Shown here: positions 1 to 64,000 of the stretch, one piece after another
Position numbering within the stretch: the stretch's first letter is position 1
Layout: the number at the start of each line of letters is the position of its first letter
IMG/VR virus record: IMGVR_UViG_3300029288_000075
Span: 32,001-96,000 of that record
Source: a virus
Taxonomy: Duplodnaviria > Caudoviricetes
DNA length: 64,000 bases
Direction: 5' to 3' (one strand)
Notes under the pieces: generated by a model
Seen by the model: the letters and a program-made list of their open reading frames with translations, nothing else
Told to the model about the DNA's origin: nothing
The model's database searches: none
Position numbers and translations under genes: made by a program

Positions 1-1936
1 CACCCTTGGGGCATTCGCCCACGACTTCATCGTGGACTTGCAAGCACATCATGTACTCCAAGCGCTCCCGCAGGTCCACGTCTTCGTAGAGTCGGGTCAT
101 CGCCATCTTGCAAGCTTCAGCAGCGGTGCCTTGGATTGGCATGTTCGAAGCCTGACGCTGTGCTCTGAACCGCACGAAGTTTCGTGGTGACGTGATGTCC
201 GGTAGGCGTCGTCGTCTTCCTAGGAATGTGAAAGCGGCCTTGTATTTCGTAGCGTCGTCCACTGCCTCGTCGAAGAAGTGCCTCACGGCGGGGTAGCGGT
301 CCATGTACTGGGCAATCTTTTCTTCGGCTTCCTCTTCTCCGCATCCCATTCGAGCGGCCATGGCACGCGCTTTCATTCCGTAGTTCAGACCGAAGCCTAT
401 CGTCTTTGCGTCTCCGCGGGCTTTGAGGCATTGAAGTACCGCCTTGGTCATGGCAGACGCAGGCAACTTTCCAGCCTTCACCTCCTTGTCTATTTTCTTG
501 GCGGCCACGATGTCGTCGTAGGGGATATCGAACACCAGTGACGCATTGCCCATGTGGATGTCCCAGTCCTTCTGGAAGATCTCGATCATGGCCGGTTCGT
601 TTGCCGCAGCAGCTAGAAGGCGCATCTCCAGCTGACTGTAGTCGGCGACTACCATCTCGTTCCCATCGGAAGCAATGAATGCCTCGCGCAGGTGGAAGCG
701 GTCCTTCTCCCCTGTCGTGACGTTCTGCATATTGGGGTCAGACGAGCTCAACCGGCCTGTCCTGGCAACGTCCTGGTTGAGCTTCATGTGCACGCGGTCG
801 TTTTCGTCGAGACGTGCAGGCATCTTTTGTATGTAGGTGCTGTACTGCTTGGAGATGGCGCCATGCTCCAGAAGCAACCCAGCCACTTTTCCTGCCTTCG
901 AACCTAGCTTGTAGTCCCTGACGTACTCGAGGAACTTACCATCGATGGATGGCTTGCGTATGCCGCTCTTGCCCCCTTTGGTCATCTTGTGGGGTTTGAT
1001 GCCTTGCTCTTCGCAGAAGTAGCGTGCTAGCTCTGCTGAGCTGTTTGGCTTCAGCACACGCCCGACGATGCTGTTGATCTCAAAGCGTAGACGCTCTAAG
1101 TCTTTGAGGATCCCAGGGCTGATGCTTTCTAGGCGTAGGCGGTCTACACGCAGCCCATTGCGCTCGCAGGCAAATAGTACTCGCGTGAAGGGCATCTCGG
1201 TGCGGTAGTAGTAGTCGTACATCGTCACGATGTGAGGCCACCGGTCGTCATAGAAGCTTTGGGTGCATGTATCTGCCAGCTCTTTATTCAGTACCTCATA
1301 CAGCTTCCATGTCGCGTACGCGTCGTTGGCAGCATAATCTACCAGCTTGTTCATGTTCGTGCGTTCGGCGTACTGCAGCACGTCAAGGGACGTCATCTGC
1401 GTAAAGCGGCCGCATCCAGTCTTCTTGCAGTACCCAGCACCCTTCTCATGGGAGGCCTGCGTCGAACCGCACACGCAGATTCCTTTGCGCACCTTACCGA
1501 AGGTGTCCTGGAAGTCGGTCCACTTCCAGTTCAGCATCTGCCATGCCATTTCCTTCAACCCGTGTGGGTCTTCGTCGTAAAGGAGAGCATGCATCACGGC
1601 CGTGTCGATCAGGTTGCCTCGAATGTCCATGCCAATGTTCGCGCACATGTGCGTGTCGAATTTGGCGTTGGCAAATACCCAGTTCTTGTTGCAGTCCCTG
1701 AACGACCGCTTGAAGGCCGGCATCGTCTCGATGGGCATGGTGATACGACGTTCTATGTCGTTCTTGCTCCAGGAGATTGACCAGTAGTAGGGTTGGCAAC
1801 GGATGATGTCCAAGCCGTTGGTTTCGGTATCGATAGCTACCGTGCGCTGGTCGTAGACTTCGCGGACTAGCCCATCTAGCTCGGAGCTGTCCAGTGTGTA
1901 GTACTCGGCGTCTGGTACGTTGAGGTTCCATGCCAT
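1..1936 (-). CDS. polA: DNA polymerase family A with 3'-5' exonuclease (3' end runs off window)
   Basis: Not in the ORF track; translated by hand from ATG 1936 (MAWNLNVPD...). ExoI AIDTETNGL, ExoIII DYAANDAYAT, motif A VADYSQLEMR, motif B AKTIGFGLNYG, NMPIQGTAA, motif C LQVHDEV. Confidence 0.95.
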   Translation of the reverse strand, partial: MAWNLNVPDAEYYTLDSSELDGLVREVYDQRTVAIDTETNGLDIIRCQPYYWSISWSKNDIERRITMPIETMPAFKRSFRDCNKNWVFANAKFDTHMCANIGMDIRGNLIDTAVMHALLYDEDPHGLKEMAWQMLNWKWTDFQDTFGKVRKGICVCGSTQASHEKGAGYCKKTGCGRFTQMTSLDVLQYAERTNMNKLVDYAANDAYATWKLYEVLNKELADTCTQSFYDDRWPHIVTMYDYYYRTEMPFTRVLFACERNGLRVDRLRLESISPGILKDLERLRFEINSIVGRVLKPNSSAELARYFCEEQGIKPHKMTKGGKSGIRKPSIDGKFLEYVRDYKLGSKAGKVAGLLLEHGAISKQYSTYIQKMPARLDENDRVHMKLNQDVARTGRLSSSDPNMQNVTTGEKDRFHLREAFIASDGNEMVVADYSQLEMRLLAAAANEPAMIEIFQKDWDIHMGNASLVFDIPYDDIVAAKKIDKEVKAGKLPASAMTKAVLQCLKARGDAKTIGFGLNYGMKARAMAARMGCGEEEAEEKIAQYMDRYPAVRHFFDEAVDDATKYKAAFTFLGRRRRLPDITSPRNFVRFRAQRQASNMPIQGTAAEACKMAMTRLYEDVDLRERLEYMMCLQVHDEVVGECPKG

Positions 1937-1939
1937 AGG

Positions 1940-1970
1940 TACGAAAAGGGAGGCCCGTGACGGACCTCCC
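1940..1970 (-). terminator. Intrinsic terminator-like hairpin after the SSB gene
   Basis: Minus strand GGGAGGTCCGTCACGGGCCTCCC hairpin followed by TTTTCGTA. Confidence 0.6.
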
Positions 1971-1985
1971 TATCCTTTCTGCAGC

Positions 1986-3332
1986 TTAGCGCGTGTACGC
2001 GCGTGCTCGATTTACTGGCTGTCGTTCTTCGCCGCTTTTCTTGGACTTCTTTTTTCGCGCAGGGCGATCGTCGTCGTCCTCGTCTTCATCTACCGGCTCC
2101 TCTTCTTCATCCTCGTCTCGGGTCTTGCGCTTGCGAGGTGGTTCGGCGTCTTCGTCTCGGGCTTTTCGCTTGCGCGGTTTCTCACTACCGTCGTCATCAT
2201 CTGACGGCGGTATGCCGAACAGGTCTTCCTGCTTGTCCAACGAGTCGGGGGCGAAGATCTTGTCCAAAGGAAGTGACTTGCGCAGGTCTTCTCCGTAGAC
2301 GTCTGGGATTGGGCGCGGGCCTAGGAATCCTACGATTTGCAGGATCTTCTGCGTACCTCCCCTGTTTCCAGTGGCTTGCGTCTCCACCAGCTTCACCTTC
2401 AGGTCTACGTCGAACAAGGTAGCTGGGTCCCCGTGGTCGCAGGATGTGCAGCGTGTAATGACGTCTAGGTACCCCGTATGCCCGCAGGCTCTGCAACGAA
2501 CTTCTTCATCGCGCAGGGTAGCTAGCTCCTCCTCGTCCAGGCTGGTTTCACTGAAGATGACTACGTCGGCAGAGCAGTTTTTGCATACCAGCGCCAACTC
2601 CTCGATGGAGTCCTGGGCGCCGCAGGTACGACAATGCTTTGACAGCTCATTCTGGTACTCCTGAAGGACACGCCACTGCGGGAAGTTCAAGGACCAGTGC
2701 ATGAGGTGGCCATCTTTCGACTCGTAGCCGGCAGACGCCATTTCGTCGTTGCGACGGGTGGAGCCTCGCGCCCACTCGTAGTAGGGGTCACCCGAATTGG
2801 GGTTCCTTCGTGTTTTACCTTCTGCGTCAACCTGGGGGATCTTGTAGAACGGGGCCTGCACCAGCACAGTGAAAGCCCATCGCTCCGACCGATTCATGGA
2901 TTTGGGGCTCTTGGACCTGTTGCGATTGCGCATTCGCCACTCGTACCAGAACCAGTCCGCAGCAATGCACGGGTCCCCCTTTCCCTTGAATCGGCCTAGT
3001 GGGCCCTCAGAACCGATACAGCCGCGTTGCCTAGGTCCATGGAAGTAGGACATGTACGTGTAGAACGGCAACACGTCGGCAACGATGTTACCGTCGTCGT
3101 CCTTCACGTAGTCTTTGGCTTCTTCATCGATGAGTGGAGTCTCGTAGCTCCCTGGGATTAGACGGATGATATCTGCCTTGCCATGAATCACGGGAACGAA
3201 CTTGTCCCTGAAGTAGTAGCCTCCGCCTCCTCCGCTTTTCTGAGTTCTTGTGGAGGATCTCTTCATTTGCTGTGCCAGGCTCATTCGCGTCTGTACGTAG
3301 CCTGGTCCGCTTTTGCTTTTGCCGAATGCCAT
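1986..3332 (-). CDS. Putative T4 gp32-like single-stranded DNA-binding protein with Zn-ribbon insertion
   Basis: IIRLIPG resembles the gp32 IRFLP strand; four CxxC pairs; charged low-complexity C-tail; lies between polA and primase. Confidence 0.6.
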   Translation of the reverse strand: MAFGKSKSGPGYVQTRMSLAQQMKRSSTRTQKSGGGGGYYFRDKFVPVIHGKADIIRLIPGSYETPLIDEEAKDYVKDDDGNIVADVLPFYTYMSYFHGPRQRGCIGSEGPLGRFKGKGDPCIAADWFWYEWRMRNRNRSKSPKSMNRSERWAFTVLVQAPFYKIPQVDAEGKTRRNPNSGDPYYEWARGSTRRNDEMASAGYESKDGHLMHWSLNFPQWRVLQEYQNELSKHCRTCGAQDSIEELALVCKNCSADVVIFSETSLDEEELATLRDEEVRCRACGHTGYLDVITRCTSCDHGDPATLFDVDLKVKLVETQATGNRGGTQKILQIVGFLGPRPIPDVYGEDLRKSLPLDKIFAPDSLDKQEDLFGIPPSDDDDGSEKPRKRKARDEDAEPPRKRKTRDEDEEEEPVDEDEDDDDRPARKKKSKKSGEERQPVNRARAYTR

Positions 3333-3370
3333 ATGTACCTTCTTGTGCCTCTTCGGGCGATTTTTTGCGC

Positions 3371-4339
3371 TCAGAACAACGTGAGCAGGTTGTGGTTTGG
3401 TGCTTTGTCTATGAGCCTTCTGAGTTTCCTTGTCGGTATGTCAGTAGGCTGCGGAGCATCGTACAACACAACGCGGAGGTCGGTTGTAGTTTCTTCAAGC
3501 TCTTTGCAGATTTGTATTGTCCCGTCGATGCCGGCCTGGTCGTTGTCCAGCATAAGAATGAGAGAGTTCGTGAGTTTTTGCAGTATCCATCGCTGAGCCC
3601 AGCTCATGTGCTTGGTCATCAGAGCTACCACGTTGGTGATCCCTGCCTGCCAGAGCCACATGCAGGCTTTGAACCCTTCTACGACCACTAGAGGGCCATC
3701 TACTTCTTGCGTCATCAGGGGGAAGATGATGTGGGAGTTCCAGAGCAATTTCCCCTTGTCCGTTTCATATGGAGGAAGATCCCAGACGCGATACTCTTCG
3801 TGGTAGACCTTATACCTGGGCTTCTGCTTCTTCCGCATGGCCCTACCGCTGATTCCTACTAGGTTTCCGTGCATGTCGCGCAACGGGAAGGTGATTCGGT
3901 TGTGATCTTCGTCCACCCCTATCTCGAAATGCAGTAAGGTCTCTTCCGTGAATCCTTCATCCAGCAGGTCTAGCGGGCACTTGTGGAAGACCCCCAGTAG
4001 ATCCCCAGGGATGTGCATGTTGGTGTCGTGGACCACTACACCCGGGTTTGCGGGGTCTGGGGGCGGAGGTAGGTTGGTCTTGATCTCCTCCAGCGTGCAT
4101 CCGTAGTGGTGCCGAATCTGCTCTCGAGTGTGTCCGGTGTTTCGTAGGAACTGCTGAAAGTTCCCGCTGGCGCCGCAAGAGAAACAGATGTAGAGCCCGG
4201 TTTGGATGCTCATGGAGAACGAGGGGTCTTTGTCGTCGTGGAACGGGCAGCGTGCCACTACGTTGTAGGCACCAGCAGGCCGTATGGGTCCGTCCACCTG
4301 CGCCTCGAGGGCGCTCATGATCTTTTCCTTTACGCTCAT
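3371..4339 (-). CDS. DnaG-type DNA primase (CHC2 Zn finger + TOPRIM)
   Basis: CPFHDDKDPS...CFSC; VVVEGFKA; MLDNDQAG. Confidence 0.93.
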   Translation of the reverse strand: MSVKEKIMSALEAQVDGPIRPAGAYNVVARCPFHDDKDPSFSMSIQTGLYICFSCGASGNFQQFLRNTGHTREQIRHHYGCTLEEIKTNLPPPPDPANPGVVVHDTNMHIPGDLLGVFHKCPLDLLDEGFTEETLLHFEIGVDEDHNRITFPLRDMHGNLVGISGRAMRKKQKPRYKVYHEEYRVWDLPPYETDKGKLLWNSHIIFPLMTQEVDGPLVVVEGFKACMWLWQAGITNVVALMTKHMSWAQRWILQKLTNSLILMLDNDQAGIDGTIQICKELEETTTDLRVVLYDAPQPTDIPTRKLRRLIDKAPNHNLLTLF

Positions 4340-5742
4340 GCTGCTCGTTTGGGTACGCGGATGGTGAGACGGTCTATACGGCTCTTCGCAATTTGCGTCG
4401 CACTTGCTACCGGCTTCTCTCCCTTCTTCTTGGAGGCTCCTGATGCCCTCTCGTCTTTGCGTGCTTCTCGCTCGTTGATTTTCTCCACTTCCCGTTCATC
4501 CAGGGGCTCGATGTACGAGAAGTCTTCTGCACAATCTGCGTAGATACGACAGCCGCTGAACTGCCATTCACGCGATCCACCAACAATCAGGCTTACTACG
4601 TCTTTCCCGTTGTAGTCAGGATGTCGCGGCTCGTTGATGACGCGAAGTACTGCAGTGGCATCCTGGCCAACAGAGTCAGAGAAGGCAATTTCGTCGAGGT
4701 TTGCTTGCTGGTTCCCTGCGGCTGCTCGGTTCGCCTGCAGGCTGGCTACTACGGGTGTCTTCAGGTTGAGGATCATCTGTCGAACGTCCCTAGAGATGTT
4801 CTGCACTCTGAAGTTGTCTTTCTGTCCTTTGCCCCCTCGGGCATCCTTCATCAAGTACATGCCGTCAATGAAGATGATGCCTGGCTTGTACTTCTCTGCC
4901 TTGGCCTGCAGCCAGTCCACCGTATCGCCACCTTGGCTGTCCTTACCGTCCAGGATGATGATGTCCTGGAAACGCTGCAGGTCGCGGCAGGCGTTCTTGA
5001 TGCGCTCCATGTACTCGCGCTGTTCGAACGTCAGTCGACCGTGCCTGTAGTCCTGGTAGTTGACTTCTCCCAGGCAGGCAGTGATACGGCGCATGAGGTT
5101 GTCCGCGGTCATTTCCTTGGTGTAAATGAGCGGCGTTTTGCCCTGCAGGAACATGCTGGCTATGAAAAAGGTAAGCATCCACGACTTCTTGCTCTTCGGG
5201 CGTCCGTAGAACACGATGTAGTCGTCATCCTGCACACCTCCAGTGGCTTCGTTGAACACGTCCCATGGCCATTTTGCTACCGAGGTGTCGACCCCGGCCT
5301 GCCGCATGTCGTGGTCTTCTAGGTTTCTCTCGAAGGCATCTACTAGGGATACGTCTGACTGCGCTCCGTACCCAATAGCCAAGACGTTTCTTTGCAGTCG
5401 CTCAACGGCGTGTGATGCGGCTTCTAGGGGGTCGTCGGAGCTGTTGATGATCTCTCTGGATACTGTTTGTAGTTCGAGCCTATGCCGGTTCCGACGAACG
5501 CTGGTGCACAGCGCCTCGAGGGTCATGCCTCTGTCGTGGCAGATGGTGAAATCTGGCCATAGGTTCTTTACTGCGTTTACGCCCAGTTGCCCGCGCTTGT
5601 TCCTCGGGTCTCTTGCGGCTCGTACTAGCCCTTGAAATACGTCTCTTCCTTCGTCGGTGATGAAGTCCCGTTCTTGTATGCCCCAGCTACCGGTTGCTTC
5701 AGAGAGCGACCCGTTCTTGACGATGTAGCTGAGCAGCTGCAT
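4336..5742 (-). CDS. DnaB-like (SF4) replicative helicase
   Basis: Walker A GRPKSKKS, KEM, IFIDGMYLM, SLQANR, SDSVGQDAT; overlaps the primase start. Confidence 0.88.
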   Translation of the reverse strand: MQLLSYIVKNGSLSEATGSWGIQERDFITDEGRDVFQGLVRAARDPRNKRGQLGVNAVKNLWPDFTICHDRGMTLEALCTSVRRNRHRLELQTVSREIINSSDDPLEAASHAVERLQRNVLAIGYGAQSDVSLVDAFERNLEDHDMRQAGVDTSVAKWPWDVFNEATGGVQDDDYIVFYGRPKSKKSWMLTFFIASMFLQGKTPLIYTKEMTADNLMRRITACLGEVNYQDYRHGRLTFEQREYMERIKNACRDLQRFQDIIILDGKDSQGGDTVDWLQAKAEKYKPGIIFIDGMYLMKDARGGKGQKDNFRVQNISRDVRQMILNLKTPVVASLQANRAAAGNQQANLDEIAFSDSVGQDATAVLRVINEPRHPDYNGKDVVSLIVGGSREWQFSGCRIYADCAEDFSYIEPLDEREVEKINEREARKDERASGASKKKGEKPVASATQIAKSRIDRLTIRVPKRAA

Positions 5743-5775
5743 TTCGGGGTGAGCCGTGGCTACTGCGCTCCTGTT

Positions 5776-5818
5776 CTACGAAAAAGGGGAAGCCATGCTG
5801 CCGAGAGGCGTGGCTTCA
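5776..5818 (-). terminator. Intrinsic terminator-like hairpin
   Basis: Minus strand GAAGCCACGC...GCATGGCTTC hairpin followed by CCTTTTTCGTAG. Confidence 0.55.
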
Positions 5819-5887
5819 GTCAATTCGAAATGGGGATGACCCCAAGCAGTAGTGGTACCAACTCACGTATCGCACTACTGCTTGGGG

Positions 5888-6205
5888 CTACACCTGCTCA
5901 GCTTCGGCGGTCTGCTTTGCTCGCTCTCCTATGCCGGAGGGTTCCGACACCATGAGAGGCCTGCCGGCAGGCTGCACGAACACTCTATCGGCGATGTCCG
6001 CTTCCATACAGGCCCGCAACTCTGCCAACTTGTCCAGTGTGGTCTTGGACCACTGGTTACCCGTAGTCTCACCGTACGTGTTGCCAGTTTCGGTGTTGAC
6101 GTAGGCGGCATGGGCGACCAGCACAAGTGGTGATGACGCAAAGCTTATGGCGTCGATGTCCAGCACGGCAACGGCGTTGAACGCCGGGACTCCTACAACA
6201 GGCAT
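5888..6205 (-). CDS. Hypothetical protein
   Basis: ORF coupled to the upstream gene (TGATG overlap). Confidence 0.65.
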   Translation of the reverse strand: MPVVGVPAFNAVAVLDIDAISFASSPLVLVAHAAYVNTETGNTYGETTGNQWSKTTLDKLAELRACMEADIADRVFVQPAGRPLMVSEPSGIGERAKQTAEAEQV

Positions 6206-6510
6206 CAGCCACCTTCCTCTTCTACGAGCAGTTCCCAGCCATCGTTCAGAAGTTCGCAGGCTTTGTTGAACGCCAGCCCGCCCGCCTTGTTGATGGCTGA
6301 CTTGTTCTGGTCGCAGTGCAATGTGACGGAAGCCTGTACGCGCACCGAGCCAAAATCCATGCTGCGTCCCACGGACATGGTTACACCGGCTGGTTGTTTT
6401 TCAAGGTCCTTCCAAAGCCTTGTGTACTTGTCTTCGGACAGCACGCCTTCTTCGGTACTGGCCTTCTTCGGAGCCTTGGGTGTTCTGGTCACGGTGAAGG
6501 TACCGGTCAT
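6205..6510 (-). CDS. Hypothetical protein
   Basis: Tightly packed in the operon, ATGA overlap. Confidence 0.65.
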   Translation of the reverse strand: MTGTFTVTRTPKAPKKASTEEGVLSEDKYTRLWKDLEKQPAGVTMSVGRSMDFGSVRVQASVTLHCDQNKSAINKAGGLAFNKACELLNDGWELLVEEEGG

Positions 6511-6986
6511 ACTTCAAGCTTTTCAGGCTTGTGATATGCAGCGCGCATGGATTTGAACTCCTTCACGCAGTCTGCGGGGATTTTGCCGCTGGCGATGGCA
6601 GATTCCACCTTGGCCTTGTCCACCTTGTACGCAGTGACACGCACTGTAGACCCACCGTAGGCCAAGAATAGCTCCTTGCCCAACTCTTCGAACATCTTCT
6701 CGCCGTCGTACTGGGGGGTGTAGGAGTAGAGGTCGAACGGGCCACAGGACACTCCTCGGGTGCGTACTGCCTTTTCTGCTGCCTCTAGTGCGGTGTTGTA
6801 CCGCTGCACGATGTCGGTGTAGAGACGGAATATCTCCGGGTGGTCTGCTTTGAGTCCCTCTAGCTCCTGCTTTACGTCCATGAAGTCTGACACTTCTTGG
6901 ATGTCGTCGGCCGACACGCGCTTGGCTGTGGCTTCCTGCGCGCTGGTTGTTTTGGGAGTGCTTTTCTTGCTCTTCTTGCTTGCCAT
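6507..6986 (-). CDS. Hypothetical protein (helical N-terminus)
   Basis: Tightly packed ORF in the replication operon. Confidence 0.65.
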   Translation of the reverse strand: MASKKSKKSTPKTTSAQEATAKRVSADDIQEVSDFMDVKQELEGLKADHPEIFRLYTDIVQRYNTALEAAEKAVRTRGVSCGPFDLYSYTPQYDGEKMFEELGKELFLAYGGSTVRVTAYKVDKAKVESAIASGKIPADCVKEFKSMRAAYHKPEKLEV

Positions 6987-6987
6987 G

Positions 6988-7818
6988 TTAGGGATCTGGC
7001 CTTTCTATATCGGGATCTGTGTCGTAGTCGGGGGTTACACCGGTGACTTCTTCGTGGTGAGCACGGTATAGGGAACGCGCAAATATCATGTCTTCAACGA
7101 ATGCGTCAAACGCGTTGTCCTTGCCGTCGTCTTGGGATGCATCCCAGACCTCTGTGATGCTGTGCGTGATCAGCATTTGGTAGCGTACGAGGAAGGGGTC
7201 TACCGGCGTTATCTCTACGCCCTTGACCTTGCGCGTCCATTCCTTCTTTTTCTTCGACAGGTTTGGTACGTGGGTCACTCCAGGGATTGCAATGGTTCGC
7301 GTGGTACCTCGGTCCGCCTTGATGCTGACGCTTTGGCCTGATAAGGAGGCTGCCACGGTAGCCCCCAGTGCCACGATTAGCACTGGGTCCACGATGTAGA
7401 TCTCCTCGTTTAGCCGGGCACGGCAGGCACGCAGAGGCAATACGGCCGGTGGTTGGGGGATGACTACGTATCGTTCCCTTCCCTGGAAGTTGGCTCGTAC
7501 TTCACGTTCTCCGTCGTCACCCAGCTTGAAGGCATTGCTTTGACACGCCAGCAGGTAGGTGAAGTAGACGGGGCGCATCTTCAACCCCTCCACGCAGTGT
7601 AGTAGGGTTGCCCTACTTTCCTTGTCGGAGAATACTGCGCCCTTGCGGTTGTCTGAATAGGACGGTGACTCACCGATGAACATGATGCCTTCGTACTCCC
7701 CGCCACCTAGGAGTACTTCGGTCTCATTGTATTCTCGAGTAACGTGCAATTCGCACTTCTGGCAGCCTGCCCATTCGTTGGCGAGCTGCTCTATGTCTTT
7801 CCTTGCGTCAAGTACCAA
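6988..7818 (-). CDS. Uracil-DNA glycosylase family 4-like protein (divergent)
   Basis: CQKCELH, IMFIGESP, LACQ, RACR (Fe-S Cys pattern), PVLIVALGATVA. Confidence 0.8.
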   Translation of the reverse strand: MVLDARKDIEQLANEWAGCQKCELHVTREYNETEVLLGGGEYEGIMFIGESPSYSDNRKGAVFSDKESRATLLHCVEGLKMRPVYFTYLLACQSNAFKLGDDGEREVRANFQGRERYVVIPQPPAVLPLRACRARLNEEIYIVDPVLIVALGATVAASLSGQSVSIKADRGTTRTIAIPGVTHVPNLSKKKKEWTRKVKGVEITPVDPFLVRYQMLITHSITEVWDASQDDGKDNAFDAFVEDMIFARSLYRAHHEEVTGVTPDYDTDPDIERPDP

Positions 7819-9577
7819 CGTTACCTCCTGTGCCTGGCACCCTTATACCGGTGACGCCCATTCTTCTTCTCAAGGACGGATGGTCCACCAGCGTGTAATG
7901 GAAGGGTCCCCCTTCTTCGGGGGGCCAGTTGCGTAGATGGCGGCGTAGTTTGATGCATTGCCCGATTAGAGGGGACACGTTATCCTCGAGGAACACCAGC
8001 TCGGAGTTCTTCTTGTCCCGTGGCCTACCCATGATCTGCTGGAGGGTGTTCCTGTCGGATACGGGTTCGCAGACCACGATGGCCGAGAGCTTTTTGTCGT
8101 CTAAGCCCTCTCTTCCGTACTTCATGATCGCGAAGATGACCTGCCTTTTTGCCAGCATGTCCATTCGTGTGGGCGGGTCCACCACTTCAGTGAAAAGACC
8201 TGATGTGCTGGGCTTCTTCAGGAGCTTTTGGAGGAACTCCTTTTGCCTACGTCGTAGTTCCCGTTCGGTCTTCTTCCATACCTCGTGCTGTCGTAGTTCT
8301 TCCTGGTACCTCTCGAGGCGTTCTTGGAAGGCCACCCTGTTTCCAGCGGTGAGGCTGTGCCCGTTTCGTCGCAGGTTTCTTTGTATCTCACGAATGGTGT
8401 TGGTGATACGTGTAAGGTATGCCTTCTTCAGTTCTACAGGCTCGATGTCTTCGCCGACGTCGGCACCCGTGGGGTACGGGATCTCGGTGTACAGACGGGT
8501 ACTGTCGTTGTTTTCTGTCCACAGCGTCATGAGGTTGATGACTTCGTCTACCGAGTAGGACAGCACAATTACCTTGTGCCCGTCGTCCACAAGACGACGC
8601 ACTACCGGTAGGACCACCTTGGTGAGGCGTTCTCTGCTGGCTCCGAAGAAGCCAGCAAGCTTTCCAAGGTGCAACTCTCCGTTCTTGGCGCATACCCCTA
8701 CGCGGGTCGCACTGGAATCCATATCTATGGAGAAATCGGTCCACTTGAAGTAGATCTTCGGAGGGTGGTCTTGAACCACATCCTTGAAGATGACGTCTCC
8801 TACGTGGTACTGACAAACCACGTGACTTCCGTCTGGTCGGTTCGGCGTTGCCGTCAGGGCTAAGCGATAACCGTAGAAAAGTGGGGCTGACTTGGAGAAG
8901 ACGGGGGCGCTCACGTGATGTCCCTCGTCCCACACAACCAGACCGAACTTCCTGCGAACCTCTTCGGGCATTGTCTCTGCCCAGTTGGCCAGCGTCTGGT
9001 ACGTGGCCATTACGACGTCCTTGTCCCAGTCTTTTACATCGCCCTGTATGAGGCCAACGCCCCCTGGCACGTCGAGATGACGTTCGATTTCCTCCATCCA
9101 TTGGTGCAGCAGGTGCGTGTTGTCTACGGCAATCAAGACCGGTACTTGCAGTAGCGCTGCGAAGTGAAGCGCCACCACGGTCTTGCCTTTACCGCAGGCC
9201 AGTTGTAGCGTCCCGCCGGTGGCCCGTAGCAGTGCTTCCACTGCCTTGCGTTGTATTTTCTTGCCGGTAGGTTGGAGCACCCCGCCAGGGCCTGGCTTAT
9301 GGTCTAGGTGGATGCGGCTGGTGATGTTGGTGCGTTCGTACTGTGCTGGTCTGCAGTCGATGCACTCAAAGGGCAAGTCCGCTGGCTTCCAGAAGGCTCG
9401 AGGCACCACCAGGTGGTGCTCCGACTCCCGCCAGAGTCGGAGGCACCTGATCGTGTTTCGGTCTGATAGCTCGAACTCGAGCGCGCTTTTGACTCCATCA
9501 ACGTTCACCAAGTGCTTTGGAATCCAAAGCATGTCGTCTAAGTACCCTTTGTCGGGGTCGCGCCGAATGAGCTTCAT
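7808..9577 (-). CDS. Superfamily 2 DExH helicase (XPB/UvsW-like)
   Basis: LACGKGKT, WDEGHH, LTATP, EGLD, QIMGR. Confidence 0.9.
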   Translation of the reverse strand: MKLIRRDPDKGYLDDMLWIPKHLVNVDGVKSALEFELSDRNTIRCLRLWRESEHHLVVPRAFWKPADLPFECIDCRPAQYERTNITSRIHLDHKPGPGGVLQPTGKKIQRKAVEALLRATGGTLQLACGKGKTVVALHFAALLQVPVLIAVDNTHLLHQWMEEIERHLDVPGGVGLIQGDVKDWDKDVVMATYQTLANWAETMPEEVRRKFGLVVWDEGHHVSAPVFSKSAPLFYGYRLALTATPNRPDGSHVVCQYHVGDVIFKDVVQDHPPKIYFKWTDFSIDMDSSATRVGVCAKNGELHLGKLAGFFGASRERLTKVVLPVVRRLVDDGHKVIVLSYSVDEVINLMTLWTENNDSTRLYTEIPYPTGADVGEDIEPVELKKAYLTRITNTIREIQRNLRRNGHSLTAGNRVAFQERLERYQEELRQHEVWKKTERELRRRQKEFLQKLLKKPSTSGLFTEVVDPPTRMDMLAKRQVIFAIMKYGREGLDDKKLSAIVVCEPVSDRNTLQQIMGRPRDKKNSELVFLEDNVSPLIGQCIKLRRHLRNWPPEEGGPFHYTLVDHPSLRRRMGVTGIRVPGTGGNVGT

Positions 9578-9585
9578 ACTGCTTC

Positions 9586-10116
9586 CTAGTCTCTTCTTCC
9601 GAAGGATTCCACATCGAAGAAGTGCGCCACGGTATGCCCTGCTGATTTGCCGAGCGACCGTAGTACTTCAAGCCCAAGTCGCTTTAGCAGACCGCCACCG
9701 TTCACGGGCTCTCTGGTGGTGAGATACTGAGGCATCCCGTAGTTCACTGGCACCGCCTGCGGCAACCCTACCTGCTGGTATTGCTGCGGGTGATGCTGCG
9801 CTTGTATTGCCTGCTGCTGCGGTAAGTACCCCGGGCGGTAAGGCTGTGCTGTAGCAGCTGGTGGGGTGAACGTGGTGGAAGGTCGCACCAGGCTCTGCTG
9901 TGGAACCACGTTGCTGCCATGCACTGCTGCCTGCGTCCTTACCGCGCAGGAAGACATCATGTCGCACTTTGGTCTTCTGAGCTCTCCTGTTTTTGCTGAA
10001 TAGGCCGGGTCATCCCCACCTGTGCATTCCAAGGCCGTGGCATCAAACTTCTTGCCGAAGCACTTCGGCACGTCTTCTTCGTCGTTGTCTTGTCTCATCT
10101 GGCTGAGCTTGAACAA
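9586..10116 (-). CDS. Hypothetical Cys-motif, Gln-rich protein
   Basis: CFGK..EC..KC..SSC N-terminus, Q/P-rich middle; AGGAGG upstream; first gene of the replication operon. Confidence 0.65.
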   Translation of the reverse strand: MFKLSQMRQDNDEEDVPKCFGKKFDATALECTGGDDPAYSAKTGELRRPKCDMMSSCAVRTQAAVHGSNVVPQQSLVRPSTTFTPPAATAQPYRPGYLPQQQAIQAQHHPQQYQQVGLPQAVPVNYGMPQYLTTREPVNGGGLLKRLGLEVLRSLGKSAGHTVAHFFDVESFGRRD

Positions 10117-10228
10117 GAGGCCTCCTGACTTAGGCGGTATGCCTATGCCTCAATTCTCTTTTGCCCTGCGCTATTGCCAATTTGCAGGCCGCAGTTCCGC
10201 AAAGGGGTTGTGTCTAGTATTCTGACGG

Positions 10229-10237
10229 TGCTACAAC
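10229..10237 (+). promoter_or_regulatory. Extended -10-like element (TGCTACAAC) ahead of the structural operon
   Basis: Similar elements recur before several plus-strand genes. Confidence 0.4.
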
Positions 10238-10264
10238 TAGCCAGTCGCGCACTGAGAGGCACCG

Positions 10265-11704
10265 ATGAAAACCGCAGGACTCGTTCTAGACCTATACGAC
10301 TCCCCAAAGGACATCAAGCACATCTTCCCCACGCTGGACGATGTACCTGCCCAGATCAAGGAGGCACAGGTTCTTTCCTCTGTCGAGTTGGAAGGCCTGC
10401 CTGACCACCTATTTGCCTTGGTGCTTGACAATGGGGATGCGCCGTTGCGCAAGTACGCCTGCGTAGATGCGGGGGGCACGCTGCTGAACGTAGGGTACTT
10501 CCTGATGCACGGGCACAAGCTTCCTGAGGAGGCACAGAAGGTAGCAGCGCAGAACTTGCAGGTAGCGTGTGGATGGTACGGGTTGGAGCCTCCCGATGAG
10601 TTGTGCAAAGTGGCATTGGGATTGAACACGTTGCTGACAGCGGCGATGGCCCCATCGCTGGTCAAGGGCACAAGCCAGCAGATTGGTAACAATCTGGCAG
10701 GGCTTCAGGCGTCTTCGGGACACGTGATGCCGCTGGGCCAGCAGAGTGCCGCGGGCAGTATGTTGAAGGGCGCAGAGGCGACTGGGTCATCGTTGTTGCC
10801 CGCGCAGGACCCGGGAGACTTGGTAGCTGCGACGGAACGTGGAAAGCCAGGTAGCAGCAACACTAGTGCGGCCAAGTCAGCAAGTACTGGGCACTTGGTA
10901 CCGGGGCATGGTGGAGAAAAAGGCACGGAGCTCGAGCAGGCTTTCGGGGTTGCCAAGGAACAGTACGAAGAGGCCCCGCAGCTGCCCGCGCAGAAGATGT
11001 CCCCTCATGTGGACGTTCGGGGCAAGGAACCGCCCAAGAAGTTGGAGAAGGAAGCTAGTGTAGGGCTGTTTCCTCTCGATAACTATGCGCAGGTGCAAGA
11101 GGCAGTCAGGTATGCCGAGGATAACAAGGATGTGCTTCCTGCGGAGTTCTTACATGACTTCTCCGTGCCCTTGGTGAAGAGGGCATCGCAGCTGGGGCTG
11201 CCTTTGAGTGATGAGCTGCGCGCCTACGGATCGACCACGTTTGCTCCAGATGAGCAACTGCAGGTCGGTCTTGACACACGTAGACAGCACATGTCCAAGG
11301 AAGCCTGTCTGGCGTTGGATGCGTTGTTCGAACAGCGCGGTTTGCTAGGACCGGATGGCTACTGTCAGTTGCTTCAGCACATCGACAAGACTGCCGGCGT
11401 GGAGTGGTTGTACGGGCGGGCCATCCTCAATCCGCAGCTGTCTACGTATGGCGTCACCAAGACGGCAGCTGACGGTGAGGACACCTGGGTGCATGCGAAT
11501 GACTACATTACTCGTGCCCAGATAGAGAACTTTGGGGTTACCGCAGCCCTTGCACTTCGTGACGACTACGGGGATGAATTCGTGAAGGCCTTTCAAAAAG
11601 AGCCGTGGGCGATGTTCAAGTCCTTGCCATTACCCCAACAAGTACGCATAGCGCGGCGCGCCAGTGACAATAGTGCTACGGGCATGCGAGATGTCCAGGT
11701 TTGA
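10265..11704 (+). CDS. Putative head-associated protein, K-x-A rich
   Basis: First gene of the structural module; 12 K-x-A sites; two copies of a KY/F-P/A-x-x-D type module. Confidence 0.7.
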   Translation: MKTAGLVLDLYDSPKDIKHIFPTLDDVPAQIKEAQVLSSVELEGLPDHLFALVLDNGDAPLRKYACVDAGGTLLNVGYFLMHGHKLPEEAQKVAAQNLQVACGWYGLEPPDELCKVALGLNTLLTAAMAPSLVKGTSQQIGNNLAGLQASSGHVMPLGQQSAAGSMLKGAEATGSSLLPAQDPGDLVAATERGKPGSSNTSAAKSASTGHLVPGHGGEKGTELEQAFGVAKEQYEEAPQLPAQKMSPHVDVRGKEPPKKLEKEASVGLFPLDNYAQVQEAVRYAEDNKDVLPAEFLHDFSVPLVKRASQLGLPLSDELRAYGSTTFAPDEQLQVGLDTRRQHMSKEACLALDALFEQRGLLGPDGYCQLLQHIDKTAGVEWLYGRAILNPQLSTYGVTKTAADGEDTWVHANDYITRAQIENFGVTAALALRDDYGDEFVKAFQKEPWAMFKSLPLPQQVRIARRASDNSATGMRDVQV

Positions 11705-12482
11705 GTCACTGTACGCCCGAGTCCTCGAGCAAGTTCCGCGCAAAGTGCCGGAAGAGGATGACCCCACGGTTGTCGTAGAAACGGCGCAGGGTGATGAGCG
11801 CACCATAGATCCCGCCGCGATGGTGCACAGGCCTACAAAGGTGGCGGGGGTTACTCGAGATACGCTGTGGAGGTCCCCGGAGGCGCACCCAATCGTGCTG
11901 GATTTGGTGATGCTGCGAAAGTACGACTTGGCGTGGCTTGGCTATGAAATTGAGACCATTGCCAGGCTGATTCGGGAGGACTTCGGTACCCCCACCGTTG
12001 CTGATGTGAACTTGGAGAAGCTGCAAGCGTGCAAGACGCTACATCTCGTGGATGACTTCTGGTCCAGGTGGGAGGTATTTTTGCCCTGCGCGATGGCTTT
12101 CAACAGCCAGCTGGCAGACTTTCATAGCATGCAGGTACCAACTGTGGCGGAGTGCTTGGTAGCAGTGGACATAGCCAACAGGCTGCGCGATGACTGCAGC
12201 TGGAGTGCTGAGATCAAGGGCTACCTTGGCGCCGTGCACACGTTTGACAGTGAGCTTTGTCCGCAGGAGCCTTTGACCTTTGTGTCGGTGCCAACGGAGG
12301 ATCTGTCTGTGGATGTTGCTGAGGTACGCCGCAGATGGCCCATCGTGCGTGCAGCAGGGCAGATCCCTAAAGGGGACACCTTGGAAGACGAGCAGCTGCG
12401 CAAGATGCTAGGCTCTTGGGTGTACCTGGAAGCCATGCGCAGTCGGCTTCAATCTCAGCTGGTGGTTTTGAACGATGTCTGA
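11691..12482 (+). CDS. Hypothetical virion-module protein
   Basis: ATG 11691 overlaps the previous gene end. Confidence 0.7.
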   Translation: MSRFESLYARVLEQVPRKVPEEDDPTVVVETAQGDERTIDPAAMVHRPTKVAGVTRDTLWRSPEAHPIVLDLVMLRKYDLAWLGYEIETIARLIREDFGTPTVADVNLEKLQACKTLHLVDDFWSRWEVFLPCAMAFNSQLADFHSMQVPTVAECLVAVDIANRLRDDCSWSAEIKGYLGAVHTFDSELCPQEPLTFVSVPTEDLSVDVAEVRRRWPIVRAAGQIPKGDTLEDEQLRKMLGSWVYLEAMRSRLQSQLVVLNDV

Positions 12483-13641
12483 CCCCAACCCAACGCTGCT
12501 TGTACTTGCTGCTTTCGTCGATGAGCTAGCCAAGGAGGCTGCGGTGGCTGACGTCGCCCGCAGGGCGTTATCTCGAGGGGTCTTGCATGGGGTGGGCGCG
12601 GGCGCGGGTGGCGGCCTGGGTCTTGGCATAGGGGCGGGGGCGCTAGCCGGCGGGACGTTGAGCGGGGTTCAACGGTATCGTCAGGCCCGAGAGCAGGGGA
12701 ATAGCTTGGTGTCCTCGCTGGGGTCGGCTGCGGGCGGCGCGGCGCGCGGCGCGCTGCTGGGTGGTGCTGTCGGCGGCGTGGCAGGTACCGGGCTGGGTGC
12801 CGTAGCAGGGGGTGTTGCGCCTACAAAGGTGATCTCTGCCACCAAGAATTTGGCTAAAAGGCAGGATTCCGTAGGATCTTTCTCGCGGTTCGGGCAGCGG
12901 CAGGTTCACAGCCTAACCGGTTGGAAGCCAGGAGGGGCGACGTCGTCCATTGAGTCGATTGGAGCGGGCGCGGCGCCCGCCAGGGCGGCAACCGAGCAAT
13001 CCTTGGAAAAGCTGAAGTCCTCCCCCGAGATGGATGGTGTGGTGAAGGCAGTAGCTTCTGGAGATCGGAGAGCGTCCGACGTGGCTCGAGAAGCTCTTCG
13101 AAAAGGGCCCCAAGCAGAATTGACGGGTACCTTGAAGCGACTGCAAGCGTCAGAAGCCACTCAGCGGATGGGGCTCACCAGCCTTCCTGGTTACGCCAAG
13201 TCGATTCAACGGGAAGGCCTTGTGCCGACGGTGAGGGCCGGCGTGAAAGAGCAATGGCAGGCCAGTGGTCCTAAAGGCAAGGCGATGATGGTTGGCTTTC
13301 CGGCGTTGTATGCGGCACAGACGCTGAAGAGACCCGAGGGTTCGGAGCAGGGTAGGGGTGAAACCATCGGGAAGATGGTGGGTGGAACACTGGGATCCAT
13401 GGCGGCGCCCACGCCGCTGGCAGGCAGTTTAGCGCTTGGGGCTGGCTTCGAACGTGCAGGCGGGTTGGTAGGAAGAGGTGTGGACAGGCTGCGCGGTAGG
13501 CGGCCTGGGCAGGCACAGCGGCCGCAGGTGCCGCAGGAACCGTCGCGCCCGCCGGCAACTGAACCTGGTGACACAGGCCAGGCGGCTGTTGAGCGGGTGT
13601 ACGGTACCGGCTACGGTGGTGGTGCAGGAGGATTGGAGTAG
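12475..13641 (+). CDS. Glycine-zipper protein, putative internal virion/ejection protein
   Basis: AFVDELAKEAA leader followed by multiple GxxxG hydrophobic helices; directly upstream of the portal. Confidence 0.6.
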   Translation: MSDPNPTLLVLAAFVDELAKEAAVADVARRALSRGVLHGVGAGAGGGLGLGIGAGALAGGTLSGVQRYRQAREQGNSLVSSLGSAAGGAARGALLGGAVGGVAGTGLGAVAGGVAPTKVISATKNLAKRQDSVGSFSRFGQRQVHSLTGWKPGGATSSIESIGAGAAPARAATEQSLEKLKSSPEMDGVVKAVASGDRRASDVAREALRKGPQAELTGTLKRLQASEATQRMGLTSLPGYAKSIQREGLVPTVRAGVKEQWQASGPKGKAMMVGFPALYAAQTLKRPEGSEQGRGETIGKMVGGTLGSMAAPTPLAGSLALGAGFERAGGLVGRGVDRLRGRRPGQAQRPQVPQEPSRPPATEPGDTGQAAVERVYGTGYGGGAGGLE

Positions 13642-13644
13642 CCC

Positions 13645-15678
13645 ATGAGTATCCCTGGTTCGTTGATGATGGGTGGCGCCGGCAGCGGTTCTCGTTTTGT
13701 ACAGACCCGTGGGCGCATGGGAAATGGCTACAGCCAGGGGGTCAACTACCCGAGCCCGTTCTTCGACATCGCTCACACGTACTTGCCCATCACCATCAAG
13801 TCGATGCTGCGGTGGTGCCGTTACTACTTTCTGACGAATCCCATCATCAACGCCACAGTCACCAAGTTGGCGGAGTACCCCATTACGGAAATCATGATCG
13901 ACCATCCCGAGAAGCGGGTGGCGGACAAGTGGAAGGAGTACTTCGAAGACCATCTGAACTACCGCGCATTCCAGATTGAGTGTGGCCTTGACTACCATAC
14001 CTACGGGAATTGCCTGTCTAGCTTGAGCTTTCCTTTCAAGAAGTACCTGACGTGTGCTCAATGCGGGTTTCAAGCTGAAGCAAAGCGGATTCGTCCCCAT
14101 TGGGTTTTCACCAATTACGAGTACCGACTGAGTTGTCCCAAGTGCGGCAATCTAGGCACCGCTCGAGCACGTGACGTCTACCTCAAGAGCGAGGATGGTG
14201 TGCAGGTGATGCGGTGGAACCCGGAGGATGTAGAGATTACGTACTCTGCGCTCACGGGGGAGCACACGTACTTCTACAACATACCTGCGTCGGTGCGTAA
14301 CGATGTCATCATAGGTAAGAAGGACGCGGTAGAACAGGTCCCTGAGGTGTTTATTCAGGCGTTGCGCCAGCAGAAGGGTGTTGTATTTTCGAAGGACTTG
14401 TTCTTTCACCTGCGTCGGCCGACGCTGGCTGACCAGGATCGCGGGTGGGGTATTCCTCTGCTTCTTCCCTGTCTGAAAGACACGTTCTACCTGCAGATCA
14501 TGAAGAAGGCGCAAGAGGCCATTCTGCTCGAGCACATTGTTCCTCTGCGCACAATTTCTCCGCAAGCGGGCTCTGGTACCTCTGACCCGTATACCACCAT
14601 CAACCTGGTGGATTGGCGTGATCATGTAGCTACGGAAATTGCGCGTTGGCGCATGGACCCGAACTACATTCCCATCCTGCCGCTGCCCATCTCTAGCCAG
14701 ACCATTGGCGGGGATGGTCGTGCGCTTCTGTTGATCCAGGAGATGCAGGCCATCAGCGAGAACCTCATCAACGGTATGCAGGTTCCGCTCGAGTTCATCA
14801 AAGGTGGCTTGAGCTACGCCGGTACGAATGTGTCGATGCGTATGCTCGAGAACCAGTTCATCATCTACCTGTCGCGGCACAAGCGGCAAGCGCAGTGGGT
14901 GATGCGTAGCGTGGCCGACTACTTAGGGTGGCCGTTGGCTTCCATTCGTTTCAAGCCGTTCAAGATGGCCGACGACATCCAACGTAAGGCCTTCTTGTTC
15001 CAGCTCAACCAAGCCAACAAGGTCAGCGAAACGACATTGCTGGCTGATTCGGATTTGGATCAGGACCGTGAGAATCAGATCATGGAGCGCGAGACGGCGC
15101 AGCGGATCCGTGCAACGGAGAAGCAGCAGCTGGCCACGGCTGAATTGCAGGGCAGGCAGCAAGTTATCATGATGAAGATGCAGGCCAAGGCACAGCAGGA
15201 GATGCAGGCAGCCATGGCTGCCCCCAATGCCCCAGGAGAACCTGGTGGCCCTGCTAGTGGAGCAGCAGCGCCAGGAGGACAGGGCGGCGCTGACGTCATG
15301 CCCAGCAATCCAATGGCGGCTATGCAGAGTCCTCTCAACTCGACCCAGGATATGGGCTTGGGGCATAGCCAACAGCCAGGGCAACAGGCGCAGATGGGTG
15401 GCACTGATATCGTGTTGATGGCGCAGACCTACGCGCAGCAGCTATCTCAGATGAACGCTGCGCAGCAGCTGATCGCCCTCAAGAACTTGCGAACGCAGTC
15501 TCCAGAGTTGGCGGACTTGGTGATGCAGTACTTGCGCAGCATGCCGCGGTCGGTAAACGAGCCTTCTATGCCCGCTGCAAACTCTCAGATGGGGGCGGCC
15601 GGCGCCGCGGCGCAAGAAGTGGATATGACACCGCAGCCAGAGAAGCTTCCGCCAAGACGTGCGGCGGGCATGGTGTGA
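13645..15678 (+). CDS. Portal protein with Zn-ribbon insertion and Q/M/A-rich tail
   Basis: NPIINATVTKLAEYP, DYHTYGNC, FFHLRR...GWGIPLL pattern of HK97/T4-like portals; size and context. Confidence 0.75.
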   Translation: MSIPGSLMMGGAGSGSRFVQTRGRMGNGYSQGVNYPSPFFDIAHTYLPITIKSMLRWCRYYFLTNPIINATVTKLAEYPITEIMIDHPEKRVADKWKEYFEDHLNYRAFQIECGLDYHTYGNCLSSLSFPFKKYLTCAQCGFQAEAKRIRPHWVFTNYEYRLSCPKCGNLGTARARDVYLKSEDGVQVMRWNPEDVEITYSALTGEHTYFYNIPASVRNDVIIGKKDAVEQVPEVFIQALRQQKGVVFSKDLFFHLRRPTLADQDRGWGIPLLLPCLKDTFYLQIMKKAQEAILLEHIVPLRTISPQAGSGTSDPYTTINLVDWRDHVATEIARWRMDPNYIPILPLPISSQTIGGDGRALLLIQEMQAISENLINGMQVPLEFIKGGLSYAGTNVSMRMLENQFIIYLSRHKRQAQWVMRSVADYLGWPLASIRFKPFKMADDIQRKAFLFQLNQANKVSETTLLADSDLDQDRENQIMERETAQRIRATEKQQLATAELQGRQQVIMMKMQAKAQQEMQAAMAAPNAPGEPGGPASGAAAPGGQGGADVMPSNPMAAMQSPLNSTQDMGLGHSQQPGQQAQMGGTDIVLMAQTYAQQLSQMNAAQQLIALKNLRTQSPELADLVMQYLRSMPRSVNEPSMPAANSQMGAAGAAAQEVDMTPQPEKLPPRRAAGMV

Positions 15679-15685
15679 TCTAGGG

Positions 15686-15720
15686 GCTAAGAAAAGACCC
15701 TCGCGAGATGGTCTTTTCTC
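15686..15720. terminator. Bidirectional terminator between convergent genes
   Basis: AGAAAAGACC-N11-GGTCTTTTCT inverted repeat; minus strand ends TTTTCTTAGC. Confidence 0.7.
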
Positions 15721-15745
15721 CCATCCCCTGCGGGATGGTTCTTGC

Positions 15746-15985
15746 TCAGTTGCCGGCAGCTTGCGCTTGCACCTGTGGGGCTTGCGCTTGCATGGGCTGC
15801 GAGGCAACCAGCTTGTTGTACTCGCTCCGCGTGATGATCTTACCGTCAGGCAGGACGTGGAATTGTTGTGCCGCATGCGCCTTGATACCGGAGCGCTTAC
15901 CCATGACGAATGCCGTGGAGCCGATGACGGCTGCGGTCGCTACGGAGCCAGCGGAGATGAGTGAGATGGTCCAGAAACGGGTCAT
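15746..15985 (-). CDS. Small membrane-anchored protein
   Basis: N-terminal hydrophobic helix; AAGGA RBS; GGGATAAG motif upstream. Confidence 0.65.
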   Translation of the reverse strand: MTRFWTISLISAGSVATAAVIGSTAFVMGKRSGIKAHAAQQFHVLPDGKIITRSEYNKLVASQPMQAQAPQVQAQAAGN

Positions 15986-16028
15986 AGTATTTCCTTTGCT
16001 GGTAAGCCGCAAGTGGCTGTACCTTCCT

Positions 16029-16044
16029 CTACCTTTCTTATCCC
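16029..16044 (-). promoter_or_regulatory. Putative phage promoter GGGATAAGAAAGGTAG
   Basis: Identical 16-mer at 35979-35994; both are intergenic and upstream of minus-strand genes. Confidence 0.6.
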
Positions 16045-16057
16045 TGGTTTTTGGCTA

Positions 16058-17401
16058 TTATTTCAGGAAGATGGTCTGTCCCCACGCCGCGGGCTTTGTG
16101 CGTGACGTAGGCACGATGCACCAGATCACCTCCATGTTGGTAGGCGGTTCTTCAGGTACCGTACCGTCACCGTCTGTGATGTAGATGAGCATGTCTGGTC
16201 GAGGCATGGCCTTGCATGCTTGTGCTATTGGCTGCCTGAAGTCCGTACCTCCACGCCCGTGTATTTCCATCTGGTACAAGTCCGCTGAGCACACCAGTGT
16301 TGGTTCCCGTTGTATTTTGGTGTCTGCCTCGAGGTAGTACACCTGCGAAGTGCCAGTTTGGTCGATGACGTCGGCGCAAACGCGCAGTGCGGCGCCCAGC
16401 TCAGGCTTGCCCATGGACAAGGAACTGTCCACTACTAGCCAGAGGCAGGGGTCGTAGTCAACCAGTCCAGGTAGCATGAACCCGCGGAGGTAAGACCGCT
16501 TTGACGGACGTTTGCGGCTGTAGTCAGAGCCGCCTACCCGAATGTGGTCTATGGTTTGGCTGGTGACTTCAGCCAGCAGCGATTCCCAAGGAACGTTGAA
16601 GGTTTCGTCGCTGGCGATGATGAGCTCGGACCAGATACCGGGGGCATTATCCCTACCGGTAGCTTGCAGGTGGTCTTTGATAGCCTGCGAGGTGAGTCTT
16701 ACGATGTGTCTCTTGTAGGCGTCAGAGCGACCTCCGTTCTTCTCTGCATTTTTGGCTGCTTCGAGCGCCTCAGATGTCGAAGCGCTAGATACGCCACCGC
16801 AGCAGCCAGCCATGAATTTGTTGTGGTGTTTTCCAGACTGGCCTTCTTGGTCGTTGCCGTCACCTGCTTCGCCTGAATCTCCGGCAGTACTTTTCTGCTT
16901 CTGTTCCTTCTCGTGCTGTTTCAGCCTGCGGTAGTACTCGTCCGCGGTAAGTCCGTTTGGCCATGCGTACTGCGCAGGAAGTACTGCCCAGTCAGGAAAT
17001 AGCCAAAGAGGTCGTTCTTCCGTGTTGGGGCCGCTGCTGTTCTTGAGTCGTACGGTGCGCTTTTGCTCCACCATCACACCGTTGATGAACAGGTCGCACG
17101 CCAAGAAAAAGGTCTGCGTATCTGGATAGCGCAGCCCTCTCTTCACATGCTCGAGCTGCACATGAAGGCACTCGTGAGCCAATCCGGTGGCCACAATTTG
17201 GGGATCTTCTGTAGCCACCCAGGCAGGGTCGTAGAGAAGCACAAGTTGCTCAGTTACGGCCATAGGGCCCTTGGCTATTTGCATCATGTGCTCGACTGGC
17301 GTTGGTATCAACGCGTAGAGTGTCGGGCTTAGGTATGGTGCAAACTGTCGGACAATCGCCCGCGCCAAGGGCAGCGCGGGCGACATATCTTGGTACGTCA
17401 T
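16058..17401 (-). CDS. HExxH metallopeptidase-like + VWA domain protein (DUF2201-like)
   Basis: AHECLH; MIDAS-like VVDSSLSM; GRGGTDF; IYITDG. Confidence 0.85.
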   Translation of the reverse strand: MTYQDMSPALPLARAIVRQFAPYLSPTLYALIPTPVEHMMQIAKGPMAVTEQLVLLYDPAWVATEDPQIVATGLAHECLHVQLEHVKRGLRYPDTQTFFLACDLFINGVMVEQKRTVRLKNSSGPNTEERPLWLFPDWAVLPAQYAWPNGLTADEYYRRLKQHEKEQKQKSTAGDSGEAGDGNDQEGQSGKHHNKFMAGCCGGVSSASTSEALEAAKNAEKNGGRSDAYKRHIVRLTSQAIKDHLQATGRDNAPGIWSELIIASDETFNVPWESLLAEVTSQTIDHIRVGGSDYSRKRPSKRSYLRGFMLPGLVDYDPCLWLVVDSSLSMGKPELGAALRVCADVIDQTGTSQVYYLEADTKIQREPTLVCSADLYQMEIHGRGGTDFRQPIAQACKAMPRPDMLIYITDGDGTVPEEPPTNMEVIWCIVPTSRTKPAAWGQTIFLK

Positions 17402-18681
17402 AGTTGCTCTTCCAAGAACTTGTTCAAGCCACCCTTAGCTAGCGGCACTATCACTTTCTGTGCTGCCTGCGCGACTGCCTTGTCCTGGCACTTCATGCCT
17501 AGACGCTGCGTGATCATGCTTTCAGCGTATGGCACTACGATGTCCGCCAAGTTTGCAGTTTGTAGTCGGCCGAGAGCTGCCCACATCAAGGGGGCCAGTT
17601 CTACTTTTTCCTCCATGGTGCTGCGTTGTCGCAGATACGAGGCAGCGCTGGCGTAGGCCATCACAACGATGTCCAGGCGATCCTTGTCAGGCTGCCATGT
17701 GCCGTCTAGCACGGCCATTGGCTCTGGCATGTCTGCTGTTTGAAGAAAGGTGGATAGCGTGGCTGCAGGTCCTTGCCCTACGCAGCATTCCACCAGCGTG
17801 TCACGCACCAGCTCAGATTTGCCAAGAATGGAGCAGGTGGTCCAGAGCCTGCCGGCGAAGTCCCACGTTCTAGAGGAAGGCCAGGCCTTGCTGCTTCTTG
17901 GGTCTGTTGCGGCAGGTTCCTGGTTGAACAGGGTGGGGTTGGATTTCAAGAAGGCGGTGATGAGGGAGAACGAGATGGGTTCTGCGTTTTTCCAGTTCTC
18001 CGTGACCATGGCTTCCAGGTTTAGTAGTGAGTGCGAGGAAGTAGCTGACGCGCCAAACATTTTGTAGGAAGTCCACTGCTCCAGCGGAAGGGACGGGTAT
18101 TCGTAGTGTGCAAAGCGCTGAGCCAATGGGGCAGACAGCCGGATGCCATTCGTGGCGATGTGCACTGGATTCTGGGCGGCAACGATGCGTACCTCGTTGG
18201 GTAACCTGGTATCCCCAGAAGCACGTTCGTGAACGAACGCTTGAAGTGCGGTATGCGTGGCCCTGGTACCACCGTTTATCTCGTCCAAGAAGATGATGCC
18301 CCGACCGTGTTCCACCATCTCACGGACCTGCGGTAGTGGACAGATCTGTTTGGCTCCGCCTCTGCCATCCGGGATGAGCACGCTGGCAAAGTCCTCCGGG
18401 GCGTGCTGTGACGCGTATAGGGTGACCAGCCTTTCTTGCATTGCGTCTGATAGCTGTTCAATCTGCGCAGTTTTCGCACTGGCAATCTTGCCCTCGATGA
18501 GTAGTGGGATCCCCCAAATGCACTTGGTGTCTCCTGGGGATCCCTTCATCGGTGTAGCAAAGCAGACCTCGAGCAGGTCTAGCAGCAGCGGTCTTGGACC
18601 AGCTACCGATGGCTGTGCGGTGGTGCGGAGGGCTGATAGGTTTGCTACAGTTTGCTTTCTCTTCATGGCCATTACTTGCAT
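17398..18681 (-). CDS. MoxR-like AAA+ ATPase
   Basis: Walker A GKIASAKT, Walker B IFLDEIN, VAAQNP, LSAPLAQRF, PSSRTW; adjacent VWA partner. Confidence 0.85.
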   Translation of the reverse strand: MQVMAMKRKQTVANLSALRTTAQPSVAGPRPLLLDLLEVCFATPMKGSPGDTKCIWGIPLLIEGKIASAKTAQIEQLSDAMQERLVTLYASQHAPEDFASVLIPDGRGGAKQICPLPQVREMVEHGRGIIFLDEINGGTRATHTALQAFVHERASGDTRLPNEVRIVAAQNPVHIATNGIRLSAPLAQRFAHYEYPSLPLEQWTSYKMFGASATSSHSLLNLEAMVTENWKNAEPISFSLITAFLKSNPTLFNQEPAATDPRSSKAWPSSRTWDFAGRLWTTCSILGKSELVRDTLVECCVGQGPAATLSTFLQTADMPEPMAVLDGTWQPDKDRLDIVVMAYASAASYLRQRSTMEEKVELAPLMWAALGRLQTANLADIVVPYAESMITQRLGMKCQDKAVAQAAQKVIVPLAKGGLNKFLEEQL

Positions 18682-19253
18682 TCTCCAGTGCGATGTACGC
18701 AGGTTGAGTGGTCGCAGGTTCTAGTTCTCCAGCACCGTTCGAATAGTCCGTCCAGACATACGGAGAGTCCAGGCACTGGTTCCACCCCTGTTTTCCAAAT
18801 GGGGGTGTCTCGGCTTTCTTCCAAGTGATTTAGGCAGCCTATGCACACGTGTATTTCGTTGTTCATGCCCACGAACTTGGGCATGTACTCGCGGTGCGGG
18901 TTGCGTTCGGAGTAGTGAAGTTCGCCAAAGGCAGCAGTAGCGAAGGCTTCTCCCTGAAGTATGTCGCTGCCGCAGATGTCACATTCCACTATCCCATCGG
19001 CATCCTCGAGCGGCGGTGAGTCTTCTAGTAGCTCCTTCACTTCTTCAAGGGTCTCTTCCCAGCAGCTGAAGCACCAGAACACCGGTATGTAGCGGAAGTA
19101 CCCGTTCATCTCTAGGACGTCCACCATCTGTAGTCCCGCGTCGGTGTTGACTACGTGCACGATGTGAAATAGAAAGACTTCGTCGGTGAGACCTAGCTCA
19201 TCGCCGCAAGAGGTGCAGTAGATACCAGATCCAACTTCTACCTCTTCCTCCAT
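18672..19253 (-). CDS. Cys-rich acidic protein (multiple CxxC)
   Basis: CTSC, CFSC, CDIC, CIGC plus a C-terminal Cys cluster. Confidence 0.7.
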   Translation of the reverse strand: MEEEVEVGSGIYCTSCGDELGLTDEVFLFHIVHVVNTDAGLQMVDVLEMNGYFRYIPVFWCFSCWEETLEEVKELLEDSPPLEDADGIVECDICGSDILQGEAFATAAFGELHYSERNPHREYMPKFVGMNNEIHVCIGCLNHLEESRDTPIWKTGVEPVPGLSVCLDGLFERCWRTRTCDHSTCVHRTGECK

Positions 19254-19852
19254 AGCCGTGCCCTTTCTCTAGGAGCCGTTCGTTCAATACTGACCCAGCG
19301 GGTTTCTATGGTGGCCATGTTCAAGTCGGGTCCCATGCCTGTGCGCAGGTCTATGTCGTTCAGTAGCAGCATGTTTTCTGCGAAGTCGTTGCCCCTCCCG
19401 TTGTGGATGAGCCGTTCAAATGACAGCCCTGGCTCGAGCATTGAACCGGCTGGATACCTTGCACGCGCTTCTAGCTCACGGTCATACAGGTCATCTAGGA
19501 GGTCGTCATCGTCTACTGCCAGACCAACCCAGTCACGGTCGTTGGTATCCACGTAATCCTGGTCTAGCCACTCGCAGTAGGATCCTGGTGTTGCCATTTG
19601 CAGCAAGACTTCCAGGTCTCTTTGGTTGCAGAAGCTGATGAAACCTTTGTTGTCCACGACCTTGGCACGTACACCGCCAATTGCCCTGCCAATCACAGGC
19701 GTGTACAAGGAGTACACCGACCAGACCCGGTCATCGTGGTGCACGTCGTAGAAGGTTGACCCCAGGATTCCGAGGGTACTTTCTACGATGTGCGTACCGG
19801 GTATAGGAGCCAGTTCGTTTTTCCCCTCGAGGGTGAACGGATTGACAATCAC
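19238..19852 (-). CDS. Hypothetical protein
   Basis: GTG start with GGAGG RBS; operon packing. Confidence 0.65.
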   Translation of the reverse strand: MIVNPFTLEGKNELAPIPGTHIVESTLGILGSTFYDVHHDDRVWSVYSLYTPVIGRAIGGVRAKVVDNKGFISFCNQRDLEVLLQMATPGSYCEWLDQDYVDTNDRDWVGLAVDDDDLLDDLYDRELEARARYPAGSMLEPGLSFERLIHNGRGNDFAENMLLLNDIDLRTGMGPDLNMATIETRWVSIERTAPRERARLWRKR

Positions 19853-19941
19853 GGGTTCCTCCAGATGAGCGAGTCCATCAAGTAGTGGGAGAAGCCGAAG
19901 ATGAACCCTGCGATGAATGCCCAGATGAGGAGCGATTTCAT
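19849..19941 (-). CDS. 30-aa single-TM peptide (MKSLLIWAFIAGFIFGFSHYLMDSLIWRNP)
   Basis: Translated by hand; stop overlaps the next GTG (GTGA). Confidence 0.55.
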   Translation of the reverse strand: MKSLLIWAFIAGFIFGFSHYLMDSLIWRNP

Positions 19942-19942
19942 A

Positions 19943-20092
19943 TTAGGATTCTTTTTCCGGCTCTTCTGTTGTACTTTCAGTTGATGATGACCTGCTGTAC
20001 AGGTCTTGTACCAACTGGCGGTACTTCTCTCCGGAGTCAGGGCGATCAGGAAACTCTTGTGCTGTTGGGCGTTTTTGTTCTTTGCGTGGCAT
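19943..20092 (-). CDS. 49-aa charged peptide (MPRKEQKRP...EPEKES)
   Basis: Translated by hand; GGAGG RBS; first gene after a GGGATAAG motif. Confidence 0.5.
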   Translation of the reverse strand: MPRKEQKRPTAQEFPDRPDSGEKYRQLVQDLYSRSSSTESTTEEPEKES

Positions 20093-20110
20093 GCGACCCT
20101 CCGATAAAGC

Positions 20111-20120
20111 TCTTATCCCG
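20111..20120 (-). promoter_or_regulatory. Putative phage promoter CGGGATAAGA
   Basis: Same core as 16029 and 35979; heads the minus-strand MoxR operon. Confidence 0.55.
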
Positions 20121-20171
20121 TAGGGTGCGTGTCCCTTGCACCTTTTTGTCCCCGCAACCGCTGGTTCCAGC

Positions 20172-20177
20172 TATACT
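20172..20177 (+). promoter_or_regulatory. sigma70-like -10 (TATACT) 10 nt before the RNAP ATG
   Basis: 5/6 match to TATAAT; no clear SD between it and the ATG. Confidence 0.45.
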
Positions 20178-20187
20178 CTCGTAGAGC

Positions 20188-23100
20188 ATGACGCACTTGA
20201 ATCCGACTGAAGCGTTCGAGCACTACCGCGACAAGACCCTGGGTGCGATCAGGAAGCAGTTCCCTGTCGACGGGCAGAACCAACGTCTCGAGCTGGTGGA
20301 CCTAGAAGTTCAGGACAACTTGAATCCCGACGATATCAGGGATCAGCAGCAGGCCAAGGTAACAGGGAAGACTTGGGGTATCCCGGTTTACGCCAAGCTC
20401 AAGTTGGTGAACAAGGTCACTGGCGAGACGACTCAGTCGCGTACCAGAATTGCTGAGCTTCCCAAGATTACATGCCGACAGAGCTACATCGTAGGCGGGC
20501 AGGAGTACCAAGTAGACAACCAGTGGCGGCTCAAGCCTGGCGCGTATGTGCGGAGGAGGCAGACCGGACAGATTGAGGCAATGTTCCAGCCGGGTAACAA
20601 GCCGTCGTTCGACGTTGTTTTTGATGACGCGACGAAGGAGTTCAAAGTAGAGCTCCCTGGCGGTAAAGCGTCTGTGCCGCTGTACCAGATCATTTCCACG
20701 TTGGGTGTTTCTGATGACGAGTTGCACAAGGCGTGGGGTCCTGAGGTATTGGCTGCCAACAGAAATGCACGTGGTGTTCACGGGGCGGTGGAGCAGTACT
20801 ACAAGACCACGACAAAGAAGGAGGCACCCAGTGCGGCAGTAGCTGTAAGTCATCTAGTGACTTCACTGCAGCAAACGCAGCTGCGACCCGAAGCTACGGC
20901 GCTCACGCTTGGGAAGCCGATAGACCATGTGAACGGTGATGCTCTGCTGCGGGCTACTCGCAGGATGTTGGATGTCCAGTCTGGTGGGCCTGTAGATGAC
21001 CGCGATTCGCTGGTGTTCAAGGACCTCAGGAGCGTTGGGGATTTCTCCGAGGACAAACTACGTGAGGCTGGTGCAGATATTCGACGTAAGATGTCGAGGC
21101 AGGTGAATCGCGCAACCAACCCGTCCCACATGGTGCCGCTTGACGCGTTCAATAGGCCCATCAGGGACACGTTCTACAAGAACTCTGCAGCGCAGGTAGC
21201 CAAGCAAATCAACCCGGTGGAGATCTTGTCGGCTGCGCAGCAGACCACGGTGATGGGACCTGGCGGTATCCAGTCCGAGAATCAGATCATGCCCGAGGTG
21301 AAGTTTGTGAATCCCTCGCACATGGGCTTCTTGGACCCGATACATACGCCGGAAGGTGGAAAGACGGGCGTTACCTTGCGGTTGCCTATGAGCGTGAAGC
21401 AAGTTGGGTACGAGCCTAGGATTCCGCTGTACAACATACGTACAGGAAAGGTGGAAGACGTAGGGCCTGCCGCGTTTCTGAAATCGAAGATTGTACTTCC
21501 TGACCAGGTGGACTGGAAAGGCGGGAAGCCGGTAGCTCGAGGGCGTACGGTGAAGCTATCCGTGGCAGGCAACGACGTATCGGATGGCCATTTGCACGAG
21601 GCTGACTACGTGATGCAGCACACGTCGCAGTTCTTCAATGTCACCAGCAACTTGATCCCGTTCATCAACAGCACTTCTGGTGGCAGAGCATCTATGGCCA
21701 CCAGGCACATGGAGCAGGCCATCTCTCTGGTGGGACGAGAAGCACCTCTTGTTCAAGTAGGCACTGGCTCCGCTACCCCGGGTAGCACCACTTTCGAAGA
21801 GGTTGTAGGCACTCGCGCGTCTCATTACTCTCCGATCGCGGGCGTGGTGAAGGCAGTGAAGCATGACGCTGTGGTAGTAGCTGGCCACGACGGCAAGGAG
21901 CACGAGGTGCAGATCTACCGCAACTACCCGCTGAACGACGCCAAGTCGGTTTTGGACTCCACAGCGATTGTGAAGCCTGGTGATCGCGTGCGTGCGGGGC
22001 AGGTGGTGGCGGATACGAACTTTTCAAAAAACGGCGTAATTGCCTTGGGCACGAACCTGCGCGTGGGCTACATCCCGTACACGGGGTACAACTTCGAGGA
22101 TGGAGTAGTCATCAGCGAAAGTGCTGCGACGAAGCTCAGTAGCGACCATCTATACAAGCACAAGGTTCCCGTAGATGCCGAGTCGGTGTTGTCGAAGAAG
22201 CACTTTGTGACGCACCACGCTGGCTTGTTCAGCAAGGATCAGTTCGCAAAGGTAGGAGATGACGGGCTAGTTGCCGTAGGATCCGTGGTGCATCCCGGAG
22301 ACCCGCTGGTCTTGTCTATGAAGCAAGTGGTTGCGCGTGACCGCACGGGGCTATCCGCCATCCGTAAGAGCTTTGGGACTCAGTTTGCCGACCAGTCTAC
22401 TGTCTGGGACGGGGTAGGTGAAGGCAGGGTTGTGAGCTCCGAGAAAGTTGGCGACCACGTGGTTGTACACGTGCGGGCAATTGAGCCGATGCAAGTTGGC
22501 GACAAGTTGGCTGGTAGGTACGGCAACAAAGGCATTGTCACCAAGATTGTGCCGGACCACGAGATGCCACGTACACCCGATGGGAAGCACATAGAGGTGG
22601 CGTTGAATCCCTCGGGGGTACCTGGGCGTATGAACGTAGGGCAAGTGCTGGAGACTGCGGCTGCCAAGATTGCCCAGAAGACGGGCAAGCCGTACATTGT
22701 GCAGAACTTTTCAGATGGTAGTCAGCTTGCTCGGGTGCAAGCCGACCTGAAGAAGCACGGGCTGAGTGACACAGAGGACTTGTTTGATCCTATTACGAAG
22801 CAGCGCTTGGGCACTGCGCTGGTCGGCTCCCAGCACATGATCAAGCTGCACCATCAAGTGGACAAGAAGGTGTCCGTACGCTCTGGCATGACGTTGCCGG
22901 GAGAAGCTCCAGAGAAGTACAACTCCAACCTGCAGCCGGTGAGTGGCAAGCATACCGGCGGACAAGCGATGGACCCGCTAGGTATGTACTCTCTGCTCGC
23001 GCACGGGGCTCGTGCAAACATCCGAGAGATGGCCACGTGGAAGAACGAAGGTCCGGACATGTCTTCCAATCCGTCCAAGCAGTGGCATAGTCAGCATCAC

Positions 23101-26100
23101 GAGGTGTGGGATGCCATACAGCACGGTGACCCGTTGCCCGTGCCGAAGCCGACTTTCGCCTTTCACAAGTTCACGTCGATGCTTACCGCCGCGGGCATCA
23201 ACGTAGATAAGAAAGGGCACAACTTCATCTTGGGCCCGTTGACGGATTCCCACATACAGCAGTCGTCTGGAGATCGGGTACTGACGAAGCCTTCGGAGAT
23301 TGTTTACGCGAAGCTGGATTCGAAGACGGGGGAGCCCAAGCCCAAGCCGGGAGGGTTGTTTGACGACCGCCTTACTGGTGGCAATGGCGGACGTAAATGG
23401 AGTCGAATCGCCCTTGCCGAGCCGGTGCCAAATCCCGTGTTTGAGGATTCCATCCGGATGCTGACGGGGCTCTCTTCTGCGGACTACCACGGGTTGGTGC
23501 ATGGGGTGCACGCGATAGACAGTCACGGCCACATCGTAGAGGCTGGCAAGGGCACTACTGGCGGTGCGGCGATTGAGCAGCTGCTGAAGAAGATAGATGT
23601 GGCTGCCGAGTTGGATAAGTCCAAGAGGGCTTTGAATACGCTACCGGCGTCGAAGGTGGATGCCACCCTGAAGAGGGTGAAGCGGCTACAAGCACTTCAC
23701 CAGTCTGGCTTGTCTGCTGATGAGGCATACGTGCTGCACTCCCTGCCAGTCATTCCTCCAGCTATGCGCCCAGTCACTGTCATGCACGACGGCTCGCTGA
23801 AGTTCGATGACATCAATCAGCTGTATGCCAAGGCAGCTCAGACGAACATGTACTTGGGGGATCAAACGTTGGCCACGAACTTGCCGGAACAGCGCAGGAG
23901 AGATTTGCGCAAGGAGATGTACGACGGTGTCAGTGCATTGATGGGAGTCGGTATCCCGTACAAGGATGCGCAGCATAAGGGCCTATTGCATCTGATCCAG
24001 GGCGCGCAGCCCAAGACCGGCTATTTCCAGAGCACGCTCATCAGTCGCAAGCAAGACCTGAGCATGCGGTCTACCATTGTTCCGGAACCCTCCTTGGGGT
24101 TGGACGAGGTAGGGTTGCCTCGAGAGCAAGCCATGAAGCTGTTTTCTCCCTTTGTGGTGGGTGAGTTGAAGAAGTCAGGAATGGCCATCAACGTGGCCGA
24201 CGCGCAGAAGATGGTAGCTTCCGGCACGCCCGCGGCGCACAGGGCGTTGGCCAAAGTCATGACCGAACGTCCCGTGATGCTGAAACGAGATCCTTCGTTG
24301 CACAAGTACAGCATCCAGGCGTTTCAGCCTAAGGTGGTGGAGGGTAGCGCTATCAAGATTCACCCGCTGGTTACTGGGGGGTACAACGCAGACTTCGACG
24401 GGGACACCATGAGCGTGTTCGTGCCTATCTCTCAAGAGGCAGTGGATGAGGCGCACCGCATGTTCCCGTCCAACAACCTGTTCAGCGAAGCTACAGGCAA
24501 GGTCATGTACCAGCCTACGCTGGAGTCTGCGCTGGGGCTGTATAAGCTGTCGCGTGTCAATGATACGAAGGCGCACCACATCTCTCACCCTGCGGAAGCG
24601 ATTACCGCGGTGCAGCAGGGGAAGCTAACGGTGAATGACCGGGTGAAACTGGGAAATCAGGTCACCACACCAGGTCGTATCATTTTGGCGGCCGCCCTGC
24701 CTGAGCCAATGCAGCGTCCTATGCTGGAGAACCTTGGGCAGCAGTTGGACAAGAAAGGGCTGGACGCGCTGCTGACTACAGTGGCCAAGAACCATGTCGG
24801 AGACTATGGGCATGTAGCAGACAAGCTGAAGAACTTGGGTAACGGGGCGGCAAGTGGCGTGGTCACGGTGGAGCATGACGGATTCGTGGGTGCTGCACGT
24901 CTGGACCAGAAGAATAGAACTTACGTGCCTGTGGGCGTCCACACGCTGGCGTTGTCCGACTTTGAGCCAGATACGAAGACCAGGGAGCGAGTGTTGGCAC
25001 CGGCTCGTTTGGAGGCGGCACAGGTAAGGCAGGGGGGTGGTACCAAGTACAACAAGGATGCTGCGCTGGTGCGTATTTGGTCTGCAGCAGACCGCAAGAT
25101 GCAGGAAGAGCACATGAAGGTGGCCACAGACGATCCGACCAACCTCATGATGATGCACTTGGCTGGCGTGAAGCCCGGGTGGGGACAGTACAAGCAGCTC
25201 ACGCTGGCACCCATGCTGGTGGCCGACGCTTCTGGAAGAATCATCCCAGTGCCTATTACCCGCAGCTACTCCGAGGGGCTGGATTCTGGAGATTACTGGA
25301 ACCAGATGCACGGAGCTCGGCGTGGTGCGGTCATGAAGGTGCAGGAGGTCCAGGAACCTGGGTATCTTTCGAAGCTGATGATGGCCAACACTATGAACAT
25401 GGTGGTGCATGGGAACGACTGTGGCACTGAGCGCGGTATTGCTCTTCCTGTGACCGACCCAGATGTGCATGACCGGTTCTTGCAGCGTGAATTCAACGAG
25501 AAGGGAGTGCATGTCCCCTCCGGTACCTTACTCACTCCGCGGGTAGTCACCAGCATGCGTTCAGCAAACAAGAATGCTCAGATCGTGGTGCGCAGCTCGT
25601 TGAAGTGCGAGCATGCTACTGGGGTGTGCCAGAAGTGTATGGGGCTAGCGGCCAATGGCAACTTGCATTCTGATGGGGACAATGTTGGTGTTACGGCTGC
25701 ACAGACGCTGGGTGAGCGCGCGGTGCAGTTGACCATGCGCGTTTTTCATACCGGTGGCGTGGCGGATACCGGGAGTGGTTCCCGCGTGCTGGGGGAATTC
25801 GATCGGGTGCAGCAGCTCATGAAGTTGCCCAAGCGCATACCCGACGCGGCCACGTTGGCTATGGCATCGGGCACAGTTGACAAGGTGGAAAAGACGGCCA
25901 CCGGCATGAACATCTTCGTTGGGGGTAAGAAGCACTTCGTGGGGAAAGACGCTCGAGGGGCACCCTTGTGGCATTCCATAGGGGACAATGCGCATCCTGG
26001 CTGGGTCCCCCCGCGGGTAGGGACCCAGGTGACGCGAGGCCAGTCGCTGAGTGATCCTCTTCGTACGCTGGTGAATCCGCATGATCTGTACAAGGCCACT

Positions 26101-26583
26101 GGGAGCATTGAGACTGTGCAGAACCACCTGGCGGACCAACTGCATTCCTTGTACAAAAGCGAAGGGATCAAGCGGCAGCACGTGGAGACTGTGGTCAAGG
26201 CCATGAGCAACCTGTCCGAGGTAGCCGCCCCTGGGGACTACGAGGGTGTCCTGCGTGGCGAATTCCATCCCACGTCCAAGCTCATTGCGGTCAACAAGCG
26301 GCTGATTCGGGAGGGTAAGAAGCCGATAGAGCACAAGCCGGTACTGAAGGGGGTGGACATCATGCCGTTAGCGGTTCAAGAAGATTGGATGGCCAAGATG
26401 CAGCACATCAAGCTCAATCAGACCCTGCTGGATGCAGCGGCCACAGGCGGTAGATCCAGCATCCATGGCATGCACCCCATTCCTGCTCTGGCGTATGGTG
26501 CTGAGTTTGGTTTGACAAGTGAGCATGCCAAGCAGCGGTCAGCCTTGAGCCATCTTCACGATGTGCAGGGGCACGAGTACTGA
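20188..26583 (+). CDS. rpoBC: Single-chain multisubunit-type RNA polymerase, beta-beta' fusion
   Basis: beta motifs: MGPGG, TPEG, GYNFED, GDKLAGRYGNKG, NPSGVPGRMNVGQ, KLHHQVDKK. beta' motifs: LPVIPPAMRP, KRDPSLH, NADFDGD (24385-24405), bridge helix HGARRG, trigger loop QLTMRVFHTGG. Confidence 0.97.
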   Translation: MTHLNPTEAFEHYRDKTLGAIRKQFPVDGQNQRLELVDLEVQDNLNPDDIRDQQQAKVTGKTWGIPVYAKLKLVNKVTGETTQSRTRIAELPKITCRQSYIVGGQEYQVDNQWRLKPGAYVRRRQTGQIEAMFQPGNKPSFDVVFDDATKEFKVELPGGKASVPLYQIISTLGVSDDELHKAWGPEVLAANRNARGVHGAVEQYYKTTTKKEAPSAAVAVSHLVTSLQQTQLRPEATALTLGKPIDHVNGDALLRATRRMLDVQSGGPVDDRDSLVFKDLRSVGDFSEDKLREAGADIRRKMSRQVNRATNPSHMVPLDAFNRPIRDTFYKNSAAQVAKQINPVEILSAAQQTTVMGPGGIQSENQIMPEVKFVNPSHMGFLDPIHTPEGGKTGVTLRLPMSVKQVGYEPRIPLYNIRTGKVEDVGPAAFLKSKIVLPDQVDWKGGKPVARGRTVKLSVAGNDVSDGHLHEADYVMQHTSQFFNVTSNLIPFINSTSGGRASMATRHMEQAISLVGREAPLVQVGTGSATPGSTTFEEVVGTRASHYSPIAGVVKAVKHDAVVVAGHDGKEHEVQIYRNYPLNDAKSVLDSTAIVKPGDRVRAGQVVADTNFSKNGVIALGTNLRVGYIPYTGYNFEDGVVISESAATKLSSDHLYKHKVPVDAESVLSKKHFVTHHAGLFSKDQFAKVGDDGLVAVGSVVHPGDPLVLSMKQVVARDRTGLSAIRKSFGTQFADQSTVWDGVGEGRVVSSEKVGDHVVVHVRAIEPMQVGDKLAGRYGNKGIVTKIVPDHEMPRTPDGKHIEVALNPSGVPGRMNVGQVLETAAAKIAQKTGKPYIVQNFSDGSQLARVQADLKKHGLSDTEDLFDPITKQRLGTALVGSQHMIKLHHQVDKKVSVRSGMTLPGEAPEKYNSNLQPVSGKHTGGQAMDPLGMYSLLAHGARANIREMATWKNEGPDMSSNPSKQWHSQHHEVWDAIQHGDPLPVPKPTFAFHKFTSMLTAAGINVDKKGHNFILGPLTDSHIQQSSGDRVLTKPSEIVYAKLDSKTGEPKPKPGGLFDDRLTGGNGGRKWSRIALAEPVPNPVFEDSIRMLTGLSSADYHGLVHGVHAIDSHGHIVEAGKGTTGGAAIEQLLKKIDVAAELDKSKRALNTLPASKVDATLKRVKRLQALHQSGLSADEAYVLHSLPVIPPAMRPVTVMHDGSLKFDDINQLYAKAAQTNMYLGDQTLATNLPEQRRRDLRKEMYDGVSALMGVGIPYKDAQHKGLLHLIQGAQPKTGYFQSTLISRKQDLSMRSTIVPEPSLGLDEVGLPREQAMKLFSPFVVGELKKSGMAINVADAQKMVASGTPAAHRALAKVMTERPVMLKRDPSLHKYSIQAFQPKVVEGSAIKIHPLVTGGYNADFDGDTMSVFVPISQEAVDEAHRMFPSNNLFSEATGKVMYQPTLESALGLYKLSRVNDTKAHHISHPAEAITAVQQGKLTVNDRVKLGNQVTTPGRIILAAALPEPMQRPMLENLGQQLDKKGLDALLTTVAKNHVGDYGHVADKLKNLGNGAASGVVTVEHDGFVGAARLDQKNRTYVPVGVHTLALSDFEPDTKTRERVLAPARLEAAQVRQGGGTKYNKDAALVRIWSAADRKMQEEHMKVATDDPTNLMMMHLAGVKPGWGQYKQLTLAPMLVADASGRIIPVPITRSYSEGLDSGDYWNQMHGARRGAVMKVQEVQEPGYLSKLMMANTMNMVVHGNDCGTERGIALPVTDPDVHDRFLQREFNEKGVHVPSGTLLTPRVVTSMRSANKNAQIVVRSSLKCEHATGVCQKCMGLAANGNLHSDGDNVGVTAAQTLGERAVQLTMRVFHTGGVADTGSGSRVLGEFDRVQQLMKLPKRIPDAATLAMASGTVDKVEKTATGMNIFVGGKKHFVGKDARGAPLWHSIGDNAHPGWVPPRVGTQVTRGQSLSDPLRTLVNPHDLYKATGSIETVQNHLADQLHSLYKSEGIKRQHVETVVKAMSNLSEVAAPGDYEGVLRGEFHPTSKLIAVNKRLIREGKKPIEHKPVLKGVDIMPLAVQEDWMAKMQHIKLNQTLLDAAATGGRSSIHGMHPIPALAYGAEFGLTSEHAKQRSALSHLHDVQGHEY

Positions 26584-27848
26584 TGGCGGGTCACCACCAG
26601 GGACTAGCCGAGGCGGCGCGCGGGGCAATACGGCCTCGTACGGAATTCCGTACAAGCATGACTGCGCCGTCAGGGTTGGGTGACACCAACATACTCATGG
26701 CGCGCGTCATCAACGTGGACCTAGTGCACTACACCGTTGACGTATACAGTCAGTTCGATCAAGTGCGCCTGCTGTCGGTGCCCATCGGGTCTCCATATCT
26801 GCACTCGAATCGTGGAGATGGACTCTCTATCACCCCAGAGATTGGTGCCAAGTGTGCCGTCTGCTGGCCTGGGGATAGTTCTCCTCCATTCGTTCTGGCC
26901 TTTGTTATGCCGCACGAGACGGTACCGACGACAGGTGATGCGGAGAGCCCTGGAGGAACGTCCGAGCGCAGCGACAGTAATCAGGGTCCTTCTACAGCCA
27001 GTTTTGCTGGAGGTAGACCAAAGGGTAAGCCGGGGGACATAGCTCTGCGGGGTCGGGATGGGCAGTTCGTTGTACTGCACCGCGGCGGCGTGCTCCAGGT
27101 TGGAAGCAACGAGCTAGCGCAACGCTTGTATATCCCGCTGAACAACCTGGTGATGGACGTGGCCGAGAACTATGCCATGCAGAATTCCGGCGGGTCAATA
27201 CGCTGGGGAATACAAGAGGGAGAAGGTGAGACCACCCTTCCTACTGAGTACAAGCACGCCATGCGCGTGTACGCGAACGACAAGTATGCAGATCTTCGCA
27301 TAGGCATGGGGCGCGTACATGATCCAGTGCCCGAGATGGATGACGACGGGATTACGGACTTGGCAGCCGCTGAAGTAGGAAAGACAGAGCCCATCGTGTG
27401 CGAGCTCTCCCTTGCTAGGAACGGGTTCAAAGCAGAGAGCGGTGCGCTACTACCTGGTACGGGCAACCTGGTGAAGCTTCGATTCATCTTTGACCGTGCT
27501 GGCAACGCGTTTCTGCGTATGGATGGAAACGTTGGTATCTTGTGCAAGAAGAAGTTGCGTCTTCGTGTGAAGGGCGACATGGAGGTGTTCGCCGACAGCA
27601 ACTTCAGCCTGACTGTAGCTAGCAGTGCAAAGATAGCCGTGGGTGGGAACTTCGAGCTCACGGCACCCGTGGTGCGCGTAAACGATGGAGACAAGCCTGT
27701 AGCACGTGTAGGGGACCAGGTGTCCGTAACGTTACCGCCTACGTTGCTCATGGTAGCTCCGGGCCCGCCGGGGTTCATGCCAATACCGCCGGGCATGAAC
27801 TCAACGATTGGTGTCATCACCAGTGGTAGATCGGACTTCTTGGCGTAA
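26583..27848 (+). CDS. Baseplate central spike (gp5/gpV-like OB fold) with C-terminal PAAR-like segment
   Basis: ARVINVD...PEIGAKCAV OB-fold pattern, beta-repeat stretch, GDKPVARVGDQV...GVITSG. Confidence 0.65.
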   Translation: MAGHHQGLAEAARGAIRPRTEFRTSMTAPSGLGDTNILMARVINVDLVHYTVDVYSQFDQVRLLSVPIGSPYLHSNRGDGLSITPEIGAKCAVCWPGDSSPPFVLAFVMPHETVPTTGDAESPGGTSERSDSNQGPSTASFAGGRPKGKPGDIALRGRDGQFVVLHRGGVLQVGSNELAQRLYIPLNNLVMDVAENYAMQNSGGSIRWGIQEGEGETTLPTEYKHAMRVYANDKYADLRIGMGRVHDPVPEMDDDGITDLAAAEVGKTEPIVCELSLARNGFKAESGALLPGTGNLVKLRFIFDRAGNAFLRMDGNVGILCKKKLRLRVKGDMEVFADSNFSLTVASSAKIAVGGNFELTAPVVRVNDGDKPVARVGDQVSVTLPPTLLMVAPGPPGFMPIPPGMNSTIGVITSGRSDFLA

Positions 27849-28489
27849 TGGTAAACGACATCGGCAGCTATACGCTTGGTGGCATCAACATTGGATTGGC
27901 CGTAGGCATAGGCCTGATCAACCCACTGCTACTGCAGTTCGACTTGTTCCTGACAGGACAGTTCGGTCTTGGGCCATTTCTGCTGGATGTGCAGGTAGCT
28001 TTCAATGCAGCGATATCCGCGGTGTTGCAGCTCAGCATCGGGATCTCTGACCCGTTGGCGATACTGCGGTCGTTGCTCATGGCTATGGTGCAATTGCAAG
28101 CTTCGTTGTCGGTGATGCTGTCTTTCGGATTGCCCACGGTTACTGCGCAGATAGGCGCACAGATTGCTGCTGTGGCAGCACTCACTGGTGCCTTGGCTTT
28201 GAAGCTAGGTGGTGTGCGAGCCTTGCTGTCTGCCGGGTTGGCCGTGAAGATCCCGGTAGTGAAGTTTGTCGGACAGATCACTGGTGCACTAAGCGCTGGG
28301 CCTGCCCATTTGCTGTCCTTTACGGGAAGTACATTGGCCGCATCTGGCGTTCAGATTGCGGCAGCCTTCGCTTCTGGTCTTGGACCAGACGACCCTCTTT
28401 TGCCAACCGACTTGGTGGATGGCATCATCATCGTCACTAAGGACCCTGCCGTTTTCCAGGCTATGGGTTTGCTGCTAAAGACATCGTGA
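27848..28489 (+). CDS. Very hydrophobic protein, probably tail tip- or membrane-associated
   Basis: L/A/G/I-rich helices over most of its length; coupled to the spike gene. Confidence 0.6.
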   Translation: MVNDIGSYTLGGINIGLAVGIGLINPLLLQFDLFLTGQFGLGPFLLDVQVAFNAAISAVLQLSIGISDPLAILRSLLMAMVQLQASLSVMLSFGLPTVTAQIGAQIAAVAALTGALALKLGGVRALLSAGLAVKIPVVKFVGQITGALSAGPAHLLSFTGSTLAASGVQIAAAFASGLGPDDPLLPTDLVDGIIIVTKDPAVFQAMGLLLKTS

Positions 28490-29007
28490 TGGCTAGCCAC
28501 TCGCAAAGATTTTGGGCTAAGGTGCAGAAGCGAGGTCCCAAGCATCCGGGGTTAGGCACACGCTGTTGGGTGTGGACCGCGGCAAGGCTTCCTGCGGGCT
28601 ATGGGTTGTTCAAGCTGAATGGCCGCAGCCGTGTTGCTCATAGTGTTGCTTGGGAGATCGAACACGGCGAACTACTTAGAGGTATCTGCGTGCTACATCG
28701 CTGCGATAATCCAGCGTGCGTGCGCCCAGACCACCTGTTTTTAGGTACCAGAGGGGACAACAATACGGATAGGTCCATAAAAGGCAGAAGTGCCAAGGGA
28801 GACCGCTCGCCCTCCAGGTTGCACCCGGAGAGCAGACCAAGAGGCTCCCGGCATGCCAATGCGAAACTGACGGAAGAGAGGGCCGCCAGGATTCGGGAGT
28901 TATATGCTGTTGGAGATACTACGCAGACCAGGCTGGCCCGGCTGTTCGGTGTTCATCAAAAGGTGATTAGTGGTATCGTTTTGGGCACTAGTTGGAAGAC
29001 CTCGTAG
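28486..29007 (+). CDS. HNH homing endonuclease with C-terminal HTH
   Basis: RFWAKV...CWVWT...VLHRCDNPACVRPDHLFLGT..DN; HANAKLT. Confidence 0.9.
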   Translation: MMASHSQRFWAKVQKRGPKHPGLGTRCWVWTAARLPAGYGLFKLNGRSRVAHSVAWEIEHGELLRGICVLHRCDNPACVRPDHLFLGTRGDNNTDRSIKGRSAKGDRSPSRLHPESRPRGSRHANAKLTEERAARIRELYAVGDTTQTRLARLFGVHQKVISGIVLGTSWKTS

Positions 29008-29019
29008 GAGACTTGTCGC

Positions 29020-31149
29020 ATGAACCAGCCATTGTTCCTGACAGCTATGCCAGATTTCGAAAAGGGAGCTGCCGAAACGGCAATGCCCGAGGATCCCAAT
29101 GCTTGGTCCGACGAGGCACTACAAGCCTTGTACAAGCAAGTTCCTTACCTGTCTGACTTCGACTTGCACGTAGAGATGGCGGCGGTGGATGGTGAGCGAG
29201 GGTACGGGTTGGGGCATGTCAAGGTAACGTCGAAGACAGAGGCGCCGATGATGGCGCCAGCAGACCAGCTGAAGTCTGCCGGCATTCGGGAGAGTCGAAT
29301 TCCCATCATCATCAAGGACAACAAGCTGATGCCCTTGGATCTCATCGTAACGGACGACTCCAAGGTGTTGCCACTTACTGAAGGACGTTTGCGTCAGGCC
29401 ATGTTTCGTCCGCAGAACTTTGACGTTACGTCGAAGACGCCAGGCGACCAGTCGATGATTGGGCAGTTGTATCCTCCGTTTCGACAGAACTATGGATTTG
29501 GCGGGGGAGGCGTGGCGGTCAGTGCAGGCATGGGCGGCAAGACTGCCGCTGTGCACAGCGATCTCGAGGCATGGTTGACTGCAGATGTGACGAAGAAAGA
29601 GGCGTCGAGCGCGACCAAGGGTGCACGTTTCCACAAAGCACAGCAGCTACTCGGTAAGACAGGGTCGGTACTGTCGGCGGTACTCCCTACGGCAAACGTG
29701 TCCGACTTGGACGCCTTCCGTGAGGCACTGGGTGACGCTTCTACGAAAGTAGCGTTTTTTCAGAATGTTGCTGCGTATGGGGCGCTGCAGAAGATTGCGG
29801 AGACTGAGCCACGGTCGATTGCTAAGACTGCGGCCAGGCTTGCTGACGTGCTGCGCCCAAGTGTGGTGCAGTTCATCAGCAATGGTGATGGCACCTACGT
29901 TTGCAAGACAGCGAGCAGGCACAGCTGGGAAGCTCGTGAAGTAGAGGTGTCACGGCAGCTGCTGGTTCAGCACATGGGGTCCAAGCTAGCTGCCGAGGTG
30001 GACAGCGCGGGTTCGGTGACGCTAGCTCCCGAGGGTGCCGCAGCAGTCGCTGAGAGCCCACTGCCAGGGTCTGGCGCAGGTCCTATTTCAGCGCCGGGGA
30101 TGTACCAGGTGCAGACCGCGGAAGGGGAATCCCTGTCGGGGGTGGTCGTCCCGAATCTGCTGGATGTGGACGGTACGGCCCTGCCCATCTCCCTTTTCAT
30201 GGATGGTCAGCACGTGGCGGTGCAGGCAGACATGGTGGGTACCCCCCTCGGGGAGTACTCGGCCCCTGGCAGTCTTCCCGCGGATCAGGCCGCCGGGTAT
30301 GGCGTCTTCTACTTCGAGGCCGGAGGCATACCGGTGGCCACTCTCCCATTGCGTTTGGGAGCCAGCGTGGCGGGTATGGAGGGACAGACGGGTCACTTTA
30401 CGGCAGAAACCTTCGATGGGCGCCTCGTACAGGTCAGCGTGCAACCGTACGTGGCAACAGTGGTCGGTGTGGAAGACCAGATGCTCATCCCGAGCACTTG
30501 GTGCTGGATTCCGCTCGATCAGGCGCAAGAGGTAAGCCTGGCGGAGACTGCAGCGACTGCCCAAAAGGTGGCGTCGTCGGCACAAAGGGCGCTTCAAGTC
30601 ACCGTATTGGCAGGTTCGGCCGACAGTTTCTCGTTGCGGGGGGCTCCGGTAGAGAAGCTGGCGGCGGACGAACGGAACTTCCTCACCCAGGACCAGGCGC
30701 TATTTGTTCTAGTTGGCTGTGGGGCCGACCCCACCAAGTCGTTGAACAAGCTGGCGGAAGCGCTGTCGCTACCCGGCAAGCAGGCGACCCTTGCGGTGCC
30801 GCACACCCTGAAGATGGCAGAGGAGGTGCGGGGCGAGAGCTACCTGAATGCCCAGGAGTACCTGGACAATACCCCGTCATTTCGAGTGCGTTTGTGGAAA
30901 GAGGCGGCTGTCATCCCTGACCCAGTCGCGGTCGATACGGTCCTCAGCTTGGGGTTCCTCAATCCGGAGAACATCACAGCATTCGTTGGTTACCTCCCCA
31001 CGCTGGATGAGGCGCAGCGCCGCATGTGCGAGCTGCTCATTGGCGCAAGGCTTGGTTTGCGGGAGCTGTCTGATGGTGCGCTCGAGCGGGCTATTCGCGC
31101 TGTAGAGGACGTCATCGAGGGACTCAAGGTCATCGCTTTCCAGGGCTAA
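29020..31149 (+). CDS. Large putative head-associated protein, K-x-A rich
   Basis: 16 of 28 Lys fall in K-x-A (manual count); GGAG RBS. Confidence 0.7.
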   Translation: MNQPLFLTAMPDFEKGAAETAMPEDPNAWSDEALQALYKQVPYLSDFDLHVEMAAVDGERGYGLGHVKVTSKTEAPMMAPADQLKSAGIRESRIPIIIKDNKLMPLDLIVTDDSKVLPLTEGRLRQAMFRPQNFDVTSKTPGDQSMIGQLYPPFRQNYGFGGGGVAVSAGMGGKTAAVHSDLEAWLTADVTKKEASSATKGARFHKAQQLLGKTGSVLSAVLPTANVSDLDAFREALGDASTKVAFFQNVAAYGALQKIAETEPRSIAKTAARLADVLRPSVVQFISNGDGTYVCKTASRHSWEAREVEVSRQLLVQHMGSKLAAEVDSAGSVTLAPEGAAAVAESPLPGSGAGPISAPGMYQVQTAEGESLSGVVVPNLLDVDGTALPISLFMDGQHVAVQADMVGTPLGEYSAPGSLPADQAAGYGVFYFEAGGIPVATLPLRLGASVAGMEGQTGHFTAETFDGRLVQVSVQPYVATVVGVEDQMLIPSTWCWIPLDQAQEVSLAETAATAQKVASSAQRALQVTVLAGSADSFSLRGAPVEKLAADERNFLTQDQALFVLVGCGADPTKSLNKLAEALSLPGKQATLAVPHTLKMAEEVRGESYLNAQEYLDNTPSFRVRLWKEAAVIPDPVAVDTVLSLGFLNPENITAFVGYLPTLDEAQRRMCELLIGARLGLRELSDGALERAIRAVEDVIEGLKVIAFQG

Positions 31150-31362
31150 GAAAAAGCGGAGGACCATGTAACAGCGTCGTGTGGCCTTACCAGCCACACG
31201 CCGTTTCCCTTTGATTCGAACTCAGGCGCAAATACATCGCTACATTGGCCGTATTGTCCGGTCTTGTGCATTCATCTGGTTGTATTTATCGACGCAAGAC
31301 AGCCTCCTTGGATTGCGTTAGTGTGCACGTTGTACTTATGCCATGCTCTGGCTAGGAATTTC

Positions 31363-32421
31363 ATGATACGTCGTTCACCCGCAGAGAACTACTACAAGTA
31401 CCTGGTGGTGCACCCTGCCATGTACGACAACGACTACATCAGAAGCGTTTCCCAGGAGTTGGGATTGGATTGGCTTGGAGACTGGTACATCCAATGGTTG
31501 CGTGATCGACTTACGGTGCCAACTCCGTTCTACCCGGCTGACACGGGGCATACGAAGTCTCGGAAGTTCCTTCAGCGGGAGGGGTTGACTACCGCGTTCT
31601 TTCCCACGCCAGCATGGGACTCGGCATTGCGCGTTATGAGCCGGCCTCGCCAGCGTGAGGTAGTAGAAACGCTATTGGTTGCGCACGCACCGCACGAGGC
31701 TATCTGCTACACGCTCAAGGAGCGACACCATGCCACGGTGACTACAAAGGCGATACGGCTATTCAAGCACTACTTTTGGGATGTGGACATTCTGGATAGC
31801 AACGAGTTCCGCACCTTCTTGGATCTGAGGCACCATGGTGCGCTTGATGCGTACACAGACACGGATCGGATGACGCAGCTGGCATCCCGAAAGAGGATGA
31901 GGCACACCGACCCGCGGGTGGTGGCAGCCAAACTCCCACATACGCCGCTGGCAGCGACCATAGCGCAGCTCGAGCTTGGCGTGTTGCCTCATCATATTGA
32001 CTTGTCGGCAGCGTTGGGGGGAGCAATGCAAGTGGCTGCCGTGAGGACGTTGGAGTCTGCTCTTGCTGGGGGCCCGGTGGCGTCGACCATGCTTTCTCAG
32101 TACTCGTCTGCGATGGAGTCATTGAAGCGTGGCTTGGATGCTGTGGTGAATCCTGAGGAGAAGCTACGTAAGGATCTGAAACGAGCAGCGCTGGCTACTA
32201 CTACGCAAAAGGTTCCGCTACTACCGCAGCTTACGGGGGGAAACCACACTACGAACGTGTATCCAGAGCCTAAGGTGGTTACCAAGGTCATGGATGCAGA
32301 GTTTGACGCCGCTGAAGATGATGAAGATGACGAGGCTGACGGCGCAGCAGGGTCAACCGATGAGGGGCAAGAAGAAGACAGCGAGGTTGAAGATGGCGAT
32401 GACACCCAAGACGATAGGTAG
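31363..32421 (+). CDS. Hypothetical helical protein with acidic tail (terminase small subunit candidate)
   Basis: Upstream of TerL; HTH-like middle region; functional call rests on position only. Confidence 0.5.
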   Translation: MIRRSPAENYYKYLVVHPAMYDNDYIRSVSQELGLDWLGDWYIQWLRDRLTVPTPFYPADTGHTKSRKFLQREGLTTAFFPTPAWDSALRVMSRPRQREVVETLLVAHAPHEAICYTLKERHHATVTTKAIRLFKHYFWDVDILDSNEFRTFLDLRHHGALDAYTDTDRMTQLASRKRMRHTDPRVVAAKLPHTPLAATIAQLELGVLPHHIDLSAALGGAMQVAAVRTLESALAGGPVASTMLSQYSSAMESLKRGLDAVVNPEEKLRKDLKRAALATTTQKVPLLPQLTGGNHTTNVYPEPKVVTKVMDAEFDAAEDDEDDEADGAAGSTDEGQEEDSEVEDGDDTQDDR

Positions 32422-32872
32422 AGAAGAGACAGAGGAATTTCGTGGACAGTGGGCTGCCGCTGCCCAGGATGTGGCAGGCGTGTCTGACGCCGTAGTGAAG
32501 TTCAAGCAGGTGGAGTGCTACACCACGTTTCTGGCGGAGTATGCGGCGGTGGATGGTAACGTCATCATCCACTTCTTTCCACCTAGAGAGTCCTTCACGA
32601 TGGTAGGGGGCAAGCCTGTATTGTCTCGGGATTTCATGCATTGGTGGCAGACTAGGTTTCCAGAGCTACTGAGCCCTGCGGCAGAGGAGTATTTCAAGGC
32701 TACGCAGCCTACGCTGCAAGCACAGTACATTCCGGAGATGCAGAGCTGGTGGATGAGAGCTGGCGGTTTTGCTAGACGTTTAGGCGTGTCGGCCTTTGTT
32801 GAGGGCTTCTTTTCTCTGCTTGACCAGCGGATTGATGAGGCTTCCTCTTCTTCGTCGGCGGGGAATAGTTGA
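32393..32872 (+). CDS. Hypothetical protein
   Basis: ATG with GAGG RBS inside the previous gene end. Confidence 0.6.
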   Translation: MAMTPKTIGREETEEFRGQWAAAAQDVAGVSDAVVKFKQVECYTTFLAEYAAVDGNVIIHFFPPRESFTMVGGKPVLSRDFMHWWQTRFPELLSPAAEEYFKATQPTLQAQYIPEMQSWWMRAGGFARRLGVSAFVEGFFSLLDQRIDEASSSSSAGNS

Positions 32873-33140
32873 TCTGCATACGAACGTGCGTTCGCTGCAT
32901 GGATAGGTGCTTTACTGGCCACCTCTCTTTGCGCAGGTACATACGCATGTACTTGCTAGCTACCTTCCATATGGGAGGGGGTATTCGTTGATTCAGTCGA
33001 ATGGTTACGGCAAAGCCGCCGTCCTTCAGAGGGTCTACGGTTGCCTGTTCTCCCCAGTGGGTGTCGGCGGCACGCCGCAAAGATTCCCACAGGCAACGCA
33101 CTGCGGTGTATGGGTCGTTGGTTGGTTTGGGAGGGTACAT
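32772..33140 (-). CDS. Small basic protein, head-to-head with TerL
   Basis: ATG 33140 with AGGAGG upstream; fills the 270-bp gap before TerL. Confidence 0.55.
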   Translation of the reverse strand: MYPPKPTNDPYTAVRCLWESLRRAADTHWGEQATVDPLKDGGFAVTIRLNQRIPPPIWKVASKYMRMYLRKERWPVKHLSMQRTHVRMQINYSPPTKKRKPHQSAGQAEKRSPQQRPTRLNV

Positions 33141-33142
33141 TG

Positions 33143-34987
33143 ATGGCTGCGGCCTCCTCGTACGTGTCTGACTTTTCTGAGCATCCGGATGATGACGGTC
33201 CTGATGGTATGCCACTTACGGACAAGGAGCTAGCACAACTACGCAAGCTCCGCGAGTGGTCACCGGAGGTTCACCAGTACAGTCTGGAGGACTACGGAGT
33301 AAATGATACCGATTTTGAAGATCCGGCGGACGTCGAAGACGACCTGCACATTTTGCCGTCGGCATTCACTGAGTTTGCTTTTCAGATGCCTACGTACTCG
33401 GGATACGAGAACTTCTCGTTCGAGGGCAGGCGTCATTTGCAACACATCTACGACACGCCGAGGCGTCGTCTGCTGCTGCTGTGCGGTCGCCAGGTGGAGA
33501 AATCCACGCTGCTTGGCAACAAGGCCATTGGCCTGAGCTGTCTGATCCCTGCGTACAACACGCTGTACGTTAGCCCATCGGCCACGCAGACCAAGACCTT
33601 CTCGAACGACCGTATCAAGGACCCGATCGAGACCAGCCCGGTGTTGCGTAACTACACCACGCACATGCTCTCGCAGAACATCTTCGAGAAGCAGTTCATC
33701 AATCGGTCCAAGATCACGCTTCGCTACGCGTTTTTGAACGCAGACCGTGTCCGTGGTATTCCGGCAAACCAGCTGCTGATAGATGAGATTCAGCACGTTC
33801 TAGCGGACAATATCCCTGTCATTGAGCAGTGCCTCTTCCATTCTCCGAAGAGGATGAAGAGGTACATCTACTCGGGCACTCCCTTGTCTTTGGACAATGT
33901 GCTTGAGGACTATTGGGCGAACAGGTCCACGCAGAATCAGTGGGTGATTCCTTGCGATTGTACGGGTGGTGACGAAGGCAGGTACTGGAACATCCTTGGT
34001 GAGAAGAACATCGGCAAGAAGCATCTGATTTGTGAGCACTGCGGTAAGCAGTTGTTCCCGATGTGCGACGGGGCCCAATGGGCTAGTACGGTGGCATACG
34101 ATCCCGTCCATACGCCGTTTGAGGGGTACCGTATCCCTCAGTTGATGGTGCCCTGGCTGGACTGGAATGAGCTCCTCTACAACTTCCACCACCACTCCAG
34201 GAACCGGTTTTACAACGAGGCGTTGGGCATCTCGTTTGATAGCGGGCTACGCCCGTTGTCTCGAGCGCAGGTTCGTGCGAATTGCAACCCGCGCGTGTAC
34301 ATGTCCGATGTGGCCAAGTACCAAAAGCTGTCACTGGCGCATCCTGTATTCGCCGGAATCGATTGGGGCACAGGGGAGAACACGTACACGGTCCTCAGCC
34401 TAGGCATGTACGTTGGCAACAAGTTTCGCATCTTCTACATCCACCGGTTTACTGGCGAAGATATCGACGTTGAAGTTCAGCAGGAGAAGATCTTCGAGAC
34501 GCTGCGCGCGTTCAATGTGCGTCTAATAGGGGCGGACTACGGGGGTGGCTATTACCCCAACGACTTCTTGACCAGAAGGTTTGGGCGTGAGCGCGTGTTG
34601 AAGTACCAGTACGTGGCGCGGTTGGCTGCGAAGCTGCGCTGGGAGGCCAAGCTGCAGCGCTACGTGTGTCACCGCACCGAGGTGATGAGCGCGGTATTCA
34701 ATGCCATAAAGCGTGCCAACGTGTTTGAGTTTCCTCGCTGGGAGGAGTTCAAGGATCCGTATGCGTCTGACATGCTCAACATCTTCAGCGAGTACAACGA
34801 ACGTTTGCGCATGACGCAGTACGGGCACACGGCAGGAAAGACAGACGATTCTCTGCATTCCATTCTGCTGTGCTTTCTTGCTTCAATGATAGTGCGTCCA
34901 CGCCCCGATATCATTTCTCCAAATAAGGAGATGGAGCACGCGGGAGCAATCTGGTCCAGTTACTCGGGTCCTGTCGACCAGGGATAA
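33143..34987 (+). CDS. terL: Terminase large subunit (lambda gpA-like ATPase + RNase H-like nuclease)
   Basis: Walker A GRQVEKST, Walker B LLIDEIQ, SGTP, Zn ribbon, AGIDWG, DDSLH. Confidence 0.92.
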   Translation: MAAASSYVSDFSEHPDDDGPDGMPLTDKELAQLRKLREWSPEVHQYSLEDYGVNDTDFEDPADVEDDLHILPSAFTEFAFQMPTYSGYENFSFEGRRHLQHIYDTPRRRLLLLCGRQVEKSTLLGNKAIGLSCLIPAYNTLYVSPSATQTKTFSNDRIKDPIETSPVLRNYTTHMLSQNIFEKQFINRSKITLRYAFLNADRVRGIPANQLLIDEIQHVLADNIPVIEQCLFHSPKRMKRYIYSGTPLSLDNVLEDYWANRSTQNQWVIPCDCTGGDEGRYWNILGEKNIGKKHLICEHCGKQLFPMCDGAQWASTVAYDPVHTPFEGYRIPQLMVPWLDWNELLYNFHHHSRNRFYNEALGISFDSGLRPLSRAQVRANCNPRVYMSDVAKYQKLSLAHPVFAGIDWGTGENTYTVLSLGMYVGNKFRIFYIHRFTGEDIDVEVQQEKIFETLRAFNVRLIGADYGGGYYPNDFLTRRFGRERVLKYQYVARLAAKLRWEAKLQRYVCHRTEVMSAVFNAIKRANVFEFPRWEEFKDPYASDMLNIFSEYNERLRMTQYGHTAGKTDDSLHSILLCFLASMIVRPRPDIISPNKEMEHAGAIWSSYSGPVDQG

Positions 34988-35029
34988 CCCTGGACTTGCC
35001 TCCTAAGTAGTTTTGAGCTACGGTGGGGC

Positions 35030-35671
35030 ATGACACTCACTAAGCGCCCGTGCGTTGTATGCCGCACCTCTTTTTCTCCGACTAGCGCATCTAACGTCTG
35101 CTGCTCTCGTACTTGTGCTCGTGCACTGCGTGGTGACTTCGTCGCTAGGTTCTGGGCTCGCGTTGATAAGAAGGGCGCGGTAGCGCCAGGAATGAAGACT
35201 GCTTGCTGGCTCTGGACAGGGCGCCTGGAGAAAAATGGGTATGCGCGGATCAAGCGAGAGGATTCCAAGCAGCAGGTTTCCGTGCACCGTGCAGCCTGGG
35301 AACTACGCCACGGGGAGGTGCCTGACGGACTGTGCGTTCTGCACAAATGTGATGTTCGACACTGCGTTAGGCATTTGTTTCTTGGCACGCATCAAGCCAA
35401 TACGGCGGACATGCTCAAGAAGGGTAGGGCTAACAAGGCGCAGGGAGAAGCGCACGGGCAGTCCAAGCTAAGTAAAGAGCAGGTGCGCGCAATCCTCATG
35501 GGGTACTACGCCCTTGGTTTTACTCAGGTGGAATTAGCAGAGAAGTACGGGGTTAGTTCGATGCAGGTTAGTAGGATATGTTCCGGCAAACGCTGGAAGA
35601 AGGCTCTGCAAAGTCTGGGTACCTACGAGTTTACGCGACGTGGAAAGCGAGTGACGGTGTCGGCCACGTAG
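35030..35671 (+). CDS. HNH homing endonuclease (Zn finger + HNH + HTH)
   Basis: CVVC..CSRTC, RFWARV, CWLWTG, VLHKCDVRHCVRHLFLGT; paralog of 28486. Confidence 0.9.
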   Translation: MTLTKRPCVVCRTSFSPTSASNVCCSRTCARALRGDFVARFWARVDKKGAVAPGMKTACWLWTGRLEKNGYARIKREDSKQQVSVHRAAWELRHGEVPDGLCVLHKCDVRHCVRHLFLGTHQANTADMLKKGRANKAQGEAHGQSKLSKEQVRAILMGYYALGFTQVELAEKYGVSSMQVSRICSGKRWKKALQSLGTYEFTRRGKRVTVSAT

Positions 35672-35720
35672 CTAAGAAAAAGGAGGGGCTGCCCTCCTTA
35701 TCCGCAATCCGGATTGCGGC
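35671..35720 (-). terminator. Tandem hairpins/terminator between convergent genes
   Basis: CCGCAATCCGGATTGCGG and AAGGAGGG..CCCTCCTT hairpins; minus strand ends TTTTCTTAGC. Confidence 0.65.
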
Positions 35721-35965
35721 TATTTGACAGCCTTCTCTACCTCGTTGTAGAGGACGACCACCGGCCACGCCACTGCAGAAAAGACTACGATACCCAGCAG
35801 CGCAGCCTTAGCGCAGTCTTGGAGACCTTCTGTGGACAACGGGTTGCCTTCCTCTGCGTTGGTGGTGAGCATAGAAACGGCAATAGCTCCGTGCTGCATC
35901 TCACGGTATGCGTTGTAGCCAACAGCAGCACCGATCACCGCGTACGAGACTCCTAGAATTGACAT
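35720..35965 (-). CDS. Small two-TM membrane protein
   Basis: Two hydrophobic segments; GGAGG RBS; GGGATAAG motif upstream. Confidence 0.7.
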   Translation of the reverse strand: MSILGVSYAVIGAAVGYNAYREMQHGAIAVSMLTTNAEEGNPLSTEGLQDCAKAALLGIVVFSAVAWPVVVLYNEVEKAVK

Positions 35966-35978
35966 AGCAGTTCCTCCA

Positions 35979-35994
35979 CTACCTTTCTTATCCC
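35979..35994 (-). promoter_or_regulatory. Putative phage promoter GGGATAAGAAAGGTAG
   Basis: Exact repeat of 16029-16044. Confidence 0.6.
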
Positions 35995-36012
35995 CGATAT
36001 TTGCAGGGACTT

Positions 36013-36729
36013 TCAGATAGTGAAGGTTCGTGGGAACAGGTGGGAGATTACGTCGTCTACGATCTCGCCGTCCATGAAGGTGCGGTTCGCCACATTGGCG
36101 CCTAGTTGGCTGTGCACGTAGAAGTAGGCTACGTTGCGCAGGTTCTTCCTGGCTGCTTCCATGCAGGCATGCGCAAATGCCATGTTGGCTGTTTCTTCTA
36201 CAGCGCTTATGGCATGCAGCTTAGTGGCCAGAAGCAAGTAGTATTGCCAGGGCTCTGCTGTGCTGGCTAGCTGGGCAACGCGACGTAGGTACGTTTCATC
36301 CATCGCCTGGAATATGGAGGCCCACTCGAGTATGGCTCTGGCTTTGAAGGTGATGCGCTTCACATGCAGCGCTTTCTGCACTTTGACATGTAGCCGGTAC
36401 ATGTCTTCCTCGTCGAACGAGAGCACTCGCCCGTCTAGGCCGAGTGTTTTGCACAGGGCCTCGAGGCGGTCCTTCACGGTCCTACTGATTGAGAGCGCCA
36501 GCTCTGCGGTGGACGTGGCATCGCGGGTGGACCTTCTTGCGTGTCCTTCACGGTAAGCCAGTATCTCGTCCTTCTTGTACTTGGAGGATGCGGCAGTGCC
36601 GTTGTCTACGGCAGGGACTATCGCGTTTACGAACACCAGGTGCGACATCCATTTGCGGGAAATGCCCAGTAGGCGCGCGGCGCGGTTGTGCGAGACTAGG
36701 TGCTCTGACCTTCCCATGGGCTGAATCAC
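36013..36729 (-). CDS. HTH (MerR/Xis-like) DNA-binding protein
   Basis: AARLLGISRKWMSHLV...YKKDEI at the N-terminus. Confidence 0.65.
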   Translation of the reverse strand: MIQPMGRSEHLVSHNRAARLLGISRKWMSHLVFVNAIVPAVDNGTAASSKYKKDEILAYREGHARRSTRDATSTAELALSISRTVKDRLEALCKTLGLDGRVLSFDEEDMYRLHVKVQKALHVKRITFKARAILEWASIFQAMDETYLRRVAQLASTAEPWQYYLLLATKLHAISAVEETANMAFAHACMEAARKNLRNVAYFYVHSQLGANVANRTFMDGEIVDDVISHLFPRTFTI

Positions 36730-36764
36730 GTGCTACTTCTTACGAGTGCTTGAAAGGGTTCGTG

Positions 36765-38039
36765 ATGCAAACTTCCCCACTGCAGCTCTTCCTCCAACAG
36801 CGCGAAGCGAGACCGGTGGCAGGGCAGCATCTGGAACATCTAGGTAAGGAAGCTGCCACAAACTGGGTGCTTGGGAAATGCGCTTCTCTACATGAGGCGG
36901 CGGTGAACGTACTTCGTGCGGAGCAGCTGTCTCCCGAGCAGGTACGTAGGGTAGTTGAATTTACCAACCAGAACGCGTATCTGCAGGAGTTCCGTAAGGA
37001 AGGCGACCACAAAGTGGTGCATTTCGATTGTGGACCCGCCGACCCTGCTCAAGTACTGCAAGATTTGAATGATGGTGGTGGGGGTTCGTTGTACGATCAG
37101 GGCAACTTGCACCACCGAGCAATCCCGACACGTACGTCTGCACGAGGAGCATCCATGGACAAGACCGCATCCGCCCAAGACCAAGGGATCCCTGGCCTGC
37201 CCAAATTGACCAGGCTGCCGGGCCTACCCAAGGCAGCGTCTGTACCGGAAGAGGAGCTGTGGGGGTTGTTTCAGACCGATGCGTCTGGCGCGCTTCCCTA
37301 CGCCGAACCGCGGCGTCCGTTGATGGACGTGCGCAGTAAACTTGCCGGAGTGCAGGGAGAGTTAGAGGACGCAGTCAATCAGCTCGAGCTGGACTATCAG
37401 GAGGCTTCGAGCCAGTTGTACCATCAGGTGAAGCAGGCGGCGTTGACGGGGGAGAGTTTGGGTTCGATTGTAGCTGCTTGGGCAACTGTCTCGGAAGCTC
37501 CGGTGTTCACGAAGGCGGCGTTTGCCATGCTCACTCCGCTGTTGCGTCATGACGGCGTATTCCCTTCGTTGGACAGCATTGGGGCGTCTTTGGAGAAGCA
37601 GGCTTCAGGCGTGGTGAATGGTGAGCATCCGCTGGTGCGTGCTTACGCAGATTTCGTGAATACGTTGGGCAAGTTGGCTGCAGCACGGGGGTTGCACCAG
37701 GAGTACCTCGAAGGAGTTGCCCTCACAGAGGAGCTGTTGAAAAACGCGGCAGGGGGTGTGGTAGGTGCCGTGAAAGCAACGGGGAAGGGGATTGACGCGA
37801 TCTCCGGTCCTTTGGCACACGCGCTGGTGGGCCCTGCTGACGCAAAGAAAGTGGCGCCGTCGATAGCCCGCGGGTTGAAGCTCACGGCGGGTGGTGCTGC
37901 GGTACTTGGCACCAACGCGGCCGTGCAGAATGTCACTGACCGCCCAGGCGTGCAGCGCGTGCTGCAGGCAGCTAAGTCCACCGTGCCAGGTACCATGGAG
38001 TACCAAAATCGTCGCTATCGCAACATGACGGGGATGTAA
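36765..38039 (+). CDS. Putative head-associated protein, K-x-A rich, with amphipathic C-terminal module
   Basis: 11 of 19 Lys fall in K-x-A; heads the protease-capsid operon. Confidence 0.7.
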   Translation: MQTSPLQLFLQQREARPVAGQHLEHLGKEAATNWVLGKCASLHEAAVNVLRAEQLSPEQVRRVVEFTNQNAYLQEFRKEGDHKVVHFDCGPADPAQVLQDLNDGGGGSLYDQGNLHHRAIPTRTSARGASMDKTASAQDQGIPGLPKLTRLPGLPKAASVPEEELWGLFQTDASGALPYAEPRRPLMDVRSKLAGVQGELEDAVNQLELDYQEASSQLYHQVKQAALTGESLGSIVAAWATVSEAPVFTKAAFAMLTPLLRHDGVFPSLDSIGASLEKQASGVVNGEHPLVRAYADFVNTLGKLAAARGLHQEYLEGVALTEELLKNAAGGVVGAVKATGKGIDAISGPLAHALVGPADAKKVAPSIARGLKLTAGGAAVLGTNAAVQNVTDRPGVQRVLQAAKSTVPGTMEYQNRRYRNMTGM

Positions 38040-38044
38040 TTACC

Positions 38045-38635
38045 ATGAACCCAGCAGAAGAGTTCTTGACGGAGAAGAAGGCGTTCGGTCTTGGGGCACT
38101 CACGGGAGCAGCCCGCTCTACGGGTAAAGCAATGTCCCCAGCGGCCAAAGCGTTTGGTTCTGCTGCTGCAGTGGGGGCTGGGGCTGCGGCATTTGCTGGG
38201 CTGGCGGGTGGTGCAAGCAAGCTGTACGCAGCGGCCACCAAGACTCGAGACTTCCGCGCCATGCTGGATGCGAATCCAGACTTGCTACAGCATCAGAAAG
38301 CAGACCCGGCAGGGTTCAATCGCATGTACTCTTCGTTGCGCACATTGGCACCGGAGTTTGCTGCGGAACCGCTGGTAGCTGGCTATTACCTACGTCAAGG
38401 TATGGAGGGCCTCATGGAGGGTCGTGGCGGCGTGTCTGTGCAGGCCATGAATGCAAAGCGTCCTGTGCAGACCGGGCCTATGACGGATGCGGCCTTGCAG
38501 GGGTACATGAGGGGCATGGGTTCGAAGAAGGAAGAGGGTCCTCGACCGCAGTTGGTATCGCAGACGCGACATCGATTCGACCCGGAAACTCAGGGGTGGC
38601 AGCAAACTGAGACCACCGAGAATCGGTACGGATGA
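38045..38635 (+). CDS. Gly/Ala-rich putative internal virion protein
   Basis: Short acidic leader ending in KKA, then an amphipathic/hydrophobic helix. Confidence 0.65.
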   Translation: MNPAEEFLTEKKAFGLGALTGAARSTGKAMSPAAKAFGSAAAVGAGAAAFAGLAGGASKLYAAATKTRDFRAMLDANPDLLQHQKADPAGFNRMYSSLRTLAPEFAAEPLVAGYYLRQGMEGLMEGRGGVSVQAMNAKRPVQTGPMTDAALQGYMRGMGSKKEEGPRPQLVSQTRHRFDPETQGWQQTETTENRYG

Positions 38636-40320
38636 TCAAGGTCAGTCTCTTCCAGGGCAGCGAGGAGTACGGACCCGCGGCTGTGCCGCTGTTTGGGCCA
38701 TCGGATAGCTACTTCGAGAAGACGGCTTCCGCTACGCTTTTGCCAGAAGTAGCTGACTACATCGCGCACTTGAAGCCGAGGAATGACTCGCAGTACGTAC
38801 TCGTCAACGCCATGGGCGCCGGTGAGTATTACGGCTCCAACGTGAACGGGGATCGCTTTGCAGAGGCTGCTTTGGTACACGCCCCTGCCCGGTGGACAGG
38901 CAAGCCTGTTCACGACATGACGGTAGGAAAGTCTTGGGCCTACGGTTACCCTACGTTCTACGGGGCACATGTTTTTCCGCATCACAAGAACAAGGATCCC
39001 AACCGGGCGCTAGGGACTGTCGAACTGGCGGCGTGGAATCCGCATATGAAGCGTGTCGAGCTCGTCACTAGGCTCGAACACAAGCTGTGCAAGGGATTTG
39101 GCGGTGAAGGGATTTGGGACAAGCTGGTAGCAGGTGAATTTCCTGATGTGAGCATGGGTACCAAGGTGCCCTTCGATACGTGCTCCATTACCTTGGATCG
39201 CGAGCTCTATCAGAAGGCGTGGGATACGTACAATCCCAGCCTGCATCGTAGTCCTGGGGATGCCATTCTTCAGTTCCATAAGAAACTGAAGGCCAAGAAC
39301 GGCGTAGGCATCCGCGGGTTGAGTATCACGCGCGTCGACTACTCAGAGTATGCGCGCCACATGATGAACCAGATCTTGCCAGATGGACGCAAGGTTTGGG
39401 TGGACAATGATTTCCCGAAGTTCTTCGACATTTCGTTTGTGTTCATGGGCGCAGACAAGATTGCCAAGGCCATGCTGAAGATTGCGGCCGGTGGCAAGCG
39501 TGTGTACTCCATCGGCTCGGCAGAGTTGGCAGACAAGCTTGCTGAGTACGACATGATTTGGATTCCAGAGCCTGCGGTCACGGAAAAGACTGCCGGCGTT
39601 TCGAGTATTGAGGACCGCCTGTTGCGGATGGCCGAGCGACGAGGAGAGACGCTCGAGCAGTCGGGAAAGAGCACGGCGAAATCCGCGATGACCAAGGAGG
39701 TCGTTCCCAACCAGCTGGCAGGGAAGGCTGTCCCCCTGCTCACGAGCCAAGAGCGAGATTTGCCGGACAAAGTGCTGGACGAGCTGGCTACTGCTGGGTT
39801 TGGGCCTGCACTTTCTACGGCAACAGGGCTAGGAATTGTGCTCAAGCCTCGCGAGTTTCAGCGTATTACCCTGATTTGCCTGGGTAATCGTGCGGCGGCA
39901 GACGGATTGGACGCGTTAGATCAGGTGTTTCCTCTGTCGTCGGAGAGGGAAGAGCTGCCTCTTGGCCTGGGTGACTTCAGTCCAGCGTTGTCCAGTATCC
40001 TGGCTCCGTTCATGGATTCTAGGTCTTCTCTTGGCCCGCACATCGAGCGGCGCGTAGTCCTTGTGGCAGGTACAACACCTTCGGGTGGTAAAAAGACAGC
40101 TTCCCATTCCTCTGAACTGCTCCGTAAGATTGGGGCTGCCTATAATGGCTATCGAGAAGGCCTCATGCAGTTTGTACCCCATGCGCAAGACTTGATGGAA
40201 GCGACGTCTACTCAAGACGGTCTGCGAAAGCTTGCCGCACTAGCTGCAGAGGAACTATTCACCCCACTGAGCTACCATTACTTGAGCACCGCGTATTTGG
40301 ACGAGGTGACACGTGGGTAG
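38632..40320 (+). CDS. Prohead maturation protease (HK97/assemblin fold)
   Basis: SNVNGDRF, His motif HVFPHH, Ser motif DVSMG, FFDISFV..GAD; position upstream of scaffold and MCP. Confidence 0.8.
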   Translation: MIKVSLFQGSEEYGPAAVPLFGPSDSYFEKTASATLLPEVADYIAHLKPRNDSQYVLVNAMGAGEYYGSNVNGDRFAEAALVHAPARWTGKPVHDMTVGKSWAYGYPTFYGAHVFPHHKNKDPNRALGTVELAAWNPHMKRVELVTRLEHKLCKGFGGEGIWDKLVAGEFPDVSMGTKVPFDTCSITLDRELYQKAWDTYNPSLHRSPGDAILQFHKKLKAKNGVGIRGLSITRVDYSEYARHMMNQILPDGRKVWVDNDFPKFFDISFVFMGADKIAKAMLKIAAGGKRVYSIGSAELADKLAEYDMIWIPEPAVTEKTAGVSSIEDRLLRMAERRGETLEQSGKSTAKSAMTKEVVPNQLAGKAVPLLTSQERDLPDKVLDELATAGFGPALSTATGLGIVLKPREFQRITLICLGNRAAADGLDALDQVFPLSSEREELPLGLGDFSPALSSILAPFMDSRSSLGPHIERRVVLVAGTTPSGGKKTASHSSELLRKIGAAYNGYREGLMQFVPHAQDLMEATSTQDGLRKLAALAAEELFTPLSYHYLSTAYLDEVTRG

Positions 40321-40413
40321 CTTGATGGTACAACAAGAAGGCGAAAGCGTGCAGAGGGCGTTACCCCTTGGCGACCACGCAACTCAACACCCCTGTGTGA
40401 TTAGGAGTAAACC

Positions 40414-41163
40414 ATGTCCGGAATCAACGCTCTACTGAACGATGCATACGCAAAGACCGCTGCCACCGCTGAAGATCTCGAGAAGACTGCCCAGCTCGAG
40501 TACTTTGGTGCTCTCTGTGAACGGGAGAGCATCGACGTAGCCCGTCTGGATGACGAGCAAGCCATGAACCTCTTCAAGACTGCGATGGAGATGAAGGCTG
40601 CAGAAGAAGAGGCCGCCAAGGAAGAGAAGAAGGAAGAGGGCAAGGAGGGTAAGAAGGCCCCTCCATTCGGTGGTCCTGCGCATGAAGCCAAGGAAACTCC
40701 CAAAGAGGAGAAGAAGGAAGAGAAGGCCAAGGAAGCCGCCGTGCAAGAGTGGCAGTCCAAGGTTGCCGAGGCGCGATCCGCGTATGAGGCGACTGTGGCC
40801 GGCCGTCTTATGGCAGATGCGTTCATCGACCAGATGCAGAAGCGCGCTGCGGCGGGTGAGGCGGGCGCTGCTGGAGATGCGGCGCGTGCGGTCATCGAGC
40901 AGGCAAAGATTGCATCGGCTGCCCCTGCTCGGTCGGATACTCCTTCGATCGATTTCGTTGCGGGCAACCGCGCCATCGACCTTCTCAAGGAGGCCGGCTA
41001 CGACGCGGACGAGGTAGTGAGCAAGGTCAACGCCATCTACACGCTGGGGCTGCCCGCCAGTACCAAGCTTGCTTCTGTGCCAGACTTCAACAGCGCTGTA
41101 GAGATGCGTGCCCTCGAGATTTGTGAACTTGCTGGCGCGTCGGTGGATTGGAGCAAGGTCTAG
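40414..41163 (+). CDS. Scaffold-like acidic helical protein
   Basis: E/K/A-rich, 11 K-x-A sites, between protease and MCP. Confidence 0.6.
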   Translation: MSGINALLNDAYAKTAATAEDLEKTAQLEYFGALCERESIDVARLDDEQAMNLFKTAMEMKAAEEEAAKEEKKEEGKEGKKAPPFGGPAHEAKETPKEEKKEEKAKEAAVQEWQSKVAEARSAYEATVAGRLMADAFIDQMQKRAAAGEAGAAGDAARAVIEQAKIASAAPARSDTPSIDFVAGNRAIDLLKEAGYDADEVVSKVNAIYTLGLPASTKLASVPDFNSAVEMRALEICELAGASVDWSKV

Positions 41164-41211
41164 TACTGCCCCGGTGGTCTTGGTGTTCTGAGAGTTGGAG
41201 CTGTTCGTAGC

Positions 41212-42639
41212 ATGAGGAAAGTCGCAGACGCAACATCCGTACCCTTCGCTGATTCAGCGATGGACACTGCTGCGTCAGCTCCACTCCCAGGGTTGGCGGT
41301 AGGGAACAAGCCGGCGCCCGGTCAGGTCGGTCCCAAGGGCATCTCTCCGCGCACCAACTACTCTCGCGTGAACACCGGATCTCCACAACCAGTGGATGCC
41401 GGGGTGACTTCCCAAAAGGGGGCTGCCCCGGATTCACAGAACTTTCTCCCTCCGAAGATTGCTAGTGAGGTTTACATGTCGTCTACTGCGCGTAAGACCA
41501 TTCAAGAGATGATCAAGGCCGCCGCTGAAGGTACCTTGAATCAGACTTCGGTAGCGGTGGAGGCGGAGCGTCAGCAAGGAGCACCGGTGGCGAAAGTTGC
41601 CTCGGCGGAACTCCCCATGGACGTGCCGTCTGTTCCCACTGACTACGTCCACAAGCTTGCGAACGCCTGCGATTTCATGCTGGGTGACTGGCGTGAAAAG
41701 GCAGCGGCGGAGCTCGGCCCTGGTACGGGCCCCAACGCGCTTGCGGTATCGCAGGCAACTTCCTCGAACAATGAGTTCACCTCTGGGAATCAGGGGCAGG
41801 CAACTCCGGCACACGTGCCGCCAAAGAACCCAGGCACGCAGAAGCCCTCTGAGACTCCTGCCGGCGCCTCAAACGCCCTGGAGGACAACGCGGCAATGAA
41901 GCACAAGGAGCAGCCCGTGAAGTTGGGCGGCGCTCTGCGTCCTGCCTCGTTGGCACTGACAGGAACCAAGTCGGCAGGAGTGCGCGATGCTGCTATCACT
42001 GCGCTTGGTACCGCCAAGGGGCTAGGTAAGGACTTGGCCGCGGCTCATCCGCAGGCCACAAAGGCGCTCAAAGGCGTCGGTACCGCTGCCGGTGGTGCTG
42101 CTGGCGGTGCAGCAGCAATCCATCTCCTTGGCAAAGGCAAGAAGAAGGAAGCTTCTGCTGTCCATGCGTGGCTGCTAGACTGGGATGCACGCATGTCCAA
42201 GAAGGCAGAGGACGCCATCAACCCCGCGCAGATTTCGGCAGGAGCCGCGGTTCCTCCGGAAACCAGCGCTGCGGGTGAAGCTGGTGGAGCTCCTGCCGGT
42301 GGACAGCCTCAGGGCCCCACGAGTTTGGTGGGTTCGAACGAATCGGCCATCAACTACACCAAGGGTACGGCGAAGGCACCGGTGAAGGGGCAGCTTGCCA
42401 GCTACCTTACTGAGCCAGCGCTCTCTGCCGCGCATGACAGCACGTTGGACAAGGCGTTCGATCATACCGGTCAGGCCGGTGTGAAGATCTCTTCTCTGCG
42501 GGCAGCGGCGGCACGGGCAGTTCTGAGTAAACTGTCTGCCGCGGCGTGTCCCACGGGCGAGACCAAGAAGAAGACGTCCGCGGGCATGAGCAACTTCACC
42601 GCCCCCCCAGTCTCCGGCGCCGCCGCCGGTCCTATGTAA
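41212..42639 (+). CDS. Ala/Pro/Gly-rich K-x-A segmented head protein
   Basis: Low-complexity segments delimited by KIAS, KVAS, KSAG, KEAS, KKAE. Confidence 0.65.
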   Translation: MRKVADATSVPFADSAMDTAASAPLPGLAVGNKPAPGQVGPKGISPRTNYSRVNTGSPQPVDAGVTSQKGAAPDSQNFLPPKIASEVYMSSTARKTIQEMIKAAAEGTLNQTSVAVEAERQQGAPVAKVASAELPMDVPSVPTDYVHKLANACDFMLGDWREKAAAELGPGTGPNALAVSQATSSNNEFTSGNQGQATPAHVPPKNPGTQKPSETPAGASNALEDNAAMKHKEQPVKLGGALRPASLALTGTKSAGVRDAAITALGTAKGLGKDLAAAHPQATKALKGVGTAAGGAAGGAAAIHLLGKGKKKEASAVHAWLLDWDARMSKKAEDAINPAQISAGAAVPPETSAAGEAGGAPAGGQPQGPTSLVGSNESAINYTKGTAKAPVKGQLASYLTEPALSAAHDSTLDKAFDHTGQAGVKISSLRAAAARAVLSKLSAAACPTGETKKKTSAGMSNFTAPPVSGAAAGPM

Positions 42640-42656
42640 TCGGAGGAACCTGTTCG

Positions 42657-43013
42657 ATGCAAAAGCTAAGTGCAGCGCAGCAATGCGAGATTCTAGAAGA
42701 GGTTCCCAGCGTTTTGCGTGCAGTGGCCGCAGAGCGTGACCTGTACAAGACCGCGTATCTGCAGATTGCAGAGCGGTCGCAGGTCGAAAAACTAGCCGGT
42801 GCCATGATCGAAAAAGGTCTACGCGCCGGCAGTGTCGAGGCTGTTGCCAACGAGTTGCAGAAGCAGGCGAAAGCCGGCGCTATCGACTTGGAGGTCACCT
42901 CGCAAGCTGTGGAGCTCGTAGGTCCGGACATGGGCAAGCTTGCTCATTTGTCCGACGAGCTCTCGAGTTCCGCAGGGTCCAGCGACCTGGAGCGGTATGT
43001 TGTCGGAGGATAG
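42657..43013 (+). CDS. Small scaffold-like coiled-coil protein
   Basis: GGAGG RBS; helical; K-x-A sites. Confidence 0.6.
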   Translation: MQKLSAAQQCEILEEVPSVLRAVAAERDLYKTAYLQIAERSQVEKLAGAMIEKGLRAGSVEAVANELQKQAKAGAIDLEVTSQAVELVGPDMGKLAHLSDELSSSAGSSDLERYVVGG

Positions 43014-43035
43014 CTGACAGGAGGACTGAAGAGAC

Positions 43036-43560
43036 ATGTCGACAGTACAGAAAATCAACTTCGAGCCCGTCAGCGACATTCTGCCCATTCTGAGGAAAGA
43101 TCTACCTCTGGCAGACCCGTCGCTGGCCAACGCCCTAAACGCCCTCGCTCTGGTGGACGGCGAATGGGTAACAATCGACACTGCCTACAAGTGGGTGCGG
43201 GCAGCTTCGGCGGCAGGCGCAGGAAATGCGGCCACCGTACGGAGTTTTCCTGTCTTCATGGAGGCGGGCCGCACGGACCGCCAGGCCATGTCGGAAAAGA
43301 AGACGACTGCCCTCTTCCGTGGGGAGTACGAATTCGACACTCGCATCTACGATGCTTCGCTAATCGTCGGGGGTGGCGCGATAATCTCCACGGTGATGCA
43401 GCCCCTCAAGGTTGCTTCCATCACAATCGGAACCCGCGTTTACGTGGGTCTGGTCGGTCACGGCGGGGCGGCAGACACCAACCCGGTCGTAGGCTACGTC
43501 ACTCGGCTTCCCGCCAGCAATGGTGGTAAGCTCAGGTTCATGTCGGGGTACCGCAGCTAA
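43036..43560 (+). CDS. Capsid cement/decoration protein (putative)
   Basis: Small beta-rich gene directly upstream of the MCP. Confidence 0.55.
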   Translation: MSTVQKINFEPVSDILPILRKDLPLADPSLANALNALALVDGEWVTIDTAYKWVRAASAAGAGNAATVRSFPVFMEAGRTDRQAMSEKKTTALFRGEYEFDTRIYDASLIVGGGAIISTVMQPLKVASITIGTRVYVGLVGHGGAADTNPVVGYVTRLPASNGGKLRFMSGYRS

Positions 43561-43603
43561 CCGCTGGAACGTCCCCATCTACAGGTAAGAAGGAGATCCC
43601 ATC

Positions 43604-44722
43604 ATGTCCGTTCCGGCGAGTGTACTGAACGAGCTCTTTGCTTCGAAACTCAGCACGAGTGAAGGCAAGGAAAAGATCGCCGAGTATGGTGGTAGTTACA
43701 TTCGAGACCGCCTCCGCGAGGTGAGCTTTGCCCGCAAAGTCATCCCGCCGGAGCAGGTCACGCGTGCCGACTGCCAACGCTCGGTGAACCACGACACCTT
43801 GGTCAAGATTGTCGACGTGGAGCCCAAGAGCCGCGCCATGGCAATTTCGTTCCGAGGGCAACCGACAGCCCGCTTCATTCGAGGCGAAAAGGCCGAGGTC
43901 GCATTCTTCACCATCAGTTCCGAGATGTTCCAGAAGACGGAGCAGGAGCTGTTGGCCTACGAGATGCCCATCACCAAGATCATCGAAGAGAACTCGGTGA
44001 AGGACATCCAGGAAATCGAGGACCGCGAGTTCACGATCCACGTTGAAGCCGCCGTGCAAGCGTTGCAGACGGAAGCCAATGGTGGGACTCCCACTGCGCT
44101 GCACGTCGGCACCATCGGTACTACCGTGGAGTTCTCGGTGCGCAAGGGTGAGCTTGCTCGCAACGCCGCAGCGAACACGGCGGAGGTTCTCCCGGTCAGC
44201 CGCGTGGACATCGTCGCCCTGTTCAAGATGTTGGACGGGAATCGTCTGCGGTCCGAGCGGTTGCTCATGACCGAGATGGACTGGGACGACATCTTGTCTT
44301 GGACGGTGGAAGACTTCGGTGACCGTATTCAGTCCGAAACGACTGTCGACGGCTACAAGTACAACACCATTCTTGGTCGTGCGTACATTCGCACCATCAA
44401 GACGGACATCCTGCGCCCCGGCAACATCTACACCTTCGCCAAGCCGGAGTTCTTCGGGAAGTTCTACGTCCTGAACAACACCAAGTTCTACATCGACAAG
44501 ATCGCCAACACGATCACCTTCCAGGCGTGGGAAGACATCGGTATGTCGGTCATCAACATCGCGGCGGTCCGCAAGCTCGAGCTCTACTCGGGCGATGCAA
44601 ACCCCACGACGAACGCAGACGGCCTCCTCGACAACTTCATCCCGAGGTCCGAGGACGCGCTGGGTGCGGTCAACAACCGTGTGGATGCGGGCCTCAAGTT
44701 CCCGCAGGTTTCGCAGTACTAG
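43604..44722 (+). CDS. Major capsid protein (HK97 fold)
   Basis: 372 aa, strong codon bias, IRDRLREVSFARKVIPP and KDIQEIEDREF; follows protease/scaffold/cement; downstream terminator. Confidence 0.85.
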   Translation: MSVPASVLNELFASKLSTSEGKEKIAEYGGSYIRDRLREVSFARKVIPPEQVTRADCQRSVNHDTLVKIVDVEPKSRAMAISFRGQPTARFIRGEKAEVAFFTISSEMFQKTEQELLAYEMPITKIIEENSVKDIQEIEDREFTIHVEAAVQALQTEANGGTPTALHVGTIGTTVEFSVRKGELARNAAANTAEVLPVSRVDIVALFKMLDGNRLRSERLLMTEMDWDDILSWTVEDFGDRIQSETTVDGYKYNTILGRAYIRTIKTDILRPGNIYTFAKPEFFGKFYVLNNTKFYIDKIANTITFQAWEDIGMSVINIAAVRKLELYSGDANPTTNADGLLDNFIPRSEDALGAVNNRVDAGLKFPQVSQY

Positions 44723-44747
44723 CCCGAGGCTGGGAGTCGTACAAGGA

Positions 44748-44783
44748 GGGCGTCGGTGCCGATGGGCCCGGCGCCCTTTCTTG
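44748..44783 (+). terminator. Terminator after the MCP
   Basis: GGGCGTCGG...CCGGCGCCC hairpin followed by TTTCTT. Confidence 0.6.
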
Positions 44784-44821
44784 GTATCGGGTTCCCGGCT
44801 ATGATGCGCTTGGAGGTTTCA

Positions 44822-45586
44822 ATGTCCGAGAAAATACAGCCACCGTGCTTGGAAGAGTTCGTAGCTGCCGGCTACCCTGCGGAGAACTACGAGAAGCACT
44901 TCGCAGCATTGCGAGAGCTCGGTGAAGAGTGGGGAGATACCTGGAGCAATCCGAACTGGAAGCCTGCGCCTCCAGGGTTAGCCGAGGTGCCTGAGCGATT
45001 GATGGTGCACAGCGCTGTGCGCAATCCGCAGACACGCATCGCTCGCAAGTTGAGGCCTGGGCGCAAGGCGTTCAAGCAGCACATCTTCATGGATTCCACG
45101 AAGCGCTTGGTGCGTGGGCGTCCTGTGGCTATTACGTCCGCAGAGCTGGCTGCACGCTTCGATGTCTTCTGTGAAGCCGAGCGGGTAGGGACCATCGAGG
45201 TCCGAACTCTGGATGGACGGCGTCTCGACTTGCAGTCTTTGCGCTCTGGGTCGGTGTGCCTTGCTGCCCCCGCGGCCTCAATCACCATACCCAACACGCG
45301 GTTGGATTCGGCTGCCAATGACGAGCCAGCAGGTATCCCGCTGTCGCAGTACAGCGAGGGAACCTTCGTCGGGGATCCGGCGGCAGAGCGTGTGGTCGAA
45401 CGCATGACGAATGAGAAGGTGGATGAAGGCATTCGGCAAGGCGCCTTGGACGGTCCAGAGGATCAGGATGGACCTGCGGTAGATGAGGATTTCGACGATT
45501 CAGGCACGTCTGCGACTGAAGTCGCGCTACCTGATCCCGCCGCGGCCCGGTCTTCTCAGTCTGGCAAGACCAAGAAGCGGAGGTAA
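44822..45586 (+). CDS. Hypothetical protein (head completion region)
   Basis: GGAGG RBS before ATG 44822. Confidence 0.65.
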   Translation: MSEKIQPPCLEEFVAAGYPAENYEKHFAALRELGEEWGDTWSNPNWKPAPPGLAEVPERLMVHSAVRNPQTRIARKLRPGRKAFKQHIFMDSTKRLVRGRPVAITSAELAARFDVFCEAERVGTIEVRTLDGRRLDLQSLRSGSVCLAAPAASITIPNTRLDSAANDEPAGIPLSQYSEGTFVGDPAAERVVERMTNEKVDEGIRQGALDGPEDQDGPAVDEDFDDSGTSATEVALPDPAAARSSQSGKTKKRR

Positions 45587-45588
45587 TC

Positions 45589-46044
45589 GTGCGCGTTTTC
45601 AACCTGACTGACATAGCTACCCCGGTGCTCGAGCAGCACAAGCTGGTGGACCAGCATATTGCGGTTGCTCGACGTATGGTCAATCCGGGGGAGTATGCGG
45701 ACATTGGGGACGCGCCAAATGCACTGCATGACCTGCAGTTCTTGTTGCAAGTGGGAGCGGTCTCGATTGACCGCGTCCCACCCGCCTACGCGGTGGCAAG
45801 GCAGACACGGCAAGAGGCCATCCAGACCCGACTCTCTGGCATCCCCGTGCGCCACGTGGACATGAAAGAGACGGCCATTCAGGGCGTGACCGCGCAAGGG
45901 CAGCAGGTTGTACCGGTCACTGAGCCGTTACCGCGGTTCGACCCCACGAAGGCAGTGGACGAGCCGTGTCTTCTTGTCCCGTCTTCTACGGAGCCTTCTG
46001 TCCCGGAGAAGTCCAAGTCTGGGAAAAAGAAGGGCCGTAGATGA
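45589..46044 (+). CDS. Hypothetical protein
   Basis: GGAGG RBS, GTG start. Confidence 0.65.
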   Translation: MRVFNLTDIATPVLEQHKLVDQHIAVARRMVNPGEYADIGDAPNALHDLQFLLQVGAVSIDRVPPAYAVARQTRQEAIQTRLSGIPVRHVDMKETAIQGVTAQGQQVVPVTEPLPRFDPTKAVDEPCLLVPSSTEPSVPEKSKSGKKKGRR

Positions 46045-46559
46045 CCAACGTGAACCGCGACACGCTACAAGGGTTTCCAGGGATGACCGATGGGTTTCGG
46101 GCATTCGTGGAAAGCGTGCGCGGTTACACGAGGGATTTCGCCGAGCTCAATCGGTTGGTGGCCGGCGAGGAGTCCACCAACCGGCAGATTGCCTGGGCGA
46201 CGTTGGATGCGCTCAGCCAATTCAATGGCACTCCGCATCTCACCAACTACACCTTGGATGAACTACTGCAGCGTAACCAGGCCATGTTGATGACGCGGCT
46301 TACGGTCATCTGTTTGATTGAGCAGGTGGGTTTGCTGCAGACGCGCAATCACATCAACTACTCCGTGGGCGGTATCAACGTGGGGGTCAACGACAAGACG
46401 CCGTTACTCCAGCAGTGGCTTCAGTACTTTCGGGCATTCACTGACCAGCAGCTGACGCGAGTCAAGGTAGCGCTCAACATCGAGGGCATTCTGGGTCCTT
46501 CAAACAGCGGAGTTTTCTCGGAGTATTGGGCGGTGAACTGTACCTACGCCCAGTTCTAG
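46041..46559 (+). CDS. Head-tail adaptor/neck protein (putative)
   Basis: Helical bundle plus beta-hairpin (INYSVGGINV); position after the MCP. Confidence 0.55.
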   Translation: MTNVNRDTLQGFPGMTDGFRAFVESVRGYTRDFAELNRLVAGEESTNRQIAWATLDALSQFNGTPHLTNYTLDELLQRNQAMLMTRLTVICLIEQVGLLQTRNHINYSVGGINVGVNDKTPLLQQWLQYFRAFTDQQLTRVKVALNIEGILGPSNSGVFSEYWAVNCTYAQF

Positions 46560-46588
46560 TAGAAGATACCAGCATTGGAGTTAGTATC

Positions 46589-47059
46589 ATGATGAAGATC
46601 GAAAAGTACGGCACCCTGGAAGAAGCCAACTTGAAGATTCAGGGCGGCATCACGGGGGGCGTTTCTACCAGCCAGGCCTTCGTGGGACTTGTTGGTGAAA
46701 CTATCACGTTTGCTACCCCCGCCGGGTCTTGTACTTTTACGCAGCCTAGCGGTGTGGCGGGGGTACTTACGTTCAAGGACGTCAAGTCGCAGTTGGAGAC
46801 TGCTATTACGAACTTGCTGGTGAGCTCAGTGGACAACAAGCTCTGCTTCGAGCATGCGCTGGATGGTTCCTACGTGTCCCTAGCTGCAGCGACGCCGGTT
46901 GAACCGGCGCGTGCTGTACTTGGTCTTGGGCAAGGTGAGGCAATTACGGGTCGTTGCTTGAATGGCCCTAGCTCGACCGACCTTCCACGCTTTGTGGAGT
47001 TCGTGACAGAGGCGTTGTTCATTTACGTGGCTGTTGAACTACCGAATGCAGGTGCCTAA
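46589..47059 (+). CDS. Hypothetical structural protein
   Basis: GGAG RBS; composition resembles the sheath insertion domains. Confidence 0.55.
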   Translation: MMKIEKYGTLEEANLKIQGGITGGVSTSQAFVGLVGETITFATPAGSCTFTQPSGVAGVLTFKDVKSQLETAITNLLVSSVDNKLCFEHALDGSYVSLAAATPVEPARAVLGLGQGEAITGRCLNGPSSTDLPRFVEFVTEALFIYVAVELPNAGA

Positions 47060-48744
47060 TGGATGCCTTTCAAGTAGGGTTGAGTCGTGGGATCCCCGCA
47101 AAGACGGCAGCAGCCTACTTCGTGGGGTTGAAGAGCTGGCAGTCGCTTTCTCCGGAAAACGACGAGCTCATGGCAGCTTGCGTCAAAAAGGCGGCAGTAC
47201 TGACTGGTGCTTCAACGCAGCCCGGCACTTCGAAGACAGCCGCGCTACTCGAGAAATTCCGCAAGATCGCGGCAGAGGAGTCCACCCACCACGCTGGGGA
47301 GATGGCTACTCCAGCGCCTGCTGACGATGACCCCGCACAGCAGTATGCAGCAAACGAGCAGCAGGCTATGCAGGCGGAAGAGCAGAATGCGGCCGCCTAC
47401 TACCAGCAGGCTCTTCAAGGGCTGCGTGCGCAGCTGGCTGACATGCAGGAGCATTCGCAGTCCCTCGAGCAGCAGAATGCACAATTGACGGAGCAGCAAG
47501 CCGCGCACGACACTGAAGTGCAGAATGCCCAGCAGGAGGTGCAGCTGGCGCAGCAAGCGGCGCTCGAGCAAACCCAAAGTGCCGCGGCACAAGCGACTCA
47601 GTCCATGCAGCAAGCTGTGGATGCTGAGAACCGCGCCCTGCAGGCCAAGTCTCAGGAAGCGGCAGCCAAGATTCAGCAGCAGCAGGTGCGCAGTCAGCTC
47701 TTCGACCTGGCGTCCCAGGGGTTGCCCGGGTCAGAGCCCCAGATTGGAGAGGGTGCCGCGGCAGAGGGGCTACAGCCCACTCAACCAGCGGCGCAGCCGG
47801 GGGCAGAGCCGGGAGCAATGCCCGGTGAACAAGGTGCCCCTCCGGGGGCAGAGCCGGGGGCACCAGCTGCGGCCGGCGGAGAGACCCCCAGCGCTGGCAT
47901 GAATGAAGCTGGTCAACCCGCGAATGCCGAAGGAATGCCGGGTCAGGAGGCTTCAGCCGAGACGGCTGGCGCCGCGGCGCCGCCCGGATCTGTGCAACCT
48001 TCGGGTGATTCATCTGGTGGCGCCGGCGCGGGGTCGGGGACTGGTCCACAGGCGGCATCCGAGGGTGACCCTCAGAATCCCACGGCCAAACGAACAGGCC
48101 AGGTGTCCATCAAGGTAGGTGGTGCCAGTCCGGTGTCGTACGGCGACGTAGTCGCGTTCTTGGGGGGACGCCACGGCCGCCCTTTACCCGTGCAGGGTAA
48201 GGTTGCCGGTGTAGGCTCTGCCGCCAAGGAGTGGGCACTCAAGAAGGTATTGGAGTCGCCTGTAGTGAAGGAGCACGAGCAACGGCTGGTGCGTAATGCG
48301 TCACTCGCAGCAGGTGGTTCAGCGCTTGCTGGAGGGTACGCCGGGCATCGTATGGCTGCCCACAAGGATCAGAACAAGACGGCAGGTGTCCTTCAGAATC
48401 CATCGGTTGTTGGTGGACTCGCCGGTGGTGCCCTTGGATTAGGCTTGGGTGCGATGGAAGCAACGGGGCATGGCCCGGATTTGGAGAAGTTGCGCACCAA
48501 GGTCGAGGGGCAGGAAGCACAGCTGAAGCAACCTGGTCTGCGCAACTTTGGGCAGGCCTTCAACGTCGTGTACAACCGGATGCTCCTGACGCACGGAGAA
48601 GCAGTGAAGAGCCATCCCGTGTTGGGTACGTTGGCCAGCGGTGCTGCTGGTGCGGCAATGGGGGCTGAGGCAGGGCACGAATTTCCTACACTACTTCGCG
48701 AAGCGAAGGGGTGGCATGCAATGGGACGACCGCCGGTAGGCTAG
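47059..48744 (+). CDS. K-x-A segmented polyprotein-like protein (Q-rich coiled coil, P/A/G linker, Gly-zipper modules)
   Basis: Composition changes abruptly at KIAA, KVAG, KTAG. Confidence 0.65.
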   Translation: MDAFQVGLSRGIPAKTAAAYFVGLKSWQSLSPENDELMAACVKKAAVLTGASTQPGTSKTAALLEKFRKIAAEESTHHAGEMATPAPADDDPAQQYAANEQQAMQAEEQNAAAYYQQALQGLRAQLADMQEHSQSLEQQNAQLTEQQAAHDTEVQNAQQEVQLAQQAALEQTQSAAAQATQSMQQAVDAENRALQAKSQEAAAKIQQQQVRSQLFDLASQGLPGSEPQIGEGAAAEGLQPTQPAAQPGAEPGAMPGEQGAPPGAEPGAPAAAGGETPSAGMNEAGQPANAEGMPGQEASAETAGAAAPPGSVQPSGDSSGGAGAGSGTGPQAASEGDPQNPTAKRTGQVSIKVGGASPVSYGDVVAFLGGRHGRPLPVQGKVAGVGSAAKEWALKKVLESPVVKEHEQRLVRNASLAAGGSALAGGYAGHRMAAHKDQNKTAGVLQNPSVVGGLAGGALGLGLGAMEATGHGPDLEKLRTKVEGQEAQLKQPGLRNFGQAFNVVYNRMLLTHGEAVKSHPVLGTLASGAAGAAMGAEAGHEFPTLLREAKGWHAMGRPPVG

Positions 48745-48753
48745 GAGAGTGTC

Positions 48754-50580
48754 ATGTTGAACGAATACTTGCTGCGTGCATACAGGCAGACTCAAACCAA
48801 GGAGGCGAGTCGTCAGCTACAGGAGAAGCTCGCTAGGTTTCCCTTGCAAGACTTGATTGCCTTGGCGAGTGGAGATCCGACTGCGAAGTTGGCGTATTGC
48901 GATGGTCCTTGCGAGGCGAATGAGCCCAAAACTTGGTTGGACAAGTTCAAGGGATCCCCGCTGTTCGAGAAGGCAGTGTCCTTGGAGAAGACGTTGCTTG
49001 AAGCGGATGCGGCGTCTGATGCCAAGAGGTCAGAGGAGCGTGAAACCGACCGCGAGCTCGATGCGCGCCGTGACGAGCTCCGTATGCAGAAGCGGCTGCT
49101 TGACTTGGACCTTGCCCTCGAGCAGGAAGGGGCGGCGGCTCCTGCGGAAGCTGCAACGGCAGCGCCCACGGCACAGGCTGAACCGGCCCCAATAGGCGGT
49201 GGTACAGCCGTTGAGGTGAAGCAGGCTTCTTCCTCGCACAACTCCGCGCACGTGATGGAGTTCTATCGCAAGCGGGCGGAATTCTTGAAGATTGCCGGAG
49301 CCGTAGGCGCGTTCATTCCCGAGACGCGAAGTACGGGTAGGGTACCAGCGACGGATAGAGCGCAGGGCGCCGGCGCGGGCGAGTACACCGTCGACCCGTC
49401 GGAGGTAGTTACTGGCGGGTTGCAGGTGGACAAAGTGGCAGCTCTTCAGTCAGCAGACAAACCTAAGGTGGATCCGCAGGAGCTGCGGAAGAAGATCCTT
49501 CAGGAGTACCCGCACCTCGATAAGCGGGCTGATTTTGGTGGTTTTGACACGCCAGAAGAGCACCAGCAGGCGGTGGATGCGCTAAAGGCGCAGGCGGCGC
49601 AACAAGAGGCGCATCCAGTGTCTTCTCGTATTCGTTCGGGTCTTGGTACAGCGGCTGTAGGGGCACTAGGTGGATCTATGCTTGGTGGCGCAGCTTATCC
49701 TGGTGTACGGGGAACCTTGGTTGGTGCAGGTCTTGGTGCACTCGGTGCAGGTGCATACGGTGCAACTCGAGTACCAGGGGCAGAAGCTAGGCGTGAGGCG
49801 ACTGCACTGGAAGATGAAGTGCGTCCGGAGGCACTCAGGAACGAGGCTGCCGAAAACGAGAGGATTGCAGACGACGTTGATGCCAACCCCGGCAAGTACC
49901 GTTTGCGGCGAGGTATCGCAGGGGGCATTGCAGGGGGTCTAGCGGGCGCGGGTCTTGGCAGCTTGGTGCCTAGGAGCGTGGGAGCTCCGTTACTAGGTGC
50001 TGGTGTTGGTGCTCTCACCGGTGGGGGCCTTGCAGCCTTGCGTAAGCCTGACGGTGCAGCATTTCGTGAGGATGCTGCTACGATGCGAGCCCATTTGGCA
50101 AAGAAGCAGGCCAATGTGCTGGATGCCGAGGCGCGGGCGCACATCAAAAAGAAGAACTTCGCCATACCCGAAGAGAAGAAGTACCCAATCGAAAACAAGC
50201 CCCATGCTGAGAATGCGCTATCGCGGGTCGACACCTTTGGTACCTCTTCGGAAAAGTCTCGCGTGCATTCGGCAGTTGCCCGGCACTACCCCGGGTTGGC
50301 TGCGCGCTCGAGCGTTCCGGACGTGGCCTCCAAGGGCAAGGCACAGCTGCGAAAGAAGGCAATGAATCTGGGAGGGATCCTCCAGGGTGCCAAGAGCATT
50401 GGGTCCAGTGCACGGAATCTGGCTGTTACGTCCCATGCGGCGGGCGGGTTACCCCAGGTGGCCAAGTCATTTGGCAACGTAGCAAAGGGCTTCGTCATGA
50501 AAAATCCACTGGCAGCCGCCGGCGCAGCGGGTCTTGGCGGTGCAGCGTTGGGCAGGGCCACTGCCCCAAGTAGACCCTAA
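48754..50580 (+). CDS. K-x-A segmented polyprotein-like protein (coiled coil, Gly zippers, KYPIEN..HA.NAL module)
   Basis: 10 K-x-A sites bounding distinct modules. Confidence 0.65.
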   Translation: MLNEYLLRAYRQTQTKEASRQLQEKLARFPLQDLIALASGDPTAKLAYCDGPCEANEPKTWLDKFKGSPLFEKAVSLEKTLLEADAASDAKRSEERETDRELDARRDELRMQKRLLDLDLALEQEGAAAPAEAATAAPTAQAEPAPIGGGTAVEVKQASSSHNSAHVMEFYRKRAEFLKIAGAVGAFIPETRSTGRVPATDRAQGAGAGEYTVDPSEVVTGGLQVDKVAALQSADKPKVDPQELRKKILQEYPHLDKRADFGGFDTPEEHQQAVDALKAQAAQQEAHPVSSRIRSGLGTAAVGALGGSMLGGAAYPGVRGTLVGAGLGALGAGAYGATRVPGAEARREATALEDEVRPEALRNEAAENERIADDVDANPGKYRLRRGIAGGIAGGLAGAGLGSLVPRSVGAPLLGAGVGALTGGGLAALRKPDGAAFREDAATMRAHLAKKQANVLDAEARAHIKKKNFAIPEEKKYPIENKPHAENALSRVDTFGTSSEKSRVHSAVARHYPGLAARSSVPDVASKGKAQLRKKAMNLGGILQGAKSIGSSARNLAVTSHAAGGLPQVAKSFGNVAKGFVMKNPLAAAGAAGLGGAALGRATAPSRP

Positions 50581-51482
50581 TGCCTGTCTCCATCGAGCTC
50601 TACAGGCTGCGTGTCACCTCACTGGATGTGGATTTCCATGAGGTGACATGGGCTGTTGAGGCCACCTCGGTGGACGTGCTGGACTACACCTTTCAGGTGC
50701 TCCGGTCTGAGGCTGAAGAGGGTCCGTACGAAGAGCTCACCCCCCAGATCGAGGACACGTACCACTTCGTCGACAACGTTGCCCAGGTGATGCACCGTTG
50801 GCGCACCTACCATTACAAGATTCGGGTGATGGAGAAGGTGTCTGGCGACTACAAGGACTTTGGTCCTGTGGCGCAAGAGCCTGAAGCTGACTTGGTAGCG
50901 CTCGAGCTACGTCGTCATCTGCGCGTGCTGTTTCGTGAATTCGCCGGTCGACGTTGTATTGTCCTTCCTGTGCGAACATTCGGGCAACGCTGCCCTGATT
51001 GCTGGAGCGAGCGGTTGAAGAAGACCACCAAGAGCGGTTGTCTCACCTGCTTTTGTACTGGGTTCGTCCGTGGGTACCTGCATCCCATTGAGACATGGAT
51101 GCAGGTGGATCCAAGTTCGAAATCGCAGCAACATCTCAATACGGGGGAGACCCAGCAGGACAACACCACAATGCGTATGGGGAACTACCCCAGCATCAAG
51201 CCGTTGGATCTTGTGGTGGAGCCAGAGAACATTCGCTGGCGAGTAGTAGGGCAGACCCAGACAGAGCATGCGCGTGCAGCCGTACATCAGGAAGTTCAAC
51301 TTCATCGAATCCCCGAGAAGGATATCGAGTACTCGATTCCGGTGCGCTATGCGGATGCGCTACCGAACTTGTGGGTTACTCCGTTGAGGAACTACACCAA
51401 TCCGCAAAACTTGCAGAGTGCAGAAATGCTCGAGACGCCGAGCGTTTACGCCTTGTATCCTTTCCTGAGGAGGCCGCCGTGA
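50580..51482 (+). CDS. Head closure/neck protein (putative; FN3-like N-terminus, Zn ribbon)
   Basis: YHYKIRV FN3-like strand; CPDC...CLTCFCTG; position. Confidence 0.55.
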   Translation: MPVSIELYRLRVTSLDVDFHEVTWAVEATSVDVLDYTFQVLRSEAEEGPYEELTPQIEDTYHFVDNVAQVMHRWRTYHYKIRVMEKVSGDYKDFGPVAQEPEADLVALELRRHLRVLFREFAGRRCIVLPVRTFGQRCPDCWSERLKKTTKSGCLTCFCTGFVRGYLHPIETWMQVDPSSKSQQHLNTGETQQDNTTMRMGNYPSIKPLDLVVEPENIRWRVVGQTQTEHARAAVHQEVQLHRIPEKDIEYSIPVRYADALPNLWVTPLRNYTNPQNLQSAEMLETPSVYALYPFLRRPP

Positions 51483-51898
51483 GGGTGCTACATCCAGACA
51501 CATTGCGTGCGCTGTCCCTACTGAAGACAGCCGAGCTGCCCGAACCTCCTCCGGATTCTGGTGAAGTGCCGCAGTCCGACCTGGGTTCACTGCATCGCGA
51601 GCCTGTGTATACGGGGCCACCTCCTATCAAGCATCCGGCGCTACATGCTGCGAAAGCAGTAGGCGGTTCCCTTCTTTCCTTTGGCGGCGGCATGGGCTTG
51701 GGCTACCTGGCAAACATGGGTATCGAGAAGGCGCTAGGTCGTCCGATCCCAGCGCGTACGATACGAGCAGCGGCCCCGGTGCTGAGTGGTCTCAGTGCGC
51801 TGGCGTACCATACTTACAAGGAAAAAGAGAGGGAGCAACTGCACCGTGCCATCGAAGCCCACCAGAGTAACGCCAAGAGGCGTAGCCTCCGAGGATAG
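51479..51898 (+). CDS. Small K-x-A/Gly-zipper protein
   Basis: GTGA overlap; KTAE then hydrophobic GGGMGLG helices. Confidence 0.6.
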   Translation: MRVLHPDTLRALSLLKTAELPEPPPDSGEVPQSDLGSLHREPVYTGPPPIKHPALHAAKAVGGSLLSFGGGMGLGYLANMGIEKALGRPIPARTIRAAAPVLSGLSALAYHTYKEKEREQLHRAIEAHQSNAKRRSLRG

Positions 51899-52811
51899 TT
51901 TCAAGGATGAGCCGCTGCAGCAAGTTCGGCTCATGTACTTGGGATTTGTCGCGGGGCTCTTCTCCGCTTGCCCAAAGGGACAGTACCACTGGGAAGAGGG
52001 TGATGACACGGAGATTGTGGTCACCGACGAGCATCCGATACGCACGGAAAATGTAGGAGCGCGCCCGGCCGTATCGTTTACGCGCAGCCCTGTGCAGTTC
52101 TACTCGCTGGGCAACGATGACATGCTGCGGTTTGACTTCACCACTGGGCGCAAGACAAAGGTAGCCATAATTCCGGGCACGATGAGCATCAACTGCTGCT
52201 CGCGCAATGACCTTGAAAGCGAGAGTATCGCCTGGAAGATTGCCGAGCATCTGTGGCTTCTTCGTGAGACGTTGATGGGGTACGACAAGTTCTTCGAAAT
52301 AGGGAGACAGCCACAACTATCGGCCACGTCGCCTGCAGAGGGGATAGTACAAGGCGACCATGGAGAGGAGTGGTACTGCACTACCGTTTCATCTCCCTTC
52401 CAATTCCCGCGCATGTCTCAGTTCACCCCACTCAACAAGCAGGTGGTGCAGAGTATCGAGCTGCAGATTCGCACGCGGCTGCTGACGATAGGCAGTCAAA
52501 GTACCGGCGGCCCTGTGGCAAGCGCGAATGGTGCAGATCCAGGGTTGAACTTTCAGGTGAGACCGCCCCCTGGGTACATGCAGGAGGCGTCGGATGCGCA
52601 TGGACGGCGTCCAGACCCAGCGGGATTGCTGCCTGATCCTCCGTTTTTTGCGGCACATCCATTGGACCCCGCGAGGACGGTGGTGGTACGGAGGTCCAAG
52701 CCGTATAGGCCGGGCCTGCGACCGCTATCCATGAATGGTCATCGACTTCCCATAGCCGACAGCAGCGTGGAAGAATCGGTACCGTCACCGCCATACAAGA
52801 CGCGAGTATGA
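51846..52811 (+). CDS. Tail completion/terminator protein (putative)
   Basis: Position before the sheath; RPAVSF...INCCSRNDLESESIA pattern. Confidence 0.5.
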   Translation: MPSKPTRVTPRGVASEDSFKDEPLQQVRLMYLGFVAGLFSACPKGQYHWEEGDDTEIVVTDEHPIRTENVGARPAVSFTRSPVQFYSLGNDDMLRFDFTTGRKTKVAIIPGTMSINCCSRNDLESESIAWKIAEHLWLLRETLMGYDKFFEIGRQPQLSATSPAEGIVQGDHGEEWYCTTVSSPFQFPRMSQFTPLNKQVVQSIELQIRTRLLTIGSQSTGGPVASANGADPGLNFQVRPPPGYMQEASDAHGRRPDPAGLLPDPPFFAAHPLDPARTVVVRRSKPYRPGLRPLSMNGHRLPIADSSVEESVPSPPYKTRV

Positions 52812-53332
52812 CCAGCCCACGTAACCACCTAGCAGGCACCTGCCACGATTGCGGTAAGTCGACCAAGGCTTACCGCTGTGCCGTGTGCCGTAGGCATAAG
52901 GCAGAGCAGGGGCGTGCCTATTATCGGAGCAGAGCGCAGGCTGGTATCTGTGTTGACTGCAAGGGTCCGGCTACTGTTGGCGCTTTTTGTCTGCAACATT
53001 GGTTTAGAAATATCGGGCAGGCGTATGGGTTGGGTAAGAAGAATGGCGGGATAGCCATGCTTCGAAGTCTATGGGAAGAACAGCAGGGCAAGTGCGCTGT
53101 CACGGGGGAAAAGCTAGTACCCGGCGTCAATGCCAGCCTTGATCACATCCAGCCCCTATCTCGCGGTGGTACTTCGGAACGAAGTAACCTGCGCTGGGTA
53201 ACTTCAACGGTGAACCACATGAAGTGGAATCTCACTGATACAGAATTCGTGGACAAATGTAGACAGATAGCGCAGCGAGCCGACTACGCCGGTAAAGTAA
53301 GCGCAAGGATGCACATAGCCAGGAGCAACTAA
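52808..53332 (+). CDS. HNH endonuclease with N-terminal Zn fingers
   Basis: QQGKCAVTG, SLDHIQPLSRGG..NLRWV..VNHMK. Confidence 0.88.
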   Translation: MTSPRNHLAGTCHDCGKSTKAYRCAVCRRHKAEQGRAYYRSRAQAGICVDCKGPATVGAFCLQHWFRNIGQAYGLGKKNGGIAMLRSLWEEQQGKCAVTGEKLVPGVNASLDHIQPLSRGGTSERSNLRWVTSTVNHMKWNLTDTEFVDKCRQIAQRADYAGKVSARMHIARSN

Positions 53333-53333
53333 A

Positions 53334-56300
53334 ATGGCAGCAGCAGAACTTCCAAAGCCCGGTGTTGAGGTAGTACAAGTTATCAGGACTGTCTCTCCGA
53401 CAGTCGTCACGCCCACGCTAGTTCCTTGCGTAGTCGGCGTGGCGAAGCAGGTGGTGGAGCTCCTACTTTCCGACGGAAGTGGCGGTAAGACCTTGAACGG
53501 CGATGCGCTCATTGCCCTTCCTGCCTTCTTCATTGCCAAGGACGGTACTGGCAGTCCTGCCAAGTACAACGGTCTGGACGGTTTGAACCTGAAGTTCTCC
53601 GTCACCAATGGCCCTACGGCTACCATCCTATTTGCTGATCCGTTGATGGCCGGCTTGACACCAGCGACGGTTGTATCGACCATCGTGAAGGCACTTGCAG
53701 CCGCGGGTATTACTTCTGCTACCGCCGAGACGATAGGGGATGCTTTCCGTGTTCGTACGCTGGCAACTGGCGAGTTCCAGTCCATCTACGTGGACCCCAC
53801 GACTTCCCCCGCGGTGCTCGCGGCCTTTGGCATTGGCGCCGGCCGTACGTACACCGGGGTGGACAACTACTCGCAGTTCGAAGACGTGATTCCGGTCAGT
53901 AACTACCCGGATCCTCGTGGAAATTTGGCAGAGCTGGCCATTGAAGCGGATACGATTCGAGTCTTCTTGGCCATGTCGTCTTCGAATTTCATGGAGGTTC
54001 TGCGTACGGAAGCCCTGCTGCGTTATGGAGCGGTAGGCACGACGGCTGTGTTGACGGGTACTGGGGACTTGGACCCCTTCCCAGCAGTGGCCGGTACTGC
54101 GGCGGTGCTCACTGGCACTGGAGATTTGGACCCGTTCCCCTCCTTGACGGGTCTCACGCTGATTGTGACTTTGAACGCTACCGTGCAGACGGTAACCTTC
54201 ACTGCCTCGCAGACGGATACCGCGACGTTGCTGACCTTGTTGAACGGCGTTGGTGGGTTTACCGACATCGTTGCTTCCATCGACAACAGCACCCCATCCA
54301 CCCCGGTTCTAGTGCTGACTAGTGCACATTCTGGGGCCACCCTGACGGTAGGGGCGGGTACGGCGAACACTGCGCTGGGCTTTACGCTGAACCAAACGAA
54401 CACCGGAACGGCAGCTCTGACCCTTATCGTGACCGTGGGCACTGGCTCTCCTCAGACGGTGAGTTTGGAGGGGGTCACCAGCACGGGTACGTTGACGACG
54501 GTAGTCGACGCCAACACGTCTGGGATCGTGCCTACCATCGACACCAGTACCCCGGCCACCCCACATCTTGTACTTACCAGCGAGGCTACTGGAAGTGCAG
54601 CTCGGCTCACCGTCGGGGCTGGGACGGCCAATACGCTGCTGGGATTCACGCTGGCGCAAACCAATTCCGGTGTCTCGGTTCAAGTCGTTGACGACGGCAA
54701 TGGGGACAACTTCTCTCCGCTCCTCAAGTTCACGGGCGTGGATTTCACCGCGGTAGGTACCGCAGCGTCCATTGCTGGCACGGTAAGTATTGCTACTCCC
54801 GTGGGTCTTTCAGGAACAACCCTCGAGTTGAGTGACGGGCAGCAGGTGCAGACGGTCACGTTCACGTCGTCTGCTACTACTGCGGCTCAGGTACTTACTG
54901 AGATCAACGCCGTCATGGGAACGGCTGCGGGCGGCAGGCTTTTGGCCACGGCCAACGGGAGTCAGTACCTGGTGCTGACTTCGACAGGTACCGGGGCGGA
55001 CTCGATGCTGTGGGTCAAGGGCGGCACGGCGCTGACCATCTTGGGGCTCACGGCGAACACCATCCAGTACGGTGCCCTCGGGCATGTCGCCGCGGGCGAC
55101 GAGCTGTACATCGACGGGGTGGTCAAGGGAACGGTCATCGCGGTTGCCCCCGGCGGCGCGACGGACACGCTCAAGATCAACAACCAGCAGGTCATTACCC
55201 TAGGCGCAGGCACCAATTGGCACATCATCGCCAAGGGGTTGACGGGGACCGGCGTTGACCGGCCGATGCCTGAGCTTGTGGTGGACGCCAACAAGAACGC
55301 CATCCTGAAGCACACCCTGCTGCGTGATACTGTGGGGCGCCCAATCCATCCGACGCAGGGGCGCGCACCGGTGTACCTCACCTACACGGCGGTACGTAAG
55401 GACGTGACCTCGGCGGCGGTGAATCCGGGCCTACTGACGTTCGACGGGCAAACCCAGCTGGAAAGTGCGTTGGCACCAATCGACATCCGCAATCCTCTGG
55501 CCCTCGGCCTGTTCTTCGCCATGGTCAATGCCCCTGGGGTTCAAACCACGGGATTGGGCGTGGACGAGGTGAGTGCCGACTCGCCGTACGGCACGGTGGA
55601 AGCGTTCACCCGCGCGGCGGAGTTCTTGGAGGCCTTCGAGGTCTACGCCCTGGCACCACTCACACATGACCGCGCTGTCGGCCAGGTGTTCGATACCCAT
55701 GCCAACTTCATGTCGGAGCCGACGCAAAAGGGCGAGCGCATCGCGCTGTTCAACCCCGAGCAACCCGCGTACGCCCTGGATACGTTGGTGACCTCTGGCG
55801 CCAACGGGAACTCCATCGGAACCTCGGGCCTCACCTTCGATACGGGGGTGCCCAACCTGTCCGCCCTTCTCATGAACAAGGGCATCAACCCGATTGGCAC
55901 CATCCCTACGGAAACCGGTGTCTTCCTGGATATCGCCAGCGATGCCAAGAACTACTCGATCGAGAGCATCAGTGGCTCGGTGGTCACCATCCGTACCACC
56001 ATCCCGCCAGGTACGAACGACGACGACTTTTACTCGATTACCGCCCTCAATGTCCCGCCTCTGCCGGCGCAGTTGATTGCTGAGACGTTTGCCATCAAGA
56101 TCCGCGGCGCGGCATTGCTGACTTTGGATGGGGCGGTGGACAAACAGAAGGTGGCCGAGACCTACGCGACCATCGGGCAGTCCTTCCTCAATCGGCGGTT
56201 GTGGTGCACCGCACCTGATAAGTGCGCGGCCACGGTTGGCGGGATCGAGCAGGTTCTCGAGGGCTTCTACATGAACGCGGGCATCGCGGGCATGATTGGC

Positions 56301-56780
56301 CAGCAGCCCCCGCAACAGTCGTTCACCAACTTCCCGATGTCGGGGTACACCCGTGTAATTGGTTCCAGCCGGTACTTCTCGGAGCGCCAAATGGATGTCA
56401 TGGCGGGTGGTGGCACGTACATCATCATCCAGGACAGCGCTTCGTCCCCCCTCATCTCCCGCATGGCGTTGACGACCGACACCACGTCGGTGGAAACCCG
56501 CACGGATTCCATTACCAAGGTGGTGGATTTCACAGCGAAGTTCCTACGGCGCGGTCTGAAGAACTTCATCGGTCGGTTCAACATCACGCAGGCGTTCCTC
56601 GACCAGTTGGGGACGGTCACCGGCGGCCTTGGTGGCTTCCTCGTAGAGGTCGGTGTTTTGGTTGGGTTCAACCTCAACAACATCATCCAGGATGAGCAAG
56701 CACCCGACACGGTGCTTATCGACGTGCTCATCGACCCACCGTACCCCTGCAACTACATCAGGATCACCTTGGTCATCTGA
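53334..56780 (+). CDS. Contractile tail sheath protein with repeated insertion domains
   Basis: N-terminal KPGVEV; C-terminal FIGRFNIT...IDVLIDPPYPCNYIRITL; 1148 aa. Confidence 0.9.
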   Translation: MAAAELPKPGVEVVQVIRTVSPTVVTPTLVPCVVGVAKQVVELLLSDGSGGKTLNGDALIALPAFFIAKDGTGSPAKYNGLDGLNLKFSVTNGPTATILFADPLMAGLTPATVVSTIVKALAAAGITSATAETIGDAFRVRTLATGEFQSIYVDPTTSPAVLAAFGIGAGRTYTGVDNYSQFEDVIPVSNYPDPRGNLAELAIEADTIRVFLAMSSSNFMEVLRTEALLRYGAVGTTAVLTGTGDLDPFPAVAGTAAVLTGTGDLDPFPSLTGLTLIVTLNATVQTVTFTASQTDTATLLTLLNGVGGFTDIVASIDNSTPSTPVLVLTSAHSGATLTVGAGTANTALGFTLNQTNTGTAALTLIVTVGTGSPQTVSLEGVTSTGTLTTVVDANTSGIVPTIDTSTPATPHLVLTSEATGSAARLTVGAGTANTLLGFTLAQTNSGVSVQVVDDGNGDNFSPLLKFTGVDFTAVGTAASIAGTVSIATPVGLSGTTLELSDGQQVQTVTFTSSATTAAQVLTEINAVMGTAAGGRLLATANGSQYLVLTSTGTGADSMLWVKGGTALTILGLTANTIQYGALGHVAAGDELYIDGVVKGTVIAVAPGGATDTLKINNQQVITLGAGTNWHIIAKGLTGTGVDRPMPELVVDANKNAILKHTLLRDTVGRPIHPTQGRAPVYLTYTAVRKDVTSAAVNPGLLTFDGQTQLESALAPIDIRNPLALGLFFAMVNAPGVQTTGLGVDEVSADSPYGTVEAFTRAAEFLEAFEVYALAPLTHDRAVGQVFDTHANFMSEPTQKGERIALFNPEQPAYALDTLVTSGANGNSIGTSGLTFDTGVPNLSALLMNKGINPIGTIPTETGVFLDIASDAKNYSIESISGSVVTIRTTIPPGTNDDDFYSITALNVPPLPAQLIAETFAIKIRGAALLTLDGAVDKQKVAETYATIGQSFLNRRLWCTAPDKCAATVGGIEQVLEGFYMNAGIAGMIGQQPPQQSFTNFPMSGYTRVIGSSRYFSERQMDVMAGGGTYIIIQDSASSPLISRMALTTDTTSVETRTDSITKVVDFTAKFLRRGLKNFIGRFNITQAFLDQLGTVTGGLGGFLVEVGVLVGFNLNNIIQDEQAPDTVLIDVLIDPPYPCNYIRITLVI

Positions 56781-57127
56781 TGGACTTGGACGCCTTCCAG
56801 AAAGCGGTGGCGCGTGTTCGAGCCGAGCAGTTTCTTCGAGAGAAGGCTGCCTCGGCTCAACCTGCTGCCCTGGGGGTTGTTCGAGATGCGTTGCTTGAAC
56901 AGGTAGAGGACCGCAGCTTGCTCAAGATGGCGTCCACGTACTGCCCGCTGGATCCCTTCGGTATGTACGTGAAGTTGGGTGGACAGTTCAAGACTGCTGA
57001 ACCCCCGCCACCTGCAGGGGTGTCGTCCAAGGAGTGGGACAAGGTGCTCAGCAAGGGCCCTACCAAGAGCATGGAGACAGGCTCGTCGTCCCTGATTCGC
57101 AGGTCCCAAGTGAAGTACCGACCGTGA
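56780..57127 (+). CDS. Small K-x-A protein between sheath and tube
   Basis: TGATG coupling; KAAS, KMAS, KTAE. Confidence 0.6.
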   Translation: MDLDAFQKAVARVRAEQFLREKAASAQPAALGVVRDALLEQVEDRSLLKMASTYCPLDPFGMYVKLGGQFKTAEPPPPAGVSSKEWDKVLSKGPTKSMETGSSSLIRRSQVKYRP

Positions 57128-57150
57128 TAGACTCGTAGAAGGAGCAGACA

Positions 57151-57915
57151 ATGGCTGGAAATTTCTCTGACTGGAGCCCGTATTCGAACTACGTGCAGGC
57201 CGGCATGGTCGATGGAGCCTACGCGAATGCCGGCTTCACGATGCTTGCAGCAGGCCCGCCACGTATCGCCAACATTGGTGGTGCTGCAGCCTTCGCTCAG
57301 GCCGTCAGCGGTACCGGGCAGGCGGCGAACCAGATTGTGCTGCCCATTGGTATTGTGCAGAACTTCAATCTCTCGCACACCCGGCAGTTCAACCGCATCT
57401 TCGAAATCGGGTCGGAACGTAGCTACTTCATCACGGGGCGTGCCGTGGGGCAGCTAGGTCTCGGTCGTATCTACTACCACGGGGCGTCGCTCCTACGCCT
57501 GCTCTACTCGTACTACCAGGACCTGCTGCCACCTACCGTTGTGCCGGCCATGTTCCTCAACGCTGGTGCTGCCAGCATGTCGAACCCGCACAACGTCGTC
57601 ATCCCGCCGGGGTACGAGAATATCTACCTCAACCTGGCGTCGGACCTCTTCACGCAGCCCATTGGCATCCTGATGTACGTTCGCGACATCAATCAGGACG
57701 CTCTTGGTGCCACGTATTTCGAGGCCTGCTACCTCCCGAACCACACCTGGGCAACCGACGCACAGGGTGTGCTCATTCAAGAGTCGGTAGCCATCCAGTT
57801 CGAGCGTGCGGTGCCCGTGGCGATCTCGGCACTCACCCTCATCTCGAGCGCTACCAATGTGAACGCGGGCGGTTCTAACGCGTCGGCCACCTTCCTTGGG
57901 ATCCCCGGGTCGTAA
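57151..57915 (+). CDS. Tail tube protein
   Basis: IGIVQNFNLSHTRQFNRIFEIGS..YFITG; IQESVAIQFER; follows the sheath. Confidence 0.8.
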   Translation: MAGNFSDWSPYSNYVQAGMVDGAYANAGFTMLAAGPPRIANIGGAAAFAQAVSGTGQAANQIVLPIGIVQNFNLSHTRQFNRIFEIGSERSYFITGRAVGQLGLGRIYYHGASLLRLLYSYYQDLLPPTVVPAMFLNAGAASMSNPHNVVIPPGYENIYLNLASDLFTQPIGILMYVRDINQDALGATYFEACYLPNHTWATDAQGVLIQESVAIQFERAVPVAISALTLISSATNVNAGGSNASATFLGIPGS

Positions 57916-58295
57916 TGGCTGCCAGCACCAACCCGTTTTCGGTGCTGGGCACCCTGACGTTCCCCCCTGATGAGGGGCAGCAGCAGGTTTCTCTGGCCTT
58001 TGGTCTCAGCAATCAGTTCACATCCGTACTCGACATGCGGCTGGCTCTGACTGGTGCTGGGACCACCGTGGTGCCCTTTGGCTCCGTGGCAACCGCCAAG
58101 CTCTTGCTGGTGGAGTTCGAGGCGGCCTCTGGCGCTGCTCCGATCAACCTCCTCATCAATGGCGGCACCGACGAGATTGAGCTTTCCCCGGGAGGTTTGT
58201 TGCTCCTGGCTAGTCCCACTCCGCAATCCGGTGTGGCTGGGCTCTCAATCGTACGGACAACCGATGCAGTTGTACGCGTTCGTCTCCTAGGCTGA
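57915..58295 (+). CDS. Small beta-rich structural protein
   Basis: TAATG coupling to the tube gene. Confidence 0.6.
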   Translation: MAASTNPFSVLGTLTFPPDEGQQQVSLAFGLSNQFTSVLDMRLALTGAGTTVVPFGSVATAKLLLVEFEAASGAAPINLLINGGTDEIELSPGGLLLLASPTPQSGVAGLSIVRTTDAVVRVRLLG

Positions 58296-58308
58296 TATCC
58301 TAGGGAGC

Positions 58309-58965
58309 GTGACGGGACAGCACACTCCGCCGCGGCGGACGCAGAGCAGCGACAACCTTCAGGCAGTGTCCTTGCAGGACGCTGCCGAAGCTCGTGCTCG
58401 TGCGGCTTTGCAGCTAGTGGAGGCGGAGACTGCGCGTGCCGAAGAAGCCGAGCGCCGCGCTGCGGAACTTTCGGCAGAGCTCGAACGATCGAAGGCCGCG
58501 CACACCGTAGAAACGCAGGACCACACGAAGGCGTCCCAGGATCACGCCATCACGTTGACCGCGGAAGCTCTGACAGTGCAACGCAAGGGTCGTAAGTACG
58601 TGATCCCATTCGCGTTGGTGTCGATATTGGGCCCGCTGTTGTGGGCAAGCATCGCAGACTACGTGGAGATGAAACGGCAGGCGCGAGACATGAAGGACAC
58701 CTTCGCGTCTACGACGCAGCGTATCGACAAGCTCGAGCAGAAGCTTTCTGAGCAGGCCAAGGAAAATGCAGGGTTACGAGAGACTGTGGCACAGCTGTCT
58801 GGCTATTTGGCGGGTGTACTGCCAAAGGCTGGGTTGATGGTGCCTGGGGCCATGCCCGGCGCGGCATCCATCAACGTGGTCTCAGATCCACTACCCATCG
58901 GGGCCAAGAGGATTACCCCCGTGAATGTACGAACGGCGGTGCCTGCCCCCGCGCCACGTCCTTGA
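58309..58965 (+). CDS. Single-TM coiled-coil protein (possible lysis accessory)
   Basis: One hydrophobic helix flanked by coiled coils. Confidence 0.5.
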   Translation: MTGQHTPPRRTQSSDNLQAVSLQDAAEARARAALQLVEAETARAEEAERRAAELSAELERSKAAHTVETQDHTKASQDHAITLTAEALTVQRKGRKYVIPFALVSILGPLLWASIADYVEMKRQARDMKDTFASTTQRIDKLEQKLSEQAKENAGLRETVAQLSGYLAGVLPKAGLMVPGAMPGAASINVVSDPLPIGAKRITPVNVRTAVPAPAPRP

Positions 58966-59003
58966 CTTGTCCTTTTGGGAGGGGTGCGGGTACACTCTTC
59001 GTG

Positions 59004-59651
59004 ATGTCTGTTCATCCTGCCCTGAAGACGGCCGAAGACTGGTCTCCTACTCGGTTGGGCCTGCCGCTGGCAGTTCTTGCTGGTGGAACGCTGCTGTACC
59101 ACGGGTTGCGCAAGGGTAGACAAAGCGATGCCAACGCTGACCTTGCGAGAGACCAAGCTGTACGCGACGTAGCAGCTCAGCGCAACGCCGGTGTAGTTGG
59201 TACCTTGCGTGGCGGTTCCCCCTTGAACCCCGCGGGTGCTGCCATCTACAACAACGAGAGGGCGCAAAGCGCGGACATTGGGGACACTCTCATGTTTGAC
59301 AAGGGCGCCATGGCGCAGCTTCAGCGGTCGTGCACGTTGGTGGCAAAGCATGCGGGCATTGGTGGGGCTGTATTGGGGGCGGTCAACAAGCTGCCTAATT
59401 TGCTTGGAAAACCGCTAGGCGCAGTAGGCCGCACCGCGGTGAAGGGGTTGAAGGCTGTGACACCAAGCACCGGGATGGGCACCAAGCTCATGCTGGGGGC
59501 GGGCGCTGCCGGATTGGGCTATGGGGCGTACAAAGCGGGCAAAGGTGTCTACAACTACGGTATGCAGCAGAACTCTCCCCGAGAGCTCGGCGGACATGCC
59601 GCGGCGTTGCCCACCTACACGAACCAGTTTGGCGTTCCTACGATGGGTTGA
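59004..59651 (+). CDS. K-x-A/Gly-zipper protein
   Basis: KTAE, KHAG then a cationic amphipathic segment; -10-like TACACT 7 nt before ATG. Confidence 0.65.
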   Translation: MSVHPALKTAEDWSPTRLGLPLAVLAGGTLLYHGLRKGRQSDANADLARDQAVRDVAAQRNAGVVGTLRGGSPLNPAGAAIYNNERAQSADIGDTLMFDKGAMAQLQRSCTLVAKHAGIGGAVLGAVNKLPNLLGKPLGAVGRTAVKGLKAVTPSTGMGTKLMLGAGAAGLGYGAYKAGKGVYNYGMQQNSPRELGGHAAALPTYTNQFGVPTMG

Positions 59652-59716
59652 CGTAGAATAGGGCAACCAGGGCCGCTTAGGCCCGCCAATTCATCGGGCA
59701 AGTTACGGAGGAAGTC

Positions 59717-60736
59717 ATGAGTTCAGGTTCTGGCCTACTTTCAAGTTCCAAGGGAATACATGCACATCTGGTGGATAAGCCCGGAGGTGTCGCGGGCGAG
59801 GTGTACGACCTGCGCAATGACCTCAAGGCGGCGTTGGCACCTATCGCTGCTGTCACTGTCGAGGAGTTCACCAATCCGGTAAGCAACGACTCGTCAGCTG
59901 CTGGGCTGCTCATTGCGACCGCCACGGTGGCTGCCCAGGTAGTGTTGGCTCGTACGGATTTGATCGCGGCAGGTCTAGCACAGCTAGCCTTGTGGCCACG
60001 GCAGCTGGTATTTACTACCGCGGGAACTACTCCTGCCGACGCGCCAGCCACGGCTACGGTGGTCGGTAAGGACTACGCGGGTGTGGCTGCTACTGAGGTG
60101 GTGACGTTGGCACAGACGGGCACCACTGCCAACTCAACTACGCGGTGGAGTGACATCACGTCAATCACGTACCCTGCAGCGGATGGTACCGATGCAACGG
60201 TGGCCATTGGGTACGATTCAGCCCTGATCAGCCATGCGCGGGCTACGCAGACTACGCCGCTTGTTCTTACTGCGGCAAACGCGTTGGTGCAGACGGACCT
60301 GATCAAGCACCCTCGGCAGATCGTGTTTACTACGGCGGGAACCACGCCGTCTGATGCGCCTGCGACGGTGCTCATTACTGGTCACGATGCGCAGGGGAAA
60401 CCGCAGACGGAGACAGTTACGCTGGCGCAAACCGGCACCACTGCCACGTCAACGAAGTTCTTCGCGAGCATTACGTCATTGGCTTTCGCAGCTGGCGACG
60501 GTACCGGTGCCACGATTTCGGTTGGCTTCGTGGACACTACGATTGGCTTGTCGCGCCCTGTGAAGACTCGAGCAGGCAATACCAGCCTGATCAAAGAGAT
60601 CTACGATGCCAACGTGGTGACGAACGGCGCCCTTACGGCAGCTGCTTCTGCTCTTCCGTACGGCAGCTACACGCCCAACGGGGCTCCCAACGGCGTGCAC
60701 GACTACGCCATCTACTACGAGTACGACGCCGCGTAG
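59717..60736 (+). CDS. Thr/Ala-rich structural protein with two tandem domains
   Basis: PRQ.VFTTAGTTP.DAPAT...VTLAQTGTTA.ST occurs twice. Confidence 0.7.
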   Translation: MSSGSGLLSSSKGIHAHLVDKPGGVAGEVYDLRNDLKAALAPIAAVTVEEFTNPVSNDSSAAGLLIATATVAAQVVLARTDLIAAGLAQLALWPRQLVFTTAGTTPADAPATATVVGKDYAGVAATEVVTLAQTGTTANSTTRWSDITSITYPAADGTDATVAIGYDSALISHARATQTTPLVLTAANALVQTDLIKHPRQIVFTTAGTTPSDAPATVLITGHDAQGKPQTETVTLAQTGTTATSTKFFASITSLAFAAGDGTGATISVGFVDTTIGLSRPVKTRAGNTSLIKEIYDANVVTNGALTAAASALPYGSYTPNGAPNGVHDYAIYYEYDAA

Positions 60737-61231
60737 TTACGCCAGCCACCAAAAGTCCGGAAGCTCCGCCCTTGCAGTACGTTGGGGGCGGGGCTTTCGT
60801 ATTCGTGATGGACGTTGTTGCGCGCCGGCTGACTTGGTGAACTGCCGCTTCTTCTCGGCTGGCTTAGCTGGGGCGGCTTGGTAGTAGTCGACAGTGGCCA
60901 GATTTAGGAGTCTGCGGTCACTCGGATTCAAGTGCTCTACGGATTTGCTCCCTTGCATCAACTGCCCCATGAGTTCGTGCGTCTCTACGCCGTACTTTTC
61001 CGGATGCAGTTGGAAGTCTTCTAGCAGCACCGCCGGATCCCCCAGGTATCCGGAGAACAGGTCCGTCTCTTTCCTCGTCTGCGTCGTCTGCTTCTTCAAA
61101 TCCTCTGCTACCAAGTCTTCGAAGCGAGGAAATGTCAGTGGGGATAGCGGGGCCAAAGGCTCGAGCGGCTCTAGAAAGGGCAGGTTGATGTCTGGCGATG
61201 ACGCCTTCGAAGACGGCTTCTTTGTAGTCAT
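60737..61231 (-). CDS. Hypothetical protein
   Basis: ORF abutting the convergent gene; protein-like composition. Confidence 0.6.
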   Translation of the reverse strand: MTTKKPSSKASSPDINLPFLEPLEPLAPLSPLTFPRFEDLVAEDLKKQTTQTRKETDLFSGYLGDPAVLLEDFQLHPEKYGVETHELMGQLMQGSKSVEHLNPSDRRLLNLATVDYYQAAPAKPAEKKRQFTKSAGAQQRPSRIRKPRPQRTARAELPDFWWLA

Positions 61232-61449
61232 GGATGATCCTAGATCGCATAGCTAAAAGGTAGTGGGAGCAGATGGCCCCCATTACCTCCAGGCTGCCCT
61301 TTGGAGGCAACCTGCGTTTCTTCAACTCGTGGTTCACCACGTACGTGTACATACGCAAAAGTTCCCACACCTCTTCGAGCATGCGTGGTCCGCTTCTGCC
61401 GTACTTGCGTATGAAGTGCATGCATGTACTGTACTTGAACTTGCCGCCG

Positions 61450-62163
61450 TCAGCCAGTCTGGCGTTCTTCCACCGACGTTGACGCCAGATTCTTGTACAG
61501 ACCGTACTCTCGTACGCGGTCAGGGCCCCAGTAGTACCAGCTGTACTCGATGGAATCCCCAGGCATAAGGGTACCCGAGATGTCTTTGCCATGCCCATCT
61601 AAGGTACCCTCCGGATACCTAGGGTACACCCCCTCGAGCATGAAGCGGATACGGTCTGGCACTGGGAAGATGCTTGGGGGCATCGAACGGAAGAAGTCAT
61701 TCTTGCCGTTGTTGGAACCACCGCCAGTCCAGTTGCTACGTTGCAATATGACAACGTGGTCAGAGATGGCCAGGCACTTCAAGGCAACGTCGAGGGCCAG
61801 CGAAAACGGCGGATTGGTGATGGATACGTCAAGGTAGCGCTGCCCATTGCTGATATCCACCCCGTACTTCTTGGCAAGCTTTCGTGCGTTCCATTCCTTC
61901 AAGAAGTCTTTGGGGCAGTACAGCGTAAGTGGGATCCCTAAGTCTCGTAGTTTCGGTGCGCACTCTTCTCTCTTCTCTACGGCGTGCCATTTGCATCGGC
62001 GTGGACGCATCTCTTCCACCGCCTGAATGATACGTCCGTTTCCAGCGCAGGGCTCGAGCCATAGCCCGCCTGGCAGGGATACTTCTTCGAGCAATCGGCG
62101 GACACACCACATGGGTGTCTCCCAGTTTTCGGTGGTGTGCTTACCTCGGTTCGTGCTGGACAT
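61450..62163 (-). CDS. Orphan amino (N6A-type) DNA methyltransferase
   Basis: WETP, LEPCAGNG (motif I), ITNPPF (motif IV). Confidence 0.85.
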   Translation of the reverse strand: MSSTNRGKHTTENWETPMWCVRRLLEEVSLPGGLWLEPCAGNGRIIQAVEEMRPRRCKWHAVEKREECAPKLRDLGIPLTLYCPKDFLKEWNARKLAKKYGVDISNGQRYLDVSITNPPFSLALDVALKCLAISDHVVILQRSNWTGGGSNNGKNDFFRSMPPSIFPVPDRIRFMLEGVYPRYPEGTLDGHGKDISGTLMPGDSIEYSWYYWGPDRVREYGLYKNLASTSVEERQTG

Positions 62164-62165
62164 AG

Positions 62166-63161
62166 CTACCTTTCACGACGGTTCCATTCGACCTTGTCAA
62201 ATCCAAGCTTGTCGATAATCCACTCAGTTACGTGTGGGCGTAGGGCTGTTCGCAGCCAGTTCTTTGTGATGTGCGGCGGTGGTACCTTGTGCTCGAGCAG
62301 TGTTTCGAAGCGTAGCGCGGCAGCCTTGTCGGTGCGCGCCCTTTTGAAGATATTGAAGCCTTCGGCCGTAAGTATCTTGACGATGTCGTACAGGCATACT
62401 CCGTCTGCTATGTCGCTGCCTGTAGCACGGTCAGGCACGCACAGGCTGGCCATAGGGGCACAGTAGTGCCGTTCTCTCAGGTACTTTGACATGTTGGCGC
62501 TGATGGTTCCCCAGGACCCTGTTGTCAGGTCAGCCAGGGGATCACTCACGTACTTTTGGTGGCTTTCCAAGTCGGCCTGCCACGGTGCGGGGCCTTGCAG
62601 TAGGAAGTCCAGGTAGGCAGTCACGTAGCTTCCCAGATCCCGGGCAGCACGAGAGGCATCCTGCGCAGGGGTCTCGGCCATTACTATGTAGCCGGCATAG
62701 TTGAATGACATGGGCATGTTGTAGGGGAATATTCCCTGTGGGCTCTTGATGTAGCCCAGCGTGCGGCAACCGCGAGGTGTCCCACCAAAGACCTGAAAGC
62801 CACGTGGCATGAACTCGTTCAGCCGCTGGTGCGTGCTTTTTGCAAACCAGCCGGCGTCGGACAGTGTGAAGAAGCTACGTCTAAAATGCAGGATAGGGTT
62901 GCGGAAGTAGCTGACCACGTAGGTGTCCCCTATCGAGTCATCCCAAAGGTCGATTCCGGCTTCGTCCTTCTCTGCGCGGTGCAGCGTGGTCTTGTTACAT
63001 AGGACACGCTTGTCGGGGTCGACCCGTCCCTGCATCATTGGGTACTTGGCCACTGTGGCTTGGTGGTCTTCGAGGATGCCTTTGGCTATTTCGTAGTCCA
63101 TGAGGTACTTATCGCCGCTAGTACAACTGAATTGCCGTTGTATTTTCCAACTACCTTGCAT
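62166..63161 (-). CDS. Hypothetical protein
   Basis: Long ORF; start moved to ATG 63161 to avoid overlap with the divergent gene. Confidence 0.65.
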   Translation of the reverse strand: MQGSWKIQRQFSCTSGDKYLMDYEIAKGILEDHQATVAKYPMMQGRVDPDKRVLCNKTTLHRAEKDEAGIDLWDDSIGDTYVVSYFRNPILHFRRSFFTLSDAGWFAKSTHQRLNEFMPRGFQVFGGTPRGCRTLGYIKSPQGIFPYNMPMSFNYAGYIVMAETPAQDASRAARDLGSYVTAYLDFLLQGPAPWQADLESHQKYVSDPLADLTTGSWGTISANMSKYLRERHYCAPMASLCVPDRATGSDIADGVCLYDIVKILTAEGFNIFKRARTDKAAALRFETLLEHKVPPPHITKNWLRTALRPHVTEWIIDKLGFDKVEWNRRER

Positions 63162-63224
63162 GTTCTCAGGATTTTGGGCATGCTGTACTCTCAAGTCGGG
63201 CTTCGAGCCAGAAAGTGAGATTGT

Positions 63225-63677
63225 ATGAGTCATTTCGTTTACGCCATGCAGAGCACAGACAGAGCGCCTGCCGGAGGAGGCACGACGCACGACTGGTTCA
63301 TGTACTACAAGTGGGACGTAGCGGATGAGACCTACGTACCCTACCTCCTTCCGGAGGGAGCCATGCGACCTGCAGAGCACGACACCATCTGGTTCGTGGA
63401 GGACCAGTATCCAATAGGCTGTGCGCAGGTTACCAAGGTTGTGGAAGACCACCTGAATGACAGGCACGAAATCTACTACGATACTCGGGAACTTCAGGAC
63501 TTCCATGGGCAACGGACGGTAAAAACGGCCCAGCCCAGTGGCTTGGTGACGTCTGCGAGCTCGGTGGCCTTCTTCGATGAGCTGAAAAAGCGCATGGATG
63601 TCGTGTATCAGCCGCGGTCAGTGCTTGCCTCCCAGGCAGTCACCAAGGAGGTAATTGCGGAGTCAGCTGCGAAGTAG
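63225..63677 (+). CDS. Hypothetical protein
   Basis: 150-aa ORF with globular composition. Confidence 0.6.
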   Translation: MSHFVYAMQSTDRAPAGGGTTHDWFMYYKWDVADETYVPYLLPEGAMRPAEHDTIWFVEDQYPIGCAQVTKVVEDHLNDRHEIYYDTRELQDFHGQRTVKTAQPSGLVTSASSVAFFDELKKRMDVVYQPRSVLASQAVTKEVIAESAAK

Positions 63678-63733
63678 TTGCTACAAGTACTTGCCAGCCG
63701 CCTGATTTTGTAGCAATACAGGCAAGTACAATC

Positions 63734-63741
63734 GGGGATAA
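63734..63741 (+). promoter_or_regulatory. Putative phage promoter GGGGATAA
   Basis: ATCGGGGATAA shared with the 35979 site; upstream of AGGAG RBS and ATG 63765. Confidence 0.45.
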
Positions 63742-63764
63742 CCCCGCAGCACAGGAGCAGCACC

Positions 63765-64000
63765 ATGAGCAGCTACCAGAAATTCACCCTCGCATTCTTT
63801 CGTAAGCGTCTACAAGAGGGGGCCTACGAGAACGCCACCGGGGCTAACCGGGCCATCGGCAAGACTAGGGAGTTGACGGATACGGAAAAGGACAGTGCAC
63901 GAGCGTTGGTGCGCAAGCACTTTGGAGAGAGTGCGCCAGCGCCGAAGAAGGCAGCCAAGAAGACGGTGAAGAAGGCAGCTGCCAAGAAGACCGTCAGTAA
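63765..64000 (+). CDS. Protein with histone H1-like K/A-rich region (runs off window)
   Basis: Translated by hand: MSSYQKF...APAPKKAAKKTVKKAAAKKTVS. Confidence 0.7.
   Translation, partial: MSSYQKFTLAFFRKRLQEGAYENATGANRAIGKTRELTDTEKDSARALVRKHFGESAPAPKKAAKKTVKKAAAKKTVS

Follow-up and report, generated by a model that had tools for sequence, protein, structure and literature searches.

A Lys-x-Ala motif in the head proteins of a large uncultured phage and a predicted prohead protease likely to cleave it

In the head-morphogenesis proteins of a ~188-kb phage genome, the pattern K-x-A occurs far more often than composition predicts, and it is likely the recognition code of a prohead maturation protease encoded by ORF 38632, which would cut these proteins most probably after the alanine. 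The window, by which we mean the whole stretch of 64,000 nucleotides analysed, is the head-morphogenesis region of this genome, which is 99% complete and about 80% of whose proteins have no annotation. The phage falls within a large, mostly uncultured clade that has distant relatives in phages Arash (Salmonella), D69 (Vibrio) and G (Bacillus). ORFs are designated here by their first position in the window and, with one exception, lie on the plus strand. The order of the central genes, terminase 33041, 36765, 38045, protease 38632, scaffold-like 40414, 41212, 42657, 43036 and major capsid protein (MCP) 43604, is syntenic in six metagenomic relatives. The large terminase is of the gpA type (33041..34987; PF05876, phrog_675), the MCP (43604..44722) matches the major head protein phrog_2522, and the gene at 13645..15678 provides context as the portal (tblastn to the Arash gp204 portal, E 2e-79).

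An unbiased scan of all 400 a-x-b residue pairs, observed against expected, ranked K-x-A first in the plus-strand genes of positions 10265-59651 (128 vs 78.6, z 5.6). Across the rest of the 188-kb genome the pair is flat (185 vs 178.6 expected), and the excess is confined to head-module genes. As a positive control, the same scan of T4 gp21-24 returned I-x-E and L-x-E as its top two pairs; as a negative control, the terminase holds one K-x-A for 1.6 expected. Composition-preserving shuffles within each protein (5000 per ORF) singled out ORFs 10265 (12 sites vs 3.2 expected), 29020 (16 vs 3.7, with 16 of its 28 lysines in the motif) and 36765 (11 vs 2.7, 11 of 19 lysines), each at p <0.0002, followed by 40414 (11 vs 4.9, p 0.002), 42657 (4 vs 1.1, p 0.01), 38632 (8 vs 3.7, p 0.024) and 41212 (11 vs 7.0, p 0.067). 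The portal is not enriched (4 vs 2.7), nor individually are 12475 and 38045 (one site each), 47059, 48754, 51479, 56780 and 59004; pooled, these seven ORFs contain 26 K-x-A for 19.3 expected (p = 0.09). An earlier note on this DNA had counted sites by hand and concluded that K-x-A, usually followed by S/A/G/E, is over-represented in these proteins. All its counts were reproduced, including 10 sites in 48754 and none at the 17 lysines of a putative 'primase', matched by that lysine number to a minus-strand 322-aa ORF at 3371-4339, and the over-representation itself holds, being first among the 400 pairs, persistent against composition-shuffled controls and conserved in homologues.

The motif is directional, Lys-specific and written at the protein level. 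A set of 41 orthologous proteins contains 428 K-x-A against 155 expected; R-x-A (80 observed, 96 expected) and A-x-K (107 and 155) show no excess in the same set, and K-A is not enriched. The DNA pattern AAR-NNN-GCN is found in frame 61 times and in the other two frames 3 and 2 times, codon use at the sites is normal, and no i+3/i+4 periodicity is left beyond what Ala at P1'/P2' explains. The wider logo, D/E-D/E-[LFM]-E-K-[TLIQ]-A followed by [SAEG]-A, has an asymmetric footprint of ~8 residues in which P2 avoids Pro, Gly and Asp and P1' avoids Ile, Val, Leu, Arg and Asp; trained on six families, this extended context carries over only weakly to late proteins outside them, where high-scoring sites amount to 8% vs 4%. 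Among orthologues the Lys and Ala of the sites are conserved at 0.55-0.76, against ~0.4 for other Lys and ~0.35 for other Ala, and both the intervening residue (0.06-0.41) and the flanks (~0.3) drift. Invariant sites are found even within indel-rich linkers, for example K319/A321 of the protease. Alignments of this kind indicate that K-x-A is under purifying selection. Some invariant copies inside folded domains are probably structural and uncut: K276 and K283 of the protease, K299 of the MCP, and sites 32 and 63 of 10265, which have Q/C at P1'.

ORF 38632 (38632..40320) encodes 562 residues whose predicted structure (pLDDT 87.8) has the assemblin/HK97 fold of MEROPS clan SH (S21, S77, S78, S80); a BFVD structure search returned 104 matches, many annotated as prohead protease. 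Its gene lies in the head module beside the scaffold-like and major capsid genes, the position of the prohead-protease class. The fold is predicted with confidence, and we regard the protein, already named as the protease in the earlier note, as a prohead protease of the assemblin/HK97/T4-gp21 fold. The family assignment rests on the predicted structure, since the Pfam prohead-protease models match neither 38632 nor 23 homologues (hmmscan) and hhalign against T4 gp21 gives no signal. At the sequence level 38632 belongs to a family of its own, which comprises at least 2578 clusters when grouped at 50% identity, and a six-frame search of the genome with the S77, S78 and S80 Pfam models gave no match at E <= 10. 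CLP_protease and Peptidase_S49 models likewise matched nowhere in the genome at E <= 10, although they recovered 14/14 control genomes; no ClpP or S49 (lambda gpC-type) protease is thus detectable, and the likeness of -SMG- to the ClpP serine motif is coincidental.

The probable catalytic residues are H118 (nt 38983-38985), S174 in PDVSMG (nt 39151-39153) and D266 in FFDIS (nt 39427-39429), all three invariant in 53 diverse family members as well as in Arash and D69. The serine of DVSMG (residues 172-176), to which the earlier note had pointed, is thus present and invariant across the family. The His-Ser-Asp order agrees with the published triad (PMC5694885), and both this order and the distances between the residues are compatible with H85/S140 of gp21 and with the alignment end-points, as a match of positions rather than a residue-level superposition. 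Five intein insertion points fall exactly at these motifs. An N-terminal leader (aa 1-32) ending at K30-x-A32 precedes the catalytic domain (~aa 33-295), which is followed by a disordered linker (aa ~295-364) carrying the conserved sites K319-x-A321 and K350-x-A352 and by a helical C-terminal domain with sites K488 and K533.

The same association of motif and protease recurs in relatives. K-x-A is the top pair in all six metagenomic relatives (z 4.9-8.6) and in Arash, D69 and G, whose head modules show the same excess; the MCP of G contains no K-x-A at all. The protease homologues Arash gp222, D69 0270 and G gp19 are 26-33% identical to 38632 (tblastn E 1e-7 to 4e-32; E 6e-15 for G gp19 in BFVD) and share its His, Ser-Met-Gly and FF-[D/E]-IS motifs, although G gp19 has 300 aa and is without the long C-terminal domain. 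K-x-A is likewise over-represented in the protease-fusion protein of mycobacteriophage Phabba (p 0.0005). The annotation of G gp19 is head maturation protease (PMC12484599), and that of Arash gp222 goes no further than 'structural protein'; neither that paper on G nor the Arash paper describes a cleavage specificity, and our literature search found no description of one for K-x-A, in agreement with the earlier note, which had not recognised the specificity as characterised. The Arash virion proteome lists 116 'virion' proteins, many enzymes among them.

According to the proposed mechanism, the protease would recognise Lys at P3 and Ala at P1, favouring Leu/Phe/Met in P5, Glu in P4, Thr/Leu/Ile/Gln in P2 and either a small residue (Ser/Ala/Gly) or Glu in P1'. 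It would act within the assembled prohead, where the MCP would lose an N-terminal leader of 26 aa, the protease itself one of 32 aa and several internal proteins theirs. Cuts in the disordered linkers on either side would free its catalytic domain, and 40414, 10265, 29020, 36765, 41212 and 42657 would be broken down to pieces about 10-190 residues long. The sites lie at the ends of N-terminal leaders (MCP, protease, internal proteins), in the disordered linkers flanking the catalytic domain and densely in the scaffold-like protein, a placement that, by analogy, is what maturation proteases produce. The earlier note had counted about 14 substrates, which is too many; enrichment and conservation support some 11 candidate families, seven through multi-site enrichment and four through a conserved leader site only.

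Immediately after the protease gene, 40414..41163 encodes a scaffold-like Ala/Glu/Lys-rich protein of 249 aa, whose orthologues have 9-13 K-x-A for 4-6 expected; Arash gp223 and D69 0271 carry 8-10 copies of [L/M]-x-K-x-A-[S/A]. The candidate at 36765..38039 has 424 aa (translation truly begins at 36765 rather than at 36489, and the genes called in relatives encode 402-440 aa), 8-13 sites in orthologues for 2-3.5 expected, and site Lys/Ala conservation of 0.76/0.74 against 0.44/0.34 for other Lys/Ala. The 709-aa candidate at 29020..31149 has a leader site at K15, kept in four of five orthologues, and lacks sites over aa ~325-515 and 630-709; its orthologues hold 11-17 K-x-A for 3-4 expected. 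Upstream of the portal gene, the 479-aa candidate at 10265..11704 has sites ~25-60 aa apart; its 118 homologues, with 7-17 sites each, total 1542 K-x-A for 415 expected, and site conservation is 0.70/0.76 against 0.35/0.34. The 475-aa product of 41212..42639 is a probable multi-site substrate on its enrichment across relatives (9-16 for 5-8 expected, ~2-fold, in all six, with sites 102 and 330 kept in 6/6), and the 118-aa product of 42657..43013 a small candidate (4-7 for ~1 in orthologues; sites 45 and 69 kept in 6/6).

In the MCP the conserved site K24-I-A26 (nt 43673-43681) is the predicted end of a 26-aa propeptide, and K-x-A at residues 23-29 is kept in nine of nine MCPs, Arash and D69 included. 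ORFs 38045, 47059 and 48754, also named in the earlier note, are not enriched individually but have a leader K-x-A conserved in all relatives examined. The first (38045..38635) is a small Gly/Ala-rich protein of 196 aa whose leader, NP-x-E/D-x-F-L ... K-x-A, ends at K11-K-A13; leader and site are kept in 7/7 family members, the remainder varies, and it is probably a single-site substrate. The second (47059..48744; 561 aa; 7 vs 4.4) has K15-T-A17 in a leader kept in 6/6, its orthologues contain a Pfam Ferritin domain, and it is probably a single- or few-site substrate. The third (48754..50580; 608 aa; 10 vs 7.1), also probably a substrate, has K16-E-A18 in a leader kept in 6/6 and a further conserved site, K-L-A, around aa 45. 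The remaining ORFs of the earlier list, 12475, 51479, 56780 and 59004, are not supported as substrates, showing neither enrichment nor a conserved leader site.

Head proteins are cut at short motifs in several known systems: T4 gp21 (S77) follows an L/I-x-E code, phiKZ gp175 (S80) an S/A/G-x-E code in giant phages, and herpesvirus assemblin (S21) cuts V/L/I-x-A before Ser. The analogy drawn in the earlier note with these codes fits, in that all are of the P3-x-P1 form and the statistic that found K-x-A recovers that of T4. The proposal also follows the logic of T4, in which a single protease trims leaders off capsid and internal proteins and breaks down core or scaffold proteins at many sites. 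T4 gp21 has the same His...Ser order and similar local motifs around H85 and S140, N-x-N-[K/G]-[R/D]-x-[Y/F] and DKL-[A/V]-A...P-x-V-S. It differs in the absence of any sequence-level family match, in its Leu/Ile and Glu specificity where 38632 would read Lys and Ala, and in lacking the 562-aa length, the ~75-residue insertion in the catalytic domain and the helical C-terminal domain. Assemblin offers the Ala|Ser junction predicted here and a P3 that determines specificity; its P3 is hydrophobic rather than Lys, its third catalytic residue is His where that of 38632 is probably Asp (phage type), and herpesviruses have two sites in one scaffold precursor where this phage has dozens in many proteins. 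phiKZ and SPN3US resemble this phage in their large size, in the number of proteins inside the head and in having a virion RNA polymerase, but 38632 has no S80 match and would take Ala rather than Glu at P1 and Lys at P3; the terminase here is gpA-type, and the lineage shows no sequence relationship to phiKZ. SPN3US gp245 (S80) uses an A-x-E code, with many substrates, protease self-cleavage and propeptides bearing multiple motif copies (PMC10052503), all of which have parallels in the present proposal.

These comparisons bear on the position of the cut. A trypsin-like cleavage after the Lys, which would make K the P1 residue and x and A P1' and P2', is possible but unlikely: sequence statistics cannot place the bond and the logo constrains the residues before and after the Lys to the same extent, yet characterised members of the superfamily, SPN3US included, use P3-x-P1, and the preference for Ser/Ala with exclusion of bulky residues right after Ala resembles the herpes A|S junction. 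We also consider it unlikely that K-x-A is a non-proteolytic motif serving docking or capsid targeting (to the shell interior, portal or scaffold) or Lys modification or cross-linking. The statistics reveal selection on K-x-A, not cleavage, an invariant Lys might be needed for some chemistry unrelated to a protease, and the Arash virion proteome, which covers several K-x-A-rich proteins including gp223 and gp221 at up to 100%, is compatible with uncut proteins. Against this stand the agreement with superfamily codes in the P3-x-P1 arrangement and in the small residues at P1 and P1', the recovery of the T4 cleavage code by the same scan, the sites at leader ends and in linkers around the protease domain, and the fact that K-x-A tracks the protease family across hosts and GC contents.

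That a second phage protease or a host enzyme cuts the sites, 38632 being inactive or otherwise specific, is very improbable. A protease could hide among the unannotated majority of the phage proteins, but no second prohead protease is detectable in the genome with the S77, S78, S80, ClpP and S49 models, and 38632 combines the right fold, invariant His/Ser/Asp, the canonical gene position and conserved K-x-A at its own domain borders; a host enzyme is disfavoured because motif and protease family co-occur in Salmonella, Vibrio and Bacillus/Lysinibacillus hosts. An artefact of Ala/Lys-rich composition or amphipathic-helix periodicity, suggested by the Ala-richness of these proteins and the modest corrected enrichment of 40414 and 41212, is effectively refuted: the excess did not vanish on correction for Ala content or helical periodicity, the shuffle-controlled enrichment and the 41212 family show that Ala-richness fails to account for it, the related pairs K-A, A-x-K and R-x-A are not enriched, K/A-rich proteins outside the head module show only low-complexity K-x-A contexts, and the sites are positionally conserved.

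Cleavage at K-x-A by 38632 thus remains the preferred reading, and the code can be tested at the bench since it is also present in the cultured phages Arash, D69 and G. The earlier note further proposed that cleavage turns these ORFs into polyproteins; multi-site proteins are indeed supported, but multi-site degradation of the scaffold or core type fits equally well. A more speculative extension, which we find doubtful, is that 10265, 29020, 36765, 41212 and 42657 are true polyproteins, not scaffold to be discarded, and yield defined sets of 10-190-residue peptides that remain in the capsid beside the DNA and are injected with an effector role. Cargo directed by leaders, for instance the Gly/Ala-rich 38045 product, a ferritin-like protein and perhaps a sigma factor, would accompany them, and the K-x-A leader would act as a portable capsid-targeting-and-release tag. 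If this were true, the K-x-A leader would be a general tag for a whole superfamily of large phages.

The pattern Lys-any-Ala (K-x-A), proposed as a P3-x-P1 cleavage motif, is over-represented in plus-strand ORFs of the window, named here by their start positions. The manual counts of the earlier note were all reproduced, and its claim of an excess holds after control for composition: against within-protein shuffles keeping Ala and Lys content, K-x-A remains strongly enriched in 10265 (12 observed versus 3.2 expected), 29020 (16 versus 3.7) and 36765 (11 versus 2.7; p <0.0002 in all three), followed by the scaffold-like protein 40414 (11 versus 4.9; p 0.002), 42657 (4 versus 1.1; p 0.01) and the candidate prohead maturation protease 38632 itself (38632-40320; 8 versus 3.7; p 0.024). 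In plus-strand genes of 10265-59651, the region flagged earlier, K-x-A ranks first of all 400 a-x-b pairs (128 versus 78.6; z 5.6) and L-x-K second. The remainder of the genome shows no K-x-A excess (185 versus 178.6), and outside the flagged region the motif lies solely in Lys/Ala-rich low-complexity contexts. Enrichment was found neither singly nor in a pool (26 versus 19.3; p 0.09) for 12475, 38045, 47059, 48754, 51479, 56780 and 59004. Beyond the window, late-strand ORFs at window coordinates 87548-87784, 89202-90068 and 93585-94340 have N-terminal leaders ending in K-x-A, one of which (…A-D-E-F-L-E-T-K-Q-K-T-A) is similar to the 38045 leader; the observation also takes in genome positions 25860-26705 (minus) and 95765-96565 (plus), and two Lys/Ala-rich ORFs elsewhere have raised K-x-A counts (10 versus 3.3 and 14 versus 7.7).

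The nature of the motif was analyzed in a pool of 41 orthologous proteins from six families, drawn from the window and six metagenomic loci syntenic with its head module, in which K-x-A occurs 428 times versus 155 expected. Neither R-x-A (80/96, observed/expected) nor the reversed A-x-K (107/155) is enriched in this pool, and K-A is under-represented (114/156). Lesser excesses of K-x-x-A and K-x-x-x-A, together with that of K-x-x-S (172/74), arise because of the residues that come after the Ala of K-x-A. The excess might have reflected Ala content or helical periodicity, as the earlier note had allowed; it remains after both were checked, and periodicity is rejected by spacing analysis of the pool. 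A DNA-level motif can be dismissed, since AAR-NNN-GCN is bound to the reading frame (61 in frame versus 3 and 2 in the other two) and codon use at the sites is the same as elsewhere.

A logo built from 422 sites, whose counts are not all independent because orthologous sites are included, places acidic residues at P7 and P6, Leu/Phe/Met at P5 (Leu 94 versus 36 expected), Glu at P4 (86 versus 31 expected), Lys at P3 and Ala at P1 and P2'. P2 favours Thr/Leu/Ile/Gln and disfavours Pro, Gly and Asp. Ser (117), Ala (102), Glu (52) and Gly (31), the four residues already said to follow the motif usually, lead at P1', where Ile, Val, Leu, Arg and Asp are disfavoured. The full logo is not claimed for the weaker ORFs because a context-only PSSM, trained on the sites of the relatives, hardly separates sites outside the core families (8% versus 4%, near background).

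Conservation was assessed in alignments of the window with the six syntenic relatives, whose proteases share 53-69% identity. The Lys and Ala of K-x-A sites score 0.55-0.76, versus 0.40-0.44 for other Lys and 0.33-0.44 for other Ala; the middle residue scores 0.06-0.38 and the flanking residues about 0.3. This contrast is weaker in the protease and the small 42657 family since both are more conserved throughout. A hypervariable, indel-rich linker of the protease holds the invariant K319 and A321, and an N-terminal F-E-K-x-A site is invariant as well. An independent test used 118 homologues of 10265 (identity 28-73%): every one of the 118 carries 7-17 K-x-A versus 2-5 expected (sum 1542 versus 415), and conservation of the site Lys and Ala reaches 0.70 and 0.76, versus 0.35 and 0.34 for the other Lys and Ala of the family. 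In both sets the Lys and Ala of the sites are kept above their background, which is read as selection on the motif.

Head modules of the six metagenomic relatives all rank K-x-A first among a-x-b pairs (z 4.9-8.6), and the excess there is borne by the same orthologue families as in the window. The same pair leads in the head modules of Arash (70 versus 38.7), D69 (56 versus 28.1) and Bacillus phage G (58 versus 31.3), the last with K-x-x-S leading at the next spacing. The whole head module of mycobacteriophage Phabba shows no K-x-A enrichment; its 1209-aa protein with a homologous protease domain does (16 versus 7.1; p 0.0005). In cluster-C mycobacteriophages this domain forms the N-terminus of a 1209-aa hypothetical protein (L012:11788-15417, Phabba gp233), flanked by a LysM endolysin-like protein and the capsid gene; gp233 is probably an unannotated protease-scaffold fusion. 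As positive control, the same scan applied to T4 gp21-gp24 ranked I-x-E and L-x-E above all other pairs, I/L-x-E being the established gp21 cleavage code.

The full-length model gives low confidence, taken as disorder, to the segments that hold the conserved sites of the protease: K30 at the N-terminus, K319 and K350 in the linker 295-364, and K488 in the loop 471-493. K276 and K283, which the model places in a strand of the fold, are probably not cut. In other proteins a leader K-x-A is kept: in the major capsid protein (MCP; 43604-44722, phrog_2522), at residues 23-29, in 9/9 members including Arash and D69, in 38045 in 7/7, in 47059 and 48754 in 6/6 each, in 29020 in 5/6 and in 40414 in most members. 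The scaffold-like proteins Arash gp223 and D69 0271 contain 8-10 copies of [L/M]-x-K-x-A-[S/A]. Orthologues of 47059-48744 match Pfam Ferritin/Rubrerythrin (L005:17778-20168, L007:19342-21692, L008:19201-20862), and a phage 'Ferritin/DPS domain' protein figures among the BFVD structural matches of the protease model; 47059 may be a ferritin-like cargo inside the phage head, recalling encapsulin cargo. At the sequence level, support holds for about 11 candidate substrate families, seven by multi-site enrichment (10265, 29020, 36765, 38632, 40414, 41212 and 42657) and four through a conserved leader alone (38045, MCP, 47059 and 48754). The earlier figure of about 14 is narrowed accordingly, 12475, 51479, 56780 and 59004 being left without support.

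Clustering at 90% leaves over 1200 homologues of the protease, and clustering at 50% at least 2578 representatives. No match was obtained against PHROGs or Pfam, with Pfam on all 23 aligned homologues (E ≤ 10), or by PDB sequence-profile search, and hhalign of its alignment with T4 gp21 found nothing. An ESM Atlas feature search gave S77/S80 proximity of 0.90-0.91, at the level of a lead only. The N-terminal 300 residues fold with pLDDT 87.8 and pTM 0.83 (53-sequence alignment); a first full-length model from a shallow alignment (pLDDT 55) was poor and served solely to read the pattern of disorder and the C-terminal domain. The domain model has 104 BFVD matches at E ≤ 1e-3, many annotated as prohead protease and including phage G gp19, a phiRSL1 protein and a PaBG protein. 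H118, S174 (P-D-V-S-M-G), D182 and D266 (F-F-D-I-S) are invariant in diverse members, Arash and D69. The triad published for SPN3US gp245, H77/S153/D178 (PMC5694885), has the same His-Ser-Asp order as these candidate catalytic residues, and alignment end-points and local motifs are compatible with T4 gp21 H85 and S140. Models of S77, S78, S80, ClpP and S49 match nothing anywhere in the genome, and a ClpP/S49-type protease is rejected on that basis. The best reading of the predicted structure is a serine protease with an assemblin fold.

Homologues of the protease carry inteins at five points of the domain of about 300 aa (window 38632-39531). One insertion point lies within G-S-N-x-N-G-D, one immediately ahead of H-H, one directly behind S-M-G, one inside D-T|C-S and one close to residue 238. 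The inserts contain Hint, Intein_splicing and LAGLIDADG domains (for example in P0121, P0133, P0137, P0143 and P0146), with at most three inteins per homologue (P0137, 1691 aa). Inteins tend to occupy catalytic motifs of essential enzymes, and the insertion points fit this tendency; the domain is an unusually dense intein target, each insertion lying at a conserved motif. Some large-terminase orthologues in the relatives measure 968-975 aa versus the usual ~600-650 (L007:4566-7493; ENA contig of P0064); one has a LAGLIDADG_3 match, and they are probably intein-bearing likewise.

A single 187,857-bp contig (57% GC; CheckV completeness 99%), an IMG/VR virus record, contains the window as its bases 32001-96000. 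Nameable genes include a gpA-type large terminase (33041-34987; PF05876, phrog_675), a portal (13645-15678; tblastn to Arash gp204) and a 2131-aa RNA polymerase (20188-26583), considered a beta-beta' fusion because Arash gp206 (beta) and gp216 (beta') each align to this one ORF; it has no K-x-A excess (11 versus 12.3 expected). Arash gp206 and gp216 are the top virion proteins in abundance by spectral count. The closest cultured relatives, Salmonella phage Arash and Vibrio phages D69, D181 and D148, share only 27-33% protein identity, a 12-kb megablast search of the phage collection gave no match, and most remaining proteins lack a family match; in such genomes about 80% of genes lack an assigned function. 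A 254-aa protein without lysine (57151-57915), homologous to Arash gp237 of the baseplate region, adjoins a 126-aa protein with a single Lys (57915-58295). Between terminase and 36765, a minus-strand gene of ~235 aa with weak HTH_17 matches (36013-36729) keeps position and orientation in 6/6 relatives as the lone antisense gene within the late head operon.

Short-code prohead proteases are known in T4, phiKZ-like phages and herpesviruses, and each such code is a key to map processed, targeted and ejected head proteins. Here, the assemblin-fold serine protease would recognize Lys at P3 and Ala at P1, trim leaders, free itself and degrade core and scaffold proteins. Analogy to other P3-x-P1 codes of the superfamily, and to the herpes Ala-Ser junction, would put the scissile bond after Ala. 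A head maturation of T4/phiKZ style with a different code is the best reading of the system. Published codes are L/I-x-E in T4, S/A/G-x-E in phiKZ and A-x-E in SPN3US (PMC10052503). The earlier note did not recognize the specificity as characterized, and the literature searched describes neither a K-x-A phage protease code nor processing in phage G. The Arash paper does not mention a protease, and gp19 is named a maturation protease, with no specificity given, in the 2025 paper on phage G (PMC12484599). The Arash virion proteome is a fully tryptic shotgun of 116 'virion' proteins, whose coverage values, up to 100%, say nothing on processing.

Lys-x-Ala appears as a computationally well-supported third phage code, and its Ala-Ser junction and P3 determinant would further connect the enzymes of phages and herpesviruses. 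The code predicts where mature proteins begin, and existing mass spectra can be re-searched for these N-termini. It also suggests a short leader that might serve to load foreign proteins into these capsids, as the T4 targeting sequence has done before. The code annotates a protease and about 10 candidate substrates where most genes have no assigned function, in a protease family that sequence models have missed, which splits into 2578 or more clusters at 50% identity and takes in the largest cultured phage, G, as well as the 'orphan' phages Arash and D69.

What the first reader, a model, noticed from the sequence alone, without database searches (positions are those of the whole stretch)
12475..59651. 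Set of Gly-zipper, cationic amphipathic modules bounded by K-x-A sites
Seen: at least 8 ORFs carry modules that start right after K-x-A and read as an amphipathic basic helix plus a GxxxG hydrophobic helix. Examples: KKA|FGLGALTGAARSTGKAMSPAAKAFG (38045), KSA|GVRDAAITALGTAKGLGK...HLLGKGKKKEA (41212), KTA|GVLQNPSVVGGLAGGALGLGLG (47059), KKA|MNLGGILQGAKSIGSSARNL (48754), KHA|GIGGAVLGAVNKLPNLLGK (59004), KNA|AGGVVGAVKATGKG (36765), KEA|AVADVARRALSRGVLHGVGAGAGGGLG (12475). Known: Gly zippers mediate membrane helix oligomers, and these segments resemble bacteriocin or antimicrobial peptide composition. Inference: latent membrane-active peptides are activated by head maturation and ejected to build a DNA/RNAP entry channel or a membrane compartment around the incoming genome.
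Basis: partly seen in the sequence, partly recalled or inferred. Interest (0 to 1): 0.85.

Follow-up and report, generated by a model that had tools for sequence, protein, structure and literature searches.

The report
Glycine-rich helices in phage head cargo
Several head proteins of a 188-kb uncultivated phage carry conserved glycine/alanine-rich, weakly hydrophobic helices near a probable maturation-protease cut site (K-x-A); these helices may help ejected proteins enter the host membrane, but this is untested.

Summary
The window is part of a 187,857-bp phage record. The phage is a distant relative of Salmonella myovirus Arash and encodes a fused beta-beta' RNA polymerase. All eight quoted peptides exist, in 7 ORFs rather than 8.

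K-x-A is a real signal:
- It is the most over-represented X-x-Y pattern in head genes (85 seen, 48 expected).
- It is kept in homologues far more often than ten control patterns (0.64 against 0.22-0.34).
- It lies next to a protein whose model matches the T4 gp21 prohead protease (Z 8.9).

The Gly-rich helices are also real. They show GxxxG periodicity in three families (12475, 47059, 48754). They persist in a 44.5% GC Vibrio phage and in Arash.

The claim that the modules are "bounded by K-x-A" is not a general rule. Within this genome, Gly segments lie no closer to K-x-A than chance predicts (P about 0.56). The leader / K-x-A / Gly-rich helix layout is conserved in the 38045 family (134 of 146 distant representatives), in 12475, 47059 and probably 58962. 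It is not conserved in 41212, in the 48754 C-terminus, or clearly in 36765.

Hydrophobicity falls below classical transmembrane thresholds. A role in membrane insertion after ejection is plausible by analogy with P22 gp7 but unproven. The scan also noted K-x-A in another genome.

The parts
12475..13641 (+). ORF 12475 (388 aa), immediately upstream of the portal gene. It has an N-terminal leader ending in K20-E-A, then a hairpin of two glycine-zipper helices (aa 35-66 and 92-117, nt 12577-12825).
   Evidence: The K-x-A is kept in 31/39 homologues. A Gly-rich uncharged segment is present in 32-34/39 and the hairpin is absent in about 7. Gly-Gly i+4 spacing is 346 against 207 expected. The Atlas structure lead points to YMGG-type Gly-zipper clusters, at low confidence.
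13645..15678 (+). Portal protein
   Evidence: 29% identity, E 2e-86, to Arash Gp204, which is annotated as portal.
36765..38039 (+). ORF 36765 (424 aa) with 11 K-x-A sites, 8 of them conserved and spaced about 25-60 aa apart, so it looks like a degraded scaffold or core protein. The quoted module follows K326 (nt 37749-37940).
   Evidence: K-x-A count is 11 against 2.9 expected. Conservation is 17-25 of 25 for eight sites. The Gly-rich character of the module is conserved in only 5-9 of 25 homologues. Arash gp220 and D69 0268 have the same pattern.
38045..38635 (+). ORF 38045 (196 aa). It has a 13-aa leader ending in K11-K-A (nt 38045-38083), a G/F-rich stretch and a weakly basic linker, a Gly/Ala-rich hydrophobic helix (aa 36-58), then a conserved helical domain of no known fold.
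   Evidence: The family has 1661 clusters (50% identity) at E<=1e-3. A K-x-A lies in the first 45 aa in 134/146 representatives against 52 expected, at median position 13. Positions P1'-P12' are enriched in G and F. The AF2 model has a long helix at 46-76 and a bundle at 79-121 with pLDDT >90. Gene-order counterparts with the same layout by eye (no score): Arash gp221 and D69 0269.
38632..40320 (+). Probable prohead protease (562 aa). The N-terminal domain (aa 47-273) has the T4 gp21 / herpes assemblin fold. It is flanked and cut through by its own K-x-A sites.
   Evidence: VIA-align against 5jbl_B gives Z 8.9, rmsd 2.8 A, 131 aa aligned. The next hits are herpes proteases at Z about 6. H118 and S174 are invariant in 24 sequences. 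K30 is kept in 39/39 homologues. Six of its 8 K-x-A sites fall in segments with pLDDT <50.
40414..41163 (+). Acidic coiled-coil scaffold-like protein with 11 K-x-A sites
   Evidence: Arash gp223 and D69 0271 are equivalent.
41212..42639 (+). ORF 41212 (475 aa). The quoted module is aa 256-314 (nt 41977-42153), between K253 and K312.
   Evidence: The module lies in a hypervariable linker. K253 is kept in 2/20 homologues, K312 in 11/20, and a Gly-rich segment is present in 6/20.
43604..44722 (+). Major capsid protein with a K24-I-A site near the N-terminus
   Evidence: 29% identity to the Arash MCP; phrog_2522. The K-x-A is kept in 39/39 homologues.
47059..48744 (+). ORF 47059 (561 aa). It has an N-terminal leader with K15-T-A, a Q/A-rich coiled coil, a P/G/A-rich region, and a C-terminal glycine zipper after K440 (nt 48385-48456).
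   Evidence: A K-x-A lies a few residues before the same zipper in L003, L007, L004 and L031. The C-terminal part is a separate ORF in L002, L004 and L014. The i+4 Gly spacing is 2.0x. There is a sub-threshold Pfam match to Rick_17kDa_Anti (E 0.009).
48754..50580 (+). ORF 48754 (608 aa). It has a leader with K16-E-A, two glycine-zipper hairpins (aa 295-338, nt 49636-49767; aa 387-429, nt 49912-50040), and the quoted C-terminal module after K534 (nt 50362-50553).
   Evidence: The hairpins are kept in 8-9/10 homologues, but K534 in 0/10. The i+4 spacing is 1.6x. Sub-threshold Pfam matches: Gly-zipper_YMGG (E 0.008), Rick_17kDa_Anti (E 0.08), Gly-zipper_Omp (E 0.098), and the P22_gp7 C-terminus (E 1.7).
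58962..59651 (+). ORF 58962 (about 215-229 aa) in the tail-proximal block, with three Gly-rich helices. The quoted module follows K-H-A at nt 59346.
   Evidence: The K-x-A and both Gly-rich segments are kept in 5/5 homologues, which are all close relatives.

Best explanation
The modules are Gly/Ala-rich, marginally hydrophobic helices built into proteins that are packaged in the head of an Arash-like contractile-tailed phage that encodes its own RNA polymerase. In three families they are true GxxxG glycine zippers, often paired as hairpins.

Proposed mechanism:
1. The precursors carry a short N-terminal leader ending in phi-x-K-x-A|(S/A/G).
2. A T4 gp21 / assemblin-like prohead protease (ORF 38632) cuts after the Ala.
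3. Proteins with many sites (36765, the scaffold 40414) are diced. Proteins with a single N-terminal site (12475, 38045) keep a large mature body whose new N-terminal region carries the Gly-rich helix.
4. The low hydrophobicity keeps these proteins soluble during assembly.
5. After ejection the helices pack through their small-residue faces and insert into the host envelope. This would help the DNA and any packaged proteins (RNA polymerase was detected in virion preparations of the relative Arash) cross it, as the C-terminal hairpin of P22 gp7 does.

Shown here: the motifs, their conservation, the periodicity and the protease fold. Inferred: cleavage at K-x-A, packaging, ejection and membrane insertion.
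For: K-x-A signal:
- Enrichment is confined to head ORFs.
- The extended motif has a hydrophobic P5, T/I/V/E at P2 and S/A/E at P1'.
- Conservation is 0.64 against 0.22-0.34 for control patterns. The capsid protein and protease sites are kept in 39/39 homologues.

Protease:
- The fold match to T4 gp21 is Z 8.9, followed by herpes proteases.
- Herpes assemblins cut after Ala before Ser/Thr (PMC4498786).
- K-x-A sites fall in low-pLDDT linkers of the protease model.

Gly-rich helices:
- Gly i+4/i+8 periodicity is present in three families.
- Modules are kept in 32-34/39 (12475), 21/22 (38045) and 8-9/10 (48754) homologues.
- The 38045 layout is kept in 134/146 representatives that are at most 50% identical to each other.
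- The same gene block, with K-x-A sites and Gly-rich helices, is present in Vibrio phage D69 at 44.5% GC and in Arash. This argues against a composition artefact.

Virion and precedent:
- Arash gp220-gp224 and both RNAP subunits were detected by mass spectrometry of virion preparations (PMC10585845).
- There are weak matches to the Gly-zipper families and to the membrane hairpin of P22 gp7.
- That hairpin sits in the outer membrane during infection (bioRxiv 10.64898/2026.09.03.749273).
Against: - No module reaches Kyte-Doolittle 1.6 over 19 residues; the values are 1.0-1.55.
- A crude translocon-scale sum, using scale values recalled from memory, gives +3.4 to +6.8 kcal/mol. Clear TM ORFs of the same genome give -2.5 to -3.4.
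- No Pfam, NCBIfam or PHROG family is reached at threshold.
- The 12475 hairpin is missing in about 7 of 39 homologues. The 41212 module lies in a hypervariable linker.
- The 38045 helix has no GxxxG periodicity, and its linker is only +1 at family level.
- The Arash virion list holds 116 proteins, including metabolic enzymes and the scaffold, so presence on it is weak evidence for packaging.
- Nothing here shows cleavage, ejection or lipid binding.
- The RNA polymerase has no conserved K-x-A leader.
Confidence: 0.4

Rival explanations
1. Assembly role. The helices are packing elements of prohead core or scaffold-accessory proteins. They bundle the core around the portal, or tether early assembly to the inner membrane. 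They play no part in infection, and cleavage at K-x-A simply dismantles or frees the core.
For: - The gene order is 36765, 38045, protease, scaffold, 41212, 43036, capsid protein. This resembles the T4 order of genes 67, 68, 21, 22, 23 (own knowledge).
- The protease has the gp21 fold.
- 36765 and 40414 carry 11 sites each, as degraded scaffolds would.
- 12475 abuts the portal gene.
- GxxxG also drives packing of soluble helices (own knowledge).
Against: - 12475 and 38045 have a single N-terminal site. This leaves a large mature protein, the pattern of packaged cargo rather than of a degraded scaffold.
- Homologues were detected in Arash virion preparations.
- The 2-helix zipper hairpins most resemble membrane-embedded domains.
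Confidence: 0.25
2. No shared function. The modules are Gly/Ala-rich low-complexity linkers or flexible spacers, partly there to keep cleavage sites accessible. Their position next to K-x-A is a by-product of the high density of K-x-A in these proteins.
For: - Gly segments are no closer to K-x-A than chance (P 0.56-0.74).
- Gly is not enriched downstream of K-x-A overall.
- The 41212 module is hypervariable, the K534 site of 48754 is kept in 0/10 homologues, and the Gly character of the 36765 module is kept in 5-9/25.
- The hairpin is dispensable in about 7/39 homologues of 12475.
- The AF2 model gives pLDDT <50 for aa 34-50 of 38045.
Against: - i+4/i+8 Gly periodicity is not expected of disordered linkers.
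- Uncharged 16-40-residue cores are kept across families that share about 30% identity, and at 44.5% GC.
- The 38045 layout holds in 134/146 distant representatives.
Confidence: 0.2
3. DNA-facing internal peptides. The cationic Gly-rich segments, freed by cleavage, neutralise or organise the packaged DNA, as basic internal proteins do in T4 or adenovirus.
For: - Net charge is +4 to +8 for six of the seven regions analysed (0 for the 47059 module) in this genome.
- Arash gp224 and D69 0272 are small, very basic, Gly-rich proteins located between the scaffold and capsid genes.
- A further Gly-rich basic protein with a K-E-A leader lies at genome 121202-122068.
Against: - The family-level charge of the 38045 linker is only +1, and the 47059 module is neutral.
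- The long uncharged hydrophobic cores with zipper periodicity have no obvious use in DNA binding.
Confidence: 0.1

Closest known systems
T4 internal proteins / Alt with a capsid-targeting leader cut by gp21, and the SPN3US / phiKZ ejection proteins cut by gp245 / gp175
   Same: Many head proteins share one short cleavage motif. Scaffold-like proteins carry many sites. Cargo proteins carry one site behind a short N-terminal leader. The protease has the gp21 / assemblin fold. SPN3US heads carry a mass of ejection proteins processed by gp245 (PMC7411985, PMC10052503).
   Different: Here the motif is K-x-A with the cut inferred after Ala. In T4 and phiKZ the cut is after Glu in (L/I)-x-E or (S/A/G)-x-E (own knowledge). 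No Gly-zipper helices are described for those cargo proteins, as far as I know. Cleavage here is inferred, not measured.
P22 ejection protein gp7
   Same: It is a packaged protein that loses an N-terminal leader (the processed form is written gp7*). It carries a C-terminal V-shaped two-helix hairpin that inserts into the outer membrane and forms a pore with gp20 (bioRxiv 10.64898/2026.09.03.749273). The second hairpin of ORF 48754 gives a faint match to exactly that part of the Pfam model.
   Different: The match is not significant (8.9 bits against a cutoff of 28). P22 is a podovirus without a tail tube or tape measure. There is no homology elsewhere in the proteins.
Bacterial glycine-zipper domains (PF05433 Glycine zipper 2TM / SlyB, PF13441 YMGG, PF13488)
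   Same: Both have two short helices with GxxxGxxxG spacing joined by a short loop. SlyB and YfgH are membrane-embedded outer-membrane lipoproteins of this type (abstracts). The Atlas structure leads for ORF 12475 point to YMGG clusters.
   Different: Scores are below the gathering thresholds (13-16 bits against 24-29). The phage proteins have no lipobox or signal peptide. They are cytoplasmic, phage-encoded and probably packaged.
Herpesvirus assemblin
   Same: The fold class is the same as the ORF 38632 domain (Z 5-6). Assemblin cuts after Ala before Ser/Thr and processes itself at release and maturation sites (PMC4498786). The extended motif here also has Ala at P1 and Ser/Ala at P1'.
   Different: An invariant Lys at P3 is not part of the herpes consensus. 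The phage enzyme is closest to T4 gp21, which cuts after Glu.
Maturation-activated membrane peptides of animal viruses (adenovirus protein VI, nodavirus gamma peptide, Gly-rich fusion peptides of HIV gp41 and influenza HA2)
   Same: The principle is shared. A protease cut creates or frees a Gly/Ala-rich amphipathic or hydrophobic N-terminal segment that later attacks a membrane (own knowledge, not tested here).
   Different: There is no sequence or structural relationship. No membrane activity has been shown for the phage segments.

Membership tests
Glycine zipper 2TM / YMGG / Gly-zipper_Omp (PF05433, PF13441, PF13488) | Score at or above the Pfam gathering threshold | tested here: not met
   The best scores are 16.2-16.4 bits (E 0.008-0.009) against cutoffs of 24.2-28.9, for ORF 48754 aa 285-435 and ORF 47059 aa 405-470. 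The 12475, 38045 and 58962 segments gave no hit.
Glycine zipper 2TM / YMGG / Gly-zipper_Omp (PF05433, PF13441, PF13488) | GxxxG(xxxG) periodicity on a helix of about 20 uncharged residues, often as a two-helix hairpin | tested here: met
   i+4 and i+8 Gly spacing is enriched 1.4-2.0x over shuffles in the 12475, 48754 and 47059 families. It is not met for 38045 (0.67x) or 29020.
Classical transmembrane helix | Hydropathy above the usual threshold (Kyte-Doolittle 19-mer >= 1.6) | tested here: not met
   The maxima are 1.0-1.55 for all modules. The 38045 family has a median of 1.43, with 22/146 at >= 1.6. No dedicated TM predictor was available.
P22 gp7 ejection protein (PF25688) | Pfam gathering threshold | tested here: not met
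   8.9 bits against 28, covering only model positions 184-226.
Protease-processed head cargo (T4 IP/Alt type) | Short N-terminal leader ending in the phage's own cleavage consensus | tested here: met
   A K-x-A lies within the first 30 aa of 12475, 29020, 38045, 38632, 40414, 43604, 47059 and 48754. It is conserved in homologues.
Protease-processed head cargo (T4 IP/Alt type) | Actual cleavage at the site and presence of the mature form in virions | not testable with these tools
   The only indirect evidence is that Arash gp220-gp224 are listed in the virion proteome. The supplement holds no peptide-level data.
T4 gp21 / herpes assemblin prohead protease (for ORF 38632) | Assemblin fold with conserved Ser and His | tested here: met
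   Z 8.9, rmsd 2.8 A and 131 aa aligned against 5jbl_B, standing above the next rows at Z about 6. H118 and S174 are invariant in 24 sequences. There was no sequence-level match in Pfam or the PDB, and catalytic residues were not superposed.
Bacteriocin / antimicrobial peptide families | Match to a known bacteriocin family or a double-glycine leader | tested here: not met
   No such family appeared in the Pfam or NCBIfam scans. The resemblance is in composition only.

The most novel reading that the evidence does not exclude
A very large uncultivated clade of contractile-tailed phages related to Arash, which packages RNA polymerase, may use a K-x-A-specific gp21-like protease to arm packaged proteins. 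The 38045 family alone has 1661 clusters at 50% identity. The Gly/Ala-rich helices of these proteins would stay soluble in the capsid. After ejection they would oligomerise in the host inner membrane and form the conduit, or a lipid-bounded early compartment, through which the genome and the RNA polymerase enter. This would be a myovirus counterpart of the podovirus ejectosome.
Probability: 0.25. Interest if true: 0.8.

Novelty: new variant of a known kind. Interest (0 to 1): 0.55.

Why it matters
How large contractile-tailed phages move DNA, and in some clades a whole packaged RNA polymerase, across the inner membrane is poorly understood. If these helices are the membrane-inserting parts of ejected proteins, they give concrete candidates to test. 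Salmonella phage Arash is a cultured model that carries the same gene block.

Even under the most sober reading, the analysis makes three contributions:
- It defines a large unannotated protein family (38045 type, no Pfam or PHROG match, no known fold) with a fixed leader / K-x-A / hydrophobic-helix layout.
- It separates the conserved modules from the incidental ones.
- It shows that the rule 'bounded by K-x-A' is not general.

Tried and rejected
- Pfam, PHROGs and NCBIfam scans of all module ORFs and most neighbours gave no family at threshold.
- Profile searches of the PDB with the protease alignment and the 38045 alignment found nothing.
- Fold searches of the 38045 model found only one uncharacterised phage protein in BFVD. 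The wide PDB search gave a best Z of 5.0, which is not meaningful.
- The 'atlas' fold library was not available.
- Oligomer modelling of the 38045 helix (complex prediction) was not available.
- I tested whether Gly segments follow K-x-A more often than chance within the genome. They do not.
- I tested whether the RNA polymerase carries a K-x-A leader, which would tie it to the same cargo system. Its N-terminus is conserved, but the Lys is specific to this genome and no K-x-A is conserved.
- I looked in the Arash paper's supplement for peptide-level mass-spectrometry data that could show cleavage. It holds only the annotation table.
- The bacteriocin/AMP reading has no support beyond composition, so I rejected it.
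- The idea that the Gly richness is a GC-content artefact is contradicted by the 44.5% GC relative, so I rejected it.


Full report
WHAT THE WINDOW IS

The window is bases 32001-96000 of a 187,857-bp IMG/VR phage record rated 99% complete. The identified genes are:
- a major capsid protein at 43604-44722, 29% identical to that of Salmonella myovirus Arash and matching phrog_2522;
- a fused beta-beta' multisubunit RNA polymerase at 20188-26583, and a large terminase at 33041-34987;
- a portal at 13645-15678, E 2e-86 to Arash Gp204.

Most other structural ORFs match no Pfam, PHROG or NCBIfam family. The clade is large. 62 related loci were found through ORF 38632. 168 stretches encoding portal relatives were confirmed, of which the best 80 were kept. 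Many lie on 170-195-kb contigs.

THE OBSERVATION

All eight peptides exist on the + strand. They lie in seven ORFs (12475, 36765, 38045, 41212 twice, 47059, 48754, 58962). The coordinates in the finding are ORF starts.

The composition is as described:
- G is 18-29% and A is 10-35%.
- Net charge is +4 to +8, except the 47059 module at 0.
- Each module has an uncharged Gly/Ala-rich core in the top 0.1-3% of the proteome on the Eisenberg scale.
- Helical moments are moderately high.

K-x-A IS A REAL SIGNAL

- Among all 400 X-x-Y patterns, K-x-A is the most over-represented in the head-module ORFs (85 against 47.7 expected, z 5.4). It is not enriched in the rest of the genome (229 against 213).
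- The excess is concentrated in 29020 (16 against 3.7), 10265 (12 against 3.1) and 36765 (11 against 2.9).
- The context is a hydrophobic residue at P5, Lys at P3, T/I/V/E at P2, Ala at P1 and S/A/E at P1'.
- In alignments with homologues down to about 30% identity, K-x-A sites are retained within 4 columns in 64% of homologues on average. Ten control patterns give 22-34%. 27 of 77 sites are kept in at least 80% of homologues.
- The capsid-protein site and the first site of ORF 38632 are kept in 39/39 homologues.

THE NEIGHBOURING PROTEASE

ORF 38632 gave no sequence-level hit. An AlphaFold2 model built from 24 sequences (pLDDT 73.6) aligns to the T4 gp21 prohead protease with Z 8.9, rmsd 2.8 A over 131 residues. 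Herpes assemblins follow at Z about 6. His118 and Ser174 are invariant. Six of its eight K-x-A sites fall in the segments modelled below pLDDT 50. Herpes assemblins cut after Ala before Ser/Thr (PMC4498786). I therefore read K-x-A as the probable cleavage motif of this protease. This is an inference, because no cleavage data exist.

THE GLY-RICH MODULES, FAMILY BY FAMILY

- 12475 family. A conserved leader ends in K-x-A (31/39). It is followed by two zipper helices joined by a conserved basic loop. Gly-rich uncharged segments occur in 32-34 of 39 homologues, and the whole hairpin is absent in about seven. Gly-Gly spacing shows clear i+4 and i+8 excess (346 against 207, and 255 against 161).
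- 48754 family. There are two such hairpins (kept in 8-9/10 homologues, 1.6x periodicity). The quoted C-terminal K-x-A is kept in 0/10.
- 47059 family. A K-x-A lies a few residues before a zipper in all four informative relatives. In three relatives this C-terminal piece is a separate ORF.
- 38045 family. This is the best documented.
  - A profile search found 1661 clusters at 50% identity.
  - 134 of 146 full-length representatives have K-x-A in the first 45 residues (52 expected by shuffling), at median position 13. P1'-P12' is enriched in Gly (0.20 against 0.10) and Phe (0.09 against 0.04).
  - A linker of about 22 residues follows, then a Gly/Ala-rich helix with a median Kyte-Doolittle maximum of 1.43.
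  - This helix has no GxxxG periodicity (0.67x), and the linker is only +1 at family level.
  - The model shows a long helix (46-76) leading into a confident helical bundle of no recognisable fold.
- 58962. The site and both Gly-rich helices are conserved, but only five close relatives were available.
- 41212. The module lies in a hypervariable linker (K253 kept in 2/20, Gly-rich segment in 6/20).
- 36765. The K-x-A is fairly conserved (17/25) but the Gly character is not (5-9/25).

IS 'BOUNDED BY K-x-A' A RULE?

It is not, within this genome. Of 12 strictly defined Gly segments in head-module ORFs, 4 have a K-x-A within 30 residues upstream, against 3.8 expected (P 0.56). One has a K-x-A within 5 residues, against 1.2 expected. 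Gly is not enriched downstream of K-x-A in general. The association is a conserved architecture only in particular families: 38045 (16/18 against 3.9 expected) and 12475 (30/82 against 10.4).

In these two families a single N-terminal cut would leave a large mature protein of 183 or 366 residues, with the helix near its new N-terminus. It would not release a free peptide.

ARE THE HELICES MEMBRANE HELICES?

- None reaches the Kyte-Doolittle threshold of 1.6.
- A crude translocon-scale sum, with scale values recalled from memory, gives +3.4 to +6.8 kcal/mol. Obvious TM ORFs of the same genome give -2.5 to -3.4.
- Pfam gives only sub-threshold matches: Gly-zipper_YMGG, the Glycine zipper 2TM domain, Gly-zipper_Omp and, faintly, the C-terminal hairpin of P22 gp7.
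- The Atlas structure search for ORF 12475 points to YMGG-type clusters at low confidence.

They are best called marginally hydrophobic zipper helices. This is compatible with proteins that must stay soluble to be packaged and could insert later as oligomers. It is equally compatible with soluble helix packing.

RELATIVES, INCLUDING CULTURED PHAGES

Arash (53% GC) and Vibrio phage D69 (44.5% GC) have the same block upstream of the capsid gene:
- a multi-K-x-A protein (gp220 / 0268);
- a small protein with a leader, a K-x-A and a Gly-rich hydrophobic helix (gp221 / 0269), which by position and layout is the counterpart of the 38045 family;
- the protease (gp222 / 0270);
- a multi-K-x-A scaffold (gp223 / 0271);
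- a small, very basic Gly-rich protein (gp224 / 0272).

Persistence at 44.5% GC argues against a composition artefact. Arash Gp220-Gp224 and both RNA polymerase subunits were detected by mass spectrometry of virion preparations (PMC10585845). That list holds 116 proteins, including metabolic enzymes and the scaffold, so it is weak evidence. No peptide-level data are available.

MECHANISM AND RIVALS

My best reading (0.4) is that these are protease-processed, packaged head proteins. Their Gly/Ala-rich helices would act after ejection as membrane-inserting, self-associating elements. The mechanistic precedent is P22 gp7: its processed form (written gp7*, i.e. shorn of an N-terminal leader; own knowledge) places a two-helix hairpin in the outer membrane.

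The rivals are:
- an assembly role in the prohead core (0.25), favoured by the T4-like gene order and the gp21-like protease;
- incidental low-complexity linkers (0.2), favoured by the chance-level association and by the non-conserved modules;
- DNA-facing basic peptides (0.1).

The experiment that separates the first two is a knockout of Arash gp221: DNA-filled non-infectious particles against aberrant heads.

COMPARISON AND NOVELTY

The system works like the T4 and SPN3US/phiKZ scheme of motif-directed head-protein processing, but with a different motif that is Ala-specific at P1, as in assemblins. The modules work, at most, like the membrane hairpins of podovirus ejection proteins or bacterial 2TM glycine zippers. 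They are not members of any of those families by the tests run.

I rate the finding as a new variant of a known kind. Sibling notes of this scan flagged the K-x-A motif in this genome and in one other genome. I tested that motif independently here.

Noticed in passing
window 28486-29007, 35030-35671, 52808-53332: Three HNH endonuclease ORFs are inserted in the structural operon. Two match Pfam HNH_3 above threshold. The third matches HNH_5/HNH below threshold.
   Followed up: partly
window 20188-20340 and loci L074-L153: The N-terminus of the fused RNA polymerase (x-L-D/N-P-x-E-A-F...) resembles the leader of the 38045 family, but it has no conserved K-x-A. The Lys in this genome is Arg or absent in relatives.
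   Followed up: partly
L002:20428-20724, L004:19752-20138, L014:20370-20705: In three close relatives, the C-terminal glycine-zipper part of the 47059 protein is a separate small ORF. This could be a real split gene, a frameshift or an assembly error.
   Followed up: no
own genome G000:C1:121202-122068 (outside the window): A 288-aa Gly/Ala-rich basic protein has an N-terminal leader ending in K-E-A followed at once by a Gly-rich stretch. It is one more member of the same kind. The sigma-like ORF at genome 125585-126340 also starts with a 38045-like leader and K-T-A.
   Followed up: partly
window 27848-28489: A 213-aa, very hydrophobic protein follows directly after ORF 26583-27848 and has several segments above Kyte-Doolittle 1.6. 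It matches no family.
   Followed up: no
window 48754-50580, aa 456-502: A short conserved stretch matches phrog_16160 (E 7e-8) and, below threshold, Pfam DUF6582. It lies between the zipper hairpins and the C-terminal module, and its function is unknown.
   Followed up: no
window 36765-38039: Eight conserved K-x-A sites spaced about 25-60 residues apart would dice this protein into small peptides. Arash gp220 and D69 0268 show the same spacing.
   Followed up: partly

Follow-up and report, generated by a model that had tools for sequence, protein, structure and literature searches.

The two-barrel RNA polymerases (RNAPs) of phiKZ- and AR9-like phages lack alpha and omega, and one set is packaged in the virion for early genes; they are divided into 4-5 polypeptides and use no sigma-family factor (PMC7824862). 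In crAss-like gp66, YonO and the tape-measure-fused RNAP of P23-45 both barrels lie in one polypeptide, and gp66 and the P23-45 enzyme are reported to be virion-delivered. These single-polypeptide enzymes are barely or not alignable to beta/beta' (PMC7481178), as the initial annotation of the locus described here had said of the crAss virion RNAPs. They are without most cellular modules and are not known to use sigma70-family factors. Uncultured tailed phages termed mReC encode cellular-homologous beta/beta' that branch apart from cellular clades (PMC7481178). The rows in parts 9-10 of the 14-part mReC table list two separate proteins, beta of ~900-1560 aa and beta' of ~890-1390 aa, often as two sets in one genome, and the filter of that survey demanded separate high-scoring matches (PMC7481178). 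Among cells, the rpoB-rpoC fusions of Helicobacteraceae and Wolbachia join the beta C-terminus to the beta' N-terminus (PMC7483510); these are independent fusion events, in genomes with alpha and omega, and the enzymes branch within bacteria.

The closest cultured relatives of the RNAP reported here belong to Salmonella phage Arash and Vibrio phage D69. The Arash enzyme consists of Gp206 and Gp216, with the sigma factor Gp10 (PMC10585845), and the same arrangement is found in Vibrio phages D69, D181 and D148. In these phages a break in beta', placed after the position that matches residue ~1500 (E. coli beta' ~553-569), leaves two proteins of 1525 aa and ~606 aa, with genes or a homing endonuclease between them.

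The present locus encodes both subunits in one uninterrupted chain. The window, a stretch of 64,000 nucleotides, comes from the 188-kb, 99%-complete genome of an uncultured phage and contains the following:

20188..26583, plus strand: fused beta-beta' RNAP open reading frame (ORF; Pfam and homology searches)
20188..23220, plus strand: beta module, residues 1-1011 (near end-to-end alignment with cyanobacterial beta, E 6.5e-76)
23197..23238, plus strand: fusion point, a beta-hairpin turn (predicted structure, family alignment)
23221..26580, plus strand: beta' module, residues 1012-2131 (aligns from about residue 19 of E. coli beta')

The ORF starts with ATG, contains no internal stops and specifies 2131 aa (231.7 kDa). 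Pfam places the beta domains Rpb2_3 and Rpb2_6 (1.2e-53) ahead of the beta' domains Rpb1_1, Rpb1_2 and Rpb1_5, and alignment agrees with the initial reading of core beta and then beta' motifs in order. Identity to E. coli beta+beta' is 27.7% across 2031 columns, and NADFDGD, GDK..GNKG, NFEDG, the bridge helix, the trigger loop and the second zinc site are all kept. Against solved bacterial subunits the beta' half gave its best match at E 1e-107 (phmmer; beta' of Streptomyces, Bacillus and Thermus) and the beta half at E 6.5e-76, whereas archaeal, eukaryotic and AR9 enzymes matched at only about 1e-20. The AR9 chain itself reached 2e-21 against 6.5e-76 for bacterial beta, in keeping with the annotators' statement that phiKZ-like RNAPs are split and very divergent. 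The product is thus an intact bacterial-type beta-beta' in a single chain, with every catalytic motif present. The genome holds only one PF00562 match, and a second RNAP set was rejected on that ground.

The peptide that had been proposed as the junction maps to residues 995-1019 (nt 23170-23244), within the 23160-23270 interval given for it. The joining is seamless, as claimed: H1011 at the beta end abuts N1012 at the beta' start, with no linker. In the structure model the last beta strand, INVDKK (1004-1009), passes through a G1010-H1011 turn into the first beta' strand, NFILGP (1012-1017), and this predicted hairpin has a pLDDT of about 96. The alignment indicates that the junction is conserved in the family and also in Arash and D69.

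Of 72 IMG/VR relatives, all those with a complete locus show the same fusion, as do all 150 of the best representatives of 50%-identity clusters. The single-chain RNAP occurs in over 120 clusters with identities of 54% or higher, and the diversity of the family reaches down to about 35% identity. That the frame stems from misassembly or a frameshift, or belongs to a pseudogene in decay, is close to inconceivable: it recurs uninterrupted in independent contigs by the dozen, drawn from different samples, the family keeps its catalytic residues invariant, and we found no point in favour of such an origin. The single-chain design is common to hundreds of related phages that encode their own sigma and no alpha or omega gene.

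To place the family, a tree was built with 24 bacteria sampled from 7 phyla. The phage and bacterial clades each received SH-aLRT support of 100 and lie ~3 substitutions per site apart, the phage clade being nested in no sampled bacterial phylum; the rpoB-rpoC fusion of a CPR Paceibacterota contig (L113) branches within bacteria. A bacterial rpoBC operon captured recently and fused by loss of its intergenic region would account for the clear homology of bacterial type, yet such an origin is very improbable given the length of the phage branch outside all 24 bacteria, best bacterial matches that are all 27-31% identical and scattered across phyla, and a family that is itself as diverse as about 35% identity. 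The comparison with cellular subunits that the initial annotation had called for therefore places the enzyme outside the sampled bacterial clades and not among recent captures. The 150 best representatives and the 80 best IMG/VR loci all belonged to this family, with no intermediates toward bacteria and no mReC-like forms among them, and our searches returned no near-identical phage records. At the level of alignment and tree, these data show that the fusion is ancient and that selection maintains it throughout a very large family of phages.

The enzyme had also been called compact, roughly 600 aa shorter than E. coli beta plus beta'. The deficit is real (2131 versus 1342+1407 = 2749 aa, a difference of 618 aa), but it mostly reflects the absence of E. 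coli lineage-specific insertions, the beta module being without betaSI1, betaSI2 and 1126-1195, and the chain is only about 150-200 aa shorter than the smallest sampled bacterial beta+beta' pairs (2281-2331 aa). What the chain has truly lost, by alignment, is the zinc-binding domain of beta' together with a part of the jaw. The aligned modules, all on the plus strand, are:

21184..21267, plus strand: residues 333-360, the rifampicin-pocket region (K, A and T align with E. coli D516, H526 and S531)
22090..22104, plus strand: beta NFEDG motif, residues 635-639 (E. coli E813/D814 region), conserved
22345..22377, plus strand: beta flap-tip equivalent TGLSAIRKSFG, retained
22498..22533, plus strand: beta active-site lysine motif GDKLAGRYGNKG, residues 771-782 (E. 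coli K1065/K1073)
23374..23397, plus strand: loop TGGNGGRK in place of the beta' zinc-binding domain
23812..23946, plus strand: clamp coiled-coil (clamp helices), retained (model helices 449-465 and 475-493)
24385..24405, plus strand: catalytic NADFDGD, residues 1400-1406, family-invariant
25309..25383, plus strand: bridge helix
25417..25638, plus strand: second zinc site, kept (DCGTERG ... CEHATGVCQKC)
25729..25758, plus strand: trigger-loop N-arm LTMRVFHTGG (E. coli M932/R933/H936 conserved)

The replaced zinc-binding domain corresponds to E. coli 64-99 (Cys70/72/85/88), and residues 1011-1130 contain no Cys; loss of this N-terminal domain of beta' is family-wide. D516, H526 and S531 belong to the rifampicin pocket marked out by rpoB resistance mutations, and on alignment these residues are replaced in the fused RNAP.

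As the initial annotation had noted, the window contains no alpha, omega or sigma gene. The search for alpha (PF01000, PF01193) and omega (PF01192) gave no match in the whole 188-kb genome, and 14 of 14 control genomes were positive; the T7-type RNAP profile PF00940 gave zero control matches. By the usual account, bacterial RNA polymerase needs the alpha dimer for its assembly, and we propose that alpha and omega would be unneeded here because the covalent beta-beta' link would substitute for the assembly role of that dimer. To our knowledge, natural and engineered bacterial beta-beta' fusions remain alpha-dependent, so fusion alone is no proof of alpha-independence, and host alpha or omega could be recruited. 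A hybrid enzyme, in which the fused catalytic core still assembles with the host alpha dimer and perhaps omega, is a real possibility that we lean against. The core is far closer to bacterial beta/beta' than the alpha-free phiKZ/AR9 enzymes are, and the cellular lineages with natural fusions, namely Helicobacteraceae, Wolbachia (PMC7483510) and the CPR bacterium, have kept alpha. Such a hybrid, if virion-delivered, would need either host alpha inside the capsid or a compatible alpha in each new host. About 3 substitutions per site separate the core from the bacterial enzymes, and all other characterised phage two-barrel polymerases function without alpha (PMC7824862). From these considerations we infer that the single-chain core may be alpha-independent.

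Although no sigma gene lies in the window, one was found elsewhere in the genome. The elements that bear on initiation are:

window-equivalent 93585-94340, outside the window: sigma70-family factor g134, 251 aa (Pfam, profile, fold neighbours)
20112..20119, minus strand: class A promoter core GGGATAAG, phage-specific, facing left and driving a minus-strand cassette
20120..20187, plus strand: promoter space of the RNAP gene itself, about 70 nt (sequence, relatives)

In g134, Sigma70_r3 scores above the Pfam cut-off, the profile matches SigA at 2e-15, alignment to SigB, SigF and FliA is full-length, and the fold neighbours are all sigma factors; homologs of g134 share ~190-kb contigs with fused RNAP cores. 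The clamp coiled-coil is the main docking site of sigma region 2 in bacterial enzymes and the flap tip that of region 4, and both sites are retained in the alignment and model of the fused RNAP. Since the genome encodes a sigma outside the window, the enzyme probably depends on sigma and would not work factor-free. The counterpart of a second Arash sigma, gp196, was absent from the phage genome. The only Sigma70_r4 match inside the window (35477-35578, in ORF 35030-35671) was rejected as a sigma; it belongs to an HNH homing endonuclease, of which it forms the HTH tail.

The fused core with g134 would read phage-specific promoters of the form TGAAA-N16-GGGGATAAG, a promoter-sigma pairing that we infer. 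Eleven of 26 GGNATAAG sites precede a start on the same strand by at most 60 nt (random placement gave a mean of 1.0 and at most 6 in 500 trials), and the GGGATAAG core is kept in relatives as CTTATCCC. One GGNATAAG site heads the g131-g134 block, in which the sigma gene is last, and with a class A site in that position sigma would already have to be present. Ahead of the RNAP gene itself, TATACT occupies 20172-20177, with 10 nt between it and the ATG and no Shine-Dalgarno; at this place CTTGCAC-N17/18-TAcgCT-N8-10-ATG is found in many relatives. The annotated g053 (19885-20184) was treated as spurious, being homolog-free in related loci and overlying two small minus-strand ORFs and a promoter.

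The position of the RNAP gene between portal and terminase is fixed family-wide, and its neighbours are:

13645..15678, plus strand: portal protein, homolog of Arash gp204 (E 2e-79), upstream of RNAP in all relatives
26583..27848, plus strand: g055, 421 aa, whose start overlaps the RNAP stop (TGATG) and which always adjoins RNAP in relatives
33041..34987, plus strand: large terminase, homolog of Arash gp1 (E 8e-43; Pfam GpA_ATPase), ending the conserved portal-RNAP-...-TerL block

The product of g055 is probably a gp5/VgrG-like baseplate spike and no RNAP subunit. It has no Pfam or PHROG match and no similarity to Arash gp217; an alpha-like accessory role was rejected with moderate confidence, the language-model neighbours being gp5/VgrG spike proteins.

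The portal-terminase position, the Arash proteomics and a leader on sigma together suggest a virion-delivered holoenzyme. Core and sigma would be packaged in the capsid and injected with the DNA, starting early transcription, which would run without the host polymerase and be insensitive to its inhibitors. Gp206 is the most-detected protein in the Arash virion proteome, and its 2.3 spectra per residue compare with 2.0 each for Gp216 and Gp10 (from PMC10585845). The N-terminal leader of g134 is also found on the head-module protein g067. The RNAP itself bears no capsid-targeting leader of the kind found on sigma and g067, and K-x-A sites, a mark of the neighbouring head proteins, are not enriched in it (11 observed, 12.4 expected); a packaging signal on the RNAP was rejected on these two grounds.

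From the sigma70-like promoter upstream in relatives, RNAP could be an early host-polymerase product. An enzyme that stays out of the virion, its gene transcribed early by host polymerase from this nearly leaderless promoter, and that then takes over middle and late transcription, is rather unlikely in our view. Such a scheme would fit the CTTGCAC-N17/18-TAcgCT element 8-10 nt ahead of the ATG in relatives and the lack of both leader and K-x-A enrichment. The Arash virions were purified on a sucrose gradient only; of about 270 proteins 116 were detected, ribonucleotide reductase among them, and that study itself allows for carry-over of abundant infection proteins (PMC10585845). The gene nevertheless lies within the head/tail morphogenesis block in all relatives, Gp206, Gp216 and Gp10 rank with the most abundant proteins of the Arash virion preparation at matching per-residue counts, sigma carries a head-protein-like leader, and the class A promoter ahead of the sigma gene is unlike a host promoter. 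On balance we think it probable that the ORF encodes a functional single-chain core that would work with the phage sigma; virion delivery and then alpha/omega independence follow with decreasing confidence. More tentatively, the fused chain and the 251-aa sigma may form a complete two-polypeptide holoenzyme, free of alpha, omega and the zinc domain, rifampicin-insensitive, carried in the capsid and injected.

The Arash/D69-type enzymes fall in the same tree clade as the fused RNAP and share its linker-free junction and zinc-binding domain loss; they too have a portal gene just upstream and an orthologous sigma, in genomes of 180-187 kb. Identity to them is about 30% only, they have AADYDGD for NADFDGD and a divergent trigger loop, and unlike theirs, beta' here runs unbroken, as it does in every complete metagenomic relative. 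Arash encodes its second sigma gp196 and an SNF2 helicase beside the C-terminal part of beta', neither of which was found in the present phage. It had been suggested that the lineage might already be known as mReC. Both are tailed-phage contigs with beta/beta' homologs detectable with cellular profiles, but the two are not evidently the same: the present phage has one chain and one set, while the rows in parts 9-10 of the mReC table list separate subunits, from genes each of at least 800 aa (PMC7481178). The separate-subunit requirement of that survey may have left out the fused-RNAP group. No description of the single-chain family was found in the searchable literature, nor experiments on this or any fully fused member, in line with the initial view that the enzyme is biochemically uncharacterised.

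If the proposed holoenzyme is real, no known sigma-dependent RNA polymerase of cellular type would be simpler, and its lineage would have split very early from the bacterial enzymes or evolved very fast. It would also be a third route to host-independent early transcription beside the giant virion enzymes of N4/crAss and the split phiKZ enzymes. If sigma-paired and active, a natural and abundant single chain with ~28% identity to bacterial beta and beta' would test the need for alpha, omega and the zinc-binding domain, and it might serve as a two-gene orthogonal transcription system, programmable through sigma. The lineage has hundreds of members, with cultured relatives on Salmonella and Vibrio, and the chain, long and readily aligned, is suited as a marker for deep phylogeny within a large group of phages. 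Inteins occur at catalytic motifs in about 30% of family members, and these, together with the zinc-domain deletion, the rifampicin-pocket change and the hairpin fusion point, are new details.

The window encodes a real single-chain, bacterial-type RNA polymerase (RNAP) core of a very widespread phage family, which has its own sigma factor, has lost a zinc-binding domain and is not accompanied by encoded alpha or omega subunits. The gene lies in an IMG/VR virus record of 187,857 bp, 99% complete by CheckV, of which the window covers bases 32001-96000:

20188-26583, + strand: fused RNAP ORF, 2131 codons, open throughout

Pfam domains Rpb2_3 and Rpb2_6 (1.2e-53) were found in its first half, and Rpb1_1, Rpb1_2 and Rpb1_5 in its second. 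In a search of solved structures, the beta' half matched bacterial beta' (E ~1e-107) and the beta half matched bacterial beta nearly end to end (E up to 6.5e-76), versus only ~1e-20 for archaeal and eukaryotic chains and 2e-21 for the non-virion enzyme of phage AR9. As the frame is open, these matches are present and the junction peptide quoted in the initial annotation is in place at nt 23170-23244, its description of a beta-beta' fusion was correct.

Alignment to E. coli beta plus beta' using MAFFT, together with 12 relatives, gave 27.7% identity over 2031 aligned positions. The absent segments are mostly E. coli lineage-specific insertions: gaps fall at beta 215-357 (SI1), 938-1049 (SI2), 1126-1141 and 1161-1195 and at beta' 949-1112 (SI3), all of them known insertions of this kind. 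Beta' additionally lacks its first 18 residues, its C-terminal tail, segments 150-170 and 553-569, part of the jaw (1141-1187) and residues 64-99, which form the N-terminal zinc-binding domain and carry its four cysteines; a TGGNGGRK loop takes its place, and there is no cysteine in residues 1011-1130 of the fused chain. The alignment showed that the catalytic motifs NADFDGD, GDK...GNKG (the beta lysine motif) and NFEDG are kept, as are the bridge helix, the trigger-loop arm LTMRVFHTGG, the second zinc site, the lid, clamp coiled-coil, rudder region and flap tip. Three classic rifampicin-resistance positions differ from E. coli (D516K, H526A and S531T), and from established rpoB genetics the enzyme would be predicted to be rifampicin resistant. 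The protein had been called compact, and it is indeed ~150-200 aa shorter than the smallest bacterial beta plus beta' pairs in our sample (2281-2331 aa), but the difference is more modest than E. coli as the reference would suggest.

The last beta residue is H1011 and the first beta' residue N1012, and the surrounding pattern, G[IV]N[IVM]EKKGH and then x[FL][IV]L[ST]PLTD, is conserved in the fused family and in the cultured phages Arash (Salmonella) and D69 (Vibrio). Structure prediction, proposed earlier as a check, was carried out on residues 760-1300 using AlphaFold2 and 96 family sequences (mean pLDDT 86.8, pTM 0.76). In the model the fusion falls at a confident beta-hairpin (pLDDT ~96), on its two-residue turn, so that the last beta strand pairs with the first beta' strand, and the structural neighbours of the model were the N-terminal regions of bacterial beta'. 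In contrast to the single chain, Arash and D69 have a 1525-aa ORF comprising beta and the N-terminal 500 residues of beta', with the remaining beta' in a separate ~606-aa gene; the break falls in a surface loop, the site of a 17-residue insertion in E. coli. Since these split forms are either nested in the fused clade or sit at its base, the beta/beta' fusion is ancestral to both arrangements and the split looks secondary, an order read from a tree with no outgroup inside the phage clade. In the Vibrio phages D181 and D148, the span of the RNAP match contains a homing endonuclease.

The tree comprised 39 rows (24 bacteria of 7 phyla, Arash, D69 and 13 fused phage proteins, the window's own among them) and 2015 retained columns, and was built under LG+C20+F+G4 PMSF with a quick search. 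The phage and bacterial clades each received an SH-aLRT of 100 and are separated by a branch of ~3 substitutions per site, which meets the bacteria deep in their subtree, where Gammaproteobacteria part from the rest, and not inside any phylum; the sampling covered the phages and a limited number of bacterial phyla, with no archaeal, eukaryotic or mReC (multisubunit RNAP-encoding Caudovirales) sequences, and the program gave warnings of long branches and heterogeneous composition. Identity to the best bacterial matches is uniformly 27-31%. Together, the separate clades, the long branch and this uniform identity rule out a recent capture from bacteria, and the cellular part of the phylogeny suggested initially showed no nesting within a bacterial phylum. 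Among the cellular loci, a Candidatus Paceibacterota MAG contig (L113) carries beta and beta' motifs in one ORF of 2284 codons (163-7014); as it groups with CPR bacteria, it is apparently an independent cellular rpoBC fusion, outside the Helicobacteraceae and Wolbachia in which such fusions are documented (PMC7483510). The rpoBC of L156, labelled uncultured Gammaproteobacteria, also clusters with CPR bacteria, so its MAG label is probably wrong.

A word-index search recovered more than 120 clusters of the fused family at 54-75% identity, nearly all of 2119-2163 aa and on contigs of up to 200 kb. Among 72 IMG/VR loci, one (L062) is broken, and in every complete copy the reading frame runs without interruption for 2060-2220 codons, or for more where in-frame inserts are present. 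Profile scanning of IMG/VR yielded 428 relatives; the top 80 are without exception fused-family, with identity down to 35%. When 1.84 billion 50%-identity representatives were searched exhaustively, 2743 matched at E <= 1e-30, and the best 150 (E <= 1e-157) are likewise all fused-family. No close deposited phage genome was found; the best were D69, D181, D148 and Arash at ~30% identity.

In-frame inserts of 280-520 aa, one to five each, were present in 83 of ~270 fetched family members (~30%) at hot spots that are the most conserved motifs, near window-protein residues 390, 775, 810, 950, 1277, 1406 (NADFDGD) and 1855 (trigger loop). Several (e.g. in P0026 and P0205) contain LAGLIDADG or intein-splicing Pfam domains, and the polymerase is therefore a hot spot for inteins; no such insert is present in the window's copy.

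The enzyme touches two known kinds, phage multisubunit-type polymerases and beta-beta' fusions. The mReC survey accepted a genome only if beta and beta' each gave a high-scoring protein of its own, mentions fusion in its text for crAssphage only and, in parts 9-10 of its 14-part table, gives two different proteins per phage row, unlike the one chain described here (PMC7481178). A review of jumbo-phage enzymes likewise describes only split, sigma-less forms and YonO-like single chains (PMC7824862). Our non-exhaustive literature search found no paper on the fused family.

Six-frame profile searches, in which every model was positive in 14 of 14 control genomes, found no alpha N-terminal domain, alpha dimerisation domain or omega in the whole genome. 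The initial statement that alpha, omega and sigma genes are absent holds for the window, but a sigma factor is encoded elsewhere in the genome:

125585-126340 of the genome (window-equivalent 93585-94340): g134, sigma factor, 251 aa, Sigma70_r3

The Sigma70_r3 match of g134 scored 30.8 bits, over the cut-off, with r2 and r4 weak. A profile from 64 homologs matched SigA at 2e-15 and aligned over its full length to SigB, SigF and FliA, and the AlphaFold2 model (pLDDT 83.9) had exclusively sigma factors as structural neighbours. This protein is the counterpart of Arash Gp10, and its 104 homolog clusters share their ~190-kb contigs with the fused cores. A Sigma70_r4 match within the window (ORF 35030-35671, + strand), exactly at the Pfam cut-off in the six-frame search, was rejected as a sigma factor, being an HNH endonuclease with a C-terminal HTH; a second HNH homing endonuclease gene (28486-29007, + strand) also lies within the structural block. 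The next gene, g055, invariably starts at the RNAP stop codon, which it overlaps (TGATG); its product is most like gp5/VgrG spikes and was rejected, with moderate confidence, as a polymerase subunit.

A phage-specific promoter-like motif, class A, occurs in the window 8 times versus 3.6 expected:

3809, 7842, 16037, 20112, 31335 and 35987, - strand: class A motif copies, GGNATAAG core
52893 and 61562, + strand: class A motif copies, GGNATAAG core

Across the genome, 11 of 26 copies of GGNATAAG precede a start codon on their own strand by no more than 60 nt (random placement, 500 trials: mean 1.0, maximum 6). The extended consensus, TGAAA-N16-GGGGATAAGAwAGGTAGAGGA, is found mostly ahead of small genes, and a weaker copy heads the g131-g134 block, whose last gene is sigma. 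In a self-sufficient model, the fused core and g134 would be active on TGAAA-N16-GGGGATAAG promoters without alpha or omega. The RNAP gene itself is preceded in relatives (L014, L020, L047, L063 and others) by a conserved sigma70-like pair, CTTGCAC-N17/18-TAcgCT, that ends 6-10 nt ahead of the ATG and is not accompanied by a Shine-Dalgarno, and sequence inspection of 20120-20187 located a -10-like element here:

20172-20177: -10-like TATACT before the RNAP gene

The same layout occurs at one other gene, g004 (window -27370), which suggests nearly leaderless mRNAs for RNAP in many relatives and for g004 here.

We lean cautiously towards delivery of the polymerase in the virion. In its favour, the RNAP protein Gp206 was the most-detected protein of purified Arash particles (3516 spectra), with 1210 spectra for its partner Gp216 and 467 for sigma Gp10 (PMC10585845); at 2.3, 2.0 and 2.0 spectra per residue, respectively, these are consistent with a 1:1:1 complex. 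The position of the gene between portal and terminase, shared by Arash and fused members up to the most divergent, also counts for delivery, as does the leader of g134, which shares its first dozen residues (MNAADEFLETK / MNPAEEFLTEKK) with the head-module protein g067 (38045-38635) in a manner reminiscent of capsid-targeting leaders. Moreover, a class A promoter stands ahead of the sigma gene, and sigma would therefore be needed beforehand. Against delivery, the Arash particles were purified by sucrose gradient only and yielded 116 proteins, metabolic enzymes included, with possible carry-over noted by the authors (PMC10585845), and the fused RNAP has neither a leader nor K-x-A enrichment. 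The sigma70-like promoter upstream of the RNAP gene also counts against it, and fits early expression by the host enzyme instead. After beta'C in Arash (L007, 21261-22679) comes a SNF2-family helicase, gp217, which may be an RNAP-associated factor since its 2.4 spectra per residue match those of the RNAP parts; the window's genome showed no counterpart.

Between portal and RNAP lies a block found in one sub-clade and missing from more divergent relatives:

16058-20100, - strand: minus-strand cassette

It encodes a DUF2201 metallopeptidase/VWA protein, a MoxR-like AAA ATPase, two unknown proteins and two tiny ORFs, and is driven by a putative class A promoter at 20112-20119. The 99-aa ORF on the plus strand at 19885-20184 is probably spurious. 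The opposite strand of 19853-20187 has an RBS before a ~50-aa ORF starting at ~20093, followed by an overlapping (TAATATG) ORF for a ~30-aa hydrophobic peptide.
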